Assembly: GCA_051362555.1 (NCBI GenBank)
Contig: CM120640.1
Location: 8,928,001 to 8,992,000 of the forward strand
Direction: 5' to 3'
Source: Lingula anatina
Lineage: Eukaryota; Animalia; Brachiopoda
DNA length: 64,000 nucleotides
Under the pieces are notes generated by a model. It was not told the origin of the DNA. It did no database searches and saw nothing but the letters and a program-made list of their open reading frames with translations. Position numbers and translations under genes: made by a program. Of the stretch, positions 1-64,000 are shown in pieces. Each line of letters opens with the position of its first letter. Within the stretch, counting starts at the first letter, position 1.

Positions 1-988
1 CCTAATCAAAAATGCACTATCTCTGATTACTTTTAAAATAGCTAGAGCTGGAAAATTCTTTCTCGGAGTGCGTAAACACACTACAAACATTGCTGTAAGA
101 GGGGAGATGGGTTGGCCCTCAAACTTAACTAATCAACGTACGGAAGTCTTAAGGTACTGGAATAAACTAAAGACATCAGATGAAACCAGGCTAATAACAA
201 AAATCCACAAATGGTCGCTTTATAAACCGCGCACCTGGGAAAGTAGAGTGTTGTCGCTCCTGTCTCAGATGGAACTATATACGGAGGGAGACCTTGTCAA
301 CATTTCTTTGGCAAAAATAGTCTTAAAAACTGCGGATGAAAATTTATGGAAAATTAAGATGTGGGATGACAAAAAGTGCACAAATGGCAATAAACTACGA
401 ACATATAGAACATTTAAAGGTGAACTTGTGACAGAATCTTATTTGCATAATAACTATCTGACTAGAGCACAACGACGGACCTTTGCTTCACTACGCTGTG
501 GAAGCGCACCCCTCAGAGTGGAAACCGGGCGTTATTCTAATACACCACTAAATGAGCGCATATGCGTTTATTGTTCTTGTAATGAAATAGAGAGTGAGAA
601 ACATTTTTTAATTAACTGTGAGCTCTATAAAGACATCAGAGAAGAGCTTTTTAACCTTGCAAATCAAATAGACGGAAATTTTAATGTTTTTAATAACTAT
701 GAAAAGTTTATATTTCTTATGCAAAACGAACAAATACAATTTTATACAGCAAAAAAAGCACATGCAATGATGTGGAAAAGAAGCAAAGTTAACAACAAAG
801 AGAGGGTTTAAAGTTTTATTTATAATATCCTTTTTTACGTATTTTATTGATAAGTAACAATTTTAATGAACTTCTTTGAATTTTAAATGCAGTAGCACGG
901 GTTTTAGTCTCTCATAACCCTTAGCAGGGTGGGTTTTATTTATTTAAAACGTGAGACGTTAATAAAATTATTATTATTATTATTATTA
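1..988 (+). mobile_element. 3' end of a non-LTR retrotransposon (LINE, RTE-X-like ORF2 C-terminus with 3' UTR and (TTA)n tail)
   Basis: Frame is open from position 2 to the stop at 811. It carries post-RT LINE motifs (FFLGVRKHTTNIAVRGEMGW, KLRTYRTFK, LRCGSAPLRVETGRY, and a CxxC..EKHFLINC zinc-knuckle-like segment). AATAAA at 961 is followed by a (TTA)n tail to about 988. The clade assignment comes from recalled motifs only. Confidence 0.85.
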
Positions 989-2349
989 CTTTTAAAATAG
1001 CAAGGGTGAATTTTTTTTTTCTATCTGACACCAATGTTGATTCAAGAAAAACAGCAGATGTAACCAACCTTAAATTCATGAATCATCAAATGAAACAAAA
1101 ATCAAAGATAACTTTTAAATGCCCTATTTTAGATTTACAATGCATGTAAATGCATGAACATTCATAAAACTAAACATGATGAGTAATATACAAAATGAGT
1201 AAAACTTCCCTTTCCCGTGCTTCTATTTTCCCTAGTCATAAAATATAGTAGAAAATAATACTTCTTTCCCAACGCATATCATACTGTAATAAAAGCTGGA
1301 TGGGCCTCACAAACATTGTACAATTAGCCTGCTATAAATTTACTGTACCAGGGATTTATTTCACTTTTATGAATAACGTGTGCCAAATAACTGCAATGTG
1401 GAATTTAATCTCATTCCCAAATATGATAAGCAGATCAGCAAATTATAATCCCGATCAACTGAGGACTATGCAAGATCAGTATGACCAGGTGTACTTGGCA
1501 CTTAATCAGATTTATCACAACATTTTGTCAGGGTGTTTCTGAAAATTGGTACGAAAGCTGCTCTAGGCTAATTGTTTCTACTGATTCATTTATCTACCAC
1601 CCATTTCAATCTTCCTCATGTACAGGTCAGACGAGTACAGAGTGATCAAAGATGGCTGTGACAGCCTAATTAACAAATCAAAGGTGTGAAAAAGTGTACA
1701 ACTACTCTGTTACATGTGCACTTGTGGACTACCAAATACTTTCAAGAATGTAACAGTACAACTCAAAGAGATTTTGTCTTTACAGACAGGTTTCACTTTT
1801 GAAGTAAATTTATTGACTCATCATAACCCACTCAATGGATTTATATTCACTTCACTGTAAAAGGGGAGAAAAAAGTTTGAGTCCATGTGCTAACATGATT
1901 TTATAGACAGCACTATTGCTATTTGTCTATCATTACTTTGCAAAACAAGGCCTATAAATACAGGTATGTTATGGTTGTGACTAAGTTTAACTGATGATGA
2001 AAAGTTTTTGTGAAAACTACTAAATACTTCACAGTAAATGAATAATAACAATTTTGTGCATACGATTTTTTGTAGTTGTAAGGGGTTAACAGAAATTATA
2101 ATAATATAGATAAGAGTCATAAGACTGTTATTCTTTGTAACTTGTGATTTTAAAAAAAAAAGTGCAACAGCCCTAAAATAAATTATCAATAAGGTAAAAC
2201 TACAGTCATGTACACATAGAAAGCAACTCTATGATTCATATACTGATATGTAATCTTGTTGCTAACATTCTTGGCCATGTTGGTCACCTCACATGATTTA
2301 AGTGGGGTGTAACTGACATGGAAACAAATAAAACCATAAATATACTCAC

Positions 2350-3359
2350 TATCTTCAGAAGTGTAACATTTTCCCTGAGAGATCCTAAGCAGCCCAAGAA
2401 TGCCAGAATGAAGATGATAATTCCCAGTATAATTACAATGATTGTCACATCAAAAATTAAGTCATATATGCTCTCTATTTCTGCAGATCCACTCTGACCA
2501 AGGCGTTCCTTCTCAATGTATGCCCACACTCCAATGCCAATCAAACCTCCACCAACGAGCTGAAATTAATTGAAAATTGACAATATTAAAAAAATTACAT
2601 TTTCCAATATTTCAATGCACAACAAACAATCTGACTTAACTAAGTTAACAAAGCTGGCCACTTATAAAAAATAACAATTATTCACTCTAAAGAAAAATTA
2701 AGGGGGGAAATAGATGTACAATGAAAGGTACAGGGATTTAATTATTAGCTGGAAAAACTTGATATAATATACTTTATGGTTTCAATACTTTCCCCTTAAT
2801 GCTCAATGCAATCTTTCAAACATTCAAAAGGATATTTTCAAAACACTGACCATATCTATTTTGCTTGACAATTTTATTACTATACCATCACAGTGTGCCT
2901 CCACGTGGAATGGTGAATTTTATTTTCAATTTTTTTGTCTAATGAAATTAACATGGTTTAAAGGCCGCATAACTAAGTCCTGTGAATCATTCTTTAAAAA
3001 CTCACTTTATTTTGATGTTATAATTTTTATAACTTTTACAAAAAAAATGTTAGTTTAACGTAATGCCATCACTGCCAATATATCAAATAATGTGCCAAAA
3101 ATGCTCATTTCTTGTTCAAAATGAAAATGTGATAAATTTCAGACAAAGCACGACAAATGAATGAATCACTGCATATAAATCATAACATTTCACTCTCGTT
3201 GATTCGATACACTGATAACATTACTGCATGCCTCTATACACACTATTAGTGACTTATATTTATCAAACTTACCCAGAAAAAGAAGTTGAAAAAGAACATC
3301 AAATACTTCACAATCGGGCTGACGAATGTATCGTCATCTTCTGGGCCACAGCAGCCCAT
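2350..3359 (-). CDS. TSPAN33: Tetraspanin, TSPAN33/TspanC8-like; exons 1-2 only (3359-3273, 2559-2350), gene continues left of the window
   Basis: Spliced translation MGCCGPEDDDTFVSPIVKYLMFFFNFFFW-LVGGGLIGIGVWAYIEK...IILGIIIFILAFLGCLGSLRENVTLLKI, with GT-AG boundaries in phase 0. FVSPxVKYL and GCxGSLREN are tetraspanin TM1-TM2 signatures close to TSPAN33. Confidence 0.85.
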
Positions 3360-3700
3360 CGTAGACTTATTCCAAGGGGAAATAATCGCCAAAAACAAAC
3401 ACACTAACAGCAGTCCCTCTCTTGCGACATCGGACCCTGATTCCTGAATGCCTTCACTGCTTGCTTCGCGGTAAGGTCGGAGACGAGCTTTTGCAATGAC
3501 AACCGTAAATATTGCTCAGAAGTCCACCAGTAAGTTAACTTAAAGTGTCATAAACACTTAATAGTGTTGTCACTAAAAATAACCCTTCTTATTGCTGCAT
3601 TTCCAAAGGGTGTACTGCCACACCCCAACCCCAGGTACTTGCGTGTTGGGACTATCTTGACCACGCAGGCGCATTACATTTCCATGAGGAGAAAACAAAA
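3360..3700. promoter_or_regulatory. Bidirectional promoter between the tetraspanin and XPO7
   Basis: Only 341 bp separate the divergent ATGs, and CpG content is locally raised. There is an NRF1-like ACGCAGGCGCA at about 3663 and a YY1-like AAAATGGCGG overlapping the XPO7 start codon. Confidence 0.65.
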
Positions 3701-5071
3701 ATGGCGGAAGAGCAGGTGAGTTTAGAAATTTCAAATAGCTGGACGTTTTTGTAACGAATGCAACCACAAAATATATAACTGATGTACACGAAATGTGTGT
3801 TTTATTATAATGTTTTAACCGTATGATTGTAGAGTAAAGTCATCCTTTATGCGTGCAGAAAACCACCTGTTGTTTCAATGCATGATTCTCAACGCAATAA
3901 CAAATGAATGTTGTGCGTGATTAATCCTGCCTACACTGTCCAGAATATTTCTTTTCTCGGATCAAAATAAGACTGTGTATTTGCAAATGCTACTGCATAT
4001 TGTAGCTCTAAATATGGATGTTAATTAAACTTGCTCTACAAGAGTTAATCTTGACTTGATTAGCACAATGACATTAACATGTACCCTGGACGTTCCTAAG
4101 GTTTAAAACAAGGTAAAGGTGAAAAATGTTTTGTTGCTCCTAATAGACAAATGCAAGTATAAAATAGTGTTGGCCCTTATGTCAAAAAGAGTAAATGATC
4201 TAGTGAGTGGTCAATTCAATGATAGATTGAAACTGAGTGTCTGCACAAAGGCAGATTTTTGCATAAAGGCATTACTAAATGTCTTTTCACAGCTTACAAT
4301 GATTTTTATGCAGATGGTCCAAGAAAATTTCCTTATAATTAAGGATGTGTTGATGTTATACAGGTTTTAAATATTTAAAAGGAATAACATAAGTCACAAT
4401 TTTGAAAAGCAAGAATTAATTAAAAATGTATACTGCAAGGTTTTCAATGGTTTCCTATGCATAGTACTGTAATCCATTCTAAATTTCATCCTTGTGTTTC
4501 AGGAGCTGGCCCAGCTAGAGGCACTCTGTAAGCAGCTCTACGAGACCACAGATGCATCACTTAGAGCTGAAGCAGAGAAAGCACTAGTCAACTTTGCTGT
4601 CTCTCCAAGTTGTCTTAGCAAGTGCCAGTTGCTGCTTGAACGAGGAGATGTAAGAAAATATTTTCTTGTCAAATATTAAGATTTAACAATAATGTAGGAT
4701 TGAAAAGTGGAAAATGCATGCAGTTACCCAGTTAGTAGCGTTTGAAATTTAAAACTAAGTCTTTGGGACCACCACTTTTTTTCAGATGTGAAGAAAATTA
4801 GACCTATCTGCAAGGGAAATCACCATTTCTCAGTCAAATAAGTGTGAACTATTTTAGGTGAAAGAGATATAGGCTGATTTATTTTGCAAACCAGATAATA
4901 TCCCACTGAATTTTTTCTTTCAGCCAATAAATTTAGATGTAAAACCTTACAAGGGTTGTAATAGGCTTTAAATTAATATTTTTACCCCGTTTTGTTTTAG
5001 GAACAAATGATTCAGGCAAATATAGTACTATTGTTTTGTAAGAAATGCCCAAAATTAGTCTGTGTTAAAGC

Positions 5072-5124
<53 letters not shown>

Positions 5125-8100
5125 GTTATTCTTTATTATTTTTATGTCCGAGGGTTGTAGATTTGAAGCCAAATTAGTAAATCATGAGATGTACAGATCC
5201 AGATGGCAAGGCAGTATAAAAGTAAACGTGTTTGTAACACTGTTATATTTTGCTTTATAATTCATTTCAGTCTCCATATGCGCAGTTGCTTGCTGCAAGT
5301 ACATTAACAAAGCTTGTGTCAAGACCAAATCAGATACTTCCTCTGGAGCAAAGGGTTGACATAAGTAAGTGACATGGCTGTCTGAGAGAGATGAATTTTC
5401 CAAGTGACATCAGTAGTTAAACTCCAGTTATTTTGATATTAACCTGCATATTACACCACAGAGAACAGATTTCTGTTGTATAAAGTAGCTGTAGTTGTGA
5501 CAAAATTGCTGTACTTGTCACATAATTTCACCCATTTTTTCCCTAGTGTTTATGATTTTGAATGTATTATGATGTAAAACTGTTAAATCTGTTTTATTTT
5601 TCAACTGCTTGTCAACAGGAAACTATGTTCTCAATTACCTTGCAACAAGACCCAAGCTGCTCAATTTTGTCACTGTTGCTTTGGTTCAGGTATGTACTTT
5701 ATACCCATTTCTGAGGTTTGAGTTGCTTTTCCTAATTCATTATATATACATATACTGTGCCTTAGCTTTACTACTCCCTGGAATACATATTACAAATAAC
5801 ATTTCCACATGCGAGAAGATGAAAATATCTAAGTTTTATACATTCAGTGCACATATAAAATGCTATTTGCATATTATTTATTTGTATATACTGCATGCTT
5901 GTTTGTTTGAACTGATATTATTTCCTTATTTTCAGTTATTTGCAAGGATAACAAAACTTGGTTGGTTTGATGTAAGCAAAGATGAGTATGTTTTCAGAAA
6001 TGTTATAGATGATGTGGGCAAGTTTATACAAGTAAGTTATTTATTTATTTGCAATAATATAGTTGCATTGCACTTAATAAAAAAGGCTACAGATTGATGA
6101 AGTTTACATAATGTATGTATTCTTTTCACAGGATGAAATACTGTTGTAACAGACTGAAATAATTTACTTGCTACTGTTTAATTTCTTAAATATGAAAGGA
6201 TGTGAAATAACCCTGAGCTGGATGTTTTCTGTTTCCAGAGTGGCAGCAGCCAACATGTTATGATTGGTGTTCAGTTATTGGCACAGTTGGTGTCAGAAAT
6301 GAACCAGGTTAGTGAGGTACAGATAAGTTTCACTTTCTCTTTTCTTCTTTTACCCTTCACATATATGCACCTGTTCACACAGTAGATTTCCCTGATGCAG
6401 TAGTCATAGATCTGCATTGGTGAATTGTGTCATGATACTGGTTATCTTAATATTATCTTTTTTTTTTTTTACTTTTTTTAAAAATGTGTAATAGTTCATC
6501 TTTTTGGAGTCAAAAGAAATTATGTTTTAAAGACATTCTAAACTGCAAAACACATTTAGTAATCTGTCATCATTTCTTAGTTCAGATTTTTTTAGTCAAA
6601 CTCTTTTTCATTTTTGCTCCCTTGCGGGAAATGTGCTGTGTAACTGTAAGGTACCTTATATTGGGTGTATAGATTTATGTCTCCATAAACAGTATTAAAT
6701 ATTTCATATGAATTAAATAAATTGTGTCTGTTCAAATGTACCTCATCCAATGTAAATGGTGTCTTGAATTAGCCAGATTAAAATTTTGACATGAAATTGA
6801 CACATTATGTTTAGTAACATTATGTTTAAGTTCCACTAGAGTCACTGCTGCCAAAATGTAAAACTTTTTAGCATTATTTCTAAAAGTAAATTCATATTGA
6901 TATTAATATAAGAAATGAAAAAATTCACTGAGATAAAGCTGAAAATTTGTTTCCCATGGTTGTAGCACTGGCAGACCGAGAATGACCTGGTAAATATCTG
7001 TAGTTCATATCATTGGAATCCCATATTTACGGCTGCTGAAATACTGCTTTGAACACCAAAGTTATGTTGTAACTTGATAGAGTTTTGAGAGAGGGCTAAG
7101 GAGTCAAGATACGCATTTAATGTGGGCAGTTCAGGGGGGAAGTATCAATAAGAGTACTTGGTTGGATTGACAAAACTGTTTTCTTATGACTGATAACAGT
7201 ATATACTTTTCAAATTGAAAACAAATTTTATGTTCATGATGGCTATAAACATGAAACATTGATTTTTTTGTATAGGAAAGGAAAATTTTGATAGAAATAA
7301 AAAAGAAGGATTTTAACAATGATTTTAAGGTGTTTGAACAATGCTTTATGATTAAAATCATTTCTCTGAAAACATTGCTATTCAAAACATTTCAACTCAA
7401 AGTGGACTAACAACTGATGACTTCTTAATCCTCTTCACCCTATTTATATCTGTTATCATATAGCTGAATATTTTGGTTGGATACTCCAATATAAAACCAT
7501 GACCATGGGACCCAATATTTTATGGCTGTCTACAGTGCTTAAATTTGAATCAGATTTATGTAATTCTGGACATGCTAATGAAATATTGCTGTGATTTTAA
7601 GCATAAATTTTGATGATTTTTTTGTGTGAGAATCGGTTACAGTTGAATATAACTGTTGTGAAAGAGTGTGTTTGATGCAGACCAGATTTAAGAAGACCAA
7701 GCATGATATTGCATCTTGCTATTTGCTATAAACTAAAAGTAATGGCCTATTGTAAAGGTGTTCTTGTTGTGATGTGTACAAGACTGGTATTGCCTTTGGT
7801 GTTTTATAATGAATTCCTGAATAATAATTTTTTAACAAAACTGCTGTGTGTGAACAATTCCCAGTTGTGCCAGAAAGAAATTTGTTGTTCATTTCCAAGT
7901 AGTTATTCTGTCTCATGGTCAACCTTGAACTAATAACTCAAGTGTTTGTCTCATTTTTTTATGTACAGACACAGATGTGTCTGTACATATTGCCATCACC
8001 TGCGTCTGTCGTCGCCGTCGCCGATCATGTCGCCGTCGCCGTCGCCGTCGCCGTGCACTTTCAGCGTTAACACCATAAGTGGAAGACAGTTTTACTTTTT

Positions 8101-11100
8101 GGCTTTATATTTACAGAGCTGACTAATATTCATAAAACGCAGGTCAAGTTCGAAAATCAGCATGATCGGGCCATTATTGTAGAATTTATGCTGTTTTTTC
8201 ACTTTTTAGCATATATGCAACACTGTTAACACATTTCAAGGAAAACCGATAGGCCTGTTGTCATGAAACTCACAGGAGTAATCAGTCTTACTAAAACGCA
8301 GATCAAGTTCGAAAATCGGCATGATCGGGCCACTATTTTAGTAGTTATGCTGTTTTTTCACTTTTCAGCATATATGCAACACTGTTAACACATTTCAAGG
8401 AAAACCGATAGACCTGTTGTCATGAAACTCACAGGAGTAATCAATCTTACTAAAACGCAGGTCAAGTTCGAAAATCGGCATGATCGGGCCACCATTGTAC
8501 TAGTTATGCTGTTTTTTACACTTTTCAGCATATATGCAACACTGTAAACACAATATAAGAAAAACAGACGGGCCAATTGTCATGAAAGTCACAGGAGTGT
8601 TCAATTTTACTAAAATGCAGGTTGAGTTGGTAAATCAGCATAATCGTGCCATTATTTTAGAAGGTATGCTGTTTTTTCACATTTCCTCAGATTCAATTTT
8701 TAGGCATGTTAACAGTCTCATTTTTAAACTAATAAGATACGTGAAAGTGTTTGTTTGACATTTCCTGCATCTTTACAACATTGTTAGTTGATTTTGTAAA
8801 AATGATGGTAAACATGTTATTGTGTATTGTGTAATAAAGTTTCAAAAATGGAAATAAACTCATATCATTGCAATTTGTCAGATTCAATCATTCACTATGT
8901 TCATAATCTCAGAATGGAAGAAATTGGACATTTAACACTGCTCTATTGATACTTTTCCCATCTCATCAATTTTCTTAGTTGATCATATAAAAATGGCAGT
9001 AAACTGTTAATTTTGTTTTATGTTAAAAATTGTTAGAAATGGGGAAAAAACATTTCAGAACAGTGCTGTCTTGTTTACATTTTGGCATTTTCAAGTTGTG
9101 ACTTTGAAGTTCCATGGGCCTGAAGACCTTTGCTAGTCACATTTTCTGAATATCCATGATACTAATATTTTATTATTAAAAATTGATGGTCATTATGCTG
9201 TTAAACATTATTTAATGTTGTATCAAAATTTGATGAAACCCCTATTTTGGGCACTGCTCCCATGATTACCTTTTAAGAAAAACCATGTCACTTACTGTTC
9301 TCAAACTTACAGGAAAGAAACATGGGACTAAAATACAGCTTCAGTAGGCAATGCAATCTGCCAGATAAACAGTTTTTTGTGAAAATTTAATTTTTCACAT
9401 ATTGGCATTTTCAAGGTGTGACTTTGAAGTTCCACAGGCTTGAAGACCCAGGCTAGTCACATTTTCTGAAAATCCATGATACATATATTTTGTTATTAAA
9501 AATTGATTGTCATTATGCTGTTAACCATTATGTAATATTGCATCAGAATAGAAGAAAACACAATTTTGGGTGCTGCTGCCATGATGACCATTATGGGAAA
9601 ACCATGTTACTTATGATTGCCAAACTTTCAAAAAAGAAATACAGGACTAAAATGCAGCCTAAGTTGGAAAAGCAGTCTAATTGACTTCTTTTTCTGGAAG
9701 TTTTACATTTTCAAAGTGTGAACTTGAACTCCCATGGGCCTGAAGCCTTATGCTTGTTTCACATTTTACTTAAATTGGTATTACCTGTTGAGCATAATTA
9801 AAATTTGATGTTGAATTTGCAGTTTAACATAATGTACTTTTGCATCAGAATTGACAATAGCCTATTTTGTTATTTCCTGCTTTTTGTCTGTACATTTGAC
9901 AGCTTTGCTGCCTTGTTACAAAGTTGAAATTAAATGATTGAGAAAGGTGCTTGCATGTGTTATAATCCTCAGTGAAATAATATCTAGTACATTGCTGCTT
10001 CATATAAGCACTGTCTTGTATGATAATATATGTAGAATTTTATATTCACACTAATTCTGTTGTAACAAATAGTAATACTATTTGTATTGTATAAATTTGT
10101 CATTTGATTTAAAGAAAATTTAGGTATGGCAAATCCTGAATAACATCTTAGCTGCCTTTTTCTGTTGTAACTTGTGGTAACTATATAATTTAACAAGTAA
10201 TTCTGCTTGTGAAAATATTAGATATAAGGTCAATTGGAATATGCATTAAGAATACCCAGTGTCAGGGGATGTCTTTGGTAGTCTCAAAAATAGAAGATGA
10301 AATTGATTTGAAATCTGCCTTTAATATAAGTAAGAATCATTAATATGTTTAAAAGATTGAGGAAAATATACAATTTGCAAAAATAAAAAAAAAAAAAATA
10401 AATAAATAAAAAGGATAATAAAATGAACTTAAATAAAGAGAAATAAAAAATAGGTTCTGTATCAGGTGCTGTTTCAGGTGCATATTGTTCTCCGTGTCTT
10501 GTCTTAGTTGTGCTCCTTTTAGAAGTTCTTGATCAGACAAAATTAGAAGCTTTTGTAGTTCTATGTGTGCAGTATGCTTGGTCTGGTTTCAATACACTAA
10601 TATGGATTCTCTTTGAATCTCTGTGGCTATTTTCAGACTTTGATTAATCAGGTTATAGAAATGCATATTGTTCAAAGTTGACTGGTTTAATCTTTGAGTT
10701 CAGTCTTTTATAGCACTTTCTATTAACATTTTTGTCAGATGAAAAGAATTGAAGTGACAATTTGAGTTAATAAACAGTGAGTATTTCTTGATCTCAATAC
10801 CAGCCAAGCATATTGTACTGTACCTTGTTATGTCTCTCTGTAACTTTGAACTTTTCCTGATCTAACCTAATACTAGTACGTGGGTAAGTATACTGCACAT
10901 GTCAAATGAATAATTGCAATAAATTTGTCATCTTTGTAAGTCCCTTTTATTTTTAAATCACTGTTTGTGCATACAGTAATTCACACGCTTATGCCTTAGA
11001 TATTCAAATAATTCTCTTTTATTAACTTAAAGTTAGACTTGATTTAAAACTAGTAAAAGTTGTGTGTAGATATGAGAGGAGAACACATGTGAGTGAATAC

Positions 11101-14100
11101 TTACGGAATGTCATATGTTGTCTCCAGAAATTTAATAATTGCAGGGTGTTTGAGAAGGTAATTGAAAGAATAATTTATTGCAGGTGCTTCTCAAATTCTG
11201 TGCAGCCAGGTAATGATGAGGAAGCACTGTAAACAGAGCAACACCATGATTGCTTTTTTCAGTTGATTTAATACGTTCTGCATTGAATTATAAAGTTATA
11301 TTTTTCTCTCAAGTCTGAAGCCAGTCGCAGCCTCACAAAGCACAGGAAGACTGTCTCTTCCTTTCGTGACACCCAGCTTTTCCAGATCTTCCAGTTGGCT
11401 TGTAGTTTGCTCAGGACAGCAGCAGGAAATATTAAAAATCTGGACTTTGGGGATGATAGTCAGGTAAACTTGATAGCTTGAAAATTTTGAATATTCCTTA
11501 GAAATTATTACACAAATTAGGATTCCATATTCATCAGAATCATGACAGATGAAATTGTTGATGTTTTTATGCACAATTCAGTTTATCTTTAGACTTTGCC
11601 ATGCTGTCCCTAAATTGTAGTCGTTCAAAAGCAATACATTCTCAGGTGAATGCAACCTTTCAATTTCTTTAAGTAATGTCATTACTCTAATAATATTGTA
11701 TTATCTGATAAGACAAGAATTTCATTCCTCTTTTCAGACTGGTTTATTGAGTCACACCTTAAAGCTTACCTTAAACTGTCTGACATTTGATTTCCTGGGC
11801 ACCTCTACAGATGAGTCCTCAGACGATCTTTGTACTGTGCAAATACCCACAAGCTGGAGGTCAGGTAAGTGCTAGCTATAGATTAAAGATTTCAGGTCAT
11901 GTTTTTTTTTTGTTTTCTGTAAATTTGACAAAATGGATTGAACATGGTCTCTTGTGTGATGATAAAAAAGTAAATTGTTTGTAGAGAGACACATTTTCTA
12001 CTTATGCAGCATCACATTTCTCACATTCACCAGTCTGTAACTTTGATCAAGGGTCAAAACATTATGCCTTGTAGATAGATGAACCCTGTAAATTGTTTTG
12101 CATGAAAACCAATATTAAAGAAAATGTTTTTATTTCATTTATAATTTTTTATTTGTACTAAAAATCATTTGGACCTTGTGTAGTCAGATTTTAAACTTAT
12201 TTTCTGTCTTGCAGCTTTCCTGGACTTCAGTACTTTGCAGCTGTTTTTTGACTTGTATGCAAATCTTCCACCTAGTTTAGCATCTATGGTAAGTAAGTGA
12301 AAAGTAAAATTTGAATAAAGGGCTACTACTTAGGGGAAACGGGCACATTTGTCACTTTACTTATTGTGCTCTTTAGCAAGTTGAGTTGTAGAAAGACCTT
12401 TTTTACTTTGGTGGAATCTGAGAAAGAGATTATATCAAGTAGTTACAAAGGAGGGTGGGGAATGGAAGAAAGATGCATAAAATGTTTTTTCCTATAGATG
12501 TCCATTGCAGTATTCTGACTTTTTTTAAATTTAAATTTCAGGCCTTAGCATGTTTAGTCAACATTGCCTCAGTGAGGAGGTCATTATTTGATAATGTAGA
12601 GAGAGGCAAGTTTCTGAATGAACTGGTATCAGGGGTGAAAGCTGTGCTGGACAACCCACAGGTAAGCTGGGGTTATAACATTGCCTAGGCAAAATCCCAA
12701 GTGTCATATTGCTTTGGTCTCAGATTGCCTAGATTGGCAATTCAGTTGTGACCGAGATATATCTCTTTGGATAGGTTTGGATGAATTCATGCAGAATGCA
12801 GACAGAAAGAAAAAGTGTTTCCACCTTCACTCTAAAGAATGCTCACTAGAAGTTTATTGCTCAGAAATTTGTTTGTATAGAAGCAGATCAGTAACTGTTA
12901 TGTTTCCATTTTATTTTCAAAAAAGGTTATACAAAGTAGGCTTTTATTGTTACATAATTGCACCAAATTAAGCAGTATCATGGTTTTTACAAACATTTTG
13001 AGCATCCCTGACCATAAGATATAGTATATTATGCTATTGCAATGGTAAGATGAAGTTCAATATATACACATATAATGGAAATTGTTATTTGTTTCCAGGG
13101 ACTGTCAGAACCTGGGTCCTACCATGAATTTTGTAGATTACTAGCTAGACTAAAATCAAATTATCAACTTGGGGAGTTGGTGAAAGTTGACAATTACCCT
13201 GAGATCATCAAAAAGGTTGCAGAGTTCACAGTAACTAGTTTACAGGTAAGTTGGTGGCTTCTTAAGAACCTTAAGTTACACAAGCAGCCATTGTTATTGT
13301 ACCACCAGCGTTAGCGCTGGCGGTACACATGGTTTCGGTCTCGTCCGGATCGTTCCGCCGGCTCCGCCGGACGGCTACCGTTACCGCTTCTCCTCCTAGA
13401 CGGTAAGGCCCCCCATACCCATCTCATGGATTTAGGTCACCTATAATCTCAACTCGTTCCACGTAAAATTTGGGCTTTGTCGGTATTGGGGTCTGGGTGT
13501 GGCACTCATTGCAATGCACCCTTGTCCAAAAATGGCAAAATTAAATGCTAATTATCTACCCTACGGAAGGAGTTACGGGAAAAATTTCTACAGACGGCTT
13601 TCCAAAAGTCATATGTGTAGATTTCAAATATACCCTCAGATTTGACCTTTGACCTTTACTTCAAGGTCAAATGGGCCAAAATTTTCAAAAAAATGAAATT
13701 TTTTACGAAAAAAAAATTTTTTGCCCTGTTATTCAGACACCACACAGACTTAACCAATAATATTATTGGAAAGTGTTACCCTTCAGGTCATCTTTCATCT
13801 CCGTGAATTTGGGGTCAATCGGTGCATTTTCACAGGAGTAGCGGCCATAAGATACCGAAACTGAAAACTGTCTCTAATTCGGGAACCGTTAATGCTAGAG
13901 ACCAATTCTTTTTTGCATTTTGTAGAGCATGTAAAGCCCAACACTGGAGGTGGTCTCGGTTTTTTTGTATTCCATACGGTTTTCGAGTTACGCTGTATCA
14001 AAAAGTACATATTGGTGGTGAAAGGAAAATGTACGGAAGCCCACTGGTGCCATATGTAGAAAAAAAAATTATCTCGAAATTTCGAGATACTATTTTGAAA

Positions 14101-17100
14101 TTTGAACAAAAAAATTTACCACCAGAGTTAGCGCTGTCGGTACACATGGTTTCGGTCCCGTCCGGTCCGTTCCGCCGGCTCCGCCGCCATGTTACCGTTA
14201 CCGCTTCTCCTCCTAGACGGTAAGGGCCCCCGTACCCATCTCATGGATTTAGGTCACCTATAATCTCAACTCGTTCCACGTAAAATTTGGGCTTTGTCGG
14301 TATTGGGGTCTGGGTGTGGCACTCATTGCAATGCACCCTTGTCTAAAAATGGCAAAATTAAATGCTAATTATCTACCCTACAGAAGGAGTTACGGGAAAA
14401 ATTTCTATAGACGGCTTTCCAAAAGTCATATGTGTAGATTTCAAATATACCCTCGGATTTGACCTTTGACCTTTACTTCAAGGTCAAATGGGTCAAAATT
14501 TTCAAAAAAATGAAATTTTTTACGAAAAAAAATTTTTTTGCCCTGTTATTCAGACGCCACACAGACTTAACCAATAATATTATTGGAAAGTGTTACCCTT
14601 CAGGTCATCTTTCATCTCCGTGAATTTGGGGTCAATCGGTGCATTTTCACAGGAGTAGCGGCCATAAGATACCGAAACTGAAAACTGTCTCTAATTCGGG
14701 AACCGTTAATGCTAGAGACCCATTCTTTTTTGCATTTTGTAGAGCATGTAAAGCCCAACACTGGAGGTGGTCTCGGTTTTTTTGTATTCCATACGGTTTT
14801 CGAGTTACGCTGTATCAGAAAGTACATATTGGTGGTGAAAGGAAAATGTACGGAAGCCGACTGGTGCCATATGTAGAAAAAAAAATTATCTCGAAATTTC
14901 GAGATACTATTTTGAAATTTGAACAAAAAAAATTTTTATCTCGAAATTTCGAGATAGCATTTTGAAATTTGAACAAAAAAAAAATTATCTCGAAATTTCG
15001 AGATAGCATTTTGATATTTGAGCAAAAAAATTTATCTCGAAATTTCGAGATAGTATTTTGAAATTTGAACAAAAAAAATGCTATCTCGAAATTTCGAGAT
15101 AATTTTTTTTTTCAACATATGGCACCAGTCGGCTTCCGTAAAAATGTGCAGTACGGTAATGGATAATAAATTTTGAACTCCGGAAAAATAAAACATAATG
15201 CTTGGCAAAGCAGACAACTTGTGGTCAAAAATGACATTATTTTATCAAATTTAAACTTCTGCAACTTCAGAGAACCTCCCATTTCAAGAACTTTGACCAA
15301 AATGACCTTTTCTTTATTTTAATTAAAATTTTTCTGTAGGAAATTTATGGCACATTATGGTAACTCCAAAATTATAACATTTAGTCCCTTATATCTCCAA
15401 AACTGGCAGAGATAGGTCCATAGTTACTATTGAAGTTGAATAGGAAGTCATATACTGGCAATCTTACTGTGACCTTGACATTGACCTTTGACCTACTTTT
15501 CACCATGAACTGAACTTTGCAAATTTTGCTTCCCTTTTATCTCCAAAACTGGCAGAGATAGGTCCATAGTTACTATTGAAGTTGAATAGGAAGTCATATA
15601 CTGGCAATCTTACTGTGACCTTGAAATTGACCTTTGACCTACTTATCACCATGAACTGAACTTTGCAAATTTTGCTTCCCTTTTATCTCCAAAACTGGCA
15701 GAGATAGGTCCATAGTTACTATTGAACTTGAATAGGAAGTCATATACTGGCAATTTTACTGTGACCTTGAAATTGACCTTTGACCTACTTTTCACCTTGA
15801 ACTGAACTTTGCAAAATTTGCTTCCCTTTTATCTCCAAAACTGGCAGAGATAGGTCCATAGTTACTATTGAACTTGCATAGGAAGTCATATACTGGCAAT
15901 TTTAATGTGACCTTGAAATTGACCTTTGACCTTCTTTTCACCATGAACTGAACTTTGCAAATTTTGCTTCCCTTTTATCTCCAAAACTGGCAGAGATAGG
16001 TCCATAGTTACTATTGAAGTTGAATAGGAAGTCATATACTGGCAATCTAAATGTGACCTTGAAATTGACCTTTGACCTACTTTTCACCATGAACTGAACT
16101 TTGCAAATTTTGCTTCCCTTTTATCTCCAAAACTGGCAGAGATAGGTCCATAGTTACTATTGAAGTTGAATAGGAAGTCATATACTGGCAATCTTACTGT
16201 GACCTTGAAATTGACCTTTGACCTACTTTTCACCATGAACTGAACTTTGCAAATTTTGCTTCCCTTTTATCTCCAAAACTGGCAGAGATAGGTCCATAGT
16301 TACTATTGAAGTTGGATAGGAAGTCATATACTGGCAATTTACTGTGACCTTGAAATTGACCTTTGACCTACCTTACAATGAACTTAACTTTGATTGCACC
16401 ATTTTTAGTTATATATATTTTTTGCATATTTTGAAAATTCTTGTTGATTGCATTTTTACAGCTTGTCAAGCACAAGACTGGTGGCTGCACCCCTTATTTT
16501 GTGTATGTGGGGGTCTATACGAATGCGCTTGCTCCAGCTGGTGGTACAATATTCGGAGGCGGTATCGCCTCTCTGATCCTCTAGTATTATTACTGGAATT
16601 GATCTATCATCTATTTTTAAATAAATCTTGTTTATGTCAAAAGGAAAAATAGGGAAATAAGACTATTAAGATAAACATTGAAAAGATCAAGATGATATAA
16701 TTAAGCATAACTCTTTTTTTCCATTTTTTATCTGACCAATTTTATTTCCATCATAAACCTTGGTGTGAATATTTTGCTTTCTAGATGTGGCAGTTTGCCC
16801 CCAACAGTATTCACTATCTGCTCAGTCTGTGGCAGAGGATGGTGGCCTCGGTGCCCTATGTTAAGGCTACAGAACCCCACCTGCTGGAGACGTATACACC
16901 AGAGGTGACCAAGGCATACATCACATCTAGGCTGGAGTCAGTGGCTGTTGTATTAAGGTGAGTTATCCATGTTGGATTGGTCTTTTGGCTTAATAAATGG
17001 TGGGCTCAGTTTTTATTCTCCTTAAATCAGATAATAACAATTGATATTTCAGGAAAAAAAATTATCTATTTTTTAAGATGAACTTAAAGATACAGCCAAA

Positions 17101-20100
17101 AATATTTATGGAATAGCAAATACAGTTAAACTAATTTTCTCCAAAACTGAATATAGTAACTAGTTTGACATGTATTTTAGAGAAGGAATAGAAGATCCAC
17201 TTGATGACCAGGGACTAGTTTCCCAACAATTAGACCAGGTGAGTTGAATATAACTTTTTTTCTCATTAAAAATTCTCTGTGCTTGCTTATAAGTCATATA
17301 TTATCACTGATAATAACTGAGTTATGCTATCCTGTAAAGTATTAGGGCTTTTTGACATGAGTTGATGAGTGATTGATGGTGTAGGGATGTGCCTCTCTGT
17401 GAACTTGCATACACTTGTTATGTGTATGTTTACTTGTGTGTAAGAATGTGCAACATTGGTATAAGTATGTGTAGTAGATTATATTGGTTCACTTATTGTC
17501 AGTTGTAACTTCTATTTTTTTAGTTTAATGGATAGTGTTATGTTGAAGTCTTTTTGTTTTGTTTCAGTTATCAACAATTGGTCGGTGTGAATATGAGAAG
17601 ACATGTACATTGCTTGTTACATTGTTTGATGAGGCTGCCAATAAATATCAGGAGTTTGTGACAGCTGGGCAGAGAGGGTTCGATATTGCTGTTCAAGAAG
17701 GTACTGCAGCTTATTCTTAAATAATGTTTTCACTATGGCAGTTTATCAGATACTGTTAAAACTTTCATTTTTGCTTCTGGATGTTTTTGTAATGATTTTT
17801 TATACTAGTATCAGCAACTTTTTATGTTTTCTGTTTTTGTGATAATGCTGCTCAAAGTTCCCAAACTGTTACTAACCATTGGCCTTTAATAGTGTTATTT
17901 CATTTCTTTATTTATATTATTAATCAATATTATAATAAGTATTCTTAGAAATTTTTTCATGATTCAGTTTGTCAGTTCGGCAACAGTTAATCTGTGAAAT
18001 GTATTCTCTATTTCAGGCCGCCTAACGTGGCTTGTATATATAATTGGTGCTGTGATAGGAGGGCGTGTTTCATTTGCTAGCACAGATGATCATGATGCTA
18101 TGGATGGGGAGCTGGTTTGCAGGTCAGAGCTTTGCATCGCCTAAATTTTTTTTACAATTTTTATTTTTCTTATGGCAATGCAGCTAATTTAAATTCATCA
18201 AAACTTTAAAATAACCATGTATGGAAGCAGGTTTTTAATGTTGTTATTATGATATTTATTATCAATTATCTAGACCCATGCAGTAGCATAGATGTGGGGT
18301 AGGGTCTCTGGGGCCATTGGTGATTTTATATTCTTTTACTTGTAATTAATTATATTCTAACATGCAACAATAATTGCCACATAAATTTTTTCTACAAAGA
18401 TAATCCTTGTGCTGTCTTCAATTGATTTCATATTTTACATATGTAGTCTAGTATCATATTACAATATCAAAAGGCATTAAAGATATGAAAAAAATAATAT
18501 GTGAAAGCTATTGAAACAGAATATGTATTTCATACAGGGTCCTTCAGCTAATGAATTTAACAGATTCCCGTCTTGCGGAAAGAGGGTGTGAAAAATTAGA
18601 CTTGGCTATGCTTAGCTTCTTTGAGCAGTTCAGGAAGATTTATGTTGGAGATCAAGTACAGAAAACTTCCAAGGTAGTGTTTTTATTCCACTCTGATGCA
18701 TTGTGCTTAAGAGAAAAGTAAAAGTTGCAATATTTTTAAGTTCATTGTCTTGCATATAAGTTGTTGTTTTTTGTTGTTTTTTCAGGATATTTCTTGATGT
18801 CTTTTTTGTCATGATGCTTTATAAATTTCTATAGTTTTTCTCATTTAGTGCATATATTTATTTACTGTATCAAAAAGTTTCTCAGCACTATGTCAGGTGT
18901 CCTTTGTTCTGTGATCTAGGTATATAGAAGGCTGTCAGAGGTGCTTGGGCTTGGGGATGAATCTATGGTGCTAAGTGTGTTTGTTGGGAAAATGTAAGTT
19001 TATAATTACAGTTTAGTCATTTCTGTTTTATAATCATTTGCTGATTTATAAATTATAATTGATTATTATTTCAAAGAAGGTATAAAGAACAAGACAATAT
19101 TACTTCATTTCATGAAAATTTTTGTGTATTATGTATATGATATTGAACCATGTAAATTCTGGCTTGATTAGAATGTGATATTAAATCATATAAGTAGGGC
19201 TCTAATATATTATGTCAGCATTTTATTCCTTTGATGATTTCAGAATCACAAATTTAAAGTACTGGGGTGGAAGTGAGCTGATAATCAACAAGACTTTACA
19301 GCTGCTCAGCGACCTGTCTGTGGGCTACAGCAGTGTGCGCAAACTAGTCAAACTAGAGGCTGTGCAATTTGTTCTCAATAGCCATACAGTAAGTACAAAG
19401 GAGTTGTGATTTAGTTATATCTATATGAATTATAGCTGCAGTTTTAATGGAATTGATCATCTAAGGGTTTTATAAACACCATGAGGAAAGTTAAATTTGG
19501 GGATAAATGTGAAATATAAAGCCATAAATATGAGAATTTGACATTGGATATTGGAAAATTGAGTGAGACATTGTTAGCTTCAGTAATAGTACAAACAATT
19601 TTTTATCACTAATGAAAAGAAAATGAAAATAAGCTGAATTTTTGATGAAAATTTGCTTAAAGGCTTGAAAGTAACTATTATGATATTATTAATAGATCAA
19701 AATTTCTATTTCAGAGTGAGCATTTCCCATTCTTGGGCACTGCCAATACAGGCACCAATAGGATCAAAGACATGCGGTGCCGCACCATCTTCTATACAGC
19801 TCTGGGCCGCCTCCTCATGGTGGACCTGGGAGAGGATGAGGAGAGGTTTGAACTTTTCATGATGCCACTTACAGGTAGGATATTGGATGATAGCTGGGTT
19901 ATGCCATTAAAGTGATATTTTAAGTTATCATTATTAGCAGGAAGAGGTGGAGTAAGAAAATTACTTATATTCAAGGTGTTTATAGCCTAGTAGAAATATG
20001 TTATTACTGGTCAGTAAGACTGGTTTGTTAAATTGTATCTTAATCTTCAGGTGCATTTGATGCAGTTGGCAACATGTTGGCAGCAGCAGAAACCCCAAAT

Positions 20101-23100
20101 TTCAGGGAAGCAGAGGTCAAGGTAGGTCAAGATCAAGAGTTGAGGTTAAGCAAGTTCAGTAGGTGTCTTAAACACTCTTGCAGCATTTTATATTTGGTAT
20201 ATTATTTACTGAAAGATATTTTGTTATGTTTGTTTAGTGGATTGTTTGAAGTGTGTGTCATTGCATTTACATTTACATGCAGTTATGTTCATGCATTGAT
20301 GAGCATAGTGAACTTTGTTTGTGATTCATACATAAAATGTCTTTTTCAGAGAGCTTTGATAGGCCTTGCCCGGGATCTCAGAGGAGTTGCATTTGCATTT
20401 AACACAAAAACCAGTTATATGATGCTCTTTGATTGGGTGTATCCTTGAGTTTAGTCTGGAATAATAATAATTTTACTTCAATTACCCCCTTTTCCTCATG
20501 ATTGTAATGCTGAAGGTCATTAAAACTTGAAGAAAAGGATTTTTAGGTCTCAGTAATTATTGTTTACATAACTGTTTGCCATTATGTTGTATAAAAATAT
20601 TGAATTTTTAATTGAAAAAAAAATTTAATTGAAAAAAAAAATTTTTTTTTAATTGAAAAGTAGAATTATTTTGCAGATGTCATTGTGAATTTGTCAGTTA
20701 TTTTAATATCCCGTTCACTTTCCTTGACATGTATACAGTTACCCTACATATACTCCCATATTGTTACGGGCAGTTGAACTGTGGTACCATGACCCAGCCG
20801 TGACCACACCAATACTCAAACTCATGGCAGAGCTAGCTCAGAACAGGTCTGTATGGGTACATCTCTTAAGACAATGATCACAGTAGGCTTTTTGAAACAT
20901 GATGCCACACCCCACTGAAGGTGACAGGCAGTGAGAGCATTATCTTGAAATTAAGTTGTGAATTGGCTATAACTTTTACTATATAATCTCATTGTTATTA
21001 TGTCTTATCTGGAGAACACTTAAATATGTGCAGAAAAGGCTGTGAATTATTAAAAAAAGTTTTTTCTTAGCATGGCGAGTTTCATGTTGATTATCGGATA
21101 CTTGCTACCTTTTTTGTACTGATCTTGTCAAAATTTTGGTTCAGTTCATTTTAATTTTTTTTCACTAATGGTTTTCCATTTTGAAAATTGATAGGGCATT
21201 GTAAGATGCTTTCTGTTTATTTGACATAATCTTTTATTTTGTGTAATCTTCAGATCTCAAAGATTACAGTTTGATGTCTCTTCGCCAAATGGGATTTTGT
21301 TGTTCAGAGAAATCAGCAAAATTATGGTGGCCTATGGTAGGTGCATGTTGATTGAGTTTGTTGTGGTCCATTTAATAGTAATTTTTTTGTTATGGATTAT
21401 TTAAAAGAAAGTTTCTTAAACTTGCATGAAAAGTAAATTGGAGTAGAATTTCTTGTAATATTTCATGTTTGAATATAGCACAGGAAAAGAAGCTTAGTAT
21501 GTTTTCAGAAAGTAATTATTATAATTTAATGTAATATTTTTAATTTGGAATTTTATGTTTTCCAGGTTCACGTATACTTAGTCTTGGAGACATCCCCAAA
21601 GATCAAATGTATCCAATGAAACTGAAGGGCATTTCTATTTGCTTTAATATGTTAAAGGCAGCATTGTGTGGCGGCTATGTGAATTATGGCGTCTTCAGGC
21701 TCTATGGGGATGATGCTCTGGAGAACGCTTTGCAAATGTTTGTGAAGCTTCTGTTGTCAATACCCCAAGGAGACCTTTTGGTAAGTCCTCTGCTATGGAG
21801 GAGCACTGTGAACAAAATTGAAATGAAACATGATGGGCAGATTGCTTTCATACAGCAGCTAATCTTTTAAGACTGAAAATTGCTATAGACACGAGTGTTT
21901 ATATTATTTAAGATATTGATTTTGTGTGTAATTTTTTTATAATTTTCTCTATTTTTTTAAACAGGATTACCCAAAACTCAGCCAAACTTACTATGGCCTT
22001 TTAGAATGCATAGCACAAGACCACATGACATTCATTAGTAATTTAGAGCCTCAAGTCTTTCTGTATATCTTGTCCACAATATCTGATGGGCTCACAGCAT
22101 TAGGTGAGTTTTATATAACATACTAGATAAAGATTTTTTTTTATTTCTATTGTACTAGATAAAGAATTTTTTTTATTTCTATTGAATAAGTACAAATATA
22201 TCCATTCAAAATTTTCTTTATAAATCCACTGGCAGTGTTAAAGATTATAGTTGGTAATAGTGGAGAAATGTGTTTTTATGTTATAATCTGTAGCCTAATT
22301 GAAATTCTGTTAATTATTTAATTGCCTTATCAGTTTCAATTACAAACACAGGACTGTTTCTTAACTGCATTGTCACACCCACTGTCACATCTAACACACT
22401 TGCAATGATAATGTTTAGTGCACTGACAAGATGTACTTTTCTCTTTTTTCCCCTACAAAAACGCTGTTTTATATCATTTTTCAGATACAATGGTTTGTAC
22501 AGGTTGCTGTGCAGTCCTGGACAACATTGTTACTCATCTGTTTAAACGCCTCACCAAAAAGCACAAGAAACCCCACCCACATCAGGTTGGAGACAGTGAA
22601 ACCTTCCTTAGAGTTCTGGAGTTACATCCAGATATATTACAACAGGTGAGTCTGTGTATTAACACCAGGCAAATTTGGCATCTTTTGTTTAAACAAGGTG
22701 CCACTTCTGTCACATAATATGTTATATAATAGGAACACCATCTAGTGAATTTTTTGTTGAAAGTAATAGAATGTTAAATGCAGTATATTAAATATGGTGA
22801 AATTGTATGTAAAAGACAAATTTAGGCCCTATAGAAACAACCTTTTGCTAGTATACTAAATTTCTCTTTAAGATCCCAGTTTTGTTAAACCAGACTGTCA
22901 CAATAACTTAAAGGCTGTTACTTTTTTCTCTCAGATGCTTTCTACAGTTTTGAATATCATCATGTTTGAGGACTGCAGGAACCAGTGGTCTATGTCCAGG
23001 CCTCTTTTAGGTCTCATACTGCTCAATGAAGAAGTGAGTATTAGGCATGCTAGGTCTTATACTACTCCGTATAACTCGATATGCCTTATTACTAAGTTAA

Positions 23101-23876
23101 GAAGTGAGTGTTACATGCCAGGTCTTATTCTGCACAATGGAAAATTTTTTATTCATGTAAGATCTTATGGGCCTCAAGGAAAGCATGGATATTTAGTAAA
23201 GATTGAGAGTAGAATTATTTCTGTGTCTTGGTTCCATTACAGCTGTCTTGGTGCACAGTGGGTAAGATGAGATGTCAGAGAAGAATGTTAAAAACAATGA
23301 ATTTAATTTTATTTATTATTATTTTTTTTTTTCATTTTATTTTATTTTTTATTTAAATAATCCTAAGTTTCTTTTTGGGTTAAATTTTTATTATCAAATA
23401 ATGATTTTTTTTTATTTCAGTATTTCAACAAACTGCGAGACAATATTATTTCCAGCCAGCCAGCAGACAAGCAGCAAGCAATGGCACAGTGCTTTGAAAG
23501 CCTAATGGATGGCATTGAAAGGTCTTTGCTGACCAAAAATAGAGATAGGTAAGGGATACTTTTACCCTTGTGATATTCTGGTAGCTCCTTGTTAGATAGC
23601 ATCGAATATTATATTTAATTTCTCAAAGCTTAAAAATCCTCTTTTTGATCCAGCAGATGAGAAGTTCTTACTTCTTTAATCTTTGGCAAAAATTAAAACC
23701 ACAAAAGTTAAAATTACAAAATTTGTAAATATTTTTTGATATTTTGATAGGAATGTTATTCAAACTTTTTTCTTACCAGGTTTACGCAGAATTTATCAGT
23801 TTTCCGTCGCGATGTCAATGACTCACTGAAAGCACCTACATCAAATGTTACTTCCTTGAATGACATGATGAGTTAA
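3701..23876 (+). CDS. XPO7: Exportin-7 (RanBP16), 29 coding exons, about 1097 aa
   Basis: Exons: 3701-3715, 4503-4649, 5271-5364, 5619-5689, 5936-6031, 6239-6316, 11314-11463, 11738-11864, 12215-12288, 12542-12661, 13099-13245, 16785-16957, 17181-17238, 17568-17700, 18017-18122, 18538-18673, 18920-18993, 19244-19388, 19715-19874, 20051-20121, 20350-20438, 20739-20846, 21254-21336, 21566-21780, 21965-22103, 22485-22645, 22935-23033, 23421-23548, 23780-23876. These sum to 3294 nt, in frame. Hallmark peptides: [108 protein letters not shown]. Confidence 0.97.
5074..5122. repeat. (TTA)n microsatellite
   Basis: Direct run of TTA units in XPO7 intron 2. Confidence 0.95.
7954..9917 (+). mobile_element. 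Helentron-associated non-autonomous element (HINE/DINE-1-like) in XPO7 intron 6
   Basis: Begins after a T-run with the palindrome ATGTACAGACACA-G-ATGTGTCTGTACAT, followed by a (GTCGCC)n microsatellite at about 8008-8053. It holds four central repeats of about 159 bp (anchors 8133, 8292, 8451, 8611) and three degenerate repeats of about 310 bp (9081, 9402, 9704). It ends with the 3' subTIR GTCTGTACAT (9886-9895) and the hairpin GACAGCTTTGCTGCC before TTGTT. Confidence 0.8.
13301..14934 (+). repeat. Near-identical 817-bp tandem duplication of the HINE 5' part
   Basis: ACCACCAG restarts at 14118, and identical spurious ORFs recur at an offset of 817 (13795/14612, 13822/14639). Confidence 0.95.
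14851..15138. mobile_element. MITE nested in the HINE, with five ATCTCGAAATTTCGAGAT palindromes
   Basis: TIRs CGGAAGCCGACTGGTGCCATATGT ... ACATATGGCACCAGTCGGCTTCCG, flanked by TA on both sides. Internal periodicity is about 49 bp. A truncated left arm also occurs at about 14034-14116. Confidence 0.85.
15386..16390 (+). repeat. 146-bp tandem satellite array (about 7 units) inside the HINE
   Basis: ATCTCCAAAACTGGCAGAGATAGGTCCATAG recurs at 15393, 15539, 15685, 15831, 15977, 16123 and 16269. Confidence 0.95.
20439..20738 (+). other. U12-type (minor spliceosome) GT-AG intron of XPO7
   Basis: 5' splice site GTATCCTTG; branch site TTTCCTTGAC ending 10 nt before the exon; no polypyrimidine tract. 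Splicing restores ...[20 protein letters not shown]. Confidence 0.9.
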
Positions 23877-25644
23877 CACTTGGCAATGTGGAAAAATTCC
23901 ATCTGATACAGTGGTTAAGGTGATCTTGAAGACAGGGCTCTGGAATAACGTCAAGAATACCGAGAGCATTCTGTTTGATGCCAAAATCATGGAAAGAAGA
24001 GAATCATCCGCAGAGGGGTTATAAAGCAGTGCTTTAAATAAGCACCACATCCCAAGAATTAACACATGGTTGCTGGTGTTTTTCTTTTTGATGCCAAAGT
24101 CAATGAAAGAATAGATTTGTCATCACGACAGTCGTTTAACAGATGCCCAAGATAGGAAATAAAAACACTTCCACAAAGAAAGCAGTTCAATGTAGCAGTT
24201 TTAATAATAGGAGTGTTGTTCCTTGATCCAAAATCATGGAAATGCTTTGAAAAAATTAATAAGGTTTTGAAGAATGAATGCTTTGCTACAATGTTTATGA
24301 AATACAGAAAATCAATGTCTTATTTGATTCTTCTTGTGTAAGGAGGCATTAATTCTTATTGGGGGAAAACCCATTGATCTAGAAGACGTATAATACAGGA
24401 AATGCCAAATTTTCATGGTTCCTTAAGAGCCCTGGTGCACTTTGTATTCATGCTTATGGTAAAATGGAAGAAGATATAAGATTGAACTTGAAGGCTGTAT
24501 TTGTTCCATGTAGTGCTTACCAGTGCTTGAGACAGAGACCCAAATAGCCTTTCCAATCCAATAGAAATGTGGGATATTGTTATGGAATGCTAACTCTGAC
24601 TCATCTGAAATCTTTTAAAGACTTGCTTATCAAGAGGGAAACAATTTCTGAGTGCATGAAAAAGAGTTGCATTATAAATGTTGATTCAAAATGTCTCGTG
24701 GAGTGATTGGGCCAACATGTAATAGTTGAGGTTATCTGCAGTTGGTGGCACTGTCATAAGCTTGTGGATGTATTATACATTCAGAATTGTATGTGAATGC
24801 ATGTAAATGAAGGATGCAAACACAATGCTAAACATTCCGAGATTTTGTTGTCCTACTAAAAGAAGCCTAGTTTGAAAGAGTAATGAATACTTCTAAAAAA
24901 GTATAGAGTATTTGCATGCCTTTCAGCATTTCAGTAACTGCCTGTTTATATCTCGAGTAGTTTGAATTTAAGAAAAGGTATGGTCATACAAGATATAGTC
25001 AACAACTCGTGTTCATTTCAGTCTTAGTGGATTGCTGATATGAAATTCAATCACTGACATCTCATTTTAATAGTGCTAGTAGTAATTGCATTAGCTATTC
25101 CTTTCAAATGACATCATTTCATCAGCTATCACTACATTTTCATAATTGGAACTTGATGAATTGGAGAAAACTTATCTAATGATGATGTTTTACACTGCCA
25201 TATTGAATTATAGTTTCTGTTGATGAATTAGTGGGCATTGCTTTATAACAGTAGGCTTGGGATGAAAAGCGTAGAAGGATGTGAAATTTGATTTCAGGGG
25301 AAATGTCAGTTAAGATAACAATCTTGACTTATAGATTTCATCTCTGGAAAAAATTGTCTATTTTTTGCAAAGCTTTATAGTCTACCCTCTGTACAGAATT
25401 ACCAGTGGTTGGTTGGTGGACACTTTAAAGGTCACAATTCTCTATCAAGACATCAATGTGGTTCAAATAGAATAGGTATTGGGTCCCTCACTAAGAATTA
25501 TGCCAGATGATGCTCCTGGGTTGTTTTGTTGGAAGCAATTAATACTGTTGACGGTTGTATTGAGAGTAATGTGGTAACAAAAAGTCTGTATTCTGCGGAT
25601 GGAACAGTTTTGCAAAGGGTCAAGCTTCTGAACTTTGTTTATAT

Positions 25645-25650
25645 AATAAA
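25645..25650 (+). promoter_or_regulatory. Candidate polyadenylation signal of XPO7
   Basis: AATAAA followed by a GT/T-rich downstream element (TTATTTGTTGTTATGTTATTTGTTG at 25681). This implies a 3' UTR of about 1.8 kb. Confidence 0.55.
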
Positions 25651-26964
25651 GTGATGAAAAAATTCATTGAATCAACAAAATTATTTGTTGTTATGTTATT
25701 TGTTGAAGATTCATCCTTGAGCTGTTTTTGTTAAAGTTATAATAACTCTTCGTTTTGGCCAAAAATACGATTTCCTGGAAAAAAACGGCAATTTTCCCGT
25801 ACTTGCCAATGGTCAACGACCCCATTCCTGTATTCAAAGTTAATCCAGGGTTTTTTTCCTAAACGTACGGTTTTTTGTTAAAATCTCTTAAGAGATTTTA
25901 ACTGACGGAGCCCTCTCGTATCGAGCGATAGTTTCTGGTGACCTACTTAAAACCGTGGGAAAAGCAGACAACAACAACACTATATAACAATATTATAAGA
26001 TTCATAAGATATATCCGTCTTTTTGCTCAAAATGCATTTATATCTACAATGTGTGCAATTCTGGGCTTTTCGTTATCCGACGCACTGTACAAAAACTCTC
26101 AACTTGCGTCTGAGGGTTTCCCGCCATGTTATTTTGGTCTCGAATGAACGCGAGAATCCGCGTGACACCTAAACGTCATTGGCAACGGATGCACTTGTCG
26201 ACCGCGAAGAAAGGCACGAAAGCCCAAGTGACAAGCACAGATTTTAGTTTTACTACAATGACAGTCGTTTTAGTGGGAAAATGCAACAGAATATATTTCC
26301 AGGCGTTGTTTACAATGTATTTCTTGCGGAATTTTGAATCTCAAAGGAAGAGTTATTATTGCTTTAAGGGCATATGGTTGCTTATTTTCAATATGCTAGC
26401 TGCATAAGGCAGATTCTGAAGAGCCGACACTGGGAAGCAAAAAGTGAACAAAAATAATTGCCTGACAAAGAATTTCAGGAAAACTTTACAGGACTTCTTG
26501 TCAAACATGCATCTACCCTTACAATTTGAGCATTTCAATCACACACACATAAAACCCTCCAAATATGCAATCCAACTCACTGCATGCATGCCAGGAAGTA
26601 TACAATTATGATGTTAAAATAGCCCAGCTAAGTTGGTCAACAGTCCAGCAAACATAGCCACTGTCTCATGAATGAGAGGCAATTGGTAGTTTGCATTTTC
26701 AAAGTATTTCTTTCATTTATTCAAAAACTACTAAACTAAAAACAACTGCTGAATTTCAAGAAATCTGCAAATTGATATACAAAATATAGTGAGCTGTATT
26801 ATAAACAAATTTCTAAAATATTTTTAAAACTTATGTAAAAGATTATGTTAAAGCAGATGCATCATGCAATACCTGACCTAAAATTACAAGAATCTCTTGT
26901 GCATAAAAGATTGGATACAGAATGATAACTGCATTATCTTTTACATCATTTTAAAGCAATTTCC

Positions 26965-27977
26965 TCAAATCCTGTGTTTCAATTCCTCATAGAAGTTGAT
27001 GGCACGTTTGGATTTCAGCAGACAATCTTCCCAATCTGGCCAGAACTTTGCCTTCATTCGCTCCAAATACTGGCAAACGTTTATGCATTCCACTGAAAAT
27101 AATTGTTTTGGCAAGTGAGGAAATTTTCCAAAAATAGTAAATATAATAATAATAATAATAGTAATAATGAAATTGGTAAAGAGATATAAAACCATTAGAT
27201 ACAAAGCTTCATTCTGATGGAATAAGGTAATAATTCAACCCATTCAACCCATGCAAAAGAAATTTTTATGAAATACTGCATTGAATTATTAGTTTTATAA
27301 AACCAGTTTGCTAAAACAGGAGAGAAATATTTTTGAAGCTATTTTATTTGTGTTACCCCTATTATGCAAAAACTGTAAAAGTCTTTTAGTATTATTTACC
27401 CATCATTACAGTTTTCAGAGGGAGTCCATCTGGCATATGCCACAATATCTGTGACAGCATCCCCAGCAGAACACAGTCAATCTCACAAGGCTGATCCCCC
27501 ATGAAAAAGGCCTTGTCCCCTGAAACCAGTTTCATATAACTCATCAGTCTGTCTGAAATGGAACTTAACTGTTCTTTCATGCAAAAGTCTCCCATGGAGA
27601 TTTATTACTGCAATGTCACCCTGTTTGGACCCCTTCTTAGATTCTCTTATGCTAAGATACACACCCAGAAATATTTACAGTATTTGGCCTGTCTTTACCA
27701 CATATCTGAAAAAATAATTATTATTGCAACAGCCTTCTCCAGCAAAGAGGATGGTGTTTAATTGGCTAAACCCATACCTAGAAAGGCAGAGATTGCTCTC
27801 AGATCATCAGCTCCTATCTGCTCCACTTGTTCTTTGGAGTGGCGACCTATCCCATGTGACCAACTACTTTTTCTGAAGTAGCGTAATATTATTTTTCTTG
27901 CAATCCAGGAGAGAGGCCATCTGACGTATAGCCCAATGAAACTGACATCTATATACGAATATGTCAGCAGAATGCAC
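26965..27977 (-). CDS. FAX-like alternative 3' module: exon 4c (27977-27778), 5c (27519-27400), 6c (27092-26965)
   Basis: The translation is intact: (W)CILLTYSYIDVSFIGLYVRWPLSWIARKIILRYFRKSSWSHGIGRHSKEQVEQIGADDLRAISAFL-GDKAFFMGDQPCEIDCVLLGMLSQILWHMPDGLPLKTVMM-VECINVCQYLERMKAKFWPDWEDCLLKSKRAINFYEELKHRI*. Splice sites are canonical and phases match FAX exons 4-6. A minus-strand AATAAA lies at 26716-26721. No exons 1-3 were seen between 27978 and 30280. Confidence 0.85.
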
Positions 27978-28165
27978 CTAAGAATAAATGGAAATAATTA
28001 GAAACTGAATTCAATCCTTACCGGCAATACAGATATTTGTATTTTAATTGCTTTGCACACCTTGTCTCTACTGTTTCTGGTTCACTTGCAAAGACAAAGC
28101 CACGGGTAAAATGGAAGAAGACGAAAAGACACCACTCATTAAGCACACACATTCTGATAATGTTA

Positions 28166-28405
28166 AGCCTAGGTCCCAACTACGTTTTGGACGCATGTTT
28201 TTTAGGTTCCTTGTGTCCGACTAGGACGCAGCTAGATGGCACATAGCAGCTGTTGATCATGTCAAAAAGTTTCTAAGTGCTGTTTGCGTCCTCCAAAAGC
28301 TGCACGATGGACGTGCTCCTCACGCACGAACTCCCATGTTTTCCCCCCTTTTTTTTGGCCATAGACCACACGTAGCAGCCCATACTTTCAGTTGGGACCT
28401 GGGCT
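28166..28405. mobile_element. MITE, PIF/Harbinger-like
   Basis: TIRs AGCCTAGGTCCCAACT / AGTTGGGACCTGGGCT, flanked by TTA on both sides. Confidence 0.75.
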
Positions 28406-30280
28406 TTATGTATTTTCAGAAGGTTGGGTATATTGATCCAAGTTGATCCCTGGTAATTGGAAATCTCAATAGTTCATATATGATGATGTTTAAGGAAAAA
28501 GTACCAGATTGAGTTACAGAGCAAATAGACCATCCAATAAAATGAGAGGCAACTTGACCGATTTGATAAAATATGAACATAATTTGACTGAAATTTTCAA
28601 GATGGGCATATTGGTTGACGAAAATATTATGGTTTAAGGCAATAAAAATGGAATATACCCAATGCTAATTTACCTCTCAAATACTAGTACCTTCATCTTG
28701 GTGGCCAATAAAAATTACAATAACCTCTCGACTCAAATCTTTTCCAAAATATTACTCCTCATTTCAGACTAGTTTATTTATGTAAATTCCAAAGATATAA
28801 ATCTCCTACTTCCAGTTTCACAAAGAACATCACTTCCATCACTGAGGTACAGTTAAAAATAAAGTTTAAGAAAAAAGTCATTGCTCTGCATTTAACTGAA
28901 GTTTATTGCCACCGACTGTTCCTACTCTATTACAATTATTTCATTATGAAAAAATTTCTCTGTGCATATATGACAATAACTATGGCCTGTTTATTTCGTA
29001 TATCCAAAAAAGGAACAAAAGCAATCAACATTCACATTTTGTAATTGAAGGGTTCATTAAAATATACATAAAGAAACACAAATTAAGACAACCATACAAT
29101 AAGTATAATTCAATAAACTCTTCAATAAACTCTTGAAATCACCAAAAAATGTAACATATAATAGTAAAGCATAATAAGCTCTAGAAACACTTTTAATTCC
29201 TTGGAAAAAATAGGTGACTATATAAAATGCTTTACAAATTATCTGATTTACACTGCAACCTGAACTGTTAGCTATAACAATAACCATAACCTGAAATATT
29301 CAAGAAAAAAGCGATTTGTATCGAAAATATCAAGCACATTATGTGCAATCATATATACATGCTAACATACAAAGTGTATCAGCATTGTAGCATTAATGAA
29401 GGGAGGTATAACATACATTTTTGAAAAAAAACAAACAAAAAAACAATACAAATGTTGTTAGTTTCCAAAATGTGTACTTTCAAACAGGTGAATTATAAAA
29501 ACTCTGCTTATTTCACAAGTGCACAACCATTACATTCATAAAATCAAGTGTTAACTGTATATCAAAATATCTTGCATATTAACTATGTGCTTTCAAAGTC
29601 AGCATTGTAGCAATTGTATACAGAGGTATACAAATGAACATACCAGTATTGTTGCTAAAACAGTAAAAATGTTGTTACTTTCCCTTAACACTAATACCAG
29701 AAAAGGAACCACAAAAAACTTGTGTCAAAAAATATATATATTAACATCGAAAATAAATTGTATACTATGTTGGACTATCAAAACTATTTCATCAATGACT
29801 GTTATGATCCCCATTCTGCATCAGTAAAACTATGGACCTGTTCACTGAGCCAAAATCTACCTTTGCTGGGTCCTTATGTGTATATCTGAACATCAGTAGC
29901 ACCAAGAATTAAGAGATTGGGTAGGCAGAAATCATTCAGTAGTAAATGGTTGATACATCACACAAAACTGTATCCATAGTTAAGCAATAGTCTTATGGTT
30001 TATGTATACATGCAGAAAAAGAAATCAAACTTCACATGTTCAAATCATTTGGGTAGTCAATGTTTATCACCTGTACTTATGAAATTACTTCTGACATATG
30101 TAATATATCCACAGGGTCAAGGTACTGTTGGTGCGAATTTCTATCAAAGCACTTCCCTTCAATTGGCATCTCCACATTTAATAATTCTTCATATTTCTCA
30201 GTAAGTAAAATTATTTGCTCCTCAGTTTTTATTCCATTGATTTATGTAATCTTCATCTTATATTCTAACACTGTATAATC

Positions 30281-33200
30281 TTATTCCATCTTCTTTCTTT
30301 CAGGTTCAGTGATATTTTCATCCCAGTCTGGCCAAAAGCGCTCTTTCATTCTGTAGCAATATTCAATGAGGTTTGGAAACTCTTCTGCAACGAATGTCAT
30401 AGTATAATCATATATTAGATAGTATAATCACAAAGGCTTCGTTCACATGCAATGTCTATTTTCTATTTTCGGTATGTCTTATGATCACGGTCTGTGCACT
30501 GAATATCCCGCCGCGTAATTACTGGCAGCGCGAGCCAGTTACTTATAGTAACTTATAGTAACGTAATTACTGGCAGCGCGAGCCAGTTACTTATAGTAAC
30601 TTATAGTAACTGGCTCGCGCTGCCAGTAATTACGCCGCGGGATATTCAGTGCACAGACCGTGATCATAAGACATACCGAAAATAGAAAATAGAAAATAGA
30701 CATTGCATGTGAACAAAGCCAAAGAACCCTTAAAGCCACAATGAATACAAGACCTTTATACATACATACATATATCATATATACATATATCATTGCAATT
30801 TTAACAAGGTATATCCCATTCAAAACCATATTAGCAAATTAAGATCTAAAGCCCATTTTCAAGTTCCAAAATTCTAATTTTTATCATTTTGAATGAAAAT
30901 CAGCAGTCTCAATATCCATTATGAGAGTGGCTCAAAAATGAGAAACTTGGTATTCAAGCAAACCATCCTTCCTAAAATATAATACAATTCAGCAATGCTT
31001 GACAGACTTTGGCTTGTATTCAATAAAGGCAACTGACTCTCAGAAGATTTAGATTGAATTACATTTAGATACAATTGAAGATAATATCTACCAACTTCAC
31101 TAATCAGGCACTGGCCAGTGAACCTACTTTTGATCCATATTTCATGTGGAGAATTTGGCATTTGCCAGACTACTTGGGCCAGCATACCAAAGACGGCACA
31201 GTCCGCCTCACAGGGCTCATCCCCCATCAGGAATGGCTTCTGACCTGAAATTATCAACAGGTTATCTTCATATATTAGGTACCAGGTATTCTTTCCATGG
31301 CATGTTTAAATGGGATGCTGCACCAAGCAATTTCATAAATTTATAGAAAACCATACTCATATCAATTACTGTAGTTTAAGACTTGCATCTACCTTAAACT
31401 TTTCTTGAACATTTAGAGGTCAAAAAGGATAAAAACATAGTAAACATACAATTATAATGATGATTGATACTTTGTAGTACCAGTAGTTTATGACAGTTGG
31501 CATTATATCCCTTACTAAATACCAAGTCTAGTATAGAGGCATTAACACATATATACATATGTTACCATATTTGTTTAAATAAAATATAACACCTGAAAGT
31601 TAATCAGGCTAATAAAAGGTAAAGGTGCATGTAAATATAATGCTAAACTTTGGTTTATGAAAATAGCATCACAGTAAGTAAAGAAACAACTGAAATATCT
31701 GTTAGATGCCTCTAGTACAACTGATGAGTTAGTGCAATTGTTGTCTGGCTGAAGCAAAATTAAAAACAAATTACACGCAGCTACACCACTAATAGCATGA
31801 GGTACACTATTTCCTGCAAAATAAAGCAGTTTGTTCAAGATTATACTGAAAGTTAAACCGGTGAATACATTGTCATAGCATACACTATTCAATTCCTACA
31901 CAATTTGAAAGTTATTATACCTCTGAATGCTTTTGTCCAACACGTAGGACTTTTTCAGTCAATCTGAGACAGTTCCTGGTGAACATCATTCACTATAACA
32001 ATGCCCCAGATGACTTTCTGATGTACAGTGTATTTTATCTGTCTGAATCTACTAATGAAACAGCAAACCATCTCCATATATCTATCCTCACCTTAAAAAC
32101 TTAATGTTCTAATTTAGTTCTTACTCAGATAATCAGACAAAGCTTTCAGGTCATCCTTCCCAATTTTTAACACTTCCTCTTTGCTGTGACGTCCTATTCC
32201 ATGTCCGTGCACTTCAGAATTGACTGTTCTCCTTATCAAGAACAAGGGCACAGACAAGCGGAGATTTTGAAACAAATATTGCAGATCCTTCTTTGTCCCA
32301 TACAACCAACGCTGCATGACTAACGTCCTGGAAATGCAGAGTGCACTTTACCAGTATATTAGGGCAAACAATGAGTGTTAGACCTTTAAAAAACTTAAAT
32401 CACCAAGAAATTTACTCAATACAGGGGCGGATTTAGGCCATCTTCTGGGTCTTCCGGAAGACGGTCAGATTTTCAAGTTTACATTGACGGGTATCTAATG
32501 TTTTCTGTCGGAAGACGGTCAAAATAGAGGATGGTTCAACAAAGATCATTTAGAAGACTGTCAGAAAATATCCCTGGTTCCGCCCCTGCAATACCATATA
32601 AAATTTAGTAGTCTCATTTATAATTATATAAAAATTTTACAAGTGAAGTAAGCCAGTCTCCATCTCCAGTCTGGTTCAAAAATTAGAAATTTAACACTCA
32701 AAACTTAATTTACTGGTTGTAATTTTGTAAATATCTTGTTGATTTAGGAAAATTAATAATGATCTAATTCCCAGGAAAAAAGTTTTGTTATATTATTTTT
32801 AACAGTACTGTTATGTTAAAGCTCAACATTCATCGTGTCTTGTAACTTTATGAGAAGTGATTTTAAAATCCTTTAAAGTTCTAATCTCCCTTTTAAATAG
32901 CCAGATCTTATAGCTAAAGGGGATGTTGCATCCTTTATAAGAAAACATGTTATGAAATATCATTCATTATCACAGTGAAATGAAAAACAAAAAATAAATG
33001 TAATTCTGACCATAGACAAATATAATCTGCCCAGGTTCTGACTTGACTTAATCCAAGTTTGAATATGTAACCAAAAGGAGCACTAAAAAAATATTAAAAT
33101 TAAGTTTTTGAAGAGTGTATGATGAAAGGTGTTTTTCTAATAAACACAGGTGTCAAGCCTCTGGAGACAGTCATACCCTGACCTTGGTAAGAACATGAGA

Positions 33201-36200
33201 TCTTTGCATAGACAGCATATGCCGTGGTGTATTAAGGGATGTCCTGACCTCCCCCTCCCCTTCGATTTCTGAAAAAAATCACACCAATGGCCCTCTCTTG
33301 TAATTAAAATTTTTACCTCCCCCCCCCCCCCCTTCGATTTCTGAAAAAAATCACACCAGTGGTCCCCTTTTAAAATACAAGAATTTTGACTAGCTGAATC
33401 ATAGTTTTGAACTGTACCGAATGGCTCCATTTGCCCTCTAAATACCAAAAGGGACAATCAGATATTTTACAATGGTTTTCCTTGCCATTTGAAAGCCAGT
33501 CTTCTGAAAATGTTTAAGAAATCAACTCATTTTAGTTACATACACTGGAAAAGCAAGGAAACAAATTCTCTAACATGGAGCTGTGTTATACAAATGAAAA
33601 TCTTGGTGTTTGTGAGTTTTAAAATATGCCAGTTATTGAGGGAATTAAAAGCAAAGCATCATCTACAGTTCAATTTCAGTCTATTACTAATCAATCCACC
33701 ATTAAATCAACATTAGTAGTAGTATTACATGAGGGAAATTGCTTTGTTACAAAAATAATGTAAGGGGAGGAAAGTTTAGAAATCACAGAAGAATCAGACT
33801 GTGAGTTTTAAAAATGGAAATAATCTAAAACAAAATTACCTAAGAAGGTGCCAAGAGCTTGGATATCTTGCTGAAATATTGACATGACTTCTTTGCTGGT
33901 GTGCCTTCCCATACCTTGGGCTTTAGCATATCCAACAGCTTTTCCTTTTAATTTGTAGTAGAAGAAAAGGGCAACAGGTCTTGGGTAAGGAAATAGTTTA
34001 CAAACTTCCTTTTTGGAGTCATGAATCCAGTTCCACGAAAATAAAACCCTGAGATGTAAATGTCTGTATACAGTTATCATCTTCTGAGCATTCAATTTTT
34101 TATTTCCCTTCTTTTCCTTTATACTTTTTCAAAGCAGCTTATATTGAATAATATGATCCTTTTGCTGTAAACTGATTCAATTAAGTGATGACTCATTGTA
34201 GTAATTTTGTATGAAAAGGTTGAACACAATAAACACTGAATAACAGTTGCAACACTTTGAAGAGGCATGTATAGAACCTGATTTGGGACTTATTGTGCTT
34301 TTGTTTATTTGATGGAGGGTAATGTGTAACTGTTGCTTGCAGTTACAAATATCACCATACACAACTTTATATTATTCAATTAGTTATATTGACCTTAACA
34401 TTTAAGAACATTTCAGCATTTCAACATTTCTCTAGCAAATTGTGTTGTGTAGTTGTTTATATATCATATGGTATATTTTGCTTACGTATAATATAATGTG
34501 TACATGTGCAGTTGTTATAATAACTTTACACATTGATTTTTTTCTATTGCATATTTTCAATGAATAAAGTATTTTTGAAACATATCGATATAAATGACAT
34601 AAATGACATGGAGACATTAAAAAAGGCCTGAGTCTGAAAGAAATACAATGTAATAACCCAAATGTTACAAAATGTCATCAAACTGAGTCCAGTGCAGTAA
34701 AGCCACCAATCAATCTAACACCCCATTTCCATAGATTAGATCGACCTACTTTAGATCGACCTAACTCCCTGGGGGTTCACGCTAAATAGCTGTCAGCCGG
34801 GCGGACACGAAAGTTAATTACCCCCTTAAAGCTTGTAGTAGGCGGGATGGACATTTAAGTCGGATTATCTGAAAGTAATCTAGTGAGACTCCCCGCGGGG
34901 ATAGATCGATCTAAAATCTATGGGAATAGAGCCTAAAAGATCACAGTTTAAATTCCACTTCACAGAATGTAGCACAGTTTGTATTCACTAACCATTTCCA
35001 GCAGTACTGAAAATTACACTTGCCATTTAATTTGATCTTTCTTTTTTTTATTCAGAACTAACCAAACATCAGGTACTTCACAAATGGCGCATGAAAAATT
35101 CACAATAACTCAACAACCATATCTCACCAGTAGAGATTTTCCTCTGTCATCTTCTGGAAAGCTCTGGCAATGGCCTTCTGTTCAGCAGTGAGGTGGGCAT
35201 TAAGATCTATACCACGTTCCTTGTTCAGGTACTCAATACAGAACTGAGAATCTGCCACTGCCACACCATTGTATTCCATCCATGGCGTCTTCCCCTTGGA
35301 TGAGAATTTGCCTGTATGGTCATTCTGAAATTGGAGTTTGTACTACATTAGTGAACAATAAACAGCATGCTATGAACAATAAACAGCATGCTAAACTTTT
35401 TAAACTTCCAGGAACAGATCTTAATCTGTATATATATTCCTTATGACCTAGAACAACCAGTCTATTAATGTCACAGAGCTTGACAAGGTCTACAGATGTC
35501 ACAGAGACTGTAAAGAAGGCTCTTCATGACAGTAGAAGTCTTGTACATGTATATCACTAAGTTTATATCCTTGACTTGAGATGAGGTTTTATGTACTGCA
35601 GTAAATGTAAGCTTAAAAAGTTGAAAAAGTCTTAGTAAAAATGTGTCATATTTTCAGGACAATTAACTTAGAACTGCAAAAGCTTATGTGAAAACTTATA
35701 CAACTTAAAACAGTTTATTTGGGCTTAGAAAATGTAAAACATCATTTTTGACAAAATGGGTAAAATGAATGACATAATTCACTGACCCAAATTATCAAAT
35801 TTTAAAAGTCTCAAATATTACAGCATTAATTCTTATTTCATCAAAGTCTAACCAAGCATCAAACTGCTAATTTACAAGGCTTTTCAACTGGGAAATACCT
35901 CATAAGGAATTTTAGCCATCCTTAGATATGTTTCCAGCTTCAATGGAAAAGGTGAAATACTTGGTGCTTTGGGACCACGTCCAAATTGATACAGGATCAC
36001 TGTGTCTTTGGGGGCAATTTTCTTCTCCCTCAAATGTAAAAATATGTCAGTATAAATAAAATAAGCACAGGTAAATTACTATTTTCATGATGACTATTTT
36101 CATTTGAAAATGAAAATAGTCATCATTAAAATATCAATATGGTTGTTCACAAGTTCCTCAAAATTTGAAATTCAGGGAAATATTTTTAAAAAATTACCCC

Positions 36201-37247
36201 CCTGCCTTGTTTCCCATTATAACTCTTCTGTGTGTGCTTTGGAAGATACTCTACTGCATATATGTATCAATTTGTACTTCCTATATTGCACGCAAAGTGA
36301 CCAAAAATCTTTAATTTGATTATACATACACCTTCTTCACATGCTTAATTACTACTCTGCTTTGGAAGTCCTGGTGTTAAATTTTACACTGTATGTTGAT
36401 GCCTAGCTCCTTTACTCAGTTAATTGTTAAGTGACAAATTTCAAGTCTCTTTTACGGGGGCATCTCGATAGTCCGAAGGTTCATTGGTCCGATGGTTCAT
36501 TGGTCCGAAAAGTGGTAACATTTTCATCGATTTTGTAATCAAGGGTTCATTGGTCCGAAGGTTCTATAGCGAACATTCGGACCAATGAACCTTCGGACTA
36601 TTGAACCTTCGGACTATTGCTACGGCCCCCTCTTTTACATTATAAAGTGGGTGAAAATCAAGTGGGGCAACTTTTGAGTCATTTTTGAAAGTGGCATCTA
36701 AAAAAAAAATAACAATTTAAACATGGTGTCACTAAAACTTAAACATTTTTTTTATCCAAACGAGATGGCACAAAAATTTTAACAGCTTATTCGTACTCAG
36801 ACACATAGTTATCTGGGTATTTTAATACATTTTTTGAAATTTAAAAATTTTAAGTCTCTAGCCCACATGAGCTTAATTAGAAGAAGGTGTGGACCCAAGT
36901 TTAACCCTAGCCTGAGGGCATGCAGTTCATGGGCCTGCGGGCCCTTTACTTCAGCCTTAACTTCAATGCATAGAAATACATGTACATATGCAAATTTCTA
37001 TGCTTCAATCAGTGTAAGGCTTTACTCTGACCTTGAATACATACATGTAGCACTGCAGCCATGAGGCCCTATCTGCAGCAAATTCGGAGCAAAATTACAT
37101 GTAGGGTACATACTATAAGGGGCCTGCCAACTTTATTCACCTTCGAGTAAACCGCTTCACAATGACGTATCCAAAAACAACAACACCAGCTACTGCACAG
37201 CTGAGTTTAAACCACTTGGAACCAAGTATTTCATGTAGATTCTCCAT
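30281..37247 (-). CDS. FAXC: Failed axon connections homolog (FAX/metaxin-like GST fold), gene B, about 285-287 aa
   Basis: Exons: E1 37247-37141 (MENLHEILGSKWFKLSCAVAGVVVFGYVIVKRFTR, TM anchor); E2 36028-35899 (DTVILYQFGRGPKAPSISPFPLKLETYLRMAKIPYE); E3 35324-35128 (SSKGKTPWMEYNG..ADSQFCIEYL..EENLYW); E4a 34048-33840 or E4b 32327-32125; E5 31244-31128 (KPFLMGDEPCEADCAVFGMLAQ); E6 30384-30281 (FPNLIEYCYRMKERFWPDWDE). These motifs are diagnostic of the FAX family; one-to-one orthology with FAXC is not established. Confidence 0.92.
30435..30720. mobile_element. Fully palindromic MITE (Harbinger-like termini)
   Basis: GGCTTCGTTCACATGCAATGTCTATTTTCTATTTTCGG... is mirrored by ...CCGAAAATAGAAAATAG..ACATTGCATGTGAACAAAGCC, with an internal direct duplication of about 47 bp at the centre. 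Confidence 0.85.
32125..32327 (-). CDS. FAX gene B variable exon 4b (203 nt)
   Basis: ttccag|G TLVMQRWLYGTKKDLQYLFQNLRLSVPLFLIRRTVNSEVHGHGIGRHSKEEVLKIGKDDLKALSDYL A|gtaag; phase 2 to phase 1. Confidence 0.9.
32422..32588. mobile_element. Small non-autonomous DNA transposon
   Basis: TIRs CAGGGGCGGA / TCCGCCCCTG, with CAATA directly repeated on both flanks. Confidence 0.75.
33222..33447 (-). mobile_element. Fragment of a dispersed DNA-transposon family also present at 37543 and 39258
   Basis: The reverse complement shares AACTATGATTCAGCTAGTCAAAATTC and CAGAAATCGAAGGGG with the other copies; it has an internal duplication. Confidence 0.7.
33840..34048 (-). CDS. FAX gene B variable exon 4a (209 nt)
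   Basis: tctcag|G VLFSWNWIHDSKKEVCKLFPYPRPVALFFYYKLKGKAVGYAKAQGMGRHTSKEVMSIFQQDIQALGTFL G|gtaat; phase 2 to phase 1. Confidence 0.9.
34722..34932. mobile_element. MITE (same family as 42299-42537)
   Basis: Imperfect TIRs CATTTCCATAGATTAGATCGA / TCGATCTAAAATCTATGGGAAT. Shares GATCGACCTAACTCCCTGGGGGTTCACGCT and AGTGAGACTCCCC with the second copy. Confidence 0.75.
36456..36630. mobile_element. MITE with 15-bp subterminal repeats and an 8-9 bp target-site duplication
   Basis: GGGGGC...GCCCCC ends, GGTTCATTGGTCCGA repeats inverted at the two ends, and (C)TCTTTTAC duplicated on both flanks. Confidence 0.85.
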
Positions 37248-37542
37248 TGCGCCACTTGCTATGTTCACACCTGTACTGTATCCACTATTATACTAGACTG
37301 TCACCGTGTGACCTACTTTTCAGGCTTTTTAACCTTGGACTACTTCAAAATGGGGGTTGATTTACATGTAAAATCGCGACCAATTTTCGTAAGGCAGATA
37401 ACTTCCATTTCTATGAAATGCGGTTCATTCTAAAACGCCTCTGAAACACGCAGAAAAAATTCAGCTGGAGAATTGCATACAGAATGTGATCTTCAACTAT
37501 TTATACATCTTTGGACGAAGTTTCTCTAACGCACTCCTATTA

Positions 37543-37774
37543 CAGAGGCGGATCAAGGATTATTTGAAGGGGGTCCCCCCAACCCCAGTTGGCGATGGGT
37601 TCGGGTTCGAAAAAATTAGGTATTTTAGAGGGCGAACGGTGCCATTTGGTACGGTTTAGAACTATGATTCAGCTAGTCAAAATTCTAATTTCAAGAGAGG
37701 ACCAGAAATCGAAGGGGCGGGGGGGGGGGGGGGCAGGACCAGCCTGACCCCCCTACCCTCTTAATCCGCCGCTG
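37543..37774. mobile_element. Non-autonomous DNA transposon upstream of FAX gene B
   Basis: TIRs CAGAGGCGGATCAAG / CTTAATCCGCCGCTG, flanked by CTATTA and CTATAA. Related copies lie at 39258 and 33222. Confidence 0.75.
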
Positions 37775-38319
37775 CTATAACGCTCTCTGGTAACTCGGAT
37801 GAATAAAACTACTTTTCTCGCCAGCAAAACCACAGGTGGAATATGACGACTCCTGTTTACGCCATACCAAGTCACATGTCATCAAACCTAGCAAATTATT
37901 CTTTAGTCACTAGGCCTACGTGCAGATTATAAAAAAAATTCGCCCAAGCTCGTAAATCATGGTAAATACGGGTGCTAACGCAAAAAACTTCGCGCTAGGT
38001 ACATCCCAGTTGAACACCTGTAGTTAGAGACCACGCCTGGCTCAAAACCTTCCTTTTGGATATGGAAAACGTTATTTTTAAAACATGTCCGTTCATCTAA
38101 AGAACGACCTAAACGGTGACGATAATTACTCACAGTTAACTCTTACGCATAAATAAAATTCGTTTCATTTTAACAAACACGGATATGCTATACGAGTATG
38201 AAAATGACCCAATGGCATATTTTATGTCCAAATATATTTCAAAGTTACTTTATTGTCTTTCAAACTTTAAGTACGATTACCCTTCAAATGTCCCAGTATA
38301 TTGGCCAGCAATTTCAAAA

Positions 38320-38461
38320 GGGGGGGTTCTTTTTCTTAAAAATTGGACCTTTTTCCATAAAAACGTCTTGTACATAGATCAAATTTTACCCAGAGTGGAC
38401 CTTTTCCCAGCAAAAGGGGCGGCTCTCTCGAACCCCCCGAACCCCCCCTGGCTACGGGCCT
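38320..38461. mobile_element. DNA transposon terminal fragment
   Basis: Ends in GAACCCCCCGAACCCCCCTGGCTACGGGCCTG, a GC-rich terminus typical of invertebrate non-autonomous DNA elements. The other terminus was not found. Confidence 0.5.
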
Positions 38462-39257
38462 GTTGGCAGTAAGAAGGTCTGACTGATATCCATATTTCTT
38501 TTCGAAATACGTGGAAGACAACCCGATCTGATGGAATCATGATTCACTTAGAAATAAGTTATTTTTTAAAAATCGTATAAACCGTCTTATCCAAGTGCAG
38601 GAACGGTACGGGTCGAGCAGTGAATCGTGAGAAAAAGAAATTGCTTTTATTTCTCGAGAAAAAAAATAGATTTGGCACGAAAATATCGAATATTAAGCAT
38701 AAAATGTCCTGTTATATTACGATAACTTAAGTCGGAATAACGAATACCTTCGGATTTTTAAACCTCTTCATTATAATTTAATTATTTCTTATTTTTTAAT
38801 TCAATTTATCAGCCCCAAATTTTCATTCAGGTCACAATTTTACTTTGGTTTCGCGACCTCTGTTCAAAACGCGCGGCGAAAAAAAGTCATTTCGGCCCGA
38901 ATTATGAAGATGCAGTTTTCTACTTACATACAAGGAGGTACGTCTTATCATTGTAAATTCAGCATTTTAGATCGTCAGTCGTTGAATACAATGTCATTTT
39001 ACTTTAAAAGTATTCAGAGAAGTCTGTCGACCATCAAGGGTACATGTATTACATTATTGGGGACGAATAATTGACGCAAAATAACTTCATGCAATGGAAA
39101 GGATTCAGGGCCCTAAATATCGGTTCGGAGGGGGGGGGGGGGGCAGTTGGTCCTTTAAGATAAAAAAAAATTGTGGGGATCTTTATTATGAAACATAAGC
39201 CATTTCTTTTCACCCAAGTCTATCGAACTCTCTTGAATTTACCTTCAGTTAGCGTCT

Positions 39258-39460
39258 ACAGGGGTGGATCAGGATTATTTGAAGGGGGTCCGCGGGGGAG
39301 TCAAGGGGAGCCGACCCTCCCCTTGGCGTGGTGTTCGGGGCCGATGAAGGTGCCATTTGGTACGGCTTAGAACTATGAATCAACCAGTCAATATTCTAAT
39401 TTCAAGGGGGAACATTGGTGTGATTTTTTTCAGAAATCGAAGGGGGGGGGGGGTCGGTTA
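39258..39460 (+). mobile_element. Partial copy of the 37543 transposon family
   Basis: CAGGGGTGGATCAGGATTATTTGAAGGGGGTCC...GGTGCCATTTGGTACGGCTTAGAACTATGA matches 37543-37720. Confidence 0.75.
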
Positions 39461-41731
39461 CAGATCGCACATTTAATTTCCAACTTATTCAAAACGTCGT
39501 TAAGTTTTTTACAAACATAATAACGAAGGAAAATGCTTTTCTACACTTCATTTTTTTTTAATCAAATAGCCCAATAAGAAGACAAAACATTAAAGATAAT
39601 TGACAATTCTTCTCTGAGGTTTTGCGACAAATTTTGCCTTCGATACTTTAACAGTGCCGCTTTTGATAACAGTATTGAGTATACCAGAAAAATACAATTA
39701 ATTGAAACTAACATTTAACATACCCTCTCCCACGGACAAAAAGTAAAATAAGAAAAGAGAGAACGCTTAATTACATCGTTTTTCTATGGGTTTTTAATGA
39801 TGCAACACATTATTTGAATAATACTTTTATCTTAACTATATGAAAAGCAGTTGTTTACCATCAAAATTCAAGGAGAGCAGGTAGTCTGGATGATTGGTGC
39901 TATATATTGGCCAAACTGCTCAGAATGTGGAAAAAGCATGAAACTTGCCACAAATGTTCTTTGGACTATGCTGATCATTTTCAAGGGTAGTGCCCAAAAT
40001 GGTTCTTTTTGATGGATTCACCTATGCCCCCACCTCTCCCCCGATAAATCCAGTCCTCAAATGGTGACAACAAACGTAAAACACTGAAAAAAGCATAGAG
40101 TGTTATTGGTATGGAATGATCTATCTATTAAAGTTGCTTTTGGTTCCGTTCCATTAACATTTCATCCAATATCAATATTTTAAACTCATTCAGAATTCTG
40201 CATGAAAGACACCCTCCCAGGATGGTTTCAGATTGCCTTTGATCTATAGCCACCTTTCGCCATAAACACTTTCCTTGTCTTCTCGAATGATTGTTCATAA
40301 AACCATCATTCATATAGCTTTAATGCTAAAAACGTTGCAAACATCATGGGGAACAATCTCAAAACAAAATTTTTCTGTATCCAAGTCATAACCACAAACC
40401 CTTTCTGTACTAGTAGCTACTTAGTAACCACTATTGACAAATTGAAAACAGCTTTAAAGTTGTTTTATCAGATCAACCTGCTCTTTATTCTCTTCCAGAG
40501 TATCAGTTACTATTAGTATCAGTTATGTATCTTATTTTCCATAGAACTTAGAGCAAACTCATGTATTACTGTAATTGTCATATTCCCCATTGCTTCATTT
40601 GTTTGATAAAGGGGAATTAAGAGTAAAAACAAAATAAGTAAAATACTCAAGAAACTTTGGGAAGCAATAAGGAATTTATTGTCACTCTTCATCACAAAGC
40701 AATTTCCTATGTAATAATGTATTAATATGTATCTTTAGTCCTTTGATAATTATATATTGAAAATCTGAGTGCTCCAGTTTTCAAGTTAAGAAATTATTTC
40801 TCCTGTAAAAGAAAAAGATAACTCTGAGCTTCAGCCCTAGAAAAATGGGATGTCATAGATTATTTTCTTTTCAAAACTGAATCTTAAAAACAATCCAATT
40901 AACGTGAATATTTTACATGGGAACATATTTTATCTTACCACTTTGTGTTAAAATATAAAATAAAATGATACATGACAGAGTAATACATGTAGAAAACAAT
41001 TAACTGTAGATCTTCCAGGATGGACACAAAAATATATTAATCTAGATCTAAATTAAATGCAAAAAGAAAAGTAATGATTTTTTTTTAAGTGCTGGAAAAA
41101 TTTGAACATAAAATACCAGGTGGTTCCCTTGTAAAAATTAAAAATTTATATAATTTTTAGTTACAAAACTAGGTGAAAAAATATAATTCTGATTAACTCT
41201 ATGTCAACTCAATATAAAATATATATATATCAAGATAAGGAATGTTTCCACGTAAATATGAACTGATTACAGTATAACCTAATAACACCTTCAATTATTA
41301 TTTCGAAAGATTAAAATATGGAAGACAAATCAAGATGCTGATAAGTTTATGCATTTTCAAGCTGCTTCACTGGTGATTCTGGGAACAGAACTAGAAAGCA
41401 CAAAAACAAATTGTCCACCTAAGCATTACAAAGTTTTTTCTTTAGAAATTTACTCCATTGTGTAGCACATTCACAGGCATCATGGCACTATTTCCACTTT
41501 TGATTTTGGTTCAAGAGATAATCCTGCACATATCCCATGTCAACAATACATGGTTGTTTTTTCTTCATTCAATGAATACATCACTCCTCTTTCCACGTGG
41601 ATTTATATTTTAGGTGTGCAATAGTACTTTCCCATCAGTACAGTTTTGGGTTTAGTGATAGGCACCTCTCAGTCTATTCCTATTCCGTCATTTGGATTCA
41701 GGTTAACTATTTGCACATTGTACAACTGTTA

Positions 41732-44700
41732 TTATTCCATCTTCTTTCTTTCAGGTTCAGTGATATTTTCATCCCAATCTGGCCAAAAGCGTTCTTTCAT
41801 TCTGTAGCAATATTCAGTGAGGTTTGGAAATTCCTCTGAAAGTTGAAAAGAAAATTACTTCTGGTTAATTGGTAACAGAAAACTGGTTTGGTATATCTGG
41901 TTTCATGAATCAGTGAAATAAATGTGAAATGCAGTTACTTTGTTTCATTTATTTCACTCATTTAAAGAGATAAAATGCAATGAATACTGTAATTCCATCC
42001 AGGAGAGTTTGGAACTGTCAACAACCATCATCTCCTCCCCCTTGCTTGTCTAAAAACTTTACAGAAGGGACATCACATAAGACTGCAACAGTCTTGAACA
42101 GATATTGCCACACAGTAGTCAAACTTGACATCCAAATCACGCAGATGTGGATTGGAGTGATATCAACAGATCAGATCCAAATGTGGATTGTTTGATATTA
42201 ACAGATTCCAAAAAAGAATGGTGTCTAACAAACCATTTGTTGTAGACAAACATGTGAGATGCACTTTGACTATATTAGATATGGTCCCTCATAAACTGCA
42301 TTCCCACAGATTTAGATCAATCCATCTGGATCGACCTAACTCCCTGGGGGTTCACGCTTAAAGCTGTCAGCTCAAGAGGCTTAAATGTCTGTCACGCCTA
42401 CCAAATCAGCTAGGGTAAAGATAATTACCCCCTAACAGCTTTACTAGGCTAACAGACATTTAAGCCAGCCAAGTTGACAGAATTTTAGTGAGACTCCCCA
42501 TGGGGATAGATCAATCTAAATATCTGTGGGAATGGTCTCATAGTGTTATGTGACCACTGCCACACTGACCAATGAACCTACCTTTGATCCACTTCTCATG
42601 TGGAGAATTTGGCATATGCCAGACAACTTGGGCCAGCATACCAAAGATGGCGCAGTCCGTCTCACAGGGCTCATCCCCCATCAGGAATGGCTTCTGACCT
42701 GAAATTATCAGTGGGTCATCCTCATACATTAAGTTATGGGCATTGCCTAAATTTTATTAGTAATTAGGTTGATGTGAACAAAACAGCATTTATAACTAGT
42801 AAAAGGATAAAAAATCAAATAGAAGAATTTTAATAGGGTGCAAAAAGTCTAGCCATAGGCTTGCTACTTCCTTGAGTAGTTGTTAAAACAAAGTGTAAAG
42901 AGATGTTAAACATCAGATCCAATAAATTTAGTATTGACTTGTTATTAAAACCATCCATGTGATAATGACAAAATGTATCAGTAACTAAAAAAAAAAAAAA
43001 AAAAAAGCTAAAACCATAACATGCATTATTCTCAATAAGTATCAATGATAATAAAACAATACATCTCTACAATTAAATCTACACCTACAAACAAAATATC
43101 TAAAACATCTCTAAAAATTGCACAAAAACAGCAATTAAAATGACAATATATTTTTTGTGCTTAAGTTACATGAAAATTAAATCCGACTTTAAAGATTTTT
43201 CATTTGTAAGTCATCTTACAAATGGTTGAGTAAAAATTCTTTAAAAAATCATTTGACTATATAAAAAGTAAAAAATCAAATAAAATTAATACATTTCTCT
43301 CTTCTGATCATGAATTGGCAAATCCTAAAATTAAGCAGGGTCATCTAGCACTGCAGTACATAGGGAAGGAATGAAGAAAGTTAGTCTATATAGCATCCCC
43401 AGTACCTGAACCACAAGATGCAAGATGTAAGCCTAATTGATGTAACTATAAGCCTGATTTGGTATAATTTGGTTGGAAGTATATGCAGAAGAACCATCTG
43501 AAGTTTCTCCGACATTATACACCTTTAACAGATTTTTCTCCCAAAAGGATTTTCCCTGCATAACACTTAAGAACACTGCATAAAAGGAAACAGCTGAAAA
43601 TATTAAATAAATAAATTAACAAATAAATAAATTTGGATAAAAGATGTTTTTTTAAACAGTGATCATTATGCTATCAAACTTGCTTCTGAATTAAAATACT
43701 CCAAAAACAAACATTTTAAAGACAAATTTCTACATCAGCTTGTATCTTGTTGGAAGAACTAAGCTGGCTCTCAAAGAAGCGAGGTGTGTTATACCATAAG
43801 CAGAACCAAATGTTAGACTGTCTTGTATTGATGCTGTTGACCTGTGCAAATTTTAATTAAAAATTTGAAAGACTAGATTACGTAAGTTGATATAAGTGAA
43901 TATTTGAATGTTAAAAAACTTGTATTCTGTCCCTTTCATTGAGGTATGATGAATAGATTTCAAACAAATATTTTTACAATTCACAGTCTATCAAAAGCAC
44001 CAATTACCTCACTAACTAAGCACACGGGACCTGGTAAACTAATTTAGTCCTTACTCAGATATTTAGACAAAGCTTCAAAATCTTGTTTTCCAATCTTATA
44101 AATATCTTCTCTACTGTGACGCCCTATTCCATGTCCTTTCATTGCAGACAGTATTCTGCGCCTGACCAGTGGAAGGATAAGACGAAGAAATAACCCTCCT
44201 TGAGGAATCAAATACATCAGAACCTCAGTCTCCCCATATAACCAACGATGACAAACAAGGGCCCTGAAAATGCACAATATCAATACTGCTACTAATCATA
44301 TTTATTTTAGTAAGTTCATAAGATACCTCCAACAGCAAGTTCTCTTTCCCAGCTTTAAGTCTGTAATATGAAGCATGACATGGATTGGAAGGAGTTTTCA
44401 AGACCTCTGAATTGCACATGATATTGGGGAAACACATTTGAATACATTTTTTTACATTGAAGTTAATGAAATGGTTTCCAAAGTATGACTATCTGTTTTC
44501 ATGCAACAGCAGTTCACATACCTTTTGTAAAGACTTGCCTATGTTATACAGACATCAAAACACATATATGAGGGCAAACCATATCATAGCTTTAAATCCT
44601 TTTTTTACCTAGAGCATGTATCAATTTTTTAAAGATCTCAACTTTCATCCTTCAATATTTTGGGCTCCAAATTGAAAACCAAATCTCGGATATTCTTATG

Positions 44701-47700
44701 AATGCTACAAATAAAGACACTTCTTTATCAATTATCTGACATTGCCTGCAGTTCATATAGCACAACACTTTTTCTCTGCCATGGAGTCCCATTTCATAAT
44801 CACAAGATTGGTTCTGCAGTAGGCATCTGTAACACAATTATCTTAGACCTGTGAAGCAGTGGTCTAAAAAAGCTGCCATATTTCCAACGTTGGACAATTA
44901 TGGTTTGAAATGTCATCATGAATCAGTAGATATAACATGAATAAGCAGAGTCCAGAGCTGATGACTGTCACATCTATTGACATCTATATAACCATGCAAT
45001 GACTGAAAATATTATTTGTTTTGAGGAGTTATTTTAAAATGACACAGCTACAAAAACGAGGTATCTTGATACATTAATAATAGGGGCAATAGAAAGAAGG
45101 ATCCAAGTACCTACTGATCTGCCGACTAAATATGGTAGACCACAGTTCAAAAGCAATGCCGCTGATACCTGATGGTCTCCCCGACTCCACATGCGCCTTT
45201 AAACAGATAAAATCTCTGCTCCAAAGTTTAATTGCTAGGCCCCTGCAGCAAAGGCGTGTGTGGAGGAGGGGAGACCACCAGGAATCACTTTTGAACTGTG
45301 GTCGACCATATTTAGTCGGCAGATGAGTAAGTACTGGGATCATCCATTCTGAATGGGGCCATAGATTAATGATCAATTTAATTTGCTTTTTGTGATAAAG
45401 AGCAGTGTATTTCTATGCTTGTGAGCTATATTCTACTATTTAATTTGCTTTTGTGATACAGAGCAGTGTATTTCTATGCCTGTGAGCAATATTCTACTAT
45501 AAGTCTATATAGGCAGTGTGTGTGTGTATAAATATATACAAAAACATCTTATATTACTATTTAAAAAATTAAATGAAAATCAATACTTATAACATGCAGA
45601 TTGGAAGTTAGTATTAGGGCAAAGTAAGTGCTTTTAGTAACAGATATCAAATGGATAAATGCATTATAGGATCAAGGATGGCATGCTCCACACTGTAAAA
45701 AAAAAAAAAAAAACACCAAACCTAATACCTAAAAAATCAGACAGAGAGTTTAAGTCATTAAAGCCAATGTGAAGTATGTCATCCTTAGCGTGCCTCCCAA
45801 TGCCATGACCCCACATTTCTTGTTGAATATTCCTTCGTATCAATCTGGACAGTAACCACCGAACTAGACCTTTGTATGGTATCACTCTGTATAAAGCTGT
45901 AAGATCATCTCCAAATGTGACATAGCACATAGTCCTGTAAAACCAAACCAATGACAAAAACTTTTATCATTGGACTGTTCGGTTAAAAGATTACCAAGAA
46001 GGAAAATAAAAAGATAGGCTAAAAACAATATTTGAAACAATGGAACAGAATATAAAAACGTTTACATTATTGCTACACAAACCTGTATTGTGAATCTTTG
46101 TCTAATCACACTCATTAAAATATGCAAAAAATGACTAAGACTCCATTGTGGTATAAAAAAAAATATCTGGCTATGGGCAATGCAGAAGCAATAACTTTCA
46201 ATCATCAAATGTGTAAGTGAGCAGTCTACAAAGATGTTTCAGTGATAAGTATAAATATCAACAGCAAAAATATCCAGTTATTTAAATAACCATAACCTAT
46301 CAATAAGTCATAGTTATGAAAAAAATAACATGGAATGAGGAACAACAGACTTAACTGTAACTTGACATCAGTGCTACTTACTGCTAACTTGGACAACCCC
46401 ACTTTAATTCCAATGGGCTTTAAATCATGATTATAGTTATCAACATTATAGTAAAAGCTTCTTTATTAAAAGAAAGAAATATTGGATAGTTGTCAGATCA
46501 TTACTTTCAATGAATATATATATATATATATATATACTAAAATATCAATAACTTGCTTACTGGCCTGTAGAAAATTTAAAGAATCACTAACATTTTTTTC
46601 TTTTGGAGATTTTAATCCAACTTAAACATTATCACTAAAACTTTGTTTTTCTTTAAATTTCTCACCAATAGAGATTCTCCTCTGTCATCTTCTGGAAGGC
46701 TCTGGCAATGGCCTTCTGTTCAGCAGTGAGGTGGGCATTAAGATCTATACCACGTTCCTTGTTCAGGTACTCAATACAGAACTGAGAATCTGCCACTACC
46801 ACACCATTGTATTCCATCCATGGCGTCTTCCCCTTGGATGAGAATTTGCCTGTATGGTCATTCTGAAATTAAAGTTGGTACTACAGTAGTAATCAATAAA
46901 CAACATGCTGAATTTTTTAAAATGGCTTTTGCTAATGCCCCTATTTCACACAGACCACGAATCCCACGAATCGCCAGGAATTGACAAATTTCAGGATTCG
47001 TGATTGAATCGTAATCAGTCGACTAATCAGTTCGTGAAGTTCTTAACAGATTCGTATATATACGTAGTCAGTTCTTGCAATTCTTGATCAATCACGAACT
47101 GAATACGATTCAACAACGAATCCTGAAATTTGTCATTTCCTGGCAATTCGTGGGATTCGTGGTCTTTGTGAAACAGGGGCATAAAAGAGAGTACCTTTTA
47201 CTAAGAACTTGATCCTTTCCAAGCTAATAGAAAAATGTCTCCAGATGTCTTGCAGTCATGCACAATGTAAGTTTATCAAAAAACAGATTGTCAATTGTCA
47301 TCTTAAACTTGATCTCACTATGACTACGCTATCTATACTTAAAATTTCAATGTCAAAAATCTTATATCAGATCATTTATTGCATACCTCATAAGGAATTT
47401 TAGCCATCCTTAGATATGTTTCCAGTTTCAATGGAAAAGGTGAAATACTTGGTGCTTTGGGACCCCGCCCTATCTGATACAGGATCACTGTGTCTTTTGG
47501 GGCAATTTTCTTCTCTCTGAAATATCAAAATTTTACATTCAACCAAGTTGTTCAATGTATGTGCTGAAGAAGGGTTTTTCACCAAAAACAGCTTATCATC
47601 ACAGTTTTACATCAGGGTTTATATGCTGGACTGAAATCCATGAGTAAAAGGGTAAGCACAGTGCATTTCAGCATAGTGTGCAGGTGTGAAGGATGCAGAG

Positions 47701-49972
47701 AGACTCCTTAATTAGAACTAAAATACTGACACAATCAAAGTGTATGTGCCAATGTCAGCATAAACAAACTTAAGTGACAATAAATGAGAGTTTATAATCT
47801 GACGGGTAAAATGACATTGATGGAAAATGGTGACTTATAACTTAAAATCAGATACATCCAGTGTCTGTATATTAAAATTTTTGAAGTGTACACGACAAAA
47901 ATATGAAAAAAATCAGAGCCTTTATTATATATGCAGTAACATCTGTGAGCCTAGTTCAATAACTCAGTGACAATATTCAGTACTTATCAACCAATCAGAT
48001 CAAACAAAGTTACTCAGTGATATAATGGCATTTCTCTTATGTATGAAGTTCAAGATGGTCATCCTGGTCACACAATAAAATAGCAGATCTAGCTACTATC
48101 ATGTTTCTAGCACTCTCAAAAGGACCATCAAAACAAAATGTGGGCCTATTCCCTCTCCCCCCCTTTCTTAGTTAAAAAAAGAAACAGTTTCCTAGATCTG
48201 CCAAAGAGCAAAAGTAAATGGCTGCATGTGCAGAATTCAGAAGTAGTCATTTCATGCCATGTCAAACAGTATGTAACTTACCTTTGAAAGTATGCCAAAG
48301 CTTCTTAAAAAGATGAAAAATAAAAGGAAGTTAAAATCTTATGGGCCATTTGGGCATTTTTTAAATCAGGTGAGATGCAGTTTCTAGTAGCAATACCATA
48401 AACTACCCTTTTCTTCAATGATTTTCTGCCAACTGGGGGTCATGACTTCAGCACAGAAGATTTATGATAAATCTAGGATACTATAATACATATTTTATAT
48501 GCAATAACAACAACGACAATCTGATTCTACCTACAACAGCTGAGCAGTTCTGATCAAGGCAACCTGTACAGAGCTATCTAGCTGTTTACTCTGAAGACAG
48601 CCAACATTTATGGGTTATGTAATCTTAGACAGGGTTCCCATACTTAGACGGTCCCCAAAACTCCCTGAAAGTATCAAGGTATATACCAAGATTATTTGAT
48701 GAATCAAAAAAAAAAAAAAAATGTTTTTCCAAGCCTGCACTCTCTAAATAAGCCTCAACAGAGTTTAATCAACAGTGATTCACCTCCATATAACCGAGTG
48801 CTGTTATGTACCTTGATGAAACCGGTTCTATAGTTTCTATGATGTGCTTACTCAAAGTCACCTGCAGCTCAGATATCCAGTTAATGGTAACTTTATAAGA
48901 CTAGTCCATTGGTGATCCACTAAATTGTGTAAGCACAACCAATCTCAATAGAAAACTTTATCGAACATAGTGTATTTGGCCTTGAATATATTAATAGTCA
49001 ACAGAATATGATGTATGCAAATTCATGGAGTTGGTCCGTTTTCTTACGTTAAACTAGTGTTGCTTTATTTGTAATGTGTACACCTGTAATTTTGTATTTT
49101 CATCTCATATCATATATCTTTCTCTATAACAATAAGTGTTAAAGACAAATAATACTTGATATTAATTAAGAGGCATACCCAGCCAATATTGTTCAACTGA
49201 ATTTGATAAATCATGTAAAGAAAATGACAAAGAAAACAAATTGCAATATGATTAAAGTGTTAATTGCCTAACAATGAGAAAAGAAAAGAAATTTATCTTA
49301 GATAGAAATAAAAAGGTTAATAATTTGTAGTAAGGAAACTGAAATAGTGGTTTTAATCCACATCCACCCACCCCCTATCACAATATTTTTGATATCCAAA
49401 GAATGTAATACATTTACCATTTCATGTCACAATATACCAAAAATATAAATGACAAAATTGGCATGTAAAATAAGATAAATGTTGAAGCAAGTTTCTCTTA
49501 AACAAACCTGCTTAGAAAACATATAAGCTTCTATGTGTAAAGGAATTTCAGTGTCAAGTTCTACGCATCTACAATTTCATCTATTCAGTGTATGACGCCC
49601 CACATTGCGACTATAAGTCATGATTAGTACACTAGGAACTTTTAAACCTGAGCTCGGTCCTAACAGTAAAATAGGAGAGACTGACTTTTGCCATTCAACC
49701 ACACAGCATGAATTTTGCCGCATCTTGCACAACCACAAGCGTGACTCTGCATTGCAGCTGCAAGTTCTGTCGCAGTTGTGAAATCAGGCGTACATGTAGA
49801 TCTACATTATCTGATGTATTTTTTAAAGCCATATTTTTGCCAGGCCCAGCCCACTATTTTCTATATACCTTCTTGTGAGCCTCTTCACAATAACGTATCC
49901 TAAAACAACGCTTGCCACGGAGCAGCCAACTTTAAACCACAAGGTTCCCATTACATCTCTGAGCCCCTCCAT
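41732..49972 (-). CDS. FAXC: Failed axon connections homolog (FAX/metaxin-like GST fold), gene A, about 285-286 aa
   Basis: Exons: E1 49972-49869 (MEGLRDVMGTLWFKVGCSVASVVLGYVIVKRLTR); E2 47516-47387; E3 46862-46666; E4a 45934-45729 or E4b 44263-44055; E5 42698-42582; E6 41835-41732. All introns are GT-AG, and the CDS is in frame with exactly one exon 4 (858 or 861 nt). Confidence 0.92.
42299..42537. mobile_element. MITE (same family as 34722-34932)
   Basis: TIRs CATTCCCACAGAT / ATCTGTGGGAATG, plus internal homology to the 34722 copy. Confidence 0.75.
44055..44263 (-). CDS. FAX gene A variable exon 4b (209 nt)
   Basis: tttcag|G ALVCHRWLYGETEVLMYLIPQGGLFLRLILPLVRRRILSAMKGHGIGRHSREDIYKIGKQDFEALSKYL A|gtaag. 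Confidence 0.9.
44725..44905 (-). pseudogene. Degenerate exon-4 copy (pseudo-exon) in FAX gene A
   Basis: The minus strand gives TIIVQRWKYGS..., YEMGLHGREKVL and ELQAMSDN, collinear with TLVMQRWLYGT, HGIGRHSKEEVL and DLKALSDY. It has frameshifts, a stop codon and a decayed acceptor (catttcaa). Confidence 0.65.
45081..45363. mobile_element. Palindromic MITE between exons 4a and 4b of gene A
   Basis: Long inverted arms ATCTGCCGACTAAATATGGTAGACCACAGTTCAAAAG / CTTTTGAACTGTGGTCGACCATATTTAGTCGGCAGAT. Confidence 0.8.
45377..45500. repeat. Tandem duplication of about 61 bp
   Basis: TTTAATTTGCTTTTGTGATA..GAGCAGTGTATTTCTATGC.TGTGAGC.ATATTCTACTAT occurs twice. Confidence 0.9.
45729..45934 (-). CDS. 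FAX gene A variable exon 4a (206 nt)
   Basis: ttacag|G TMCYVTFGDDLTALYRVIPYKGLVRWLLSRLIRRNIQQEMWGHGIGRHAKDDILHIGFNDLNSLSDFL G|gtatt. Confidence 0.9.
46936..47181. mobile_element. PIF/Harbinger-like MITE
   Basis: Long TIRs TGCCCCTATTTCACACAGACCACGAATCCCACGAAT... / ...ATTCGTGGGATTCGTGGTCTTTGTGAAACAGGGGCA, with a TAA target-site duplication. Confidence 0.88.
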
Positions 49973-50260
49973 TGCGACTTTTCAGATGTCGCTGTCCTGG
50001 GACATAGGACTGCGCCACAAGGGGTATTTGGTTTTCTATCATAAATGCTCTGGGCCTACTGTTTGGAACTAAGTCAAACTAAATTTTCAGTTTGATAATG
50101 GAGTTACATTAACATCACATAGTGAAAATATTTAAGTTCTGTACCTATGGAAATCATAGTTTGTTTTCTACCTAACTTCCTAATGCCTCCCGCACAGAGA
50201 CGAGTCTACGATCAAGCCGTCATGTTGACCTCTAGTTGACCTCATTCTGACTGAAAATGG
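49973..50260. promoter_or_regulatory. Promoter region of FAX gene A, probably bidirectional
   Basis: Lies upstream of the gene A ATG. CpG is raised from about 50190. Contains TGACCT-ctagt-TGACCT (50226-50242) and a YY1-like AAAATGGCTG on the + strand at about 50254. Confidence 0.5.
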
Positions 50261-50390
50261 CTGCCAGGTGTTTGGTTTCGTGATGCCGCCCAAATCCATT
50301 TACAGTTTTCTCTGCTAGACAAACATAACTTTACTGCAACAATAAGAGAGTGACAAGATCAACCCAAGAAGAAAACGCACAGTAGTATGG
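50250..50390 (+). other. Probable first exon of an unidentified + strand gene
   Basis: YY1/TSS-like motif and CpG-richer sequence, then a good donor ATGG|GTAAGC at 50390/50391, followed by 13.6 kb of intron-like T/G-skewed sequence. No coding exon was identified. Confidence 0.35.
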
Positions 50391-53364
50391 GTAAGCAAAT
50401 TAACCATTAACAGAAGTATTTTCTTTGGTGTTTTCATATGCTTCTGAAGTTCTGCGCAAATTGGAGTCCCAAGCAACTGCAGTTATTTGACGGTATTGCC
50501 TGTACTACGCTTTGACGTTCTGTGTAAATGACGTCTGTTTTCCGTCAGTAATGGCATTTGCAGCTTGCAAGTAAGCGAGCGAGTTGAAGAAGTATTTCTG
50601 GAATTTATACGCCCTTTCATAGTGAGACTTTTTAGTAAAAAATTATCGGAGAACTCGGTGATCAATAATATTGATAAGCCGTTTTAACATTGACAGGATG
50701 GTACTACTTATATAATGGTTAAATGGTAATTTGAACAATGAAATATTTTCACCCTCTCAGCGGAGTTGCAAAAGTAGACATGATAAATATAGCATGTAAA
50801 TCCAGAGTTGTTGTAACTATTAATTGATTTGATTTTATTTGGAAAAAAATTAATAAATCCCTGCCATGTTTACGTATTTATGTGTTAATCCCATACTTCA
50901 AAGTAGCTGACTATTTTTCATGTTTGTCACTATTAACGTATTCTGAGACCATTTTTCCATATTTTTGTAAGTAAGGATTAAGATTTTTTTCTTCTGAATT
51001 ACGTGTGCCAAACAAAAATACCCCTCTTCCTTCACTTAGTAGTAATACACTGTAGGTCATATTTGCAAACATAATTCAATAAGTTTGTTATTATAACCTT
51101 GAAATGAACTTAAGGAACATTATTTACTTTAAATATCATTTGGTCAAAAGAAGTTTTAGAATTATCCCAATCCTTATTTTGAAAATTTTTATAAGTATTA
51201 TAACCCAGCAAGACAGTGAAGAAAGCATGTTCACGACACTGTATTTTTACAATGTGATTATTTTGAAATTAACATATGGAAGCTTTAGAAATGGTGTTTC
51301 TGAGATGAGATTGTAACTTTTCAAATTGGTAACATTGTTTTTAAAGTCATTACTTTTTTTTCAAACTCCAATCCTTATTTGCTTTTGACATGAGCATTAA
51401 ATAGAATTTTGCAGATAAAATTCTTATTTTAAAGATTTTTTGTACTTTATAATGGTTTGTTTTTGTTAACAAGCTGTTAACACCATTTCTTTCTTTCTTT
51501 TCCATTTAAATGTTGTTATATAGAAGCTGTTTGTCTTTGAAAACAAAAATGTGGGAAAACAAAAAGAAATAGATCATGATGAATTAAAAGCATCTTGTTG
51601 GGATAAATTTATTTGGCCCTTTTTGAGTTGCACAAGGTCTTTAAAAGAACTTAAAGAAATATACATTTGGTACAGTGCTCCCTTTGTTATCAGAATCAAT
51701 TCATTGACGAAATCTGTCAGTTTTTGTTGATGTCAGTGGTATCAGGTAGGTGGCATTTCAGTTTAAGCCCAGATTCTAATACGTAAAAAAATGAACTTTG
51801 TTGTTATGTTAAAATTATAGGTTTTGTATTACAGTTACTGACTCCCAAACACTTAAAACGTACATTTGATCTTACTGGAATTGATCGATGTATGTGTCAG
51901 GTAGCTCCTTTATAACAGTCCAGGCTGTTGTAAGGTCACTTGGTTATCAGATAGAATATGTGACCTTGGTATAGAAGTTTTATGAAGTAGAAGTGATAGT
52001 GTTTAGAATTGGAAACATCATTTCTAGTGCAGTTATTTATTCTGTGAAATCAATGAAAATCTGTGAAATCAGTTAACTAGTCATTTTCTAAACATTTAGA
52101 CTTCATTGTAGATCCCATTATACTGTTGAGTAATAAATGTACAGGCTATTAGTGTGTACCACATTGCCAACCACATAGGAGGCTGAAAACCTCCATCCTC
52201 CACCTTTATATTGTGATCCTGTTTATTTACAAGTTATCCAGTCTTAGACTCAGTTGTTTGCTGAGAAATTTGATCCTTTTACAACTAACTGTGTGTTTAA
52301 TGAGGCAATCTAATATTCAGTAAAAAAAGCTGCAGTGAGTTATGATGCAAGGCAGTCTTTTGAATGGCGGGTGTGTGAAGGTTATTCAAGTATGCAGACA
52401 TCTCAAATCGCACCCAAATAGTGCCCAGATTTTTGTAAAGGTATACCTGAGAATTGCAGTAGAGGAAACAAATTGAGAACGCTCACATATTGAAAGTATT
52501 TAATCGCAAACAGGTTTAATTTTGTCATTTGTTTACCAGACTATTTTTTAGATTGTCACAACTGTATAGAGAGCACATAGAAAATATAGACAGGGCTCAG
52601 CAATATATTCACTTAAGCATTACCTGGGGGAACAATCAGAAACCAGTAAATATTCAATTAGTAGAACATATGGTCATAAAATCTTACTACCTGTTAAGCA
52701 GAGGGCTTTCAGATAAGTCACATAAACATGGATACAGTTGTGAGCTCGGTTACTTGAGTCTTACAGATTATTTGATCTTTTATTGAGATATAGCATGATG
52801 TGTATTCTGGATCAATAAATCTGAAATGAATGGAACAGATCAGCAACATACACAATACCAACGCACATGTGCTATATGGCATTACTGAGGTTTAATAGTC
52901 CCATAATGCACAACAATATGGACATTATGATATATGCTTTACACAGATTATATGGGTGAATGCAATCTTATGTTACTCATTTAGCCTCTAACATTATACT
53001 GGCATTAGCAAGCACAGTGTGTAAATATGACAAATAATATCCAGTTTGTTGGATGGAGGAAGGAAGACACTGCTAAATATATTATTTATATACTGGTAAA
53101 GTGCACGGATATTTCAGACAGGTGTGTAAAGGTTAAAGCAAATGATATCAGCCTTGACTGAGATAACTATAGAAAAGTATCGGAATAATAGTATTAGTGG
53201 TTTCCAATCAAAATTTGACATGTAACAAGTGTTAGGGTATTGTGTTACAAGGTGCTGTGTTATGCAATTAATCCCTGACTGGATTGATCTGATAGGAGTC
53301 CTAAATGTTCTCTTGTTTGTGTAGTGGATGAATGTGCACCTGAAATGGGAATATGATTAAGGTT

Positions 53365-53366
<2 letters not shown>

Positions 53367-53451
<85 letters not shown>
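53367..53451. repeat. Compound (TA)n(GA)n microsatellite
   Basis: Directly visible. Confidence 0.97.
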
Positions 53452-53452
<1 letters not shown>

Positions 53453-54367
53453 ATTTTAATTAGATTTGATTCAAGTGTTAAAATTTAAGTTTAAAGTCAT
53501 AAATAAATAATGAAACTGACAGATTAGTTGACAAACTTGAGCCAGAGCACATGCAGTGTGGTTATGGGGTGTAACTCAGAGAAAACTCTTCAGCTGCCCA
53601 AGAGGCTTTACTGTGTGCACTGCAGTGCTTCCCATAGACATTGATTTTACTAGCTACACATCATTGCAAACCACCAGTGTATAGACCCAAATTGATATTT
53701 TATTGTAGCTTACATCTTTCATGAATAATGAAAACTTATGCTGTTAATGAGTTGTTGTACCACTGTAGTGTATGGAAGTCGCCTTATCAGGTATTCCAGT
53801 GTGCTCTGAATATGTAATTCTTTCAGTAACATATATTTGATGGAATAAATGAAGTGAACATATGCCAAGCAGTTATGGAAAGCAAGAACTATTTAGTCAA
53901 ATATTTATGAGAAGAACACAGCAGTTATGCTACAAGGCTGGTACAGTATGTTTTCTCATAACACAAACTATGACTGCTGAATATATCATGGTTATAGAAA
54001 GAGAACAATTTGTAGCTAATTTTGTCTCTGTGCTGCAGTTGTGCTGCAGTTTGCACCTGTTTTACCAGATAGCTCAGAAGAGTAGTGACACTTAGCTCTA
54101 ATAAATGTTATGGGGAGGTACTCTTGCCGTCAGTCAGGATAATTGTGAAACATGATGATTAAAGAAGTAAACGTGCTGTGGTTTTGAATGTTTTGTAGAA
54201 TACATTCCCAGGTAACTCCACCACCATAACCACTACCACCAACAAATGCACGCAGCCTATCCGTGATTATTCTGTTGTCACAGTTAAAAGCTGTTATGAA
54301 AATGATTCATATTTTGATCAAGGACACATCTGGAACTCAAGGAAAATAGTGTATATATAGGGAAATT

Positions 54368-54440
54368 ATACAGAGTCTAGGAGGATACAGTGTCTAGGAA
54401 ATACAGAGTGGAGGGGGATATATTGTCTAGGTGGATACAT
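54368..54440. repeat. Degenerate minisatellite, unit about 17 bp
   Basis: ATACAGAGTCTAGGAGG-like unit repeated about four times. Confidence 0.65.
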
Positions 54441-57280
54441 AGCTCCTGTCCACTTTTAAAAAGTGATGACACAACTAAAGCTAGTTGCAAAAATTAACAA
54501 AAAAAAAAAATACTAGTAACAAGTTTTCTTTCTAAGATGTATGTATAATAAGGAAGAGAACCCCTCCCCCTCAATTGACTTTTGCATTTAAGGGAATTTT
54601 TTAAAGATGACACAGATCTTTTTAAGCTCCAAGGTAAGTGATGCTGCCATATGTGACACAGAAAGGACATGCTTCACTGATGTGCAATTTGACCCTCAAG
54701 AAAAGACATTGAGAATTTAATGCAGTGCCACTCCACTATATGTAGACATGTTCACAGTAATCTGTTTTTGTGCAAACTTGCTCTGTACCAGATGTGGTCA
54801 CAAGCTGAGGGGAAAAGTAGCTTGTATCACATGGTGAAGATGTCAGATGACTTTGATACATGTTTTTCTGACTTCGTCAACTGTTGATCGTGTTCATTTT
54901 AAGTCATCACATGTGCTAACACACACTGTCACACACACACAAATACACACACTCACACATACTGGAGCAGGTTCATTCTGAATGTTTTTTCTTGTGTGAA
55001 TGCAGCGTAACACAGTGTGTCACCACAGCAATAAAGATATAAATGTCATTAACGTGTAGACCTAAATGTCTAGGTATCTTTTGGGTGTTATCTTACCTGT
55101 GGTGAGTAGCCATGATAGGAATGTAAACAATGGCACCATAAGGACAGGTGATATTGTCATATATTTTATATATTAGCATGTAAGATGTCACTATGGTTTA
55201 ATGCAAGTACATGCAGAAGTATGTATTAGAATTGAGAAAGGATGTAGTTGTGGCTTTCAATCGGAGTAGTAGAGATTTTTAATAGCTAGCAAGTCAGGCT
55301 AATATCCAGTTAGCACTATATGCCATTTGTTTTTCAAACAACTTATGTTGGCATTGCTACTAAATCTTTGCCTTTGGAGCTAGAAACAAATTTTCAACCA
55401 CTGGATTTTACTGTCACTGTTTATACTGGTATACTAGTAAGAATTGCCATATACTTGGATAGTGTGACTCACAGGTATGTTTGAATTTTTTGTACAGTAA
55501 TTTTTTCAGGGAAGATATAAGGTATCACCCCTAGGCAACAGAGTAATATTATTTATTTGTAACTGTATTTTAACCTGTGTGAGTGGACTAACAAGCTTTG
55601 TATTACTCAGCGGTTGTGCCAGTGATAGCTGAATAAGTGTTCAGTTGAGATCTAATGAGAAAGACAGGTATGTGTATTAAAATAAGAAGAGGAAAAATAT
55701 TTCAGATTGCAAGAAGTTCTGAAGAATATCTCTGTTGATATTTTTCCACCTTTTGACAGGTTTACCTTTTTTGTTTAGAAAAGAAAATAGAGAAATTTTG
55801 CTAGATGTTTTTACAAATTGTCCAAATTGGGGAGAATTCCATTGAAGGTGATGGGAGGGTATTGTTTTTCCTTCTGTAGGACCATTCCACCCTTCCCACG
55901 CTGTGAGCATTTATTTTTTCCAATGTGGTAGCAGAAAACCCCACTACTGTTGATTTAATGCCTCAACTGTTGTTAATACCTTATTTAAAGTCTCTATGTC
56001 ACCTGAATGATTCACCTGTTTAATAGTAAAGGCACAACAGGTCTAACAGTATTTACAGTCAGTAATGTAAGCCTTCTAGATTAGCCTTTAGTCAGTCGGG
56101 TGTCTGTGTCTTTTACATGATAATGGGGCGTGCATCTTGGGATTGAGTGGAGAGGGGGGAGGGGAGAGGGAGCACATCATTGAAATTCTAATTTTCATTG
56201 CTCTACCTGTATAAAAAAGATAGGTCACACTGTCACGCCTTCTTCTTTAACAAACAAGATATAGAAAACCTGTACAGCCAGCTTCAACCTCTAAGGTAGA
56301 GATGAAGGAACAGCTTTTGCTGCCATCAACAGGTAAATTGAATTATTAATGAAATTTTTATACCCTTTGCGGTAGGCTACTGCATGAGTATAATCTGCAT
56401 GCTACAAATGTTGTTTTATCTTTAGTCAACTGTCTAAATATTGTGATTAAATGTTACAGGTAGATAACAGTTCAGGAGGTATCAGCCATTATCCTATGTA
56501 TTGACGCCCTCCTTCCATTGAAAATACATAATGTAGTTAAAATCAGCTTGTAGATCCCCTTTAGGCACACTATTAATTCCCCTGACACACAATGCATGTG
56601 TGGGTTTGAAAAGATTGGAGCCTTTAGCTTTATCAGCTGTGGTGTGTTTTATGACCACTTAGTTTGCAAAGTCACCTTCATAGAGACCAGCAGAGAGGAG
56701 TAGGTTACACATTTATTGTATTTTTTTCAGTGAATTATGTTTATGCCTGTTTTGGCCATTTCATTACCATTCTTGAACCTGAATATGCATTAGGAATATT
56801 GGGCACATTAATTGGACACAAATGCAGTTCTACTTTAATAGCTTGTAGATTATCAGGGTTATCAGAAATACATAAAAGTACTACACACCAGCAGCTATAA
56901 AGATTGTGAACCTTACATGAACGTATGCTAAGAATGGATATGTTTACTCTTCAAGATTTGTTTTGTTGACAGATACAATTAGTTCTATATTTGTTATTAG
57001 GGATTACATCTTGCACTGGACTAAACATGTTAGGTTTTTATTGACAAGTTGGCAAACAGTTGTAACACAAGATTCACAATTTTAGTAATTAGTTATATGT
57101 ATATATGCATTTCTGACAAAAGTACTGTTGGCAGTCATTGTAAATGTAGGTTAACATGTTTGCATAAGTTGACAAGAACTCATCAACATTGAAATGAATA
57201 TTTTATAATTGTGTGTTGGTAAAGTTATCAGCTCTGGACTTGGTACTAGATACTGTTGTCATATCTTGATATGATCAACA

Positions 57281-57704
57281 CTCTAACAAAAAAAAAAAAA
57301 AAAAAAAACTTCAAAGTAAACAAATATTGTTTGAAATTCAGTGCCTCACGAGTATATCTCCATCTGCCAATCAAGTAACACGCTAACCAGCAGTAAGACG
57401 TGTTTTTAGTCAAGTAAGGTTGGCCTATCTTGATATGAACAATTTCAGCAAACTTATCTTATTAAAAGAATGAAGTCGCTGCAGGCAGTTGATTGTGTGT
57501 TACCAAATTGGCTTTCTATGTTGAGCTAATCACAATCAGCAGCGCTGGCTTGTTGAGATAAGTTTTACCAAGCAAGTCAGATGGGCCTTACTTGACTGAA
57601 AACTCAACTTACTTTTGATAAGCGTGTTAATTCATAAGTGGACAAATTCTCATTTGGCATTAACTTTAAGATAAGATTTTTTTCTTTGAAGTTTGTTGTT
57701 GGAG
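57281..57704. mobile_element. Old degenerate palindromic MITE
   Basis: Imperfect inverted arms CTCTAACAAA..CTTCAAAG / CTTTGAAGTTTGTTGTTGGAG and TAACACGCT..AGTCAAGTAAGG..AAACTTATCT / AGATAAGTTT..CCTTACTTGACT..AGCGTGTTAA. Confidence 0.6.
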
Positions 57705-60700
57705 TTATGGGTTGTGATTTAGCAGGTGCTTGTTACATGCTGGTAGTATGGGTGTCTGGTGACAGGTGAGTGTGGTCACTCCAGTCATCATGGTCATAAA
57801 GTGTAACTTGATAGATTATGATAGACTATAAGTAGACAGAAGTGACCCAGACTCACCTCTGACAGACAGGTCAGTTCCCTTTTACAGGTGAATAATGGTA
57901 TCCCTACAAGGGAAAGAGGGTTTATTTTGCTGCAACGCCTTTTGAAAAATTCTTTTATGCTTTTTTTAAAGACCAATGCAGTTTTTTCTCTTTTTGGTGT
58001 TGAGCATTTGTCAGAAATGGTGTAGAAAATTGAAAGGAAACACATAAAAAGACTATCATAGGACTAAATTTGCCCTGTTTCTCCTTTTAGAAAGGGAAAT
58101 GTTTACGTAAGAAAGACTTCCATCCTTTTGATATTCTTTTATTTTGTTAAACCTGTAATGTCAGGAAAATGATCGATCAGGATCACTTTGTGACATTCAC
58201 TTTCATTTTTCATCAGTCAGTGGTCATGAATATTATTGCACTTCCTTTATTTCACACAGGGGTGGCCTTGCAAAGAATCATAAATAATTTTACTGACCAG
58301 TGGTTTGTTATTCAGTAATTTTGTAGTCATCTATGAGCCTGTTACCAAATACAATCAAGTTATTTATAAACTAGATCCAGGTTAAGTCACATCCAGTGTC
58401 AAAAGTATCATGATAGTGAGACAATTTGACAGTCACACCTTAAAGACAGTGTTGCTTTGAGTGCTGGAGAAGTAAAGGACGACACAGAAATTTGAAGTAA
58501 GTAAAGAGGTTTTGCTCGCTAAGAATGAAAAACTTAGTTTGGCTTAAGTCTTGTGTTTTACTTTTACCCAGACAAAAACATTTAATGTTTTACTTTTTAT
58601 CCAAGTACCAAATTAAAAAAAAAAAAAACACAAGGTAAGAAAAAAAAAGACACCTGATTTGCCTGTTGTCAAAAAATTGGAAACAAATTACCTACAAAAC
58701 TAATACTTTCTAAGAGATTTGATTAATGTATAATTAATCAATATTTATGGAAAAAATGGTCCGCCATCTGTCATGGTTGGCTGTAATCTGAGTGGCTGAT
58801 AGGTAGTGTGCAGAGTGGCAGCTGGGATGGGATAAAGATAGCTTCTAATACAGGTGAATCTTTTTGCTGGGTGGATGCCTCAAACACCTTTGTGGACTGC
58901 ACCATATACCATAGGCAGAGAACTCTGCACTGGAGCTCTGCTGTTAAATACGCGTGGTTTAACAGAGACGTAAGGAAGGATCTCGACGCAAGTCAATGTG
59001 CGTGCATGCAAAGTGAAATTTGTCAGTTAATTGTGCTGTCAGGTAAGTTGAAGTATCTATCCTACAGGTTGTACGTGTAGAGTTGTCATTTATGTTTGTT
59101 CAGTGTTGTAGAGCTATTTTGCTTGAGGTAGGAGCTTAAATATCCATGTAAACTCTGACCAGGGATATTAATATAAGTGTTTTTTTGACTTTCTATAGAT
59201 GTGGTATTTTCCAGGGAATGGGAAACATTGAGAATTTGAGATACAATCATTGGAATGAAAATGTAATGAAGTTTTCTGACTATAGGAGTGGAAAACTGTA
59301 AGAAATGAACAATGAAATGGCCTTGTGCCTTACCATAGCTTCTCATTGCCTAAACATTATGGAGAAAACACCTTAACTTCATAACATTGATGACTTTCTT
59401 TTTTATAACTTTAACTGGAAAAGGAGTACGCATTCTACTTTATCAGTTTCATGCCAGATTGTTCATAGAGGGACCCCTTAGTGGGAGCAAAATGGAAAAA
59501 AAAATGAATCAAGAGACTGATGCAAAAATGGCCTACCTGGGTTATATATCTTCTGCACATTATTCTTGAAGGAAAAAATGTGGGTTTCTTCCTCACACAG
59601 CACTATATCAATTTATATTTTCATTAGGATAGAATTATAGAATCATGAATAATGAAAATATCTCTGAGGGAATAAATGCCACCACAGAGTTGTATCCAAA
59701 TGGATTTTTGATTAATGTTCCCGAATTAATAGAGTTTCTCAGGCATGCTTCTTGTAGTTATCATTATATGGTCATTTTTGCAATTGGTGATGTTTTTTTT
59801 CTATGGCAATTAATACCTGATGTTTAAAAGAAGTTTTCATACAAAATACAGTTTTCAAATTGAATTTCTTTTTCTTCAAGTGAGGAAGAAAGATGAATAG
59901 TTGTGTTACAAATAAGAGCAGACAGGTAGAGTGCCAAGATGGAAGTCACAGGTGTTTAAATACATGTAGGCATGCAAGAAGAGACAGACTAGACAGATCT
60001 ACCTTTGAAATAGACTACGCCTACACAAGCACTTGGAGCATTTATGTAGTTTTCAGTCCCCTGCTTCCTGGAAGATTTTTTTTCTTGATCATAACACCCA
60101 TGCAGTACTTTCTGGCTCTGTAATTTCAGTGCAATCTATTTTCCTTTAGATGTTGAATCCTGCTTTGTAGAGAGATAAATCTGTTGTAGGTAGATCTTTG
60201 TGAGGATCATGGATGGATAAAGTCAAGGTTAAAGAAGTCAGGTAGATTTATATGGTTCAGTGAATAACGGTCAGTGGTCAGTGTGTCCAGTAGTCAGTCA
60301 CCAAATGGAAACAGAAACCCATTATAACACATAAATAATAAATACGATCTGCTTCTCTACACTCTTGTGAAGATATATGTAAAATTAGGCAGTAACAAAT
60401 GCTGACGCAGTCTGCCTGGATTCAGTTGCTTGACAGCTTGCTGAAGACTCCATATGTTGCAACGGTTGTTGTCAACAGAGACAGTAATTTCGAATGAATC
60501 TTAGTACTAAAAAGCATTTTTATTTTCTTGTATCATGCATGATCTTATTATAGCTTCGAAAAGGACAAGAAAATGCTGTTATCTGTGTCTAGATTTACTC
60601 ACCTTTCCAGTGAACTGTCAATGTTTACATACCAATTGCTCCTGCAGAGATTCCATGATAAAGCGTACACCAGTACCTGTGACCTTCAGAGGGCAAGTTT

Positions 60701-63700
60701 AAAATGGTAGTTCATTCACACAACACACAAACTATGATTCAAGATTAAAACTGCAAGGCAGAGCTCAACTGACTTTAAATGTCTTCCATATTGAATTTGG
60801 CTTTGTAAATTGAAAGGTGATTGCAGAGGGCTTGTTCGTCCTGTTAGCTTGCAAATTACTAATGCATTCCTGCAATGTTTTTCCGTCCAAGTGAGAGTGG
60901 TTCACCCGTAACTAGGTTAGCCTCCACTTAAAACTTTATTGAATAAAAATACCACATGTTAGTTATTTGGTTGGAGAGCTGCTAGCACCATGATGGTAAG
61001 GGCCAGTCATCACAGATTGATTTGTTTGATGGTATAATCTTCTTCTGGAGAAAACATCTAAAGCGTTACTGAATGTTGTCTTTATTAAGTGGCTTTCGTG
61101 ATAAGATACGGAAGATCTTTATTTGTAAATTAGTCAGACGTGTGCAGTCTTTAGGGGAAGATTGGCCATCCAGTGCTGTGGACTGAGTGTGTTTGGAGTT
61201 TGTGGAAGGGAAACATGGTTTACCAACTTACTGGATCTGGAGGGGAATTTGCACCACATGCACAGTGTAAGCAGGCAGAATGATTGTTTGTGTGGTTAAG
61301 CAAGTGATGTTCTTGATGATGAGTGAAAATGAGAAGTCTAAAAGAAGAATCAATTATCAACTGCAACAGTAAAGTAAATTGACTCTCAAGACATGCTTTT
61401 TATTTTTGTGTACCTTTTTTACATTAGATGTGAATTTCTGCTTGAAGGGATATTCACAGTATGGCGTTGAGCAAAACAAACTCAAATTCCTCAGAAAATG
61501 TTAAGTGCGATGATGTGTGAAGCTGTAGGATTTCTCAGAAACTATGACCTTTCTAAGAATGCTTTCAACTTGGCAGGTAAATGTTACTCAATCCAAAAAC
61601 TGTAGGAAAGTTATTACCATTTTTAAAAGTAGTTTGAAAAGGTTACATTTAGAAGCCAATTTGTAACACTGGAAATGCATGTAGAATGGGTATAAGTTCA
61701 TAAAGCTCCCCTTGCTAGGCTGGATAATCTGTTCAAAATGGTAGAAATCCATCATATGAATAGTGAACCTAGATGTAGGACCAGGCAGTTTTGGAACCTG
61801 GCATTAGAGTTCATAGTCTCTACAAGTTAAAAAGGAACTCTTCTAAACTTGCAGTTTTCATTATCTAGTTATCTGATAACATTAGTCCCACTTAACTCAG
61901 GTCTAAAATTGATGTTAGATATAACAGGTATGGCAGAGTTGGAGATGAAATACACACTGGCCCTCTCAGAAGTAAGCACATATTTGTTAAAATCTCAAAT
62001 TGATATTTATGAGTAGTTGGAATGCTTGCAGTTGAATGCCACAATTATTTCATTTTCCATCATGTAGGTAGCTGTGGGATCACTCCCTGTGGTATATCAC
62101 CCTCTTTCCTACCTTTCAGGAAAGCTTTCTCTGTAGCGTACCTCTTCCTAGTGACATGGGTGGTAACCTCTTGGATGTTTACATTTATAAATCCTGGTTT
62201 AAAACTGAAGTGTATGGCATAAATTCTCCAAGTGCTAACGTGTAAGGTGACCATAAAGGTGTGAAGATTTATTATTTCCTTATGATTGCTGCTAAACTAT
62301 TTATATGATGTGTTTTAGGTTCAAATTTTTCTCTTTGGACCACACATCATCAGACACATCAGCTTGCAAGAAAAAATTTAATTAATGAACAAGGAACAAT
62401 AAAAAAAGACTTCAGACTTTTTTTTCAAAAACCTTAATAACAGTGAATATTTCAGTGGTATAATGCATGAAATCATTATTTTTTAAACTTCCATCCTAGG
62501 AAAGTTGGAATACAGACACATATCTCAACTGCTTATTAATATATACCCCAGAGAACCAGATCTATTGCACAAACTTATGTCCTGGAGCTAAAGTAATTAT
62601 TGATGATGGATTAATAAATGTCTAGCTCCGTGGTGAAATGTTGGTTATACTGTAACAGCAGTTGTGAAATCCATCATGTTTCAGAAAGCCAACATGTGGC
62701 ACTTGTGGTGCGAGAAAATTCACTCCAAAATTGTGACTGGTTGAGACAGCATTGTGTTGACTTGTCTTCTCAAACACAATCTAATTCACGCTTCAGATCA
62801 GTCTGTACTTTAATGGTCATTATATCCACAAGTGCCAAATCACCAGTGGTCAGACAGTCCTTGGCTCCTTTTGAATCTCTTGGGAAACATCAGGGAAAAT
62901 TGTAGGTGCTGGTTGCCATAGAAACTTCTCTGGAGATGTTTTACTGTCGATTCGCAACTAGTTTGTTTTACATGTTCAAGTGATCTACCTTAGGGATGGC
63001 TTAAAGATAAAGGAATTTATTTGATAGAAAATAGTTCATAAACCTGAAAGATTTGAAATAATATAAATGTTTTTGTGTGATTACTCACATGCAATAATTA
63101 TAGTCCCTTGAATATCATTACTGGGAAAATGTCTAGGTCGTCCATGTGCAATGAATCATCGCAGAAATGCGACAAGATCACTATCTGGGATCTAGGCTCT
63201 TATGTAATTTTCAGAGAAAATGACCTGTAGAGTAGTCACTTGGTGATGCTAGATATATGCTCTGTAAAATACAATGCCGTTTGATTCCTAGCAATTGATC
63301 TTGCAACGTAACGAGTCTGGCCAACAGTCATAATAGGCAGAGCTCATTGATAAATTCACCATTAACATATTGATTTTTGTAGGCTTCCTTGTGTGGAACA
63401 GAACACTTAATGACATTATGCAGGTTTGAGACATCTGTGGGTGATTGCGTTGTTGGGGGCTTGAAAATACAGAATAATTCTTACGCTGTATATTTATTTT
63501 ATCAATAATAACCAACCTCTTGACTGAAAGACTGACCCATATTTCTTGACTCCCATCTGTCAATTTGTCTCCTGGTTCTCAACAGGAATTCAATACAAGG
63601 TAGTCTGCGAGGATGATATTGTACAAAATCCATACATTTCTGAGGGACGGCATATTATTCAAACTCCTCATCCATCACCAGATGGCTTTCAAGCAGATTA

Positions 63701-64000
63701 TATGTGAACAGTTGCATGAGAGTTTAGAGTGTATTGTAGCACTTCTGAGACTGGCTGGCTCAATGGCTGTGGTGGAAGCAGCAGTCTGACCCAGTGTAGA
63801 CTATAATCTATTTGGTGTCTAGGGTCATTTGCTAGCTGTAACATACAGATGGTGTTCTAGCCTATGGGACAGGATGGTATAGACTGGGAGCAGCGCATTT
63901 AGTGATCTCCTACTGATAATTACAAGAATTTTAGCAGTCTTGGAGAACTCCTTTCAGAAAGAAATTCTAGGAAAAACGAGGATTGAGGCATAATGTCAGG

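What the first reader, a model, noticed from the sequence alone, without database searches (positions are those of the whole stretch)
26965..49972. Constant/variable-exon system in a tandem FAX (metaxin-like GST) cluster: five intact, mutually exclusive versions of exon 4
Seen in sequence: each of two FAX genes has single exons 1, 2, 3, 5 and 6 but two homologous exon-4 copies in tandem (A: 45934-45729 and 44263-44055; B: 34048-33840 and 32327-32125). A fifth copy lies at 27977-27778. All five are open, GT-AG bounded, phase 2 to phase 1, and 200-209 nt long (each 2 mod 3), so including two or none breaks the frame. They share only the (H/Q)G(I/M)GRH and DxxxLSxxL-like motifs; the first 40 or so residues are highly variable. 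Established: FAX proteins (Drosophila Fax, C. elegans CDR proteins, metaxin relatives) have a GST fold. In canonical GSTs the early C-domain helices help form the hydrophobic substrate site, and Anopheles GSTd1 uses a shared 5' exon with alternative 3' exons. Inference: the locus swaps a specificity module onto a constant membrane-anchored scaffold, giving at least five proteins from two promoters. I do not know of mutually exclusive exon arrays described for FAX genes, but I cannot check the literature.
Basis: partly seen in the sequence, partly recalled or inferred. Interest (0 to 1): 0.9.

Follow-up and report, generated by a model that had tools for sequence, protein, structure and literature searches.

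The report
Swappable lid exons in FAX GSTs
Two neighbouring GST-fold FAX genes of a brachiopod carry five intact versions of one exon, predicted to form the lid over the glutathione site; RNA reads show one version spliced in while its neighbour is skipped, so the locus likely makes five proteins, which would bind different small molecules.

Summary
Confirmed at the stated coordinates: five open, AG/GT-bounded exon-4 copies; a family profile finds 2 exon 2, 2 exon 3, 5 exon 4, 3 exon 5, 3 exon 6. Correction: the fifth copy has its own exons 5-6, so it heads an alternative 3' module, not a cassette. The exons match RefSeq Lingula anatina proteins; RefSeq already models B4a, B4b, the 3' module and A4a, but no A4b model was found. 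RNA from 4 runs: E3-B4b joints skipping B4a (22 reads), B4b-E5 (20), indirect A4b-E5 (26); no B4a, 4a-4b or E3-E5 joint among 15 listed, 14 unseen. Exon 4 encodes the helices alpha4b/4c 'lid' and alpha5, the family's least conserved core part. Closest solved fold: the active epoxide GST StyI (Z 27.6). A4b/B4b dN/dS 0.38; constant exons look homogenised (dS 0.08-0.2 against about 1). No exclusivity RNA structure found; frame plus NMD likely. Function untested. Known principle; no FAX case found in 10 paper searches. Interest 0.5.

The parts
49869..49972 (-). Gene A exon 1 (ATG; hydrophobic N-terminal helix)
   Evidence: 34/34 aa to RefSeq XP_023931415.1
47387..47516 (-). Gene A exon 2 (beta1, SPF motif, alpha1)
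   Evidence: (PF17172)
46666..46862 (-). Gene A exon 3 (KxKxP, DS motifs, first part of alpha4)
   Evidence: (PF17172 E 2.8e-18, PF10568)
45729..45934 (-). A4a: exon-4 copy of the type conserved in molluscs
44055..44263 (-). A4b: exon-4 copy, no public protein model found
   Evidence: indirect RNA support; dN/dS 0.38 against B4b
42582..42698 (-). Gene A exon 5
   Evidence: PF17171
41732..41835 (-). Gene A exon 6 with stop
37141..37247 (-). Gene B exon 1 (ATG)
   Evidence: 35/35 aa to XP_013418978/80/81
35899..36028 (-). Gene B exon 2
   Evidence: E2-E3 joint 44/13/54/25 reads; A and B reads cross-map
35128..35324 (-). Gene B exon 3 (common donor for B4a, B4b, C4)
33840..34048 (-). B4a: most divergent exon-4 copy
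   Evidence: 69/69 aa in RefSeq X3; folds, pLDDT 93.9; low depth and no listed joint
32125..32327 (-). B4b: exon-4 copy, spliced E3-B4b-E5
   Evidence: 12/0/9/1 and 9/0/11/0 joint reads; RefSeq X4
31128..31244 (-). Gene B exon 5
30281..30384 (-). Gene B exon 6 with stop; AATAAA at 30233
27778..27977 (-). C4: first exon of the alternative 3' module
27400..27519 (-). C5: own exon 5 of the 3' module (47-50% aa to A5/B5)
   Evidence: (PF17171 E 5.3e-10)
26965..27092 (-). C6: own exon 6 with stop; AATAAA at 26721

Best explanation
Two tandem FAX (metaxin-like GST) genes each carry two intact versions of exon 4, and gene B has a third version heading its own 3' end; reads show one version used while its neighbour is skipped, so the locus likely makes five membrane-anchored proteins that share the predicted glutathione-binding half and differ in the predicted lid, which would tune which hydrophobic compounds they bind or conjugate. 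Steps: (1) shown: anatomy and frame logic; (2) shown for B4b, indirect for A4b, RefSeq models only for A4a, B4a and the 3' module: single-copy splicing; (3) inferred: exclusivity comes from competing acceptors, with two-copy and no-copy products removed by nonsense-mediated decay; (4) predicted: exon 4 = end of alpha4, lid helices alpha4b/4c, GHGIGRH loop, alpha5; (5) inferred: constant exons of A and B are kept alike by gene conversion or strong shared constraint while exon 1 and exon 4 diverge; (6) inferred, untested: GST-type chemistry with lid-set specificity. Other animals vary the same segment between whole-gene paralogues; here it is done partly with exon copies.
For: Anatomy. RNA (4 of 9 listed runs, 6-25% of each read): E3-B4b joint skipping B4a 12/0/9/1 reads; B4b-E5 9/0/11/0; E5 reads that carry a 23-nt hit on B4b's GHGIGRH block after unaligned letters 15/2/5/4: that block is 22/23 identical in A4b and 15-16/23 in the other three copies, and the A4b/B4b match drops to 40/59 and 8/13 on either side, which marks them as likely A4b-E5; B4b use differs between samples (depth 9-15 in X1, X7; 0-1 in X4, X6). 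RefSeq XP_013418978-81 join B exon 3 to C4, B4a and B4b. Purifying selection: A4b/B4b dS 0.99, dN 0.38. Models of the B4b and B4a forms: pLDDT 93.9 both, same elements. Top-residue frequency in 95 homologues: alpha4b 0.21, alpha4c 0.33, against 0.56-0.79 for other core elements; SPF, KxKxP and DS motifs nearly invariant. Closest solved structure 9QD3 StyI, Z 27.6, rmsd 2.1 over 226, 31% identity, an enzyme that conjugates GSH to styrene oxide at 48 U/mg (PMC8552685, passages). Homologous MXEs generally change residues near functional sites (PMC7954323, abstract).
Against: No B4a joint among the 15 listed (14 weaker ones unseen); B4a depth 0-1 in three runs and 4-5 in X7, where flanking intron bins have 1.7-2.5. 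Absence of 4a-4b joints is weak evidence when 4a is barely used. AlphaFold models of human metaxins have the inserted helices blocking the glutathione site (PMC10452860, passage), and the next folds after StyI are non-catalytic SAM-complex subunits (Z about 20). No catalysis by an animal FAX protein was seen in the passages read. In run X7 the listed B4b variants are 7 non-synonymous to 2 synonymous (list truncated, 8-17 reads), which neutrality would also give.
Confidence: 0.6

Rival explanations
1. Same splicing, but the proteins are non-catalytic metaxin-like scaffolds; the basic, aromatic lid helices set membrane or partner binding rather than small-molecule specificity.
For: PMC10452860 (passages): inserted helices cover and block the G-site in metaxin models, and human FAXC is predicted to pair with MTX2. 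SAM-complex subunits rank second in fold. All five lids carry 5-7 K/R against 1-3 D/E and 4-10 aromatics, as membrane-surface helices do (recalled).
Against: Near-invariant SPF, KxKxP and DS motifs in 95 animal homologues (their G-site role is recalled from canonical GSTs); StyI, with the same insertion in sequence alignment, is active; lineage-specific tandem expansions (10.64898/2026.01.05.697642 section 3.7) fit chemical-defence families.
Confidence: 0.3
2. The exon array is a by-product of tandem duplication; B4a (and perhaps others) is a rarely used or decaying copy, and choice among copies is unregulated.
For: B4a has the longest branch (1.84), 19% identity to the copy in the same position of gene A, and no listed joint.
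Against: B4a is open, GT-AG bounded, scores 60 bits on the family profile like the others, folds equally well, and is modelled in RefSeq; synonymous sites are saturated against the other copies while the 3' part keeps pN 0.39-0.48 against pS 0.75-0.94.
Confidence: 0.12
3. The C4-C5-C6 unit is a truncated third gene, or the 3' half of a gene whose own 5' half exists in other haplotypes, rather than an alternative end of gene B.
For: No direct E3-C4 reads were laid. In run X1 exon 3 is covered about three times deeper than exon 2 or exon 5, mostly in its 3' part, which is unexplained. RefSeq X1 and X2 differ by one residue inside exon 1, hinting at a second exon-1 copy in that assembly.
Against: RefSeq X1 has exon 1 identical to window B1 (35/35) joined through B-type exons 2-3 to C4-C6; no exon 1-3 trace lies between B6 and C4; phases fit; the unit is intact at dS about 2 or more from A/B.
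Confidence: 0.12
4. Genes A and B are two haplotypes of one gene assembled in tandem.
For: Constant exons are 92-98% identical in DNA.
Against: Exon 1 dS 1.17, exon 4b dS 0.99, 4a copies 19% aa; intron bodies score no better than shuffles apart from 36-47 nt before exons 3 and 5; RefSeq holds proteins of both genes from contigs of the same length.
Confidence: 0.02

Closest known systems
FAX/FAXC family (Pfam PF17172 GST_N_4, PF17171 GST_C_6, PF10568 Tom37); RefSeq Lingula anatina XP_013418978-81 and XP_023931415
   Same: Same proteins: four of the five exon-4 copies are 100% identical to these automated models.
   Different: No A4b model found; models are unnamed isoforms with no description of the exon array; three residues of B exons 2-3 differ from the window.
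Tandem FAX gene clusters of molluscs and corals (e.g. Haliotis, Mytilus; 10.64898/2026.01.05.697642 section 3.7)
   Same: Paralogues differ most in the exon-4 segment (28 non-Lingula pairs with exons 2-3 at 85% or more and exon 4 under 75%).
   Different: Those appear as separate proteins differing in all exons; among 151 proteins aligned only the Lingula pairs had identical exons 2-3 with a different exon 4.
Alternatively spliced insect GSTs: Drosophila GstO2A/B (shared exon 1, different 3' exons; PMC4195677, passages); Anopheles GSTD1 splice variants (PMC1761136, figure legend; exon layout recalled)
   Same: Shared 5' part with alternative homologous 3' part, as in B exon 3 to C4-C6.
   Different: Here there are also internal cassette pairs that swap only one 67-69 aa segment between constant exons, in a membrane-anchored metaxin-like class.
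Homologous mutually exclusive exons from tandem exon duplication (PMC7954323, abstract)
   Same: Same-phase homologous neighbours, fold kept, variable residues near a functional site.
   Different: The copies are very divergent (33-40% within a gene) and the pair was duplicated with the whole gene.
StyI of Gordonia rubripertincta (PDB 9QD3)
   Same: Closest solved sequence (E 1e-22) and fold (Z 27.6); SPF, KxP, DS and GxG motifs align.
   Different: Bacterial, no N-terminal membrane helix in the aligned range, single gene; 31% identity does not transfer its substrate.

Membership tests
FAX/FAXC (metaxin-like GST) | GST_N_4 (PF17172) and GST_C_6 (PF17171) domains, often Tom37 | tested here: met
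   on single exons; precomputed domains of the RefSeq proteins
FAX/FAXC (metaxin-like GST) | Helices alpha4b and alpha4c inserted between alpha4 and alpha5 (PMC10452860 Fig. 4 legend) | tested here: met
   H126-154, H157-163, H170-187, H194-212; the same for B4a
FAX/FAXC (metaxin-like GST) | Best sequence hits are named FAX homologues | tested here: met
Catalytically active cytosolic-type GST | Glutathione-site motifs (Ser at start of alpha1, Pro before beta3, Asp/Glu-Ser before alpha3; roles recalled) | tested here: met
   S61 S/T 91 of 95, P93 92 of 95, D104 95 of 95, S105 S/T 95 of 95; aligned to StyI
Catalytically active cytosolic-type GST | Open glutathione site and turnover | not testable with these tools
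   model coordinates are not returned; no assay
Homologous mutually exclusive exons | Adjacent homologous exons, same phases, between constant exons | tested here: met
Homologous mutually exclusive exons | Each exon spliced alone in mRNA | tested here: inconclusive
   B4b direct, A4b indirect; A4a and B4a only in RefSeq models
Homologous mutually exclusive exons | Never included together | tested here: inconclusive
   no 4a-4b joint among 15 listed, 14 unseen, and B4a barely covered
Docking-site/selector MXE arrays (Dscam1 type; recalled) | Conserved intronic sequences that pair in competing ways | tested here: inconclusive
   best duplexes -29 to -32 kcal/mol against -25 to -34 for shuffles; no block conserved between A and B intron bodies; only two genes to compare
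UGT1A/protocadherin-type variable first exon arrays (recalled) | Variable exons are first exons with their own promoters | tested here: not met
   the variable exon is internal, with acceptor and donor

The most novel reading that the evidence does not exclude
The locus is a collapsed ancient paralogue cluster turned into a constant/variable system: lid exons older than the brachiopod-mollusc split were captured onto one scaffold, gene conversion keeps the constant exons of A and B interchangeable, and splicing across the array (A exon 3 to B exon 4s, B exon 4s to C exon 5; all in frame) gives more than five lid-defined detoxifying GSTs. It would be a natural domain-swap series that tests directly whether animal FAX proteins are enzymes and what the lid does. 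A4a sits inside a mollusc clade but one origin of the five copies is not rejected (p-AU 0.124).
Probability: 0.2. Interest if true: 0.72.

Novelty: new variant of a known kind. Interest (0 to 1): 0.5.

Why it matters
The biochemical function of animal FAX proteins is poorly known. This locus offers natural isoforms that are identical except for the lid segment, so one set of assays can show whether FAX proteins bind glutathione and whether the lid sets specificity. It also shows an internal-exon route to diversify a GST-fold family that other animals appear to diversify by whole-gene duplication, and one likely expressed isoform (A4b) missing from the protein collection searched. The principle (homologous exclusive exons, spliced GSTs) is known, and three forms of gene B are already in automated annotation, which caps the surprise.

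Tried and rejected
No whole genome was held, so copies outside the window were not counted. No indexed RNA holder was listed; only raw-read runs of the same species label. Search with A4b alone for longer proteins: 26 candidates, none scored (weak evidence). Docking/selector pairing: nothing above shuffles; the strong inverted repeats (45091-45350, 34750-34915) are self-contained hairpin repeats, the latter with a relative in another intron. A weak hit of B4a at 33430-33510 (E 0.15) was not recovered by the family profile and is taken as chance. Assigning reads to gene A or B by single letters fails in X7, where all exon-5 reads carry A-type letters at 31194 and 31206 although B4b-E5 joints exist. 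Trees of constant parts were unresolved; exons 2-3 are only slightly nearer the mollusc clade of A4a (67% against 61%). The same pattern in other species: none among 151 of 166 fetched proteins, but only the best 120 of 384 hits were listed and no other brachiopod was named. Paper searches gave no paper on FAX exon arrays by listing; two FAXC surveys had 0 hits for Lingula, exon and splic. Most subscription papers are outside the library and bioRxiv supplements were not seen. Earlier scan findings: none. No complex prediction was run.
Full report
Observation. I mapped all other exons. Gene A runs 49972-41732 and gene B 37247-30281, each with exons 1, 2, 3, 4a, 4b, 5, 6. The fifth copy (C4) is followed by its own exon 5 and exon 6 and has no exons 1-3 of its own. 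A profile built from 98 FAX proteins finds 2 exon 2, 2 exon 3, 5 exon 4, 3 exon 5 and 3 exon 6 in the window, and the five exon-4 copies score alike, 55-66 bits. One copy per transcript gives a full protein; two or none give a stop 89-312 nt before the last junction, beyond the usual 50-55 nt rule for nonsense-mediated decay (recalled).

Identity. Exon 3 finds RefSeq proteins of the brachiopod Lingula anatina first. XP_013418980 and 81 are gene B with 4a and with 4b; XP_013418978 and 79 join B-type exons 1-3 to C4-C5-C6; XP_023931415 is gene A with 4a, with exons 2-4a doubled, which the window does not show. So automated annotation already holds three forms of gene B. I did not see the read support of those models. 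No protein with A4b was found.

RNA. Nine raw RNA runs of the same species label were listed; I laid four on 31050-36100, reading 6-25% of each. Exon 3 to B4b, skipping B4a: 12, 0, 9, 1 reads (X1, X4, X7, X6). B4b to exon 5: 9, 0, 11, 0. A further joint, exon 5 to a short hit inside B4b with unaligned letters between, had 15, 2, 5, 4 reads and a side of exactly 23 nt in three runs. That 23-nt block is 22/23 identical in A4b and 15-16/23 in the other copies, and A4b differs from B4b on both sides of it, so these are likely A4b-exon 5 reads; this is inference. Against: no B4a joint, and no 4a-4b or exon 3-exon 5 joint, is among the 15 listed; 14 weaker joints were not shown. B4a depth is 0-1 in three runs and 4-5 in X7, about twice its flanking introns. 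B4b is used in two samples and hardly in two others; tissues are unknown. In the stranded runs the exonic reads fit a minus-strand RNA.

Evolution. Exon 1 (dS 1.17) and exon 4b (dS 0.99, dN 0.38) of A and B are far apart, but exons 2, 3, 5, 6 have dS 0.08-0.20 (few sites). Intron bodies do not align above shuffles; only 36-47 nt before exons 3 and 5 do. This excludes a haplotype doublet and suggests that the constant exons are homogenised by gene conversion (inference); in line with it, three residues of B exons 2-3 equal gene A in the window but differ in RefSeq. In a tree of 100 exon-4 segments (66 columns, bootstrap not settled) A4a falls in a starred clade of 27 rows whose named members are molluscs, A4b pairs with B4b, and B4a and C4 are long branches elsewhere. 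One origin for the five is not rejected (p-AU 0.124), so capture from old paralogues and local duplication with fast change both stand.

Structure. Models of the B4b and B4a forms have pLDDT 93.9 and the same elements. Exon 4 (residues 146-212) covers the end of alpha4, two short helices, the GHGIGRH loop and alpha5. PMC10452860 (passages and a figure legend) names these inserted helices alpha4b and alpha4c and predicts that they cover, and in human metaxins block, the glutathione site. Across 95 homologues they are the least conserved core elements (top-residue frequency 0.21-0.43 against 0.56-0.79), while the SPF, KxKxP and DS motifs in exons 2-3 are nearly invariant. The closest solved relative is the bacterial GST StyI (E 1e-22; Z 27.6, rmsd 2.1 over 226 residues), active on styrene oxide (PMC8552685, passages); SAM-complex subunits follow at Z about 20. 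I could not inspect coordinates, so 'lid over the site' rests on secondary structure and that paper.

Mechanism. Shown: anatomy, frame logic, B4b used alone. Inferred: exon 3 chooses one acceptor; wrong products are removed by decay; no pairing element was found. Inferred and untested: the lid sets ligand preference of a membrane-anchored GST-like protein (0.6 for the whole chain; about 0.9 for the exon choice itself). The main rival is a non-catalytic scaffold whose basic, aromatic lid binds membranes or partners (0.3). C. elegans CDR-1, a relative, is described as a cadmium-induced lysosomal membrane protein (10.1101/2024.01.02.573863, passages), which fits either.

Comparison. Shared 5' exons with alternative 3' exons are known in Drosophila GstO2 (PMC4195677, passages); homologous exclusive exons usually alter residues near functional sites (PMC7954323, abstract only). 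Invertebrate FAX genes often lie in clusters (10.64898/2026.01.05.697642, section 3.7), and paralogues differ most in this same segment (33 pairs, 5 of them Lingula isoform pairs with identical exons 2-3). Ten paper searches showed no account of exon arrays in FAX genes; two FAXC surveys do not mention Lingula, exons or splicing (term search). The library lacks most subscription papers.

Verdict. Real and expressed in part; a new variant of a known kind. It is still a clean natural swap series for a family of unclear function. Interest 0.5.

Noticed in passing
window 4473-23900, + strand: Multi-exon gene whose exons read like exportin-7/RanBP16 (recalled from motifs; the one exon scanned had no Pfam hit), convergent with the FAX 3' module.
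   Followed up: no
window 2287-3515, - strand: Tetraspanin exons (PF00335, E 2.6e-11), head to head with the gene above.
   Followed up: partly
window 2-808, + strand: 269-aa open frame that looks like the C-terminal end of a non-LTR retrotransposon protein (recalled; no Pfam hit).
   Followed up: no
window 13300-14934, 15385-16392, 8133-8685: An 817-nt tandem duplicate (97%), a 146-nt array of 6.9 copies (96%) and a 159-nt array of 3.5 copies, all intronic.
   Followed up: no
window 34714-34934 and 32420-32590: Intronic repeats with very deep RNA coverage on both strands (hundreds to about 2000-fold); the first is a hairpin element with a relative at 42299-42533. Likely dispersed MITE/SINE-like families.
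   Followed up: no
window 35128-35324, run X1: Exon 3 is covered up to 173-fold in its 3' part but 76-fold in its 5' part and exon 2 about 55-fold; other runs show no such excess. Unexplained: a divergent allele or an extra 5' half is possible.
   Followed up: partly
window 32150-32319, run X7: Nine listed variants in B4b, seven non-synonymous, all seven in the variable lid part; two synonymous in the conserved part (list truncated, low depth).
   Followed up: partly
window 44039-44054 and 32109-32124: The first 16 intron bases after exon 4b are 15/16 identical in genes A and B although the intron bodies are unrelated; possible splicing element.
   Followed up: no

What the first reader, a model, noticed from the sequence alone, without database searches (positions are those of the whole stretch)
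26965..27977. Headless exon 4c-5c-6c module downstream of gene B: alternative whole C-terminal domain
Seen: an intact and more divergent exon 4-5-6 set begins 2.3 kb past the gene B stop codon, with its own stop and AATAAA (26716-26721). No exons 1-3 or promoter-like CpG patch are visible in between. Exon 4c starts in phase 2, matching the E3 donor at 35128, and the join would give a 293-aa ORF. Inference: E3 can skip E4a, E4b, E5 and E6 and read through the first poly(A) site, so the locus combines cassette exclusivity with alternative last exons.
Basis: partly seen in the sequence, partly recalled or inferred. Interest (0 to 1): 0.75.

Follow-up and report, generated by a model that had tools for sequence, protein, structure and literature searches.

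The report
GST-like gene with swappable tail half
In the brachiopod Lingula, three extra exons behind a FAXC (GST-fold) gene are intact and transcribed at low level, and are likely spliced onto the gene's shared front half to give a protein with a different back half; the public annotation already lists this isoform.

Summary
Exons 4c (27977-27778), 5c (27519-27400) and 6c (27092-26965) are intact, have AG/GT ends and matching phases, and joining them to exons 1-3 gives 293 aa. The window is a Lingula anatina failed-axon-connections (FAXC, metaxin-like GST-fold) locus. RefSeq already annotates the proposed join: XP_013418978-81 are named isoforms X1-X4, share exons 2-3, and end in 4c-5c-6c (X1, X2), 4a-5-6 (X3) or 4b-5-6 (X4). 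RNA reads show the module spliced internally (5c-6c 5 reads, 4c-5c 6 reads) on the gene's strand as a minor form. The 2.3 kb gap holds no GST N-domain exon, and exon 4c has no in-frame ATG. The E1-3+4c-5c-6c protein folds as a complete GST-like model (pLDDT 91) and keeps 26 of 29 conserved C-domain residues although synonymous sites are saturated, so it is old and under selection. I did not see the E3-to-E4c junction in reads; it rests on RefSeq, phase and exclusion. Verdict: a real alternative C-terminal module from an old partial duplication, a known kind of mechanism (recalled parallel: Anopheles GSTD1), annotated but not found described in print.

The parts
27778..27977 (-). Exon 4c, 200 nt, phase 2 in, phase 1 out; residues 146-211 of the 293-aa isoform (end of helix 126-152, low-confidence loop, helices 168-186 and 193-211)
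   Evidence: read depth 0.5-4.9 in 4 of 4 runs
27400..27519 (-). Exon 5c, 120 nt; Pfam GST_C_6 core (E 5e-10)
   Evidence: joint 27518-27777 in 6 reads from 3 of 4 runs
26965..27092 (-). Exon 6c coding part with TGA stop
   Evidence: joint 27092-27400 in 5 reads from 2 of 4 runs
26716..26721 (-). AATAAA, candidate distal poly(A) signal; use not shown
   Evidence: near-zero depth around it
27978..30280 (-). Gene B proximal 3' UTR plus spacer; end of the inferred 7150-nt E3-to-E4c intron; no N-domain exon
28171..28400 (.). Small repeat-like element with 11-nt inverted ends (likely MITE); source of the CpG bump in the gap
30228..30233 (-). Proximal AATAAA of gene B; molecule ends pile up at 30217-30218
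   Evidence: table 6 (14 and 7 molecules in X1, X2)
30281..30384 (-). Gene B exon 6 (proximal last exon, TAA)
31128..31244 (-). Gene B exon 5
32125..32327 (-). Gene B exon 4b, 203 nt (RefSeq isoform X4)
33840..34048 (-). Gene B exon 4a, 209 nt (RefSeq isoform X3)
35128..35324 (-). Gene B exon 3, shared; phase-2 donor at 35128; GST N-domain and start of the helical domain
35899..36028 (-). Gene B exon 2, shared
37141..37247 (-). Gene B coding exon 1, shared; hydrophobic helix (residues 12-30, Kyte-Doolittle 1.97), predicted membrane anchor
41732..49972 (-). Gene A, upstream tandem paralogue with its own E4a (45934-45729) and E4b (44263-44055) and no C-type module behind it

Best explanation
Exons 4c-5c-6c are an intact, transcribed duplicate of the 3' half of a Lingula FAXC (metaxin-like GST-fold) gene, and are likely used as an alternative C-terminal module spliced onto the shared exon 3 of gene B. 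Shown: the exons, their phases, their internal splicing, their strand, their low abundance, and the lack of N-domain exons in the gap. Annotated by RefSeq but not seen by me in reads: the E3-to-E4c join. Inferred mechanism: most transcripts join the E3 donor to E4a or E4b (each 2 mod 3, so using both or neither shifts the frame), continue through E5-E6 and end at the proximal poly(A) site near 30218. A minority would escape cleavage there and join the same donor to the E4c acceptor 7150 nt away, removing E4a, E4b, E5, E6 and the proximal site as one intron. One predicted membrane anchor and GST N-domain would thus carry three helical C-domains that differ most in the exon-4 segment, which by general GST structure lines the hydrophobic ligand site; the likely purpose is different ligand or partner specificity. 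Origin (inferred): an old duplication of the 3' half, or an old full paralogue that lost exons 1-3.
For: RefSeq X1-X4 have consecutive accessions, identical E2-E3 and three different C halves that match the window 100%. Joints 27092-27400 (X1 1, X2 4 reads) and 27518-27777 (X1 1, X2 3, X7 2 reads) with GT-AG ends; module reads have the same mate orientation as gene B's 3' UTR in the stranded-looking runs; depth about zero over 28386-29130. No N-domain exon in the gap. No ATG in E4c or in the 7 open codons before it; the first in-frame Met is in E5c. 26 of 29 columns conserved in at least 80% of 109 homologues are kept (homologues: median 27, minimum 24), while synonymous sites against A and B exons are saturated (pS 0.61-0.84, pN 0.28-0.53). 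AlphaFold model of X1: pLDDT 91.3, pTM 0.86; Foldseek top hit GST StyI 9qd3 (E 1e-14, TM 0.69/0.84), then tau GSTs and SAM-complex chains. E4c has the most pyrimidine-rich acceptor of the 9 compared (15 of 20).
Against: No E3-to-E4c junction read was seen: the successful lay did not include E3, and no loose end at 27977 is among the rows shown (127 rows hidden). RefSeq isoforms are automated models, and the RefSeq model of gene A (XP_023931415.1, 481 aa) has E2-E3-E4a twice, unlike the window, so that assembly may be faulty at this locus. RefSeq's shared E2-E3 differs from the window's gene B at 3 residues (N75, L82, M86 against K, H, F), and X2 has one Val fewer in E1, so an extra 5' copy in that assembly is not excluded. 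Module depth is low (0-5x) and nearly absent over E6c and its UTR. In X1 the bin 27939-28087 has depth 2.0 where exon-only reads predict about 0.7, which could mean reads upstream of the acceptor. No transcriptome-derived protein with the join was found. No function or ligand was tested.
Confidence: 0.85

Rival explanations
1. The module is the headless relic of a partial duplication; its spliced RNA is read-through noise or comes from a weak internal start and makes no useful protein.
For: Low depth and few junction reads; distal poly(A) use not shown; slight read excess around the E4c acceptor in X1; long branches in both trees.
Against: Three exons are free of stops and frameshifts, with intact splice sites, at saturated synonymous divergence; 26 of 29 conserved residues kept; all three exons identical in protein to RefSeq; confident full fold.
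Confidence: 0.05
2. The module is the 3' half of a separate third paralogue whose own exons 1-3 are missing from this assembly or haplotype (collapse of near-identical exons, or a deletion); RefSeq's N75/L82/M86 exons would be that copy.
For: A and B exons 2-3 are 95-98% identical in DNA, so collapse is conceivable; RefSeq E2-E3 and one E1 form differ from the window; invertebrate FAXC genes often sit in tandem clusters (bioRxiv 10.64898/2026.01.05.697642, section 3.7).
Against: RefSeq gives the same N/L/M exons to X3 and X4, which use B's E4a/E4b-E5-E6, so they behave as an allele of B's exons, not as a C-specific copy. The window has no N and the gap is continuous. A and B introns are not alignable beyond short stretches, so a whole 5' half would not easily collapse.
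Confidence: 0.07
3. E4c is joined mainly to gene A's exon 3 (donor 46666, also phase 2) by read-through across gene B, or to both genes.
For: Phase is compatible; A is highly expressed, since the loose ends at E6 carry A's E5 and 3' UTR letters; among the other exon-4 variants E4c is closest to A's E4a (46% against 27-41%).
Against: It needs an 18.7-kb intron that skips A's poly(A) site and all of gene B; RefSeq gives X1/X2 the E1, E2 (Phe at the Q-F-G site) and E3 (Ala at V-A-V) of gene B.
Confidence: 0.03

Closest known systems
RefSeq Lingula anatina failed axon connections homolog, isoforms X1-X4 (XP_013418978.1 to XP_013418981.1)
   Same: The same locus and exon choices; E1 (X1, X3, X4), all E4 variants, E5/E6 and E5c/E6c match the window at 100% protein identity.
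   Different: Three residues in E2-E3 differ from the window's gene B; X2 lacks one Val in E1. It is an automated annotation; no paper on it was found.
FAXC family of metaxin-like GST-fold proteins (Pfam GST_N_4 PF17172, GST_C_6 PF17171, Tom37 PF10568)
   Same: All three domains pass the curated cut-offs in the 293-aa isoform; 41-56% identity to mollusc, annelid, hemichordate and other FAXC-named proteins among the listed hits with high coverage.
   Different: Other invertebrates are described with clusters of whole FAXC genes. A shared N half with swapped C halves was seen only in the 3 Lingula pairs; the other 17 pairs with E2 and E3 at least 85% identical (of 6216 pairs of 112 proteins) keep exon-4 identity of 59% or more. 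The Lingula proteins have a hydrophobic N-terminal helix, while bioRxiv 10.1101/2023.01.04.522723 reports no transmembrane helix in the FAXCs it examined (passages).
Anopheles delta-class GSTD1 / adgst1AS1
   Same: One GST gene gives at least four splice variants that differ in permethrin binding (PMC1964917, passage). Recalled, from no call: the variants share the 5' N-domain exon and use alternative duplicated 3' exons for the C-domain.
   Different: Different GST class and phylum, so independent in origin. Recalled: there each alternative is one terminal exon; here there are two layers, an internal either-or exon 4 and a three-exon terminal module.
Genes with duplicated variable terminal or internal exons (Drosophila mod(mdg4), lola, Dscam1; recalled)
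   Same: A constant part joined to one of several duplicated variable exons.
   Different: Only three choices here; no docking-site/selector pairing stood out among the inverted repeats listed; no sign of trans-splicing, as all exons are on one strand in order.

Membership tests
FAXC (metaxin-like GST fold) | GST_N_4 / GST_N_Metaxin domain | tested here: met
   X1 protein: 105.5 bits against cut-off 30
FAXC (metaxin-like GST fold) | GST_C_6 / GST_C_Metaxin domain, supplied by the module | tested here: met
   72.2 bits against cut-off 28, residues 201-264; E5c alone 39.3 bits
FAXC (metaxin-like GST fold) | Tom37 domain (present in some invertebrate FAXCs) | tested here: met
   32.5 bits against cut-off 25.1
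FAXC (metaxin-like GST fold) | Complete GST-like fold | tested here: met
   Predicted model pLDDT 91.3; 756 PDB chains at E up to 0.001, top ranks GSTs and SAM-complex chains
FAXC (metaxin-like GST fold) | Glutathione binding, catalysis, or mitochondrial location | not testable with these tools
   No assay possible; family function is unsettled in the abstracts and passages read
Alternative terminal-exon module from partial gene duplication | Duplicated 3' exons in order, same strand, phase-compatible with an upstream shared donor | tested here: met
Alternative terminal-exon module from partial gene duplication | Module is transcribed and spliced | tested here: met
   Two joints, 5 and 6 reads
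Alternative terminal-exon module from partial gene duplication | Reads join the shared exon to the module's first exon | tested here: inconclusive
   Not covered; present in RefSeq models X1/X2
Alternative terminal-exon module from partial gene duplication | No 5' coding exons of its own | tested here: met
   N-domain HMM over six frames of the window; no ATG in frame before E5c. A non-homologous first exon is not excluded.
Alternative terminal-exon module from partial gene duplication | Own used poly(A) site | tested here: inconclusive
   AATAAA present; no read pile-up
Dscam-type mutually exclusive exons | Docking-site/selector RNA pairing | tested here: inconclusive
   The 25 longest of 222 and of 128 inverted pairs were viewed; the strong ones are local hairpin elements, the long-range ones 70-89% AT-rich matches; no shuffle control and no second species
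Pseudogenic fragment | Stops, frameshifts or decay of conserved residues | tested here: not met

The most novel reading that the evidence does not exclude
The A-B-C cluster is a small ligand-site diversification system: constant exons 2, 3, 5 and 6 are kept nearly identical between genes A and B by exon-limited gene conversion, five deeply diverged exon-4 variants supply different binding pockets, and an ancient headless paralogue has been captured as a plug-in C-domain that can also be mixed combinatorially (E4a or E4b to E5c, E5 to E6c; all phase-compatible), giving up to seven C-domains from gene B.
Probability: 0.15. Interest if true: 0.55.

Novelty: new member of a known kind. Interest (0 to 1): 0.3.

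Why it matters
It shows a FAXC gene diversifying by exon swapping instead of by whole-gene copies. Three natural proteins share an identical N half and differ in the C-domain, which is a ready comparison for asking what this poorly understood family binds and which segment sets specificity. It also marks the exon-4 segment as the variable part of the fold. The mechanism itself is familiar and the isoform is already in RefSeq, so surprise is modest.

Tried and rejected
No whole genome was held for the window, so other FAXC copies in the genome were not searched. The run search listed no RNA holder; 9 raw-read runs of the same species label were offered and 4 of them laid. Only 26300-30740 was laid, so E3-to-E4 junctions and gene B's upstream exons were not covered. 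No DNA locus was obtained for the RefSeq protein or for an exon-4-like protein from an unnamed contig, so conservation of the layout in other animals is untested at DNA level. Searches for other proteins with E4c: 1 of 18 candidates, the RefSeq one; 5 of 14 short candidates, none with the join; 16 weak hits, best E 9e-8, in the 50% library. Two multi-stretch hits there (P0127, P0140) looked like exon-4 arrays but are unrelated repeat proteins; P0132 is a Nematostella model with an internal C-domain repeat. Trees of exon 4 (114 rows, 69 columns, quick method) and exons 5-6 (112 rows, 69 columns) are poorly resolved: A4b and B4b pair (SH-aLRT 95), the module's place is open, and one Lingula clade for exons 5-6 is not rejected (p-AU 0.85); so partial duplication and capture of an old paralogue cannot be told apart. 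No convincing docking/selector pairing. Earlier scan findings: none by place or sequence. Literature: 0 papers for Lingula + failed axon connections; 1 unrelated paper for FAXC + alternative splicing + mutually exclusive; two searches for the exon layout of Anopheles GSTD1 gave 0 papers and term look-ups in four insect GST papers did not describe it (searches cover PMC4195677, PMC4654499, PMC9540044, PMC1847502, PMC8727960).

Full report
Observation. The minus strand holds three exons at 27977-27778, 27519-27400 and 27092-26965, each with AG/GT ends and no stops before a TGA. They are homologous, in order, to exons 4, 5 and 6 of the two upstream genes A (49972-41732) and B (37247-30281). A C-domain HMM from 112 homologues scores them at E 3e-14, 2.5e-15 and 6e-12; the next unrelated segment scores 0.3. 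Exon 3 of gene B ends in TG|gt at 35128 and E4c starts with G, giving the invariant Trp145. Exon lengths give 293 aa for E1-3+4c-5c-6c, 287 with E4a-5-6 and 285 with E4b-5-6.

Identity. E4c matches, at 100% over all 66 residues, one of 18 candidates: a Lingula anatina 'failed axon connections homolog isoform X2'. Cluster look-ups give XP_013418978.1 (X1, 293 aa), XP_013418979.1 (X2, 292), XP_013418980.1 (X3, 287) and XP_013418981.1 (X4, 285). TBLASTN places X1 on E1-E2-E3-E4c-E5c-E6c, X3 on E4a-E5-E6 and X4 on E4b-E5-E6, with the same E1-E3. I infer from the consecutive accessions and isoform names that RefSeq treats them as one gene; I did not see the gene record or its read support. The window is not letter-identical to the RefSeq source: B's E2-E3 has K75/H82/F86 where RefSeq has N/L/M, and RefSeq's gene A protein (XP_023931415.1, 481 aa) repeats E2-E3-E4a, which the window does not. 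The proteins pass Pfam cut-offs for GST_N_4, GST_C_6 and Tom37, the FAXC signature described in bioRxiv 10.1101/2023.01.04.522723 (abstract listing and passages).

Expression. Four of nine offered RNA runs were laid on 26300-30740, reading about 6, 6, 6 and 25 percent of each. The E5c-E6c joint appears in 5 reads (X1 1, X2 4) and the E4c-E5c joint in 6 (X1 1, X2 3, X7 2), both GT-AG on the minus strand. Depth inside E4c is 2.7, 4.9, 1.4 and 0.5, against 37, 28, 3 and 15 at position 30245 in gene B's own 3' UTR: a rough module share of 7, 15, 32 and 3 percent (few reads, 3' bias, and reads up to 8% divergent, so only 'minor form' is safe). Molecule ends at 30217-30218 fit the proximal AATAAA at 30228-30233; lower depth continues to about 29150. 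Depth is near zero over 28386-29130, as expected for an intron. Against: E6c and its UTR are barely covered, so the distal AATAAA is unconfirmed; X1 has more depth in bin 27939-28087 (2.0) than exon-only reads predict (about 0.7); and the join into E4c was not displayed (127 loose-end rows hidden; exon 3 outside the stretch). Many reads on E6 come from gene A, as their loose ends show.

Selection and structure. Synonymous sites between the module and A or B exons are saturated (pS 0.61-0.84), so the duplication is old, yet frames and splice sites are intact. In residues 146-281 the module keeps 26 of 29 columns conserved in at least 80% of 109 homologues; those homologues keep a median of 27 and a minimum of 24 (alignment A1 used 112 of the 121 proteins then held, leaving out the near-duplicate X2, the 481-aa gene A model and seven long, short or partial ones). 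An independent start is unattractive: E4c has no ATG, only 7 open codons precede it, and the first in-frame Met lies in E5c. The X1 model has pLDDT 91.3 and pTM 0.86 and matches GST StyI (9qd3, E 1e-14), tau GSTs and SAM-complex chains. E1 is a hydrophobic helix, E2-E3 the N-domain and most of helix 126-152, E4 the end of that helix, the least confident internal loop (pLDDT 74-76) and two helices, E5-E6 the core C-domain. Exon 4 is the most variable segment after E1 across the family (median pairwise identity 0.31 against 0.44-0.56). That this segment shapes the hydrophobic ligand site is general GST knowledge, not tested here.

Mechanism. Shown: anatomy, phases, internal splicing, strand, minor abundance, no homologous 5' exons. 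Annotated: the E3-E4c join. Inferred: one donor competes for three acceptors; E4a and E4b (209 and 203 nt, both 2 mod 3) are kept exclusive at least by frame; the distal choice needs read-through of the proximal poly(A) site and removal of a 7150-nt intron; the product is a stable FAXC with a different C-domain. Confidence 0.85. Rivals are a noisy relic (0.05), a separate gene with missing 5' exons (0.07) and joining to gene A's exon 3 (0.03). Trees could not separate partial duplication from capture of an old paralogue. No RNA pairing code stood out.

Comparison. It is a FAXC family member by the domain and fold tests; function was not testable. It works like Anopheles adgst1AS1/GSTD1, where one GST gene yields at least four variants that differ in permethrin binding (PMC1964917, one passage); the exon layout of that gene is recalled, not read. 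Invertebrate FAXCs are reported as clusters of whole genes (bioRxiv 10.64898/2026.01.05.697642, section 3.7 read; 0 hits for Lingula, splic or exon in its text). Among 6216 pairs of the 112 aligned proteins, 20 share E2 and E3 at 85% or more; only the 3 Lingula pairs have exon-4 identity of 0.32 or less, the other 17 have 0.59 or more. That set is the top 120 of 278 hits, clustered at 90%, so the layout may exist elsewhere unseen. Searches for Lingula + failed axon connections (0 papers) and FAXC + alternative splicing + mutually exclusive (1 unrelated listing) found no description; PMC13121700 has no mention of FAXC or metaxin in its main text (term look-up). The library lacks most subscription papers, and no supplements were read (bioRxiv supplements are closed); gene tables there could list the isoforms.

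Side result. Genes A and B have nearly identical E2, E3, E5, E6 (DNA 93-98%, pS 0.07-0.18) but diverged E1 and E4b (pS 0.59, 0.55) and introns that align only in the last 36-47 nt before E3 and E5 and in shared repeats. This pattern fits exon-limited gene conversion. The three residues where RefSeq's B differs lie in stretches where the window's A and B are identical, which fits a recent A-to-B conversion, but K75 and H82 are also the commonest family residues, so the direction is open.

Verdict. Real, correctly read by the first stage, already present in automated annotation, and a new member of a known kind of mechanism. Interest 0.3.

Noticed in passing
window 47516-41732 against 36028-30281 (minus): Constant exons E2, E3, E5, E6 of genes A and B are 93-98% identical in DNA while E1, E4 and introns are far diverged: likely exon-limited gene conversion.
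   Followed up: partly
window 35899-35300 (end of E2, start of E3 of gene B): The window has K75/H82/F86, the same as gene A, where RefSeq's gene B has N/L/M; all other compared exons match RefSeq exactly. Possible polymorphic conversion tract that spans an exon junction without the intron.
   Followed up: partly
window 45934-45729 and 34048-33840: The first exon-4 variants of A and B are not counterparts (19% identity), whereas the second ones are (57%); A's E4a falls with a conserved mollusc group in the quick tree. No RefSeq protein with A's E4b was among the listed hits.
   Followed up: partly
window 49972-41732: RefSeq's gene A protein XP_023931415.1 (481 aa) repeats E2-E3-E4a; the window has one copy, so that model likely reflects an assembly duplication.
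   Followed up: no
window 36030-36028: Gene B exon 2 uses an uncommon GAG acceptor (…tttgag|G), where gene A has CAG.
   Followed up: no
window 18515-19406 (+): Exportin-7 exons (Pfam TPR_XPO7); this neighbour runs toward the module's 3' end (3 of 103 open frames had Pfam hits).
   Followed up: no
window 2287-2565 (-): Tetraspanin exon (Pfam PF00335, E 3e-11).
   Followed up: no
window 30435-30720, 45091-45350, 46935-47182, 34724-34927 with 42299-42533: Several hairpin-forming, MITE-like elements in introns; the one at 30435-30720 draws many reads from other copies.
   Followed up: no
window 13300-14934 and 15385-16392: An 817-nt tandem duplication (97%) and a 146-nt tandem array inside the exportin-7 region.
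   Followed up: no
window 29150-30218: Gene B has reads beyond the proximal poly(A) site, with molecule ends at 29809 in one run and no AATAAA next to it: longer 3' UTR forms and leaky termination.
   Followed up: no
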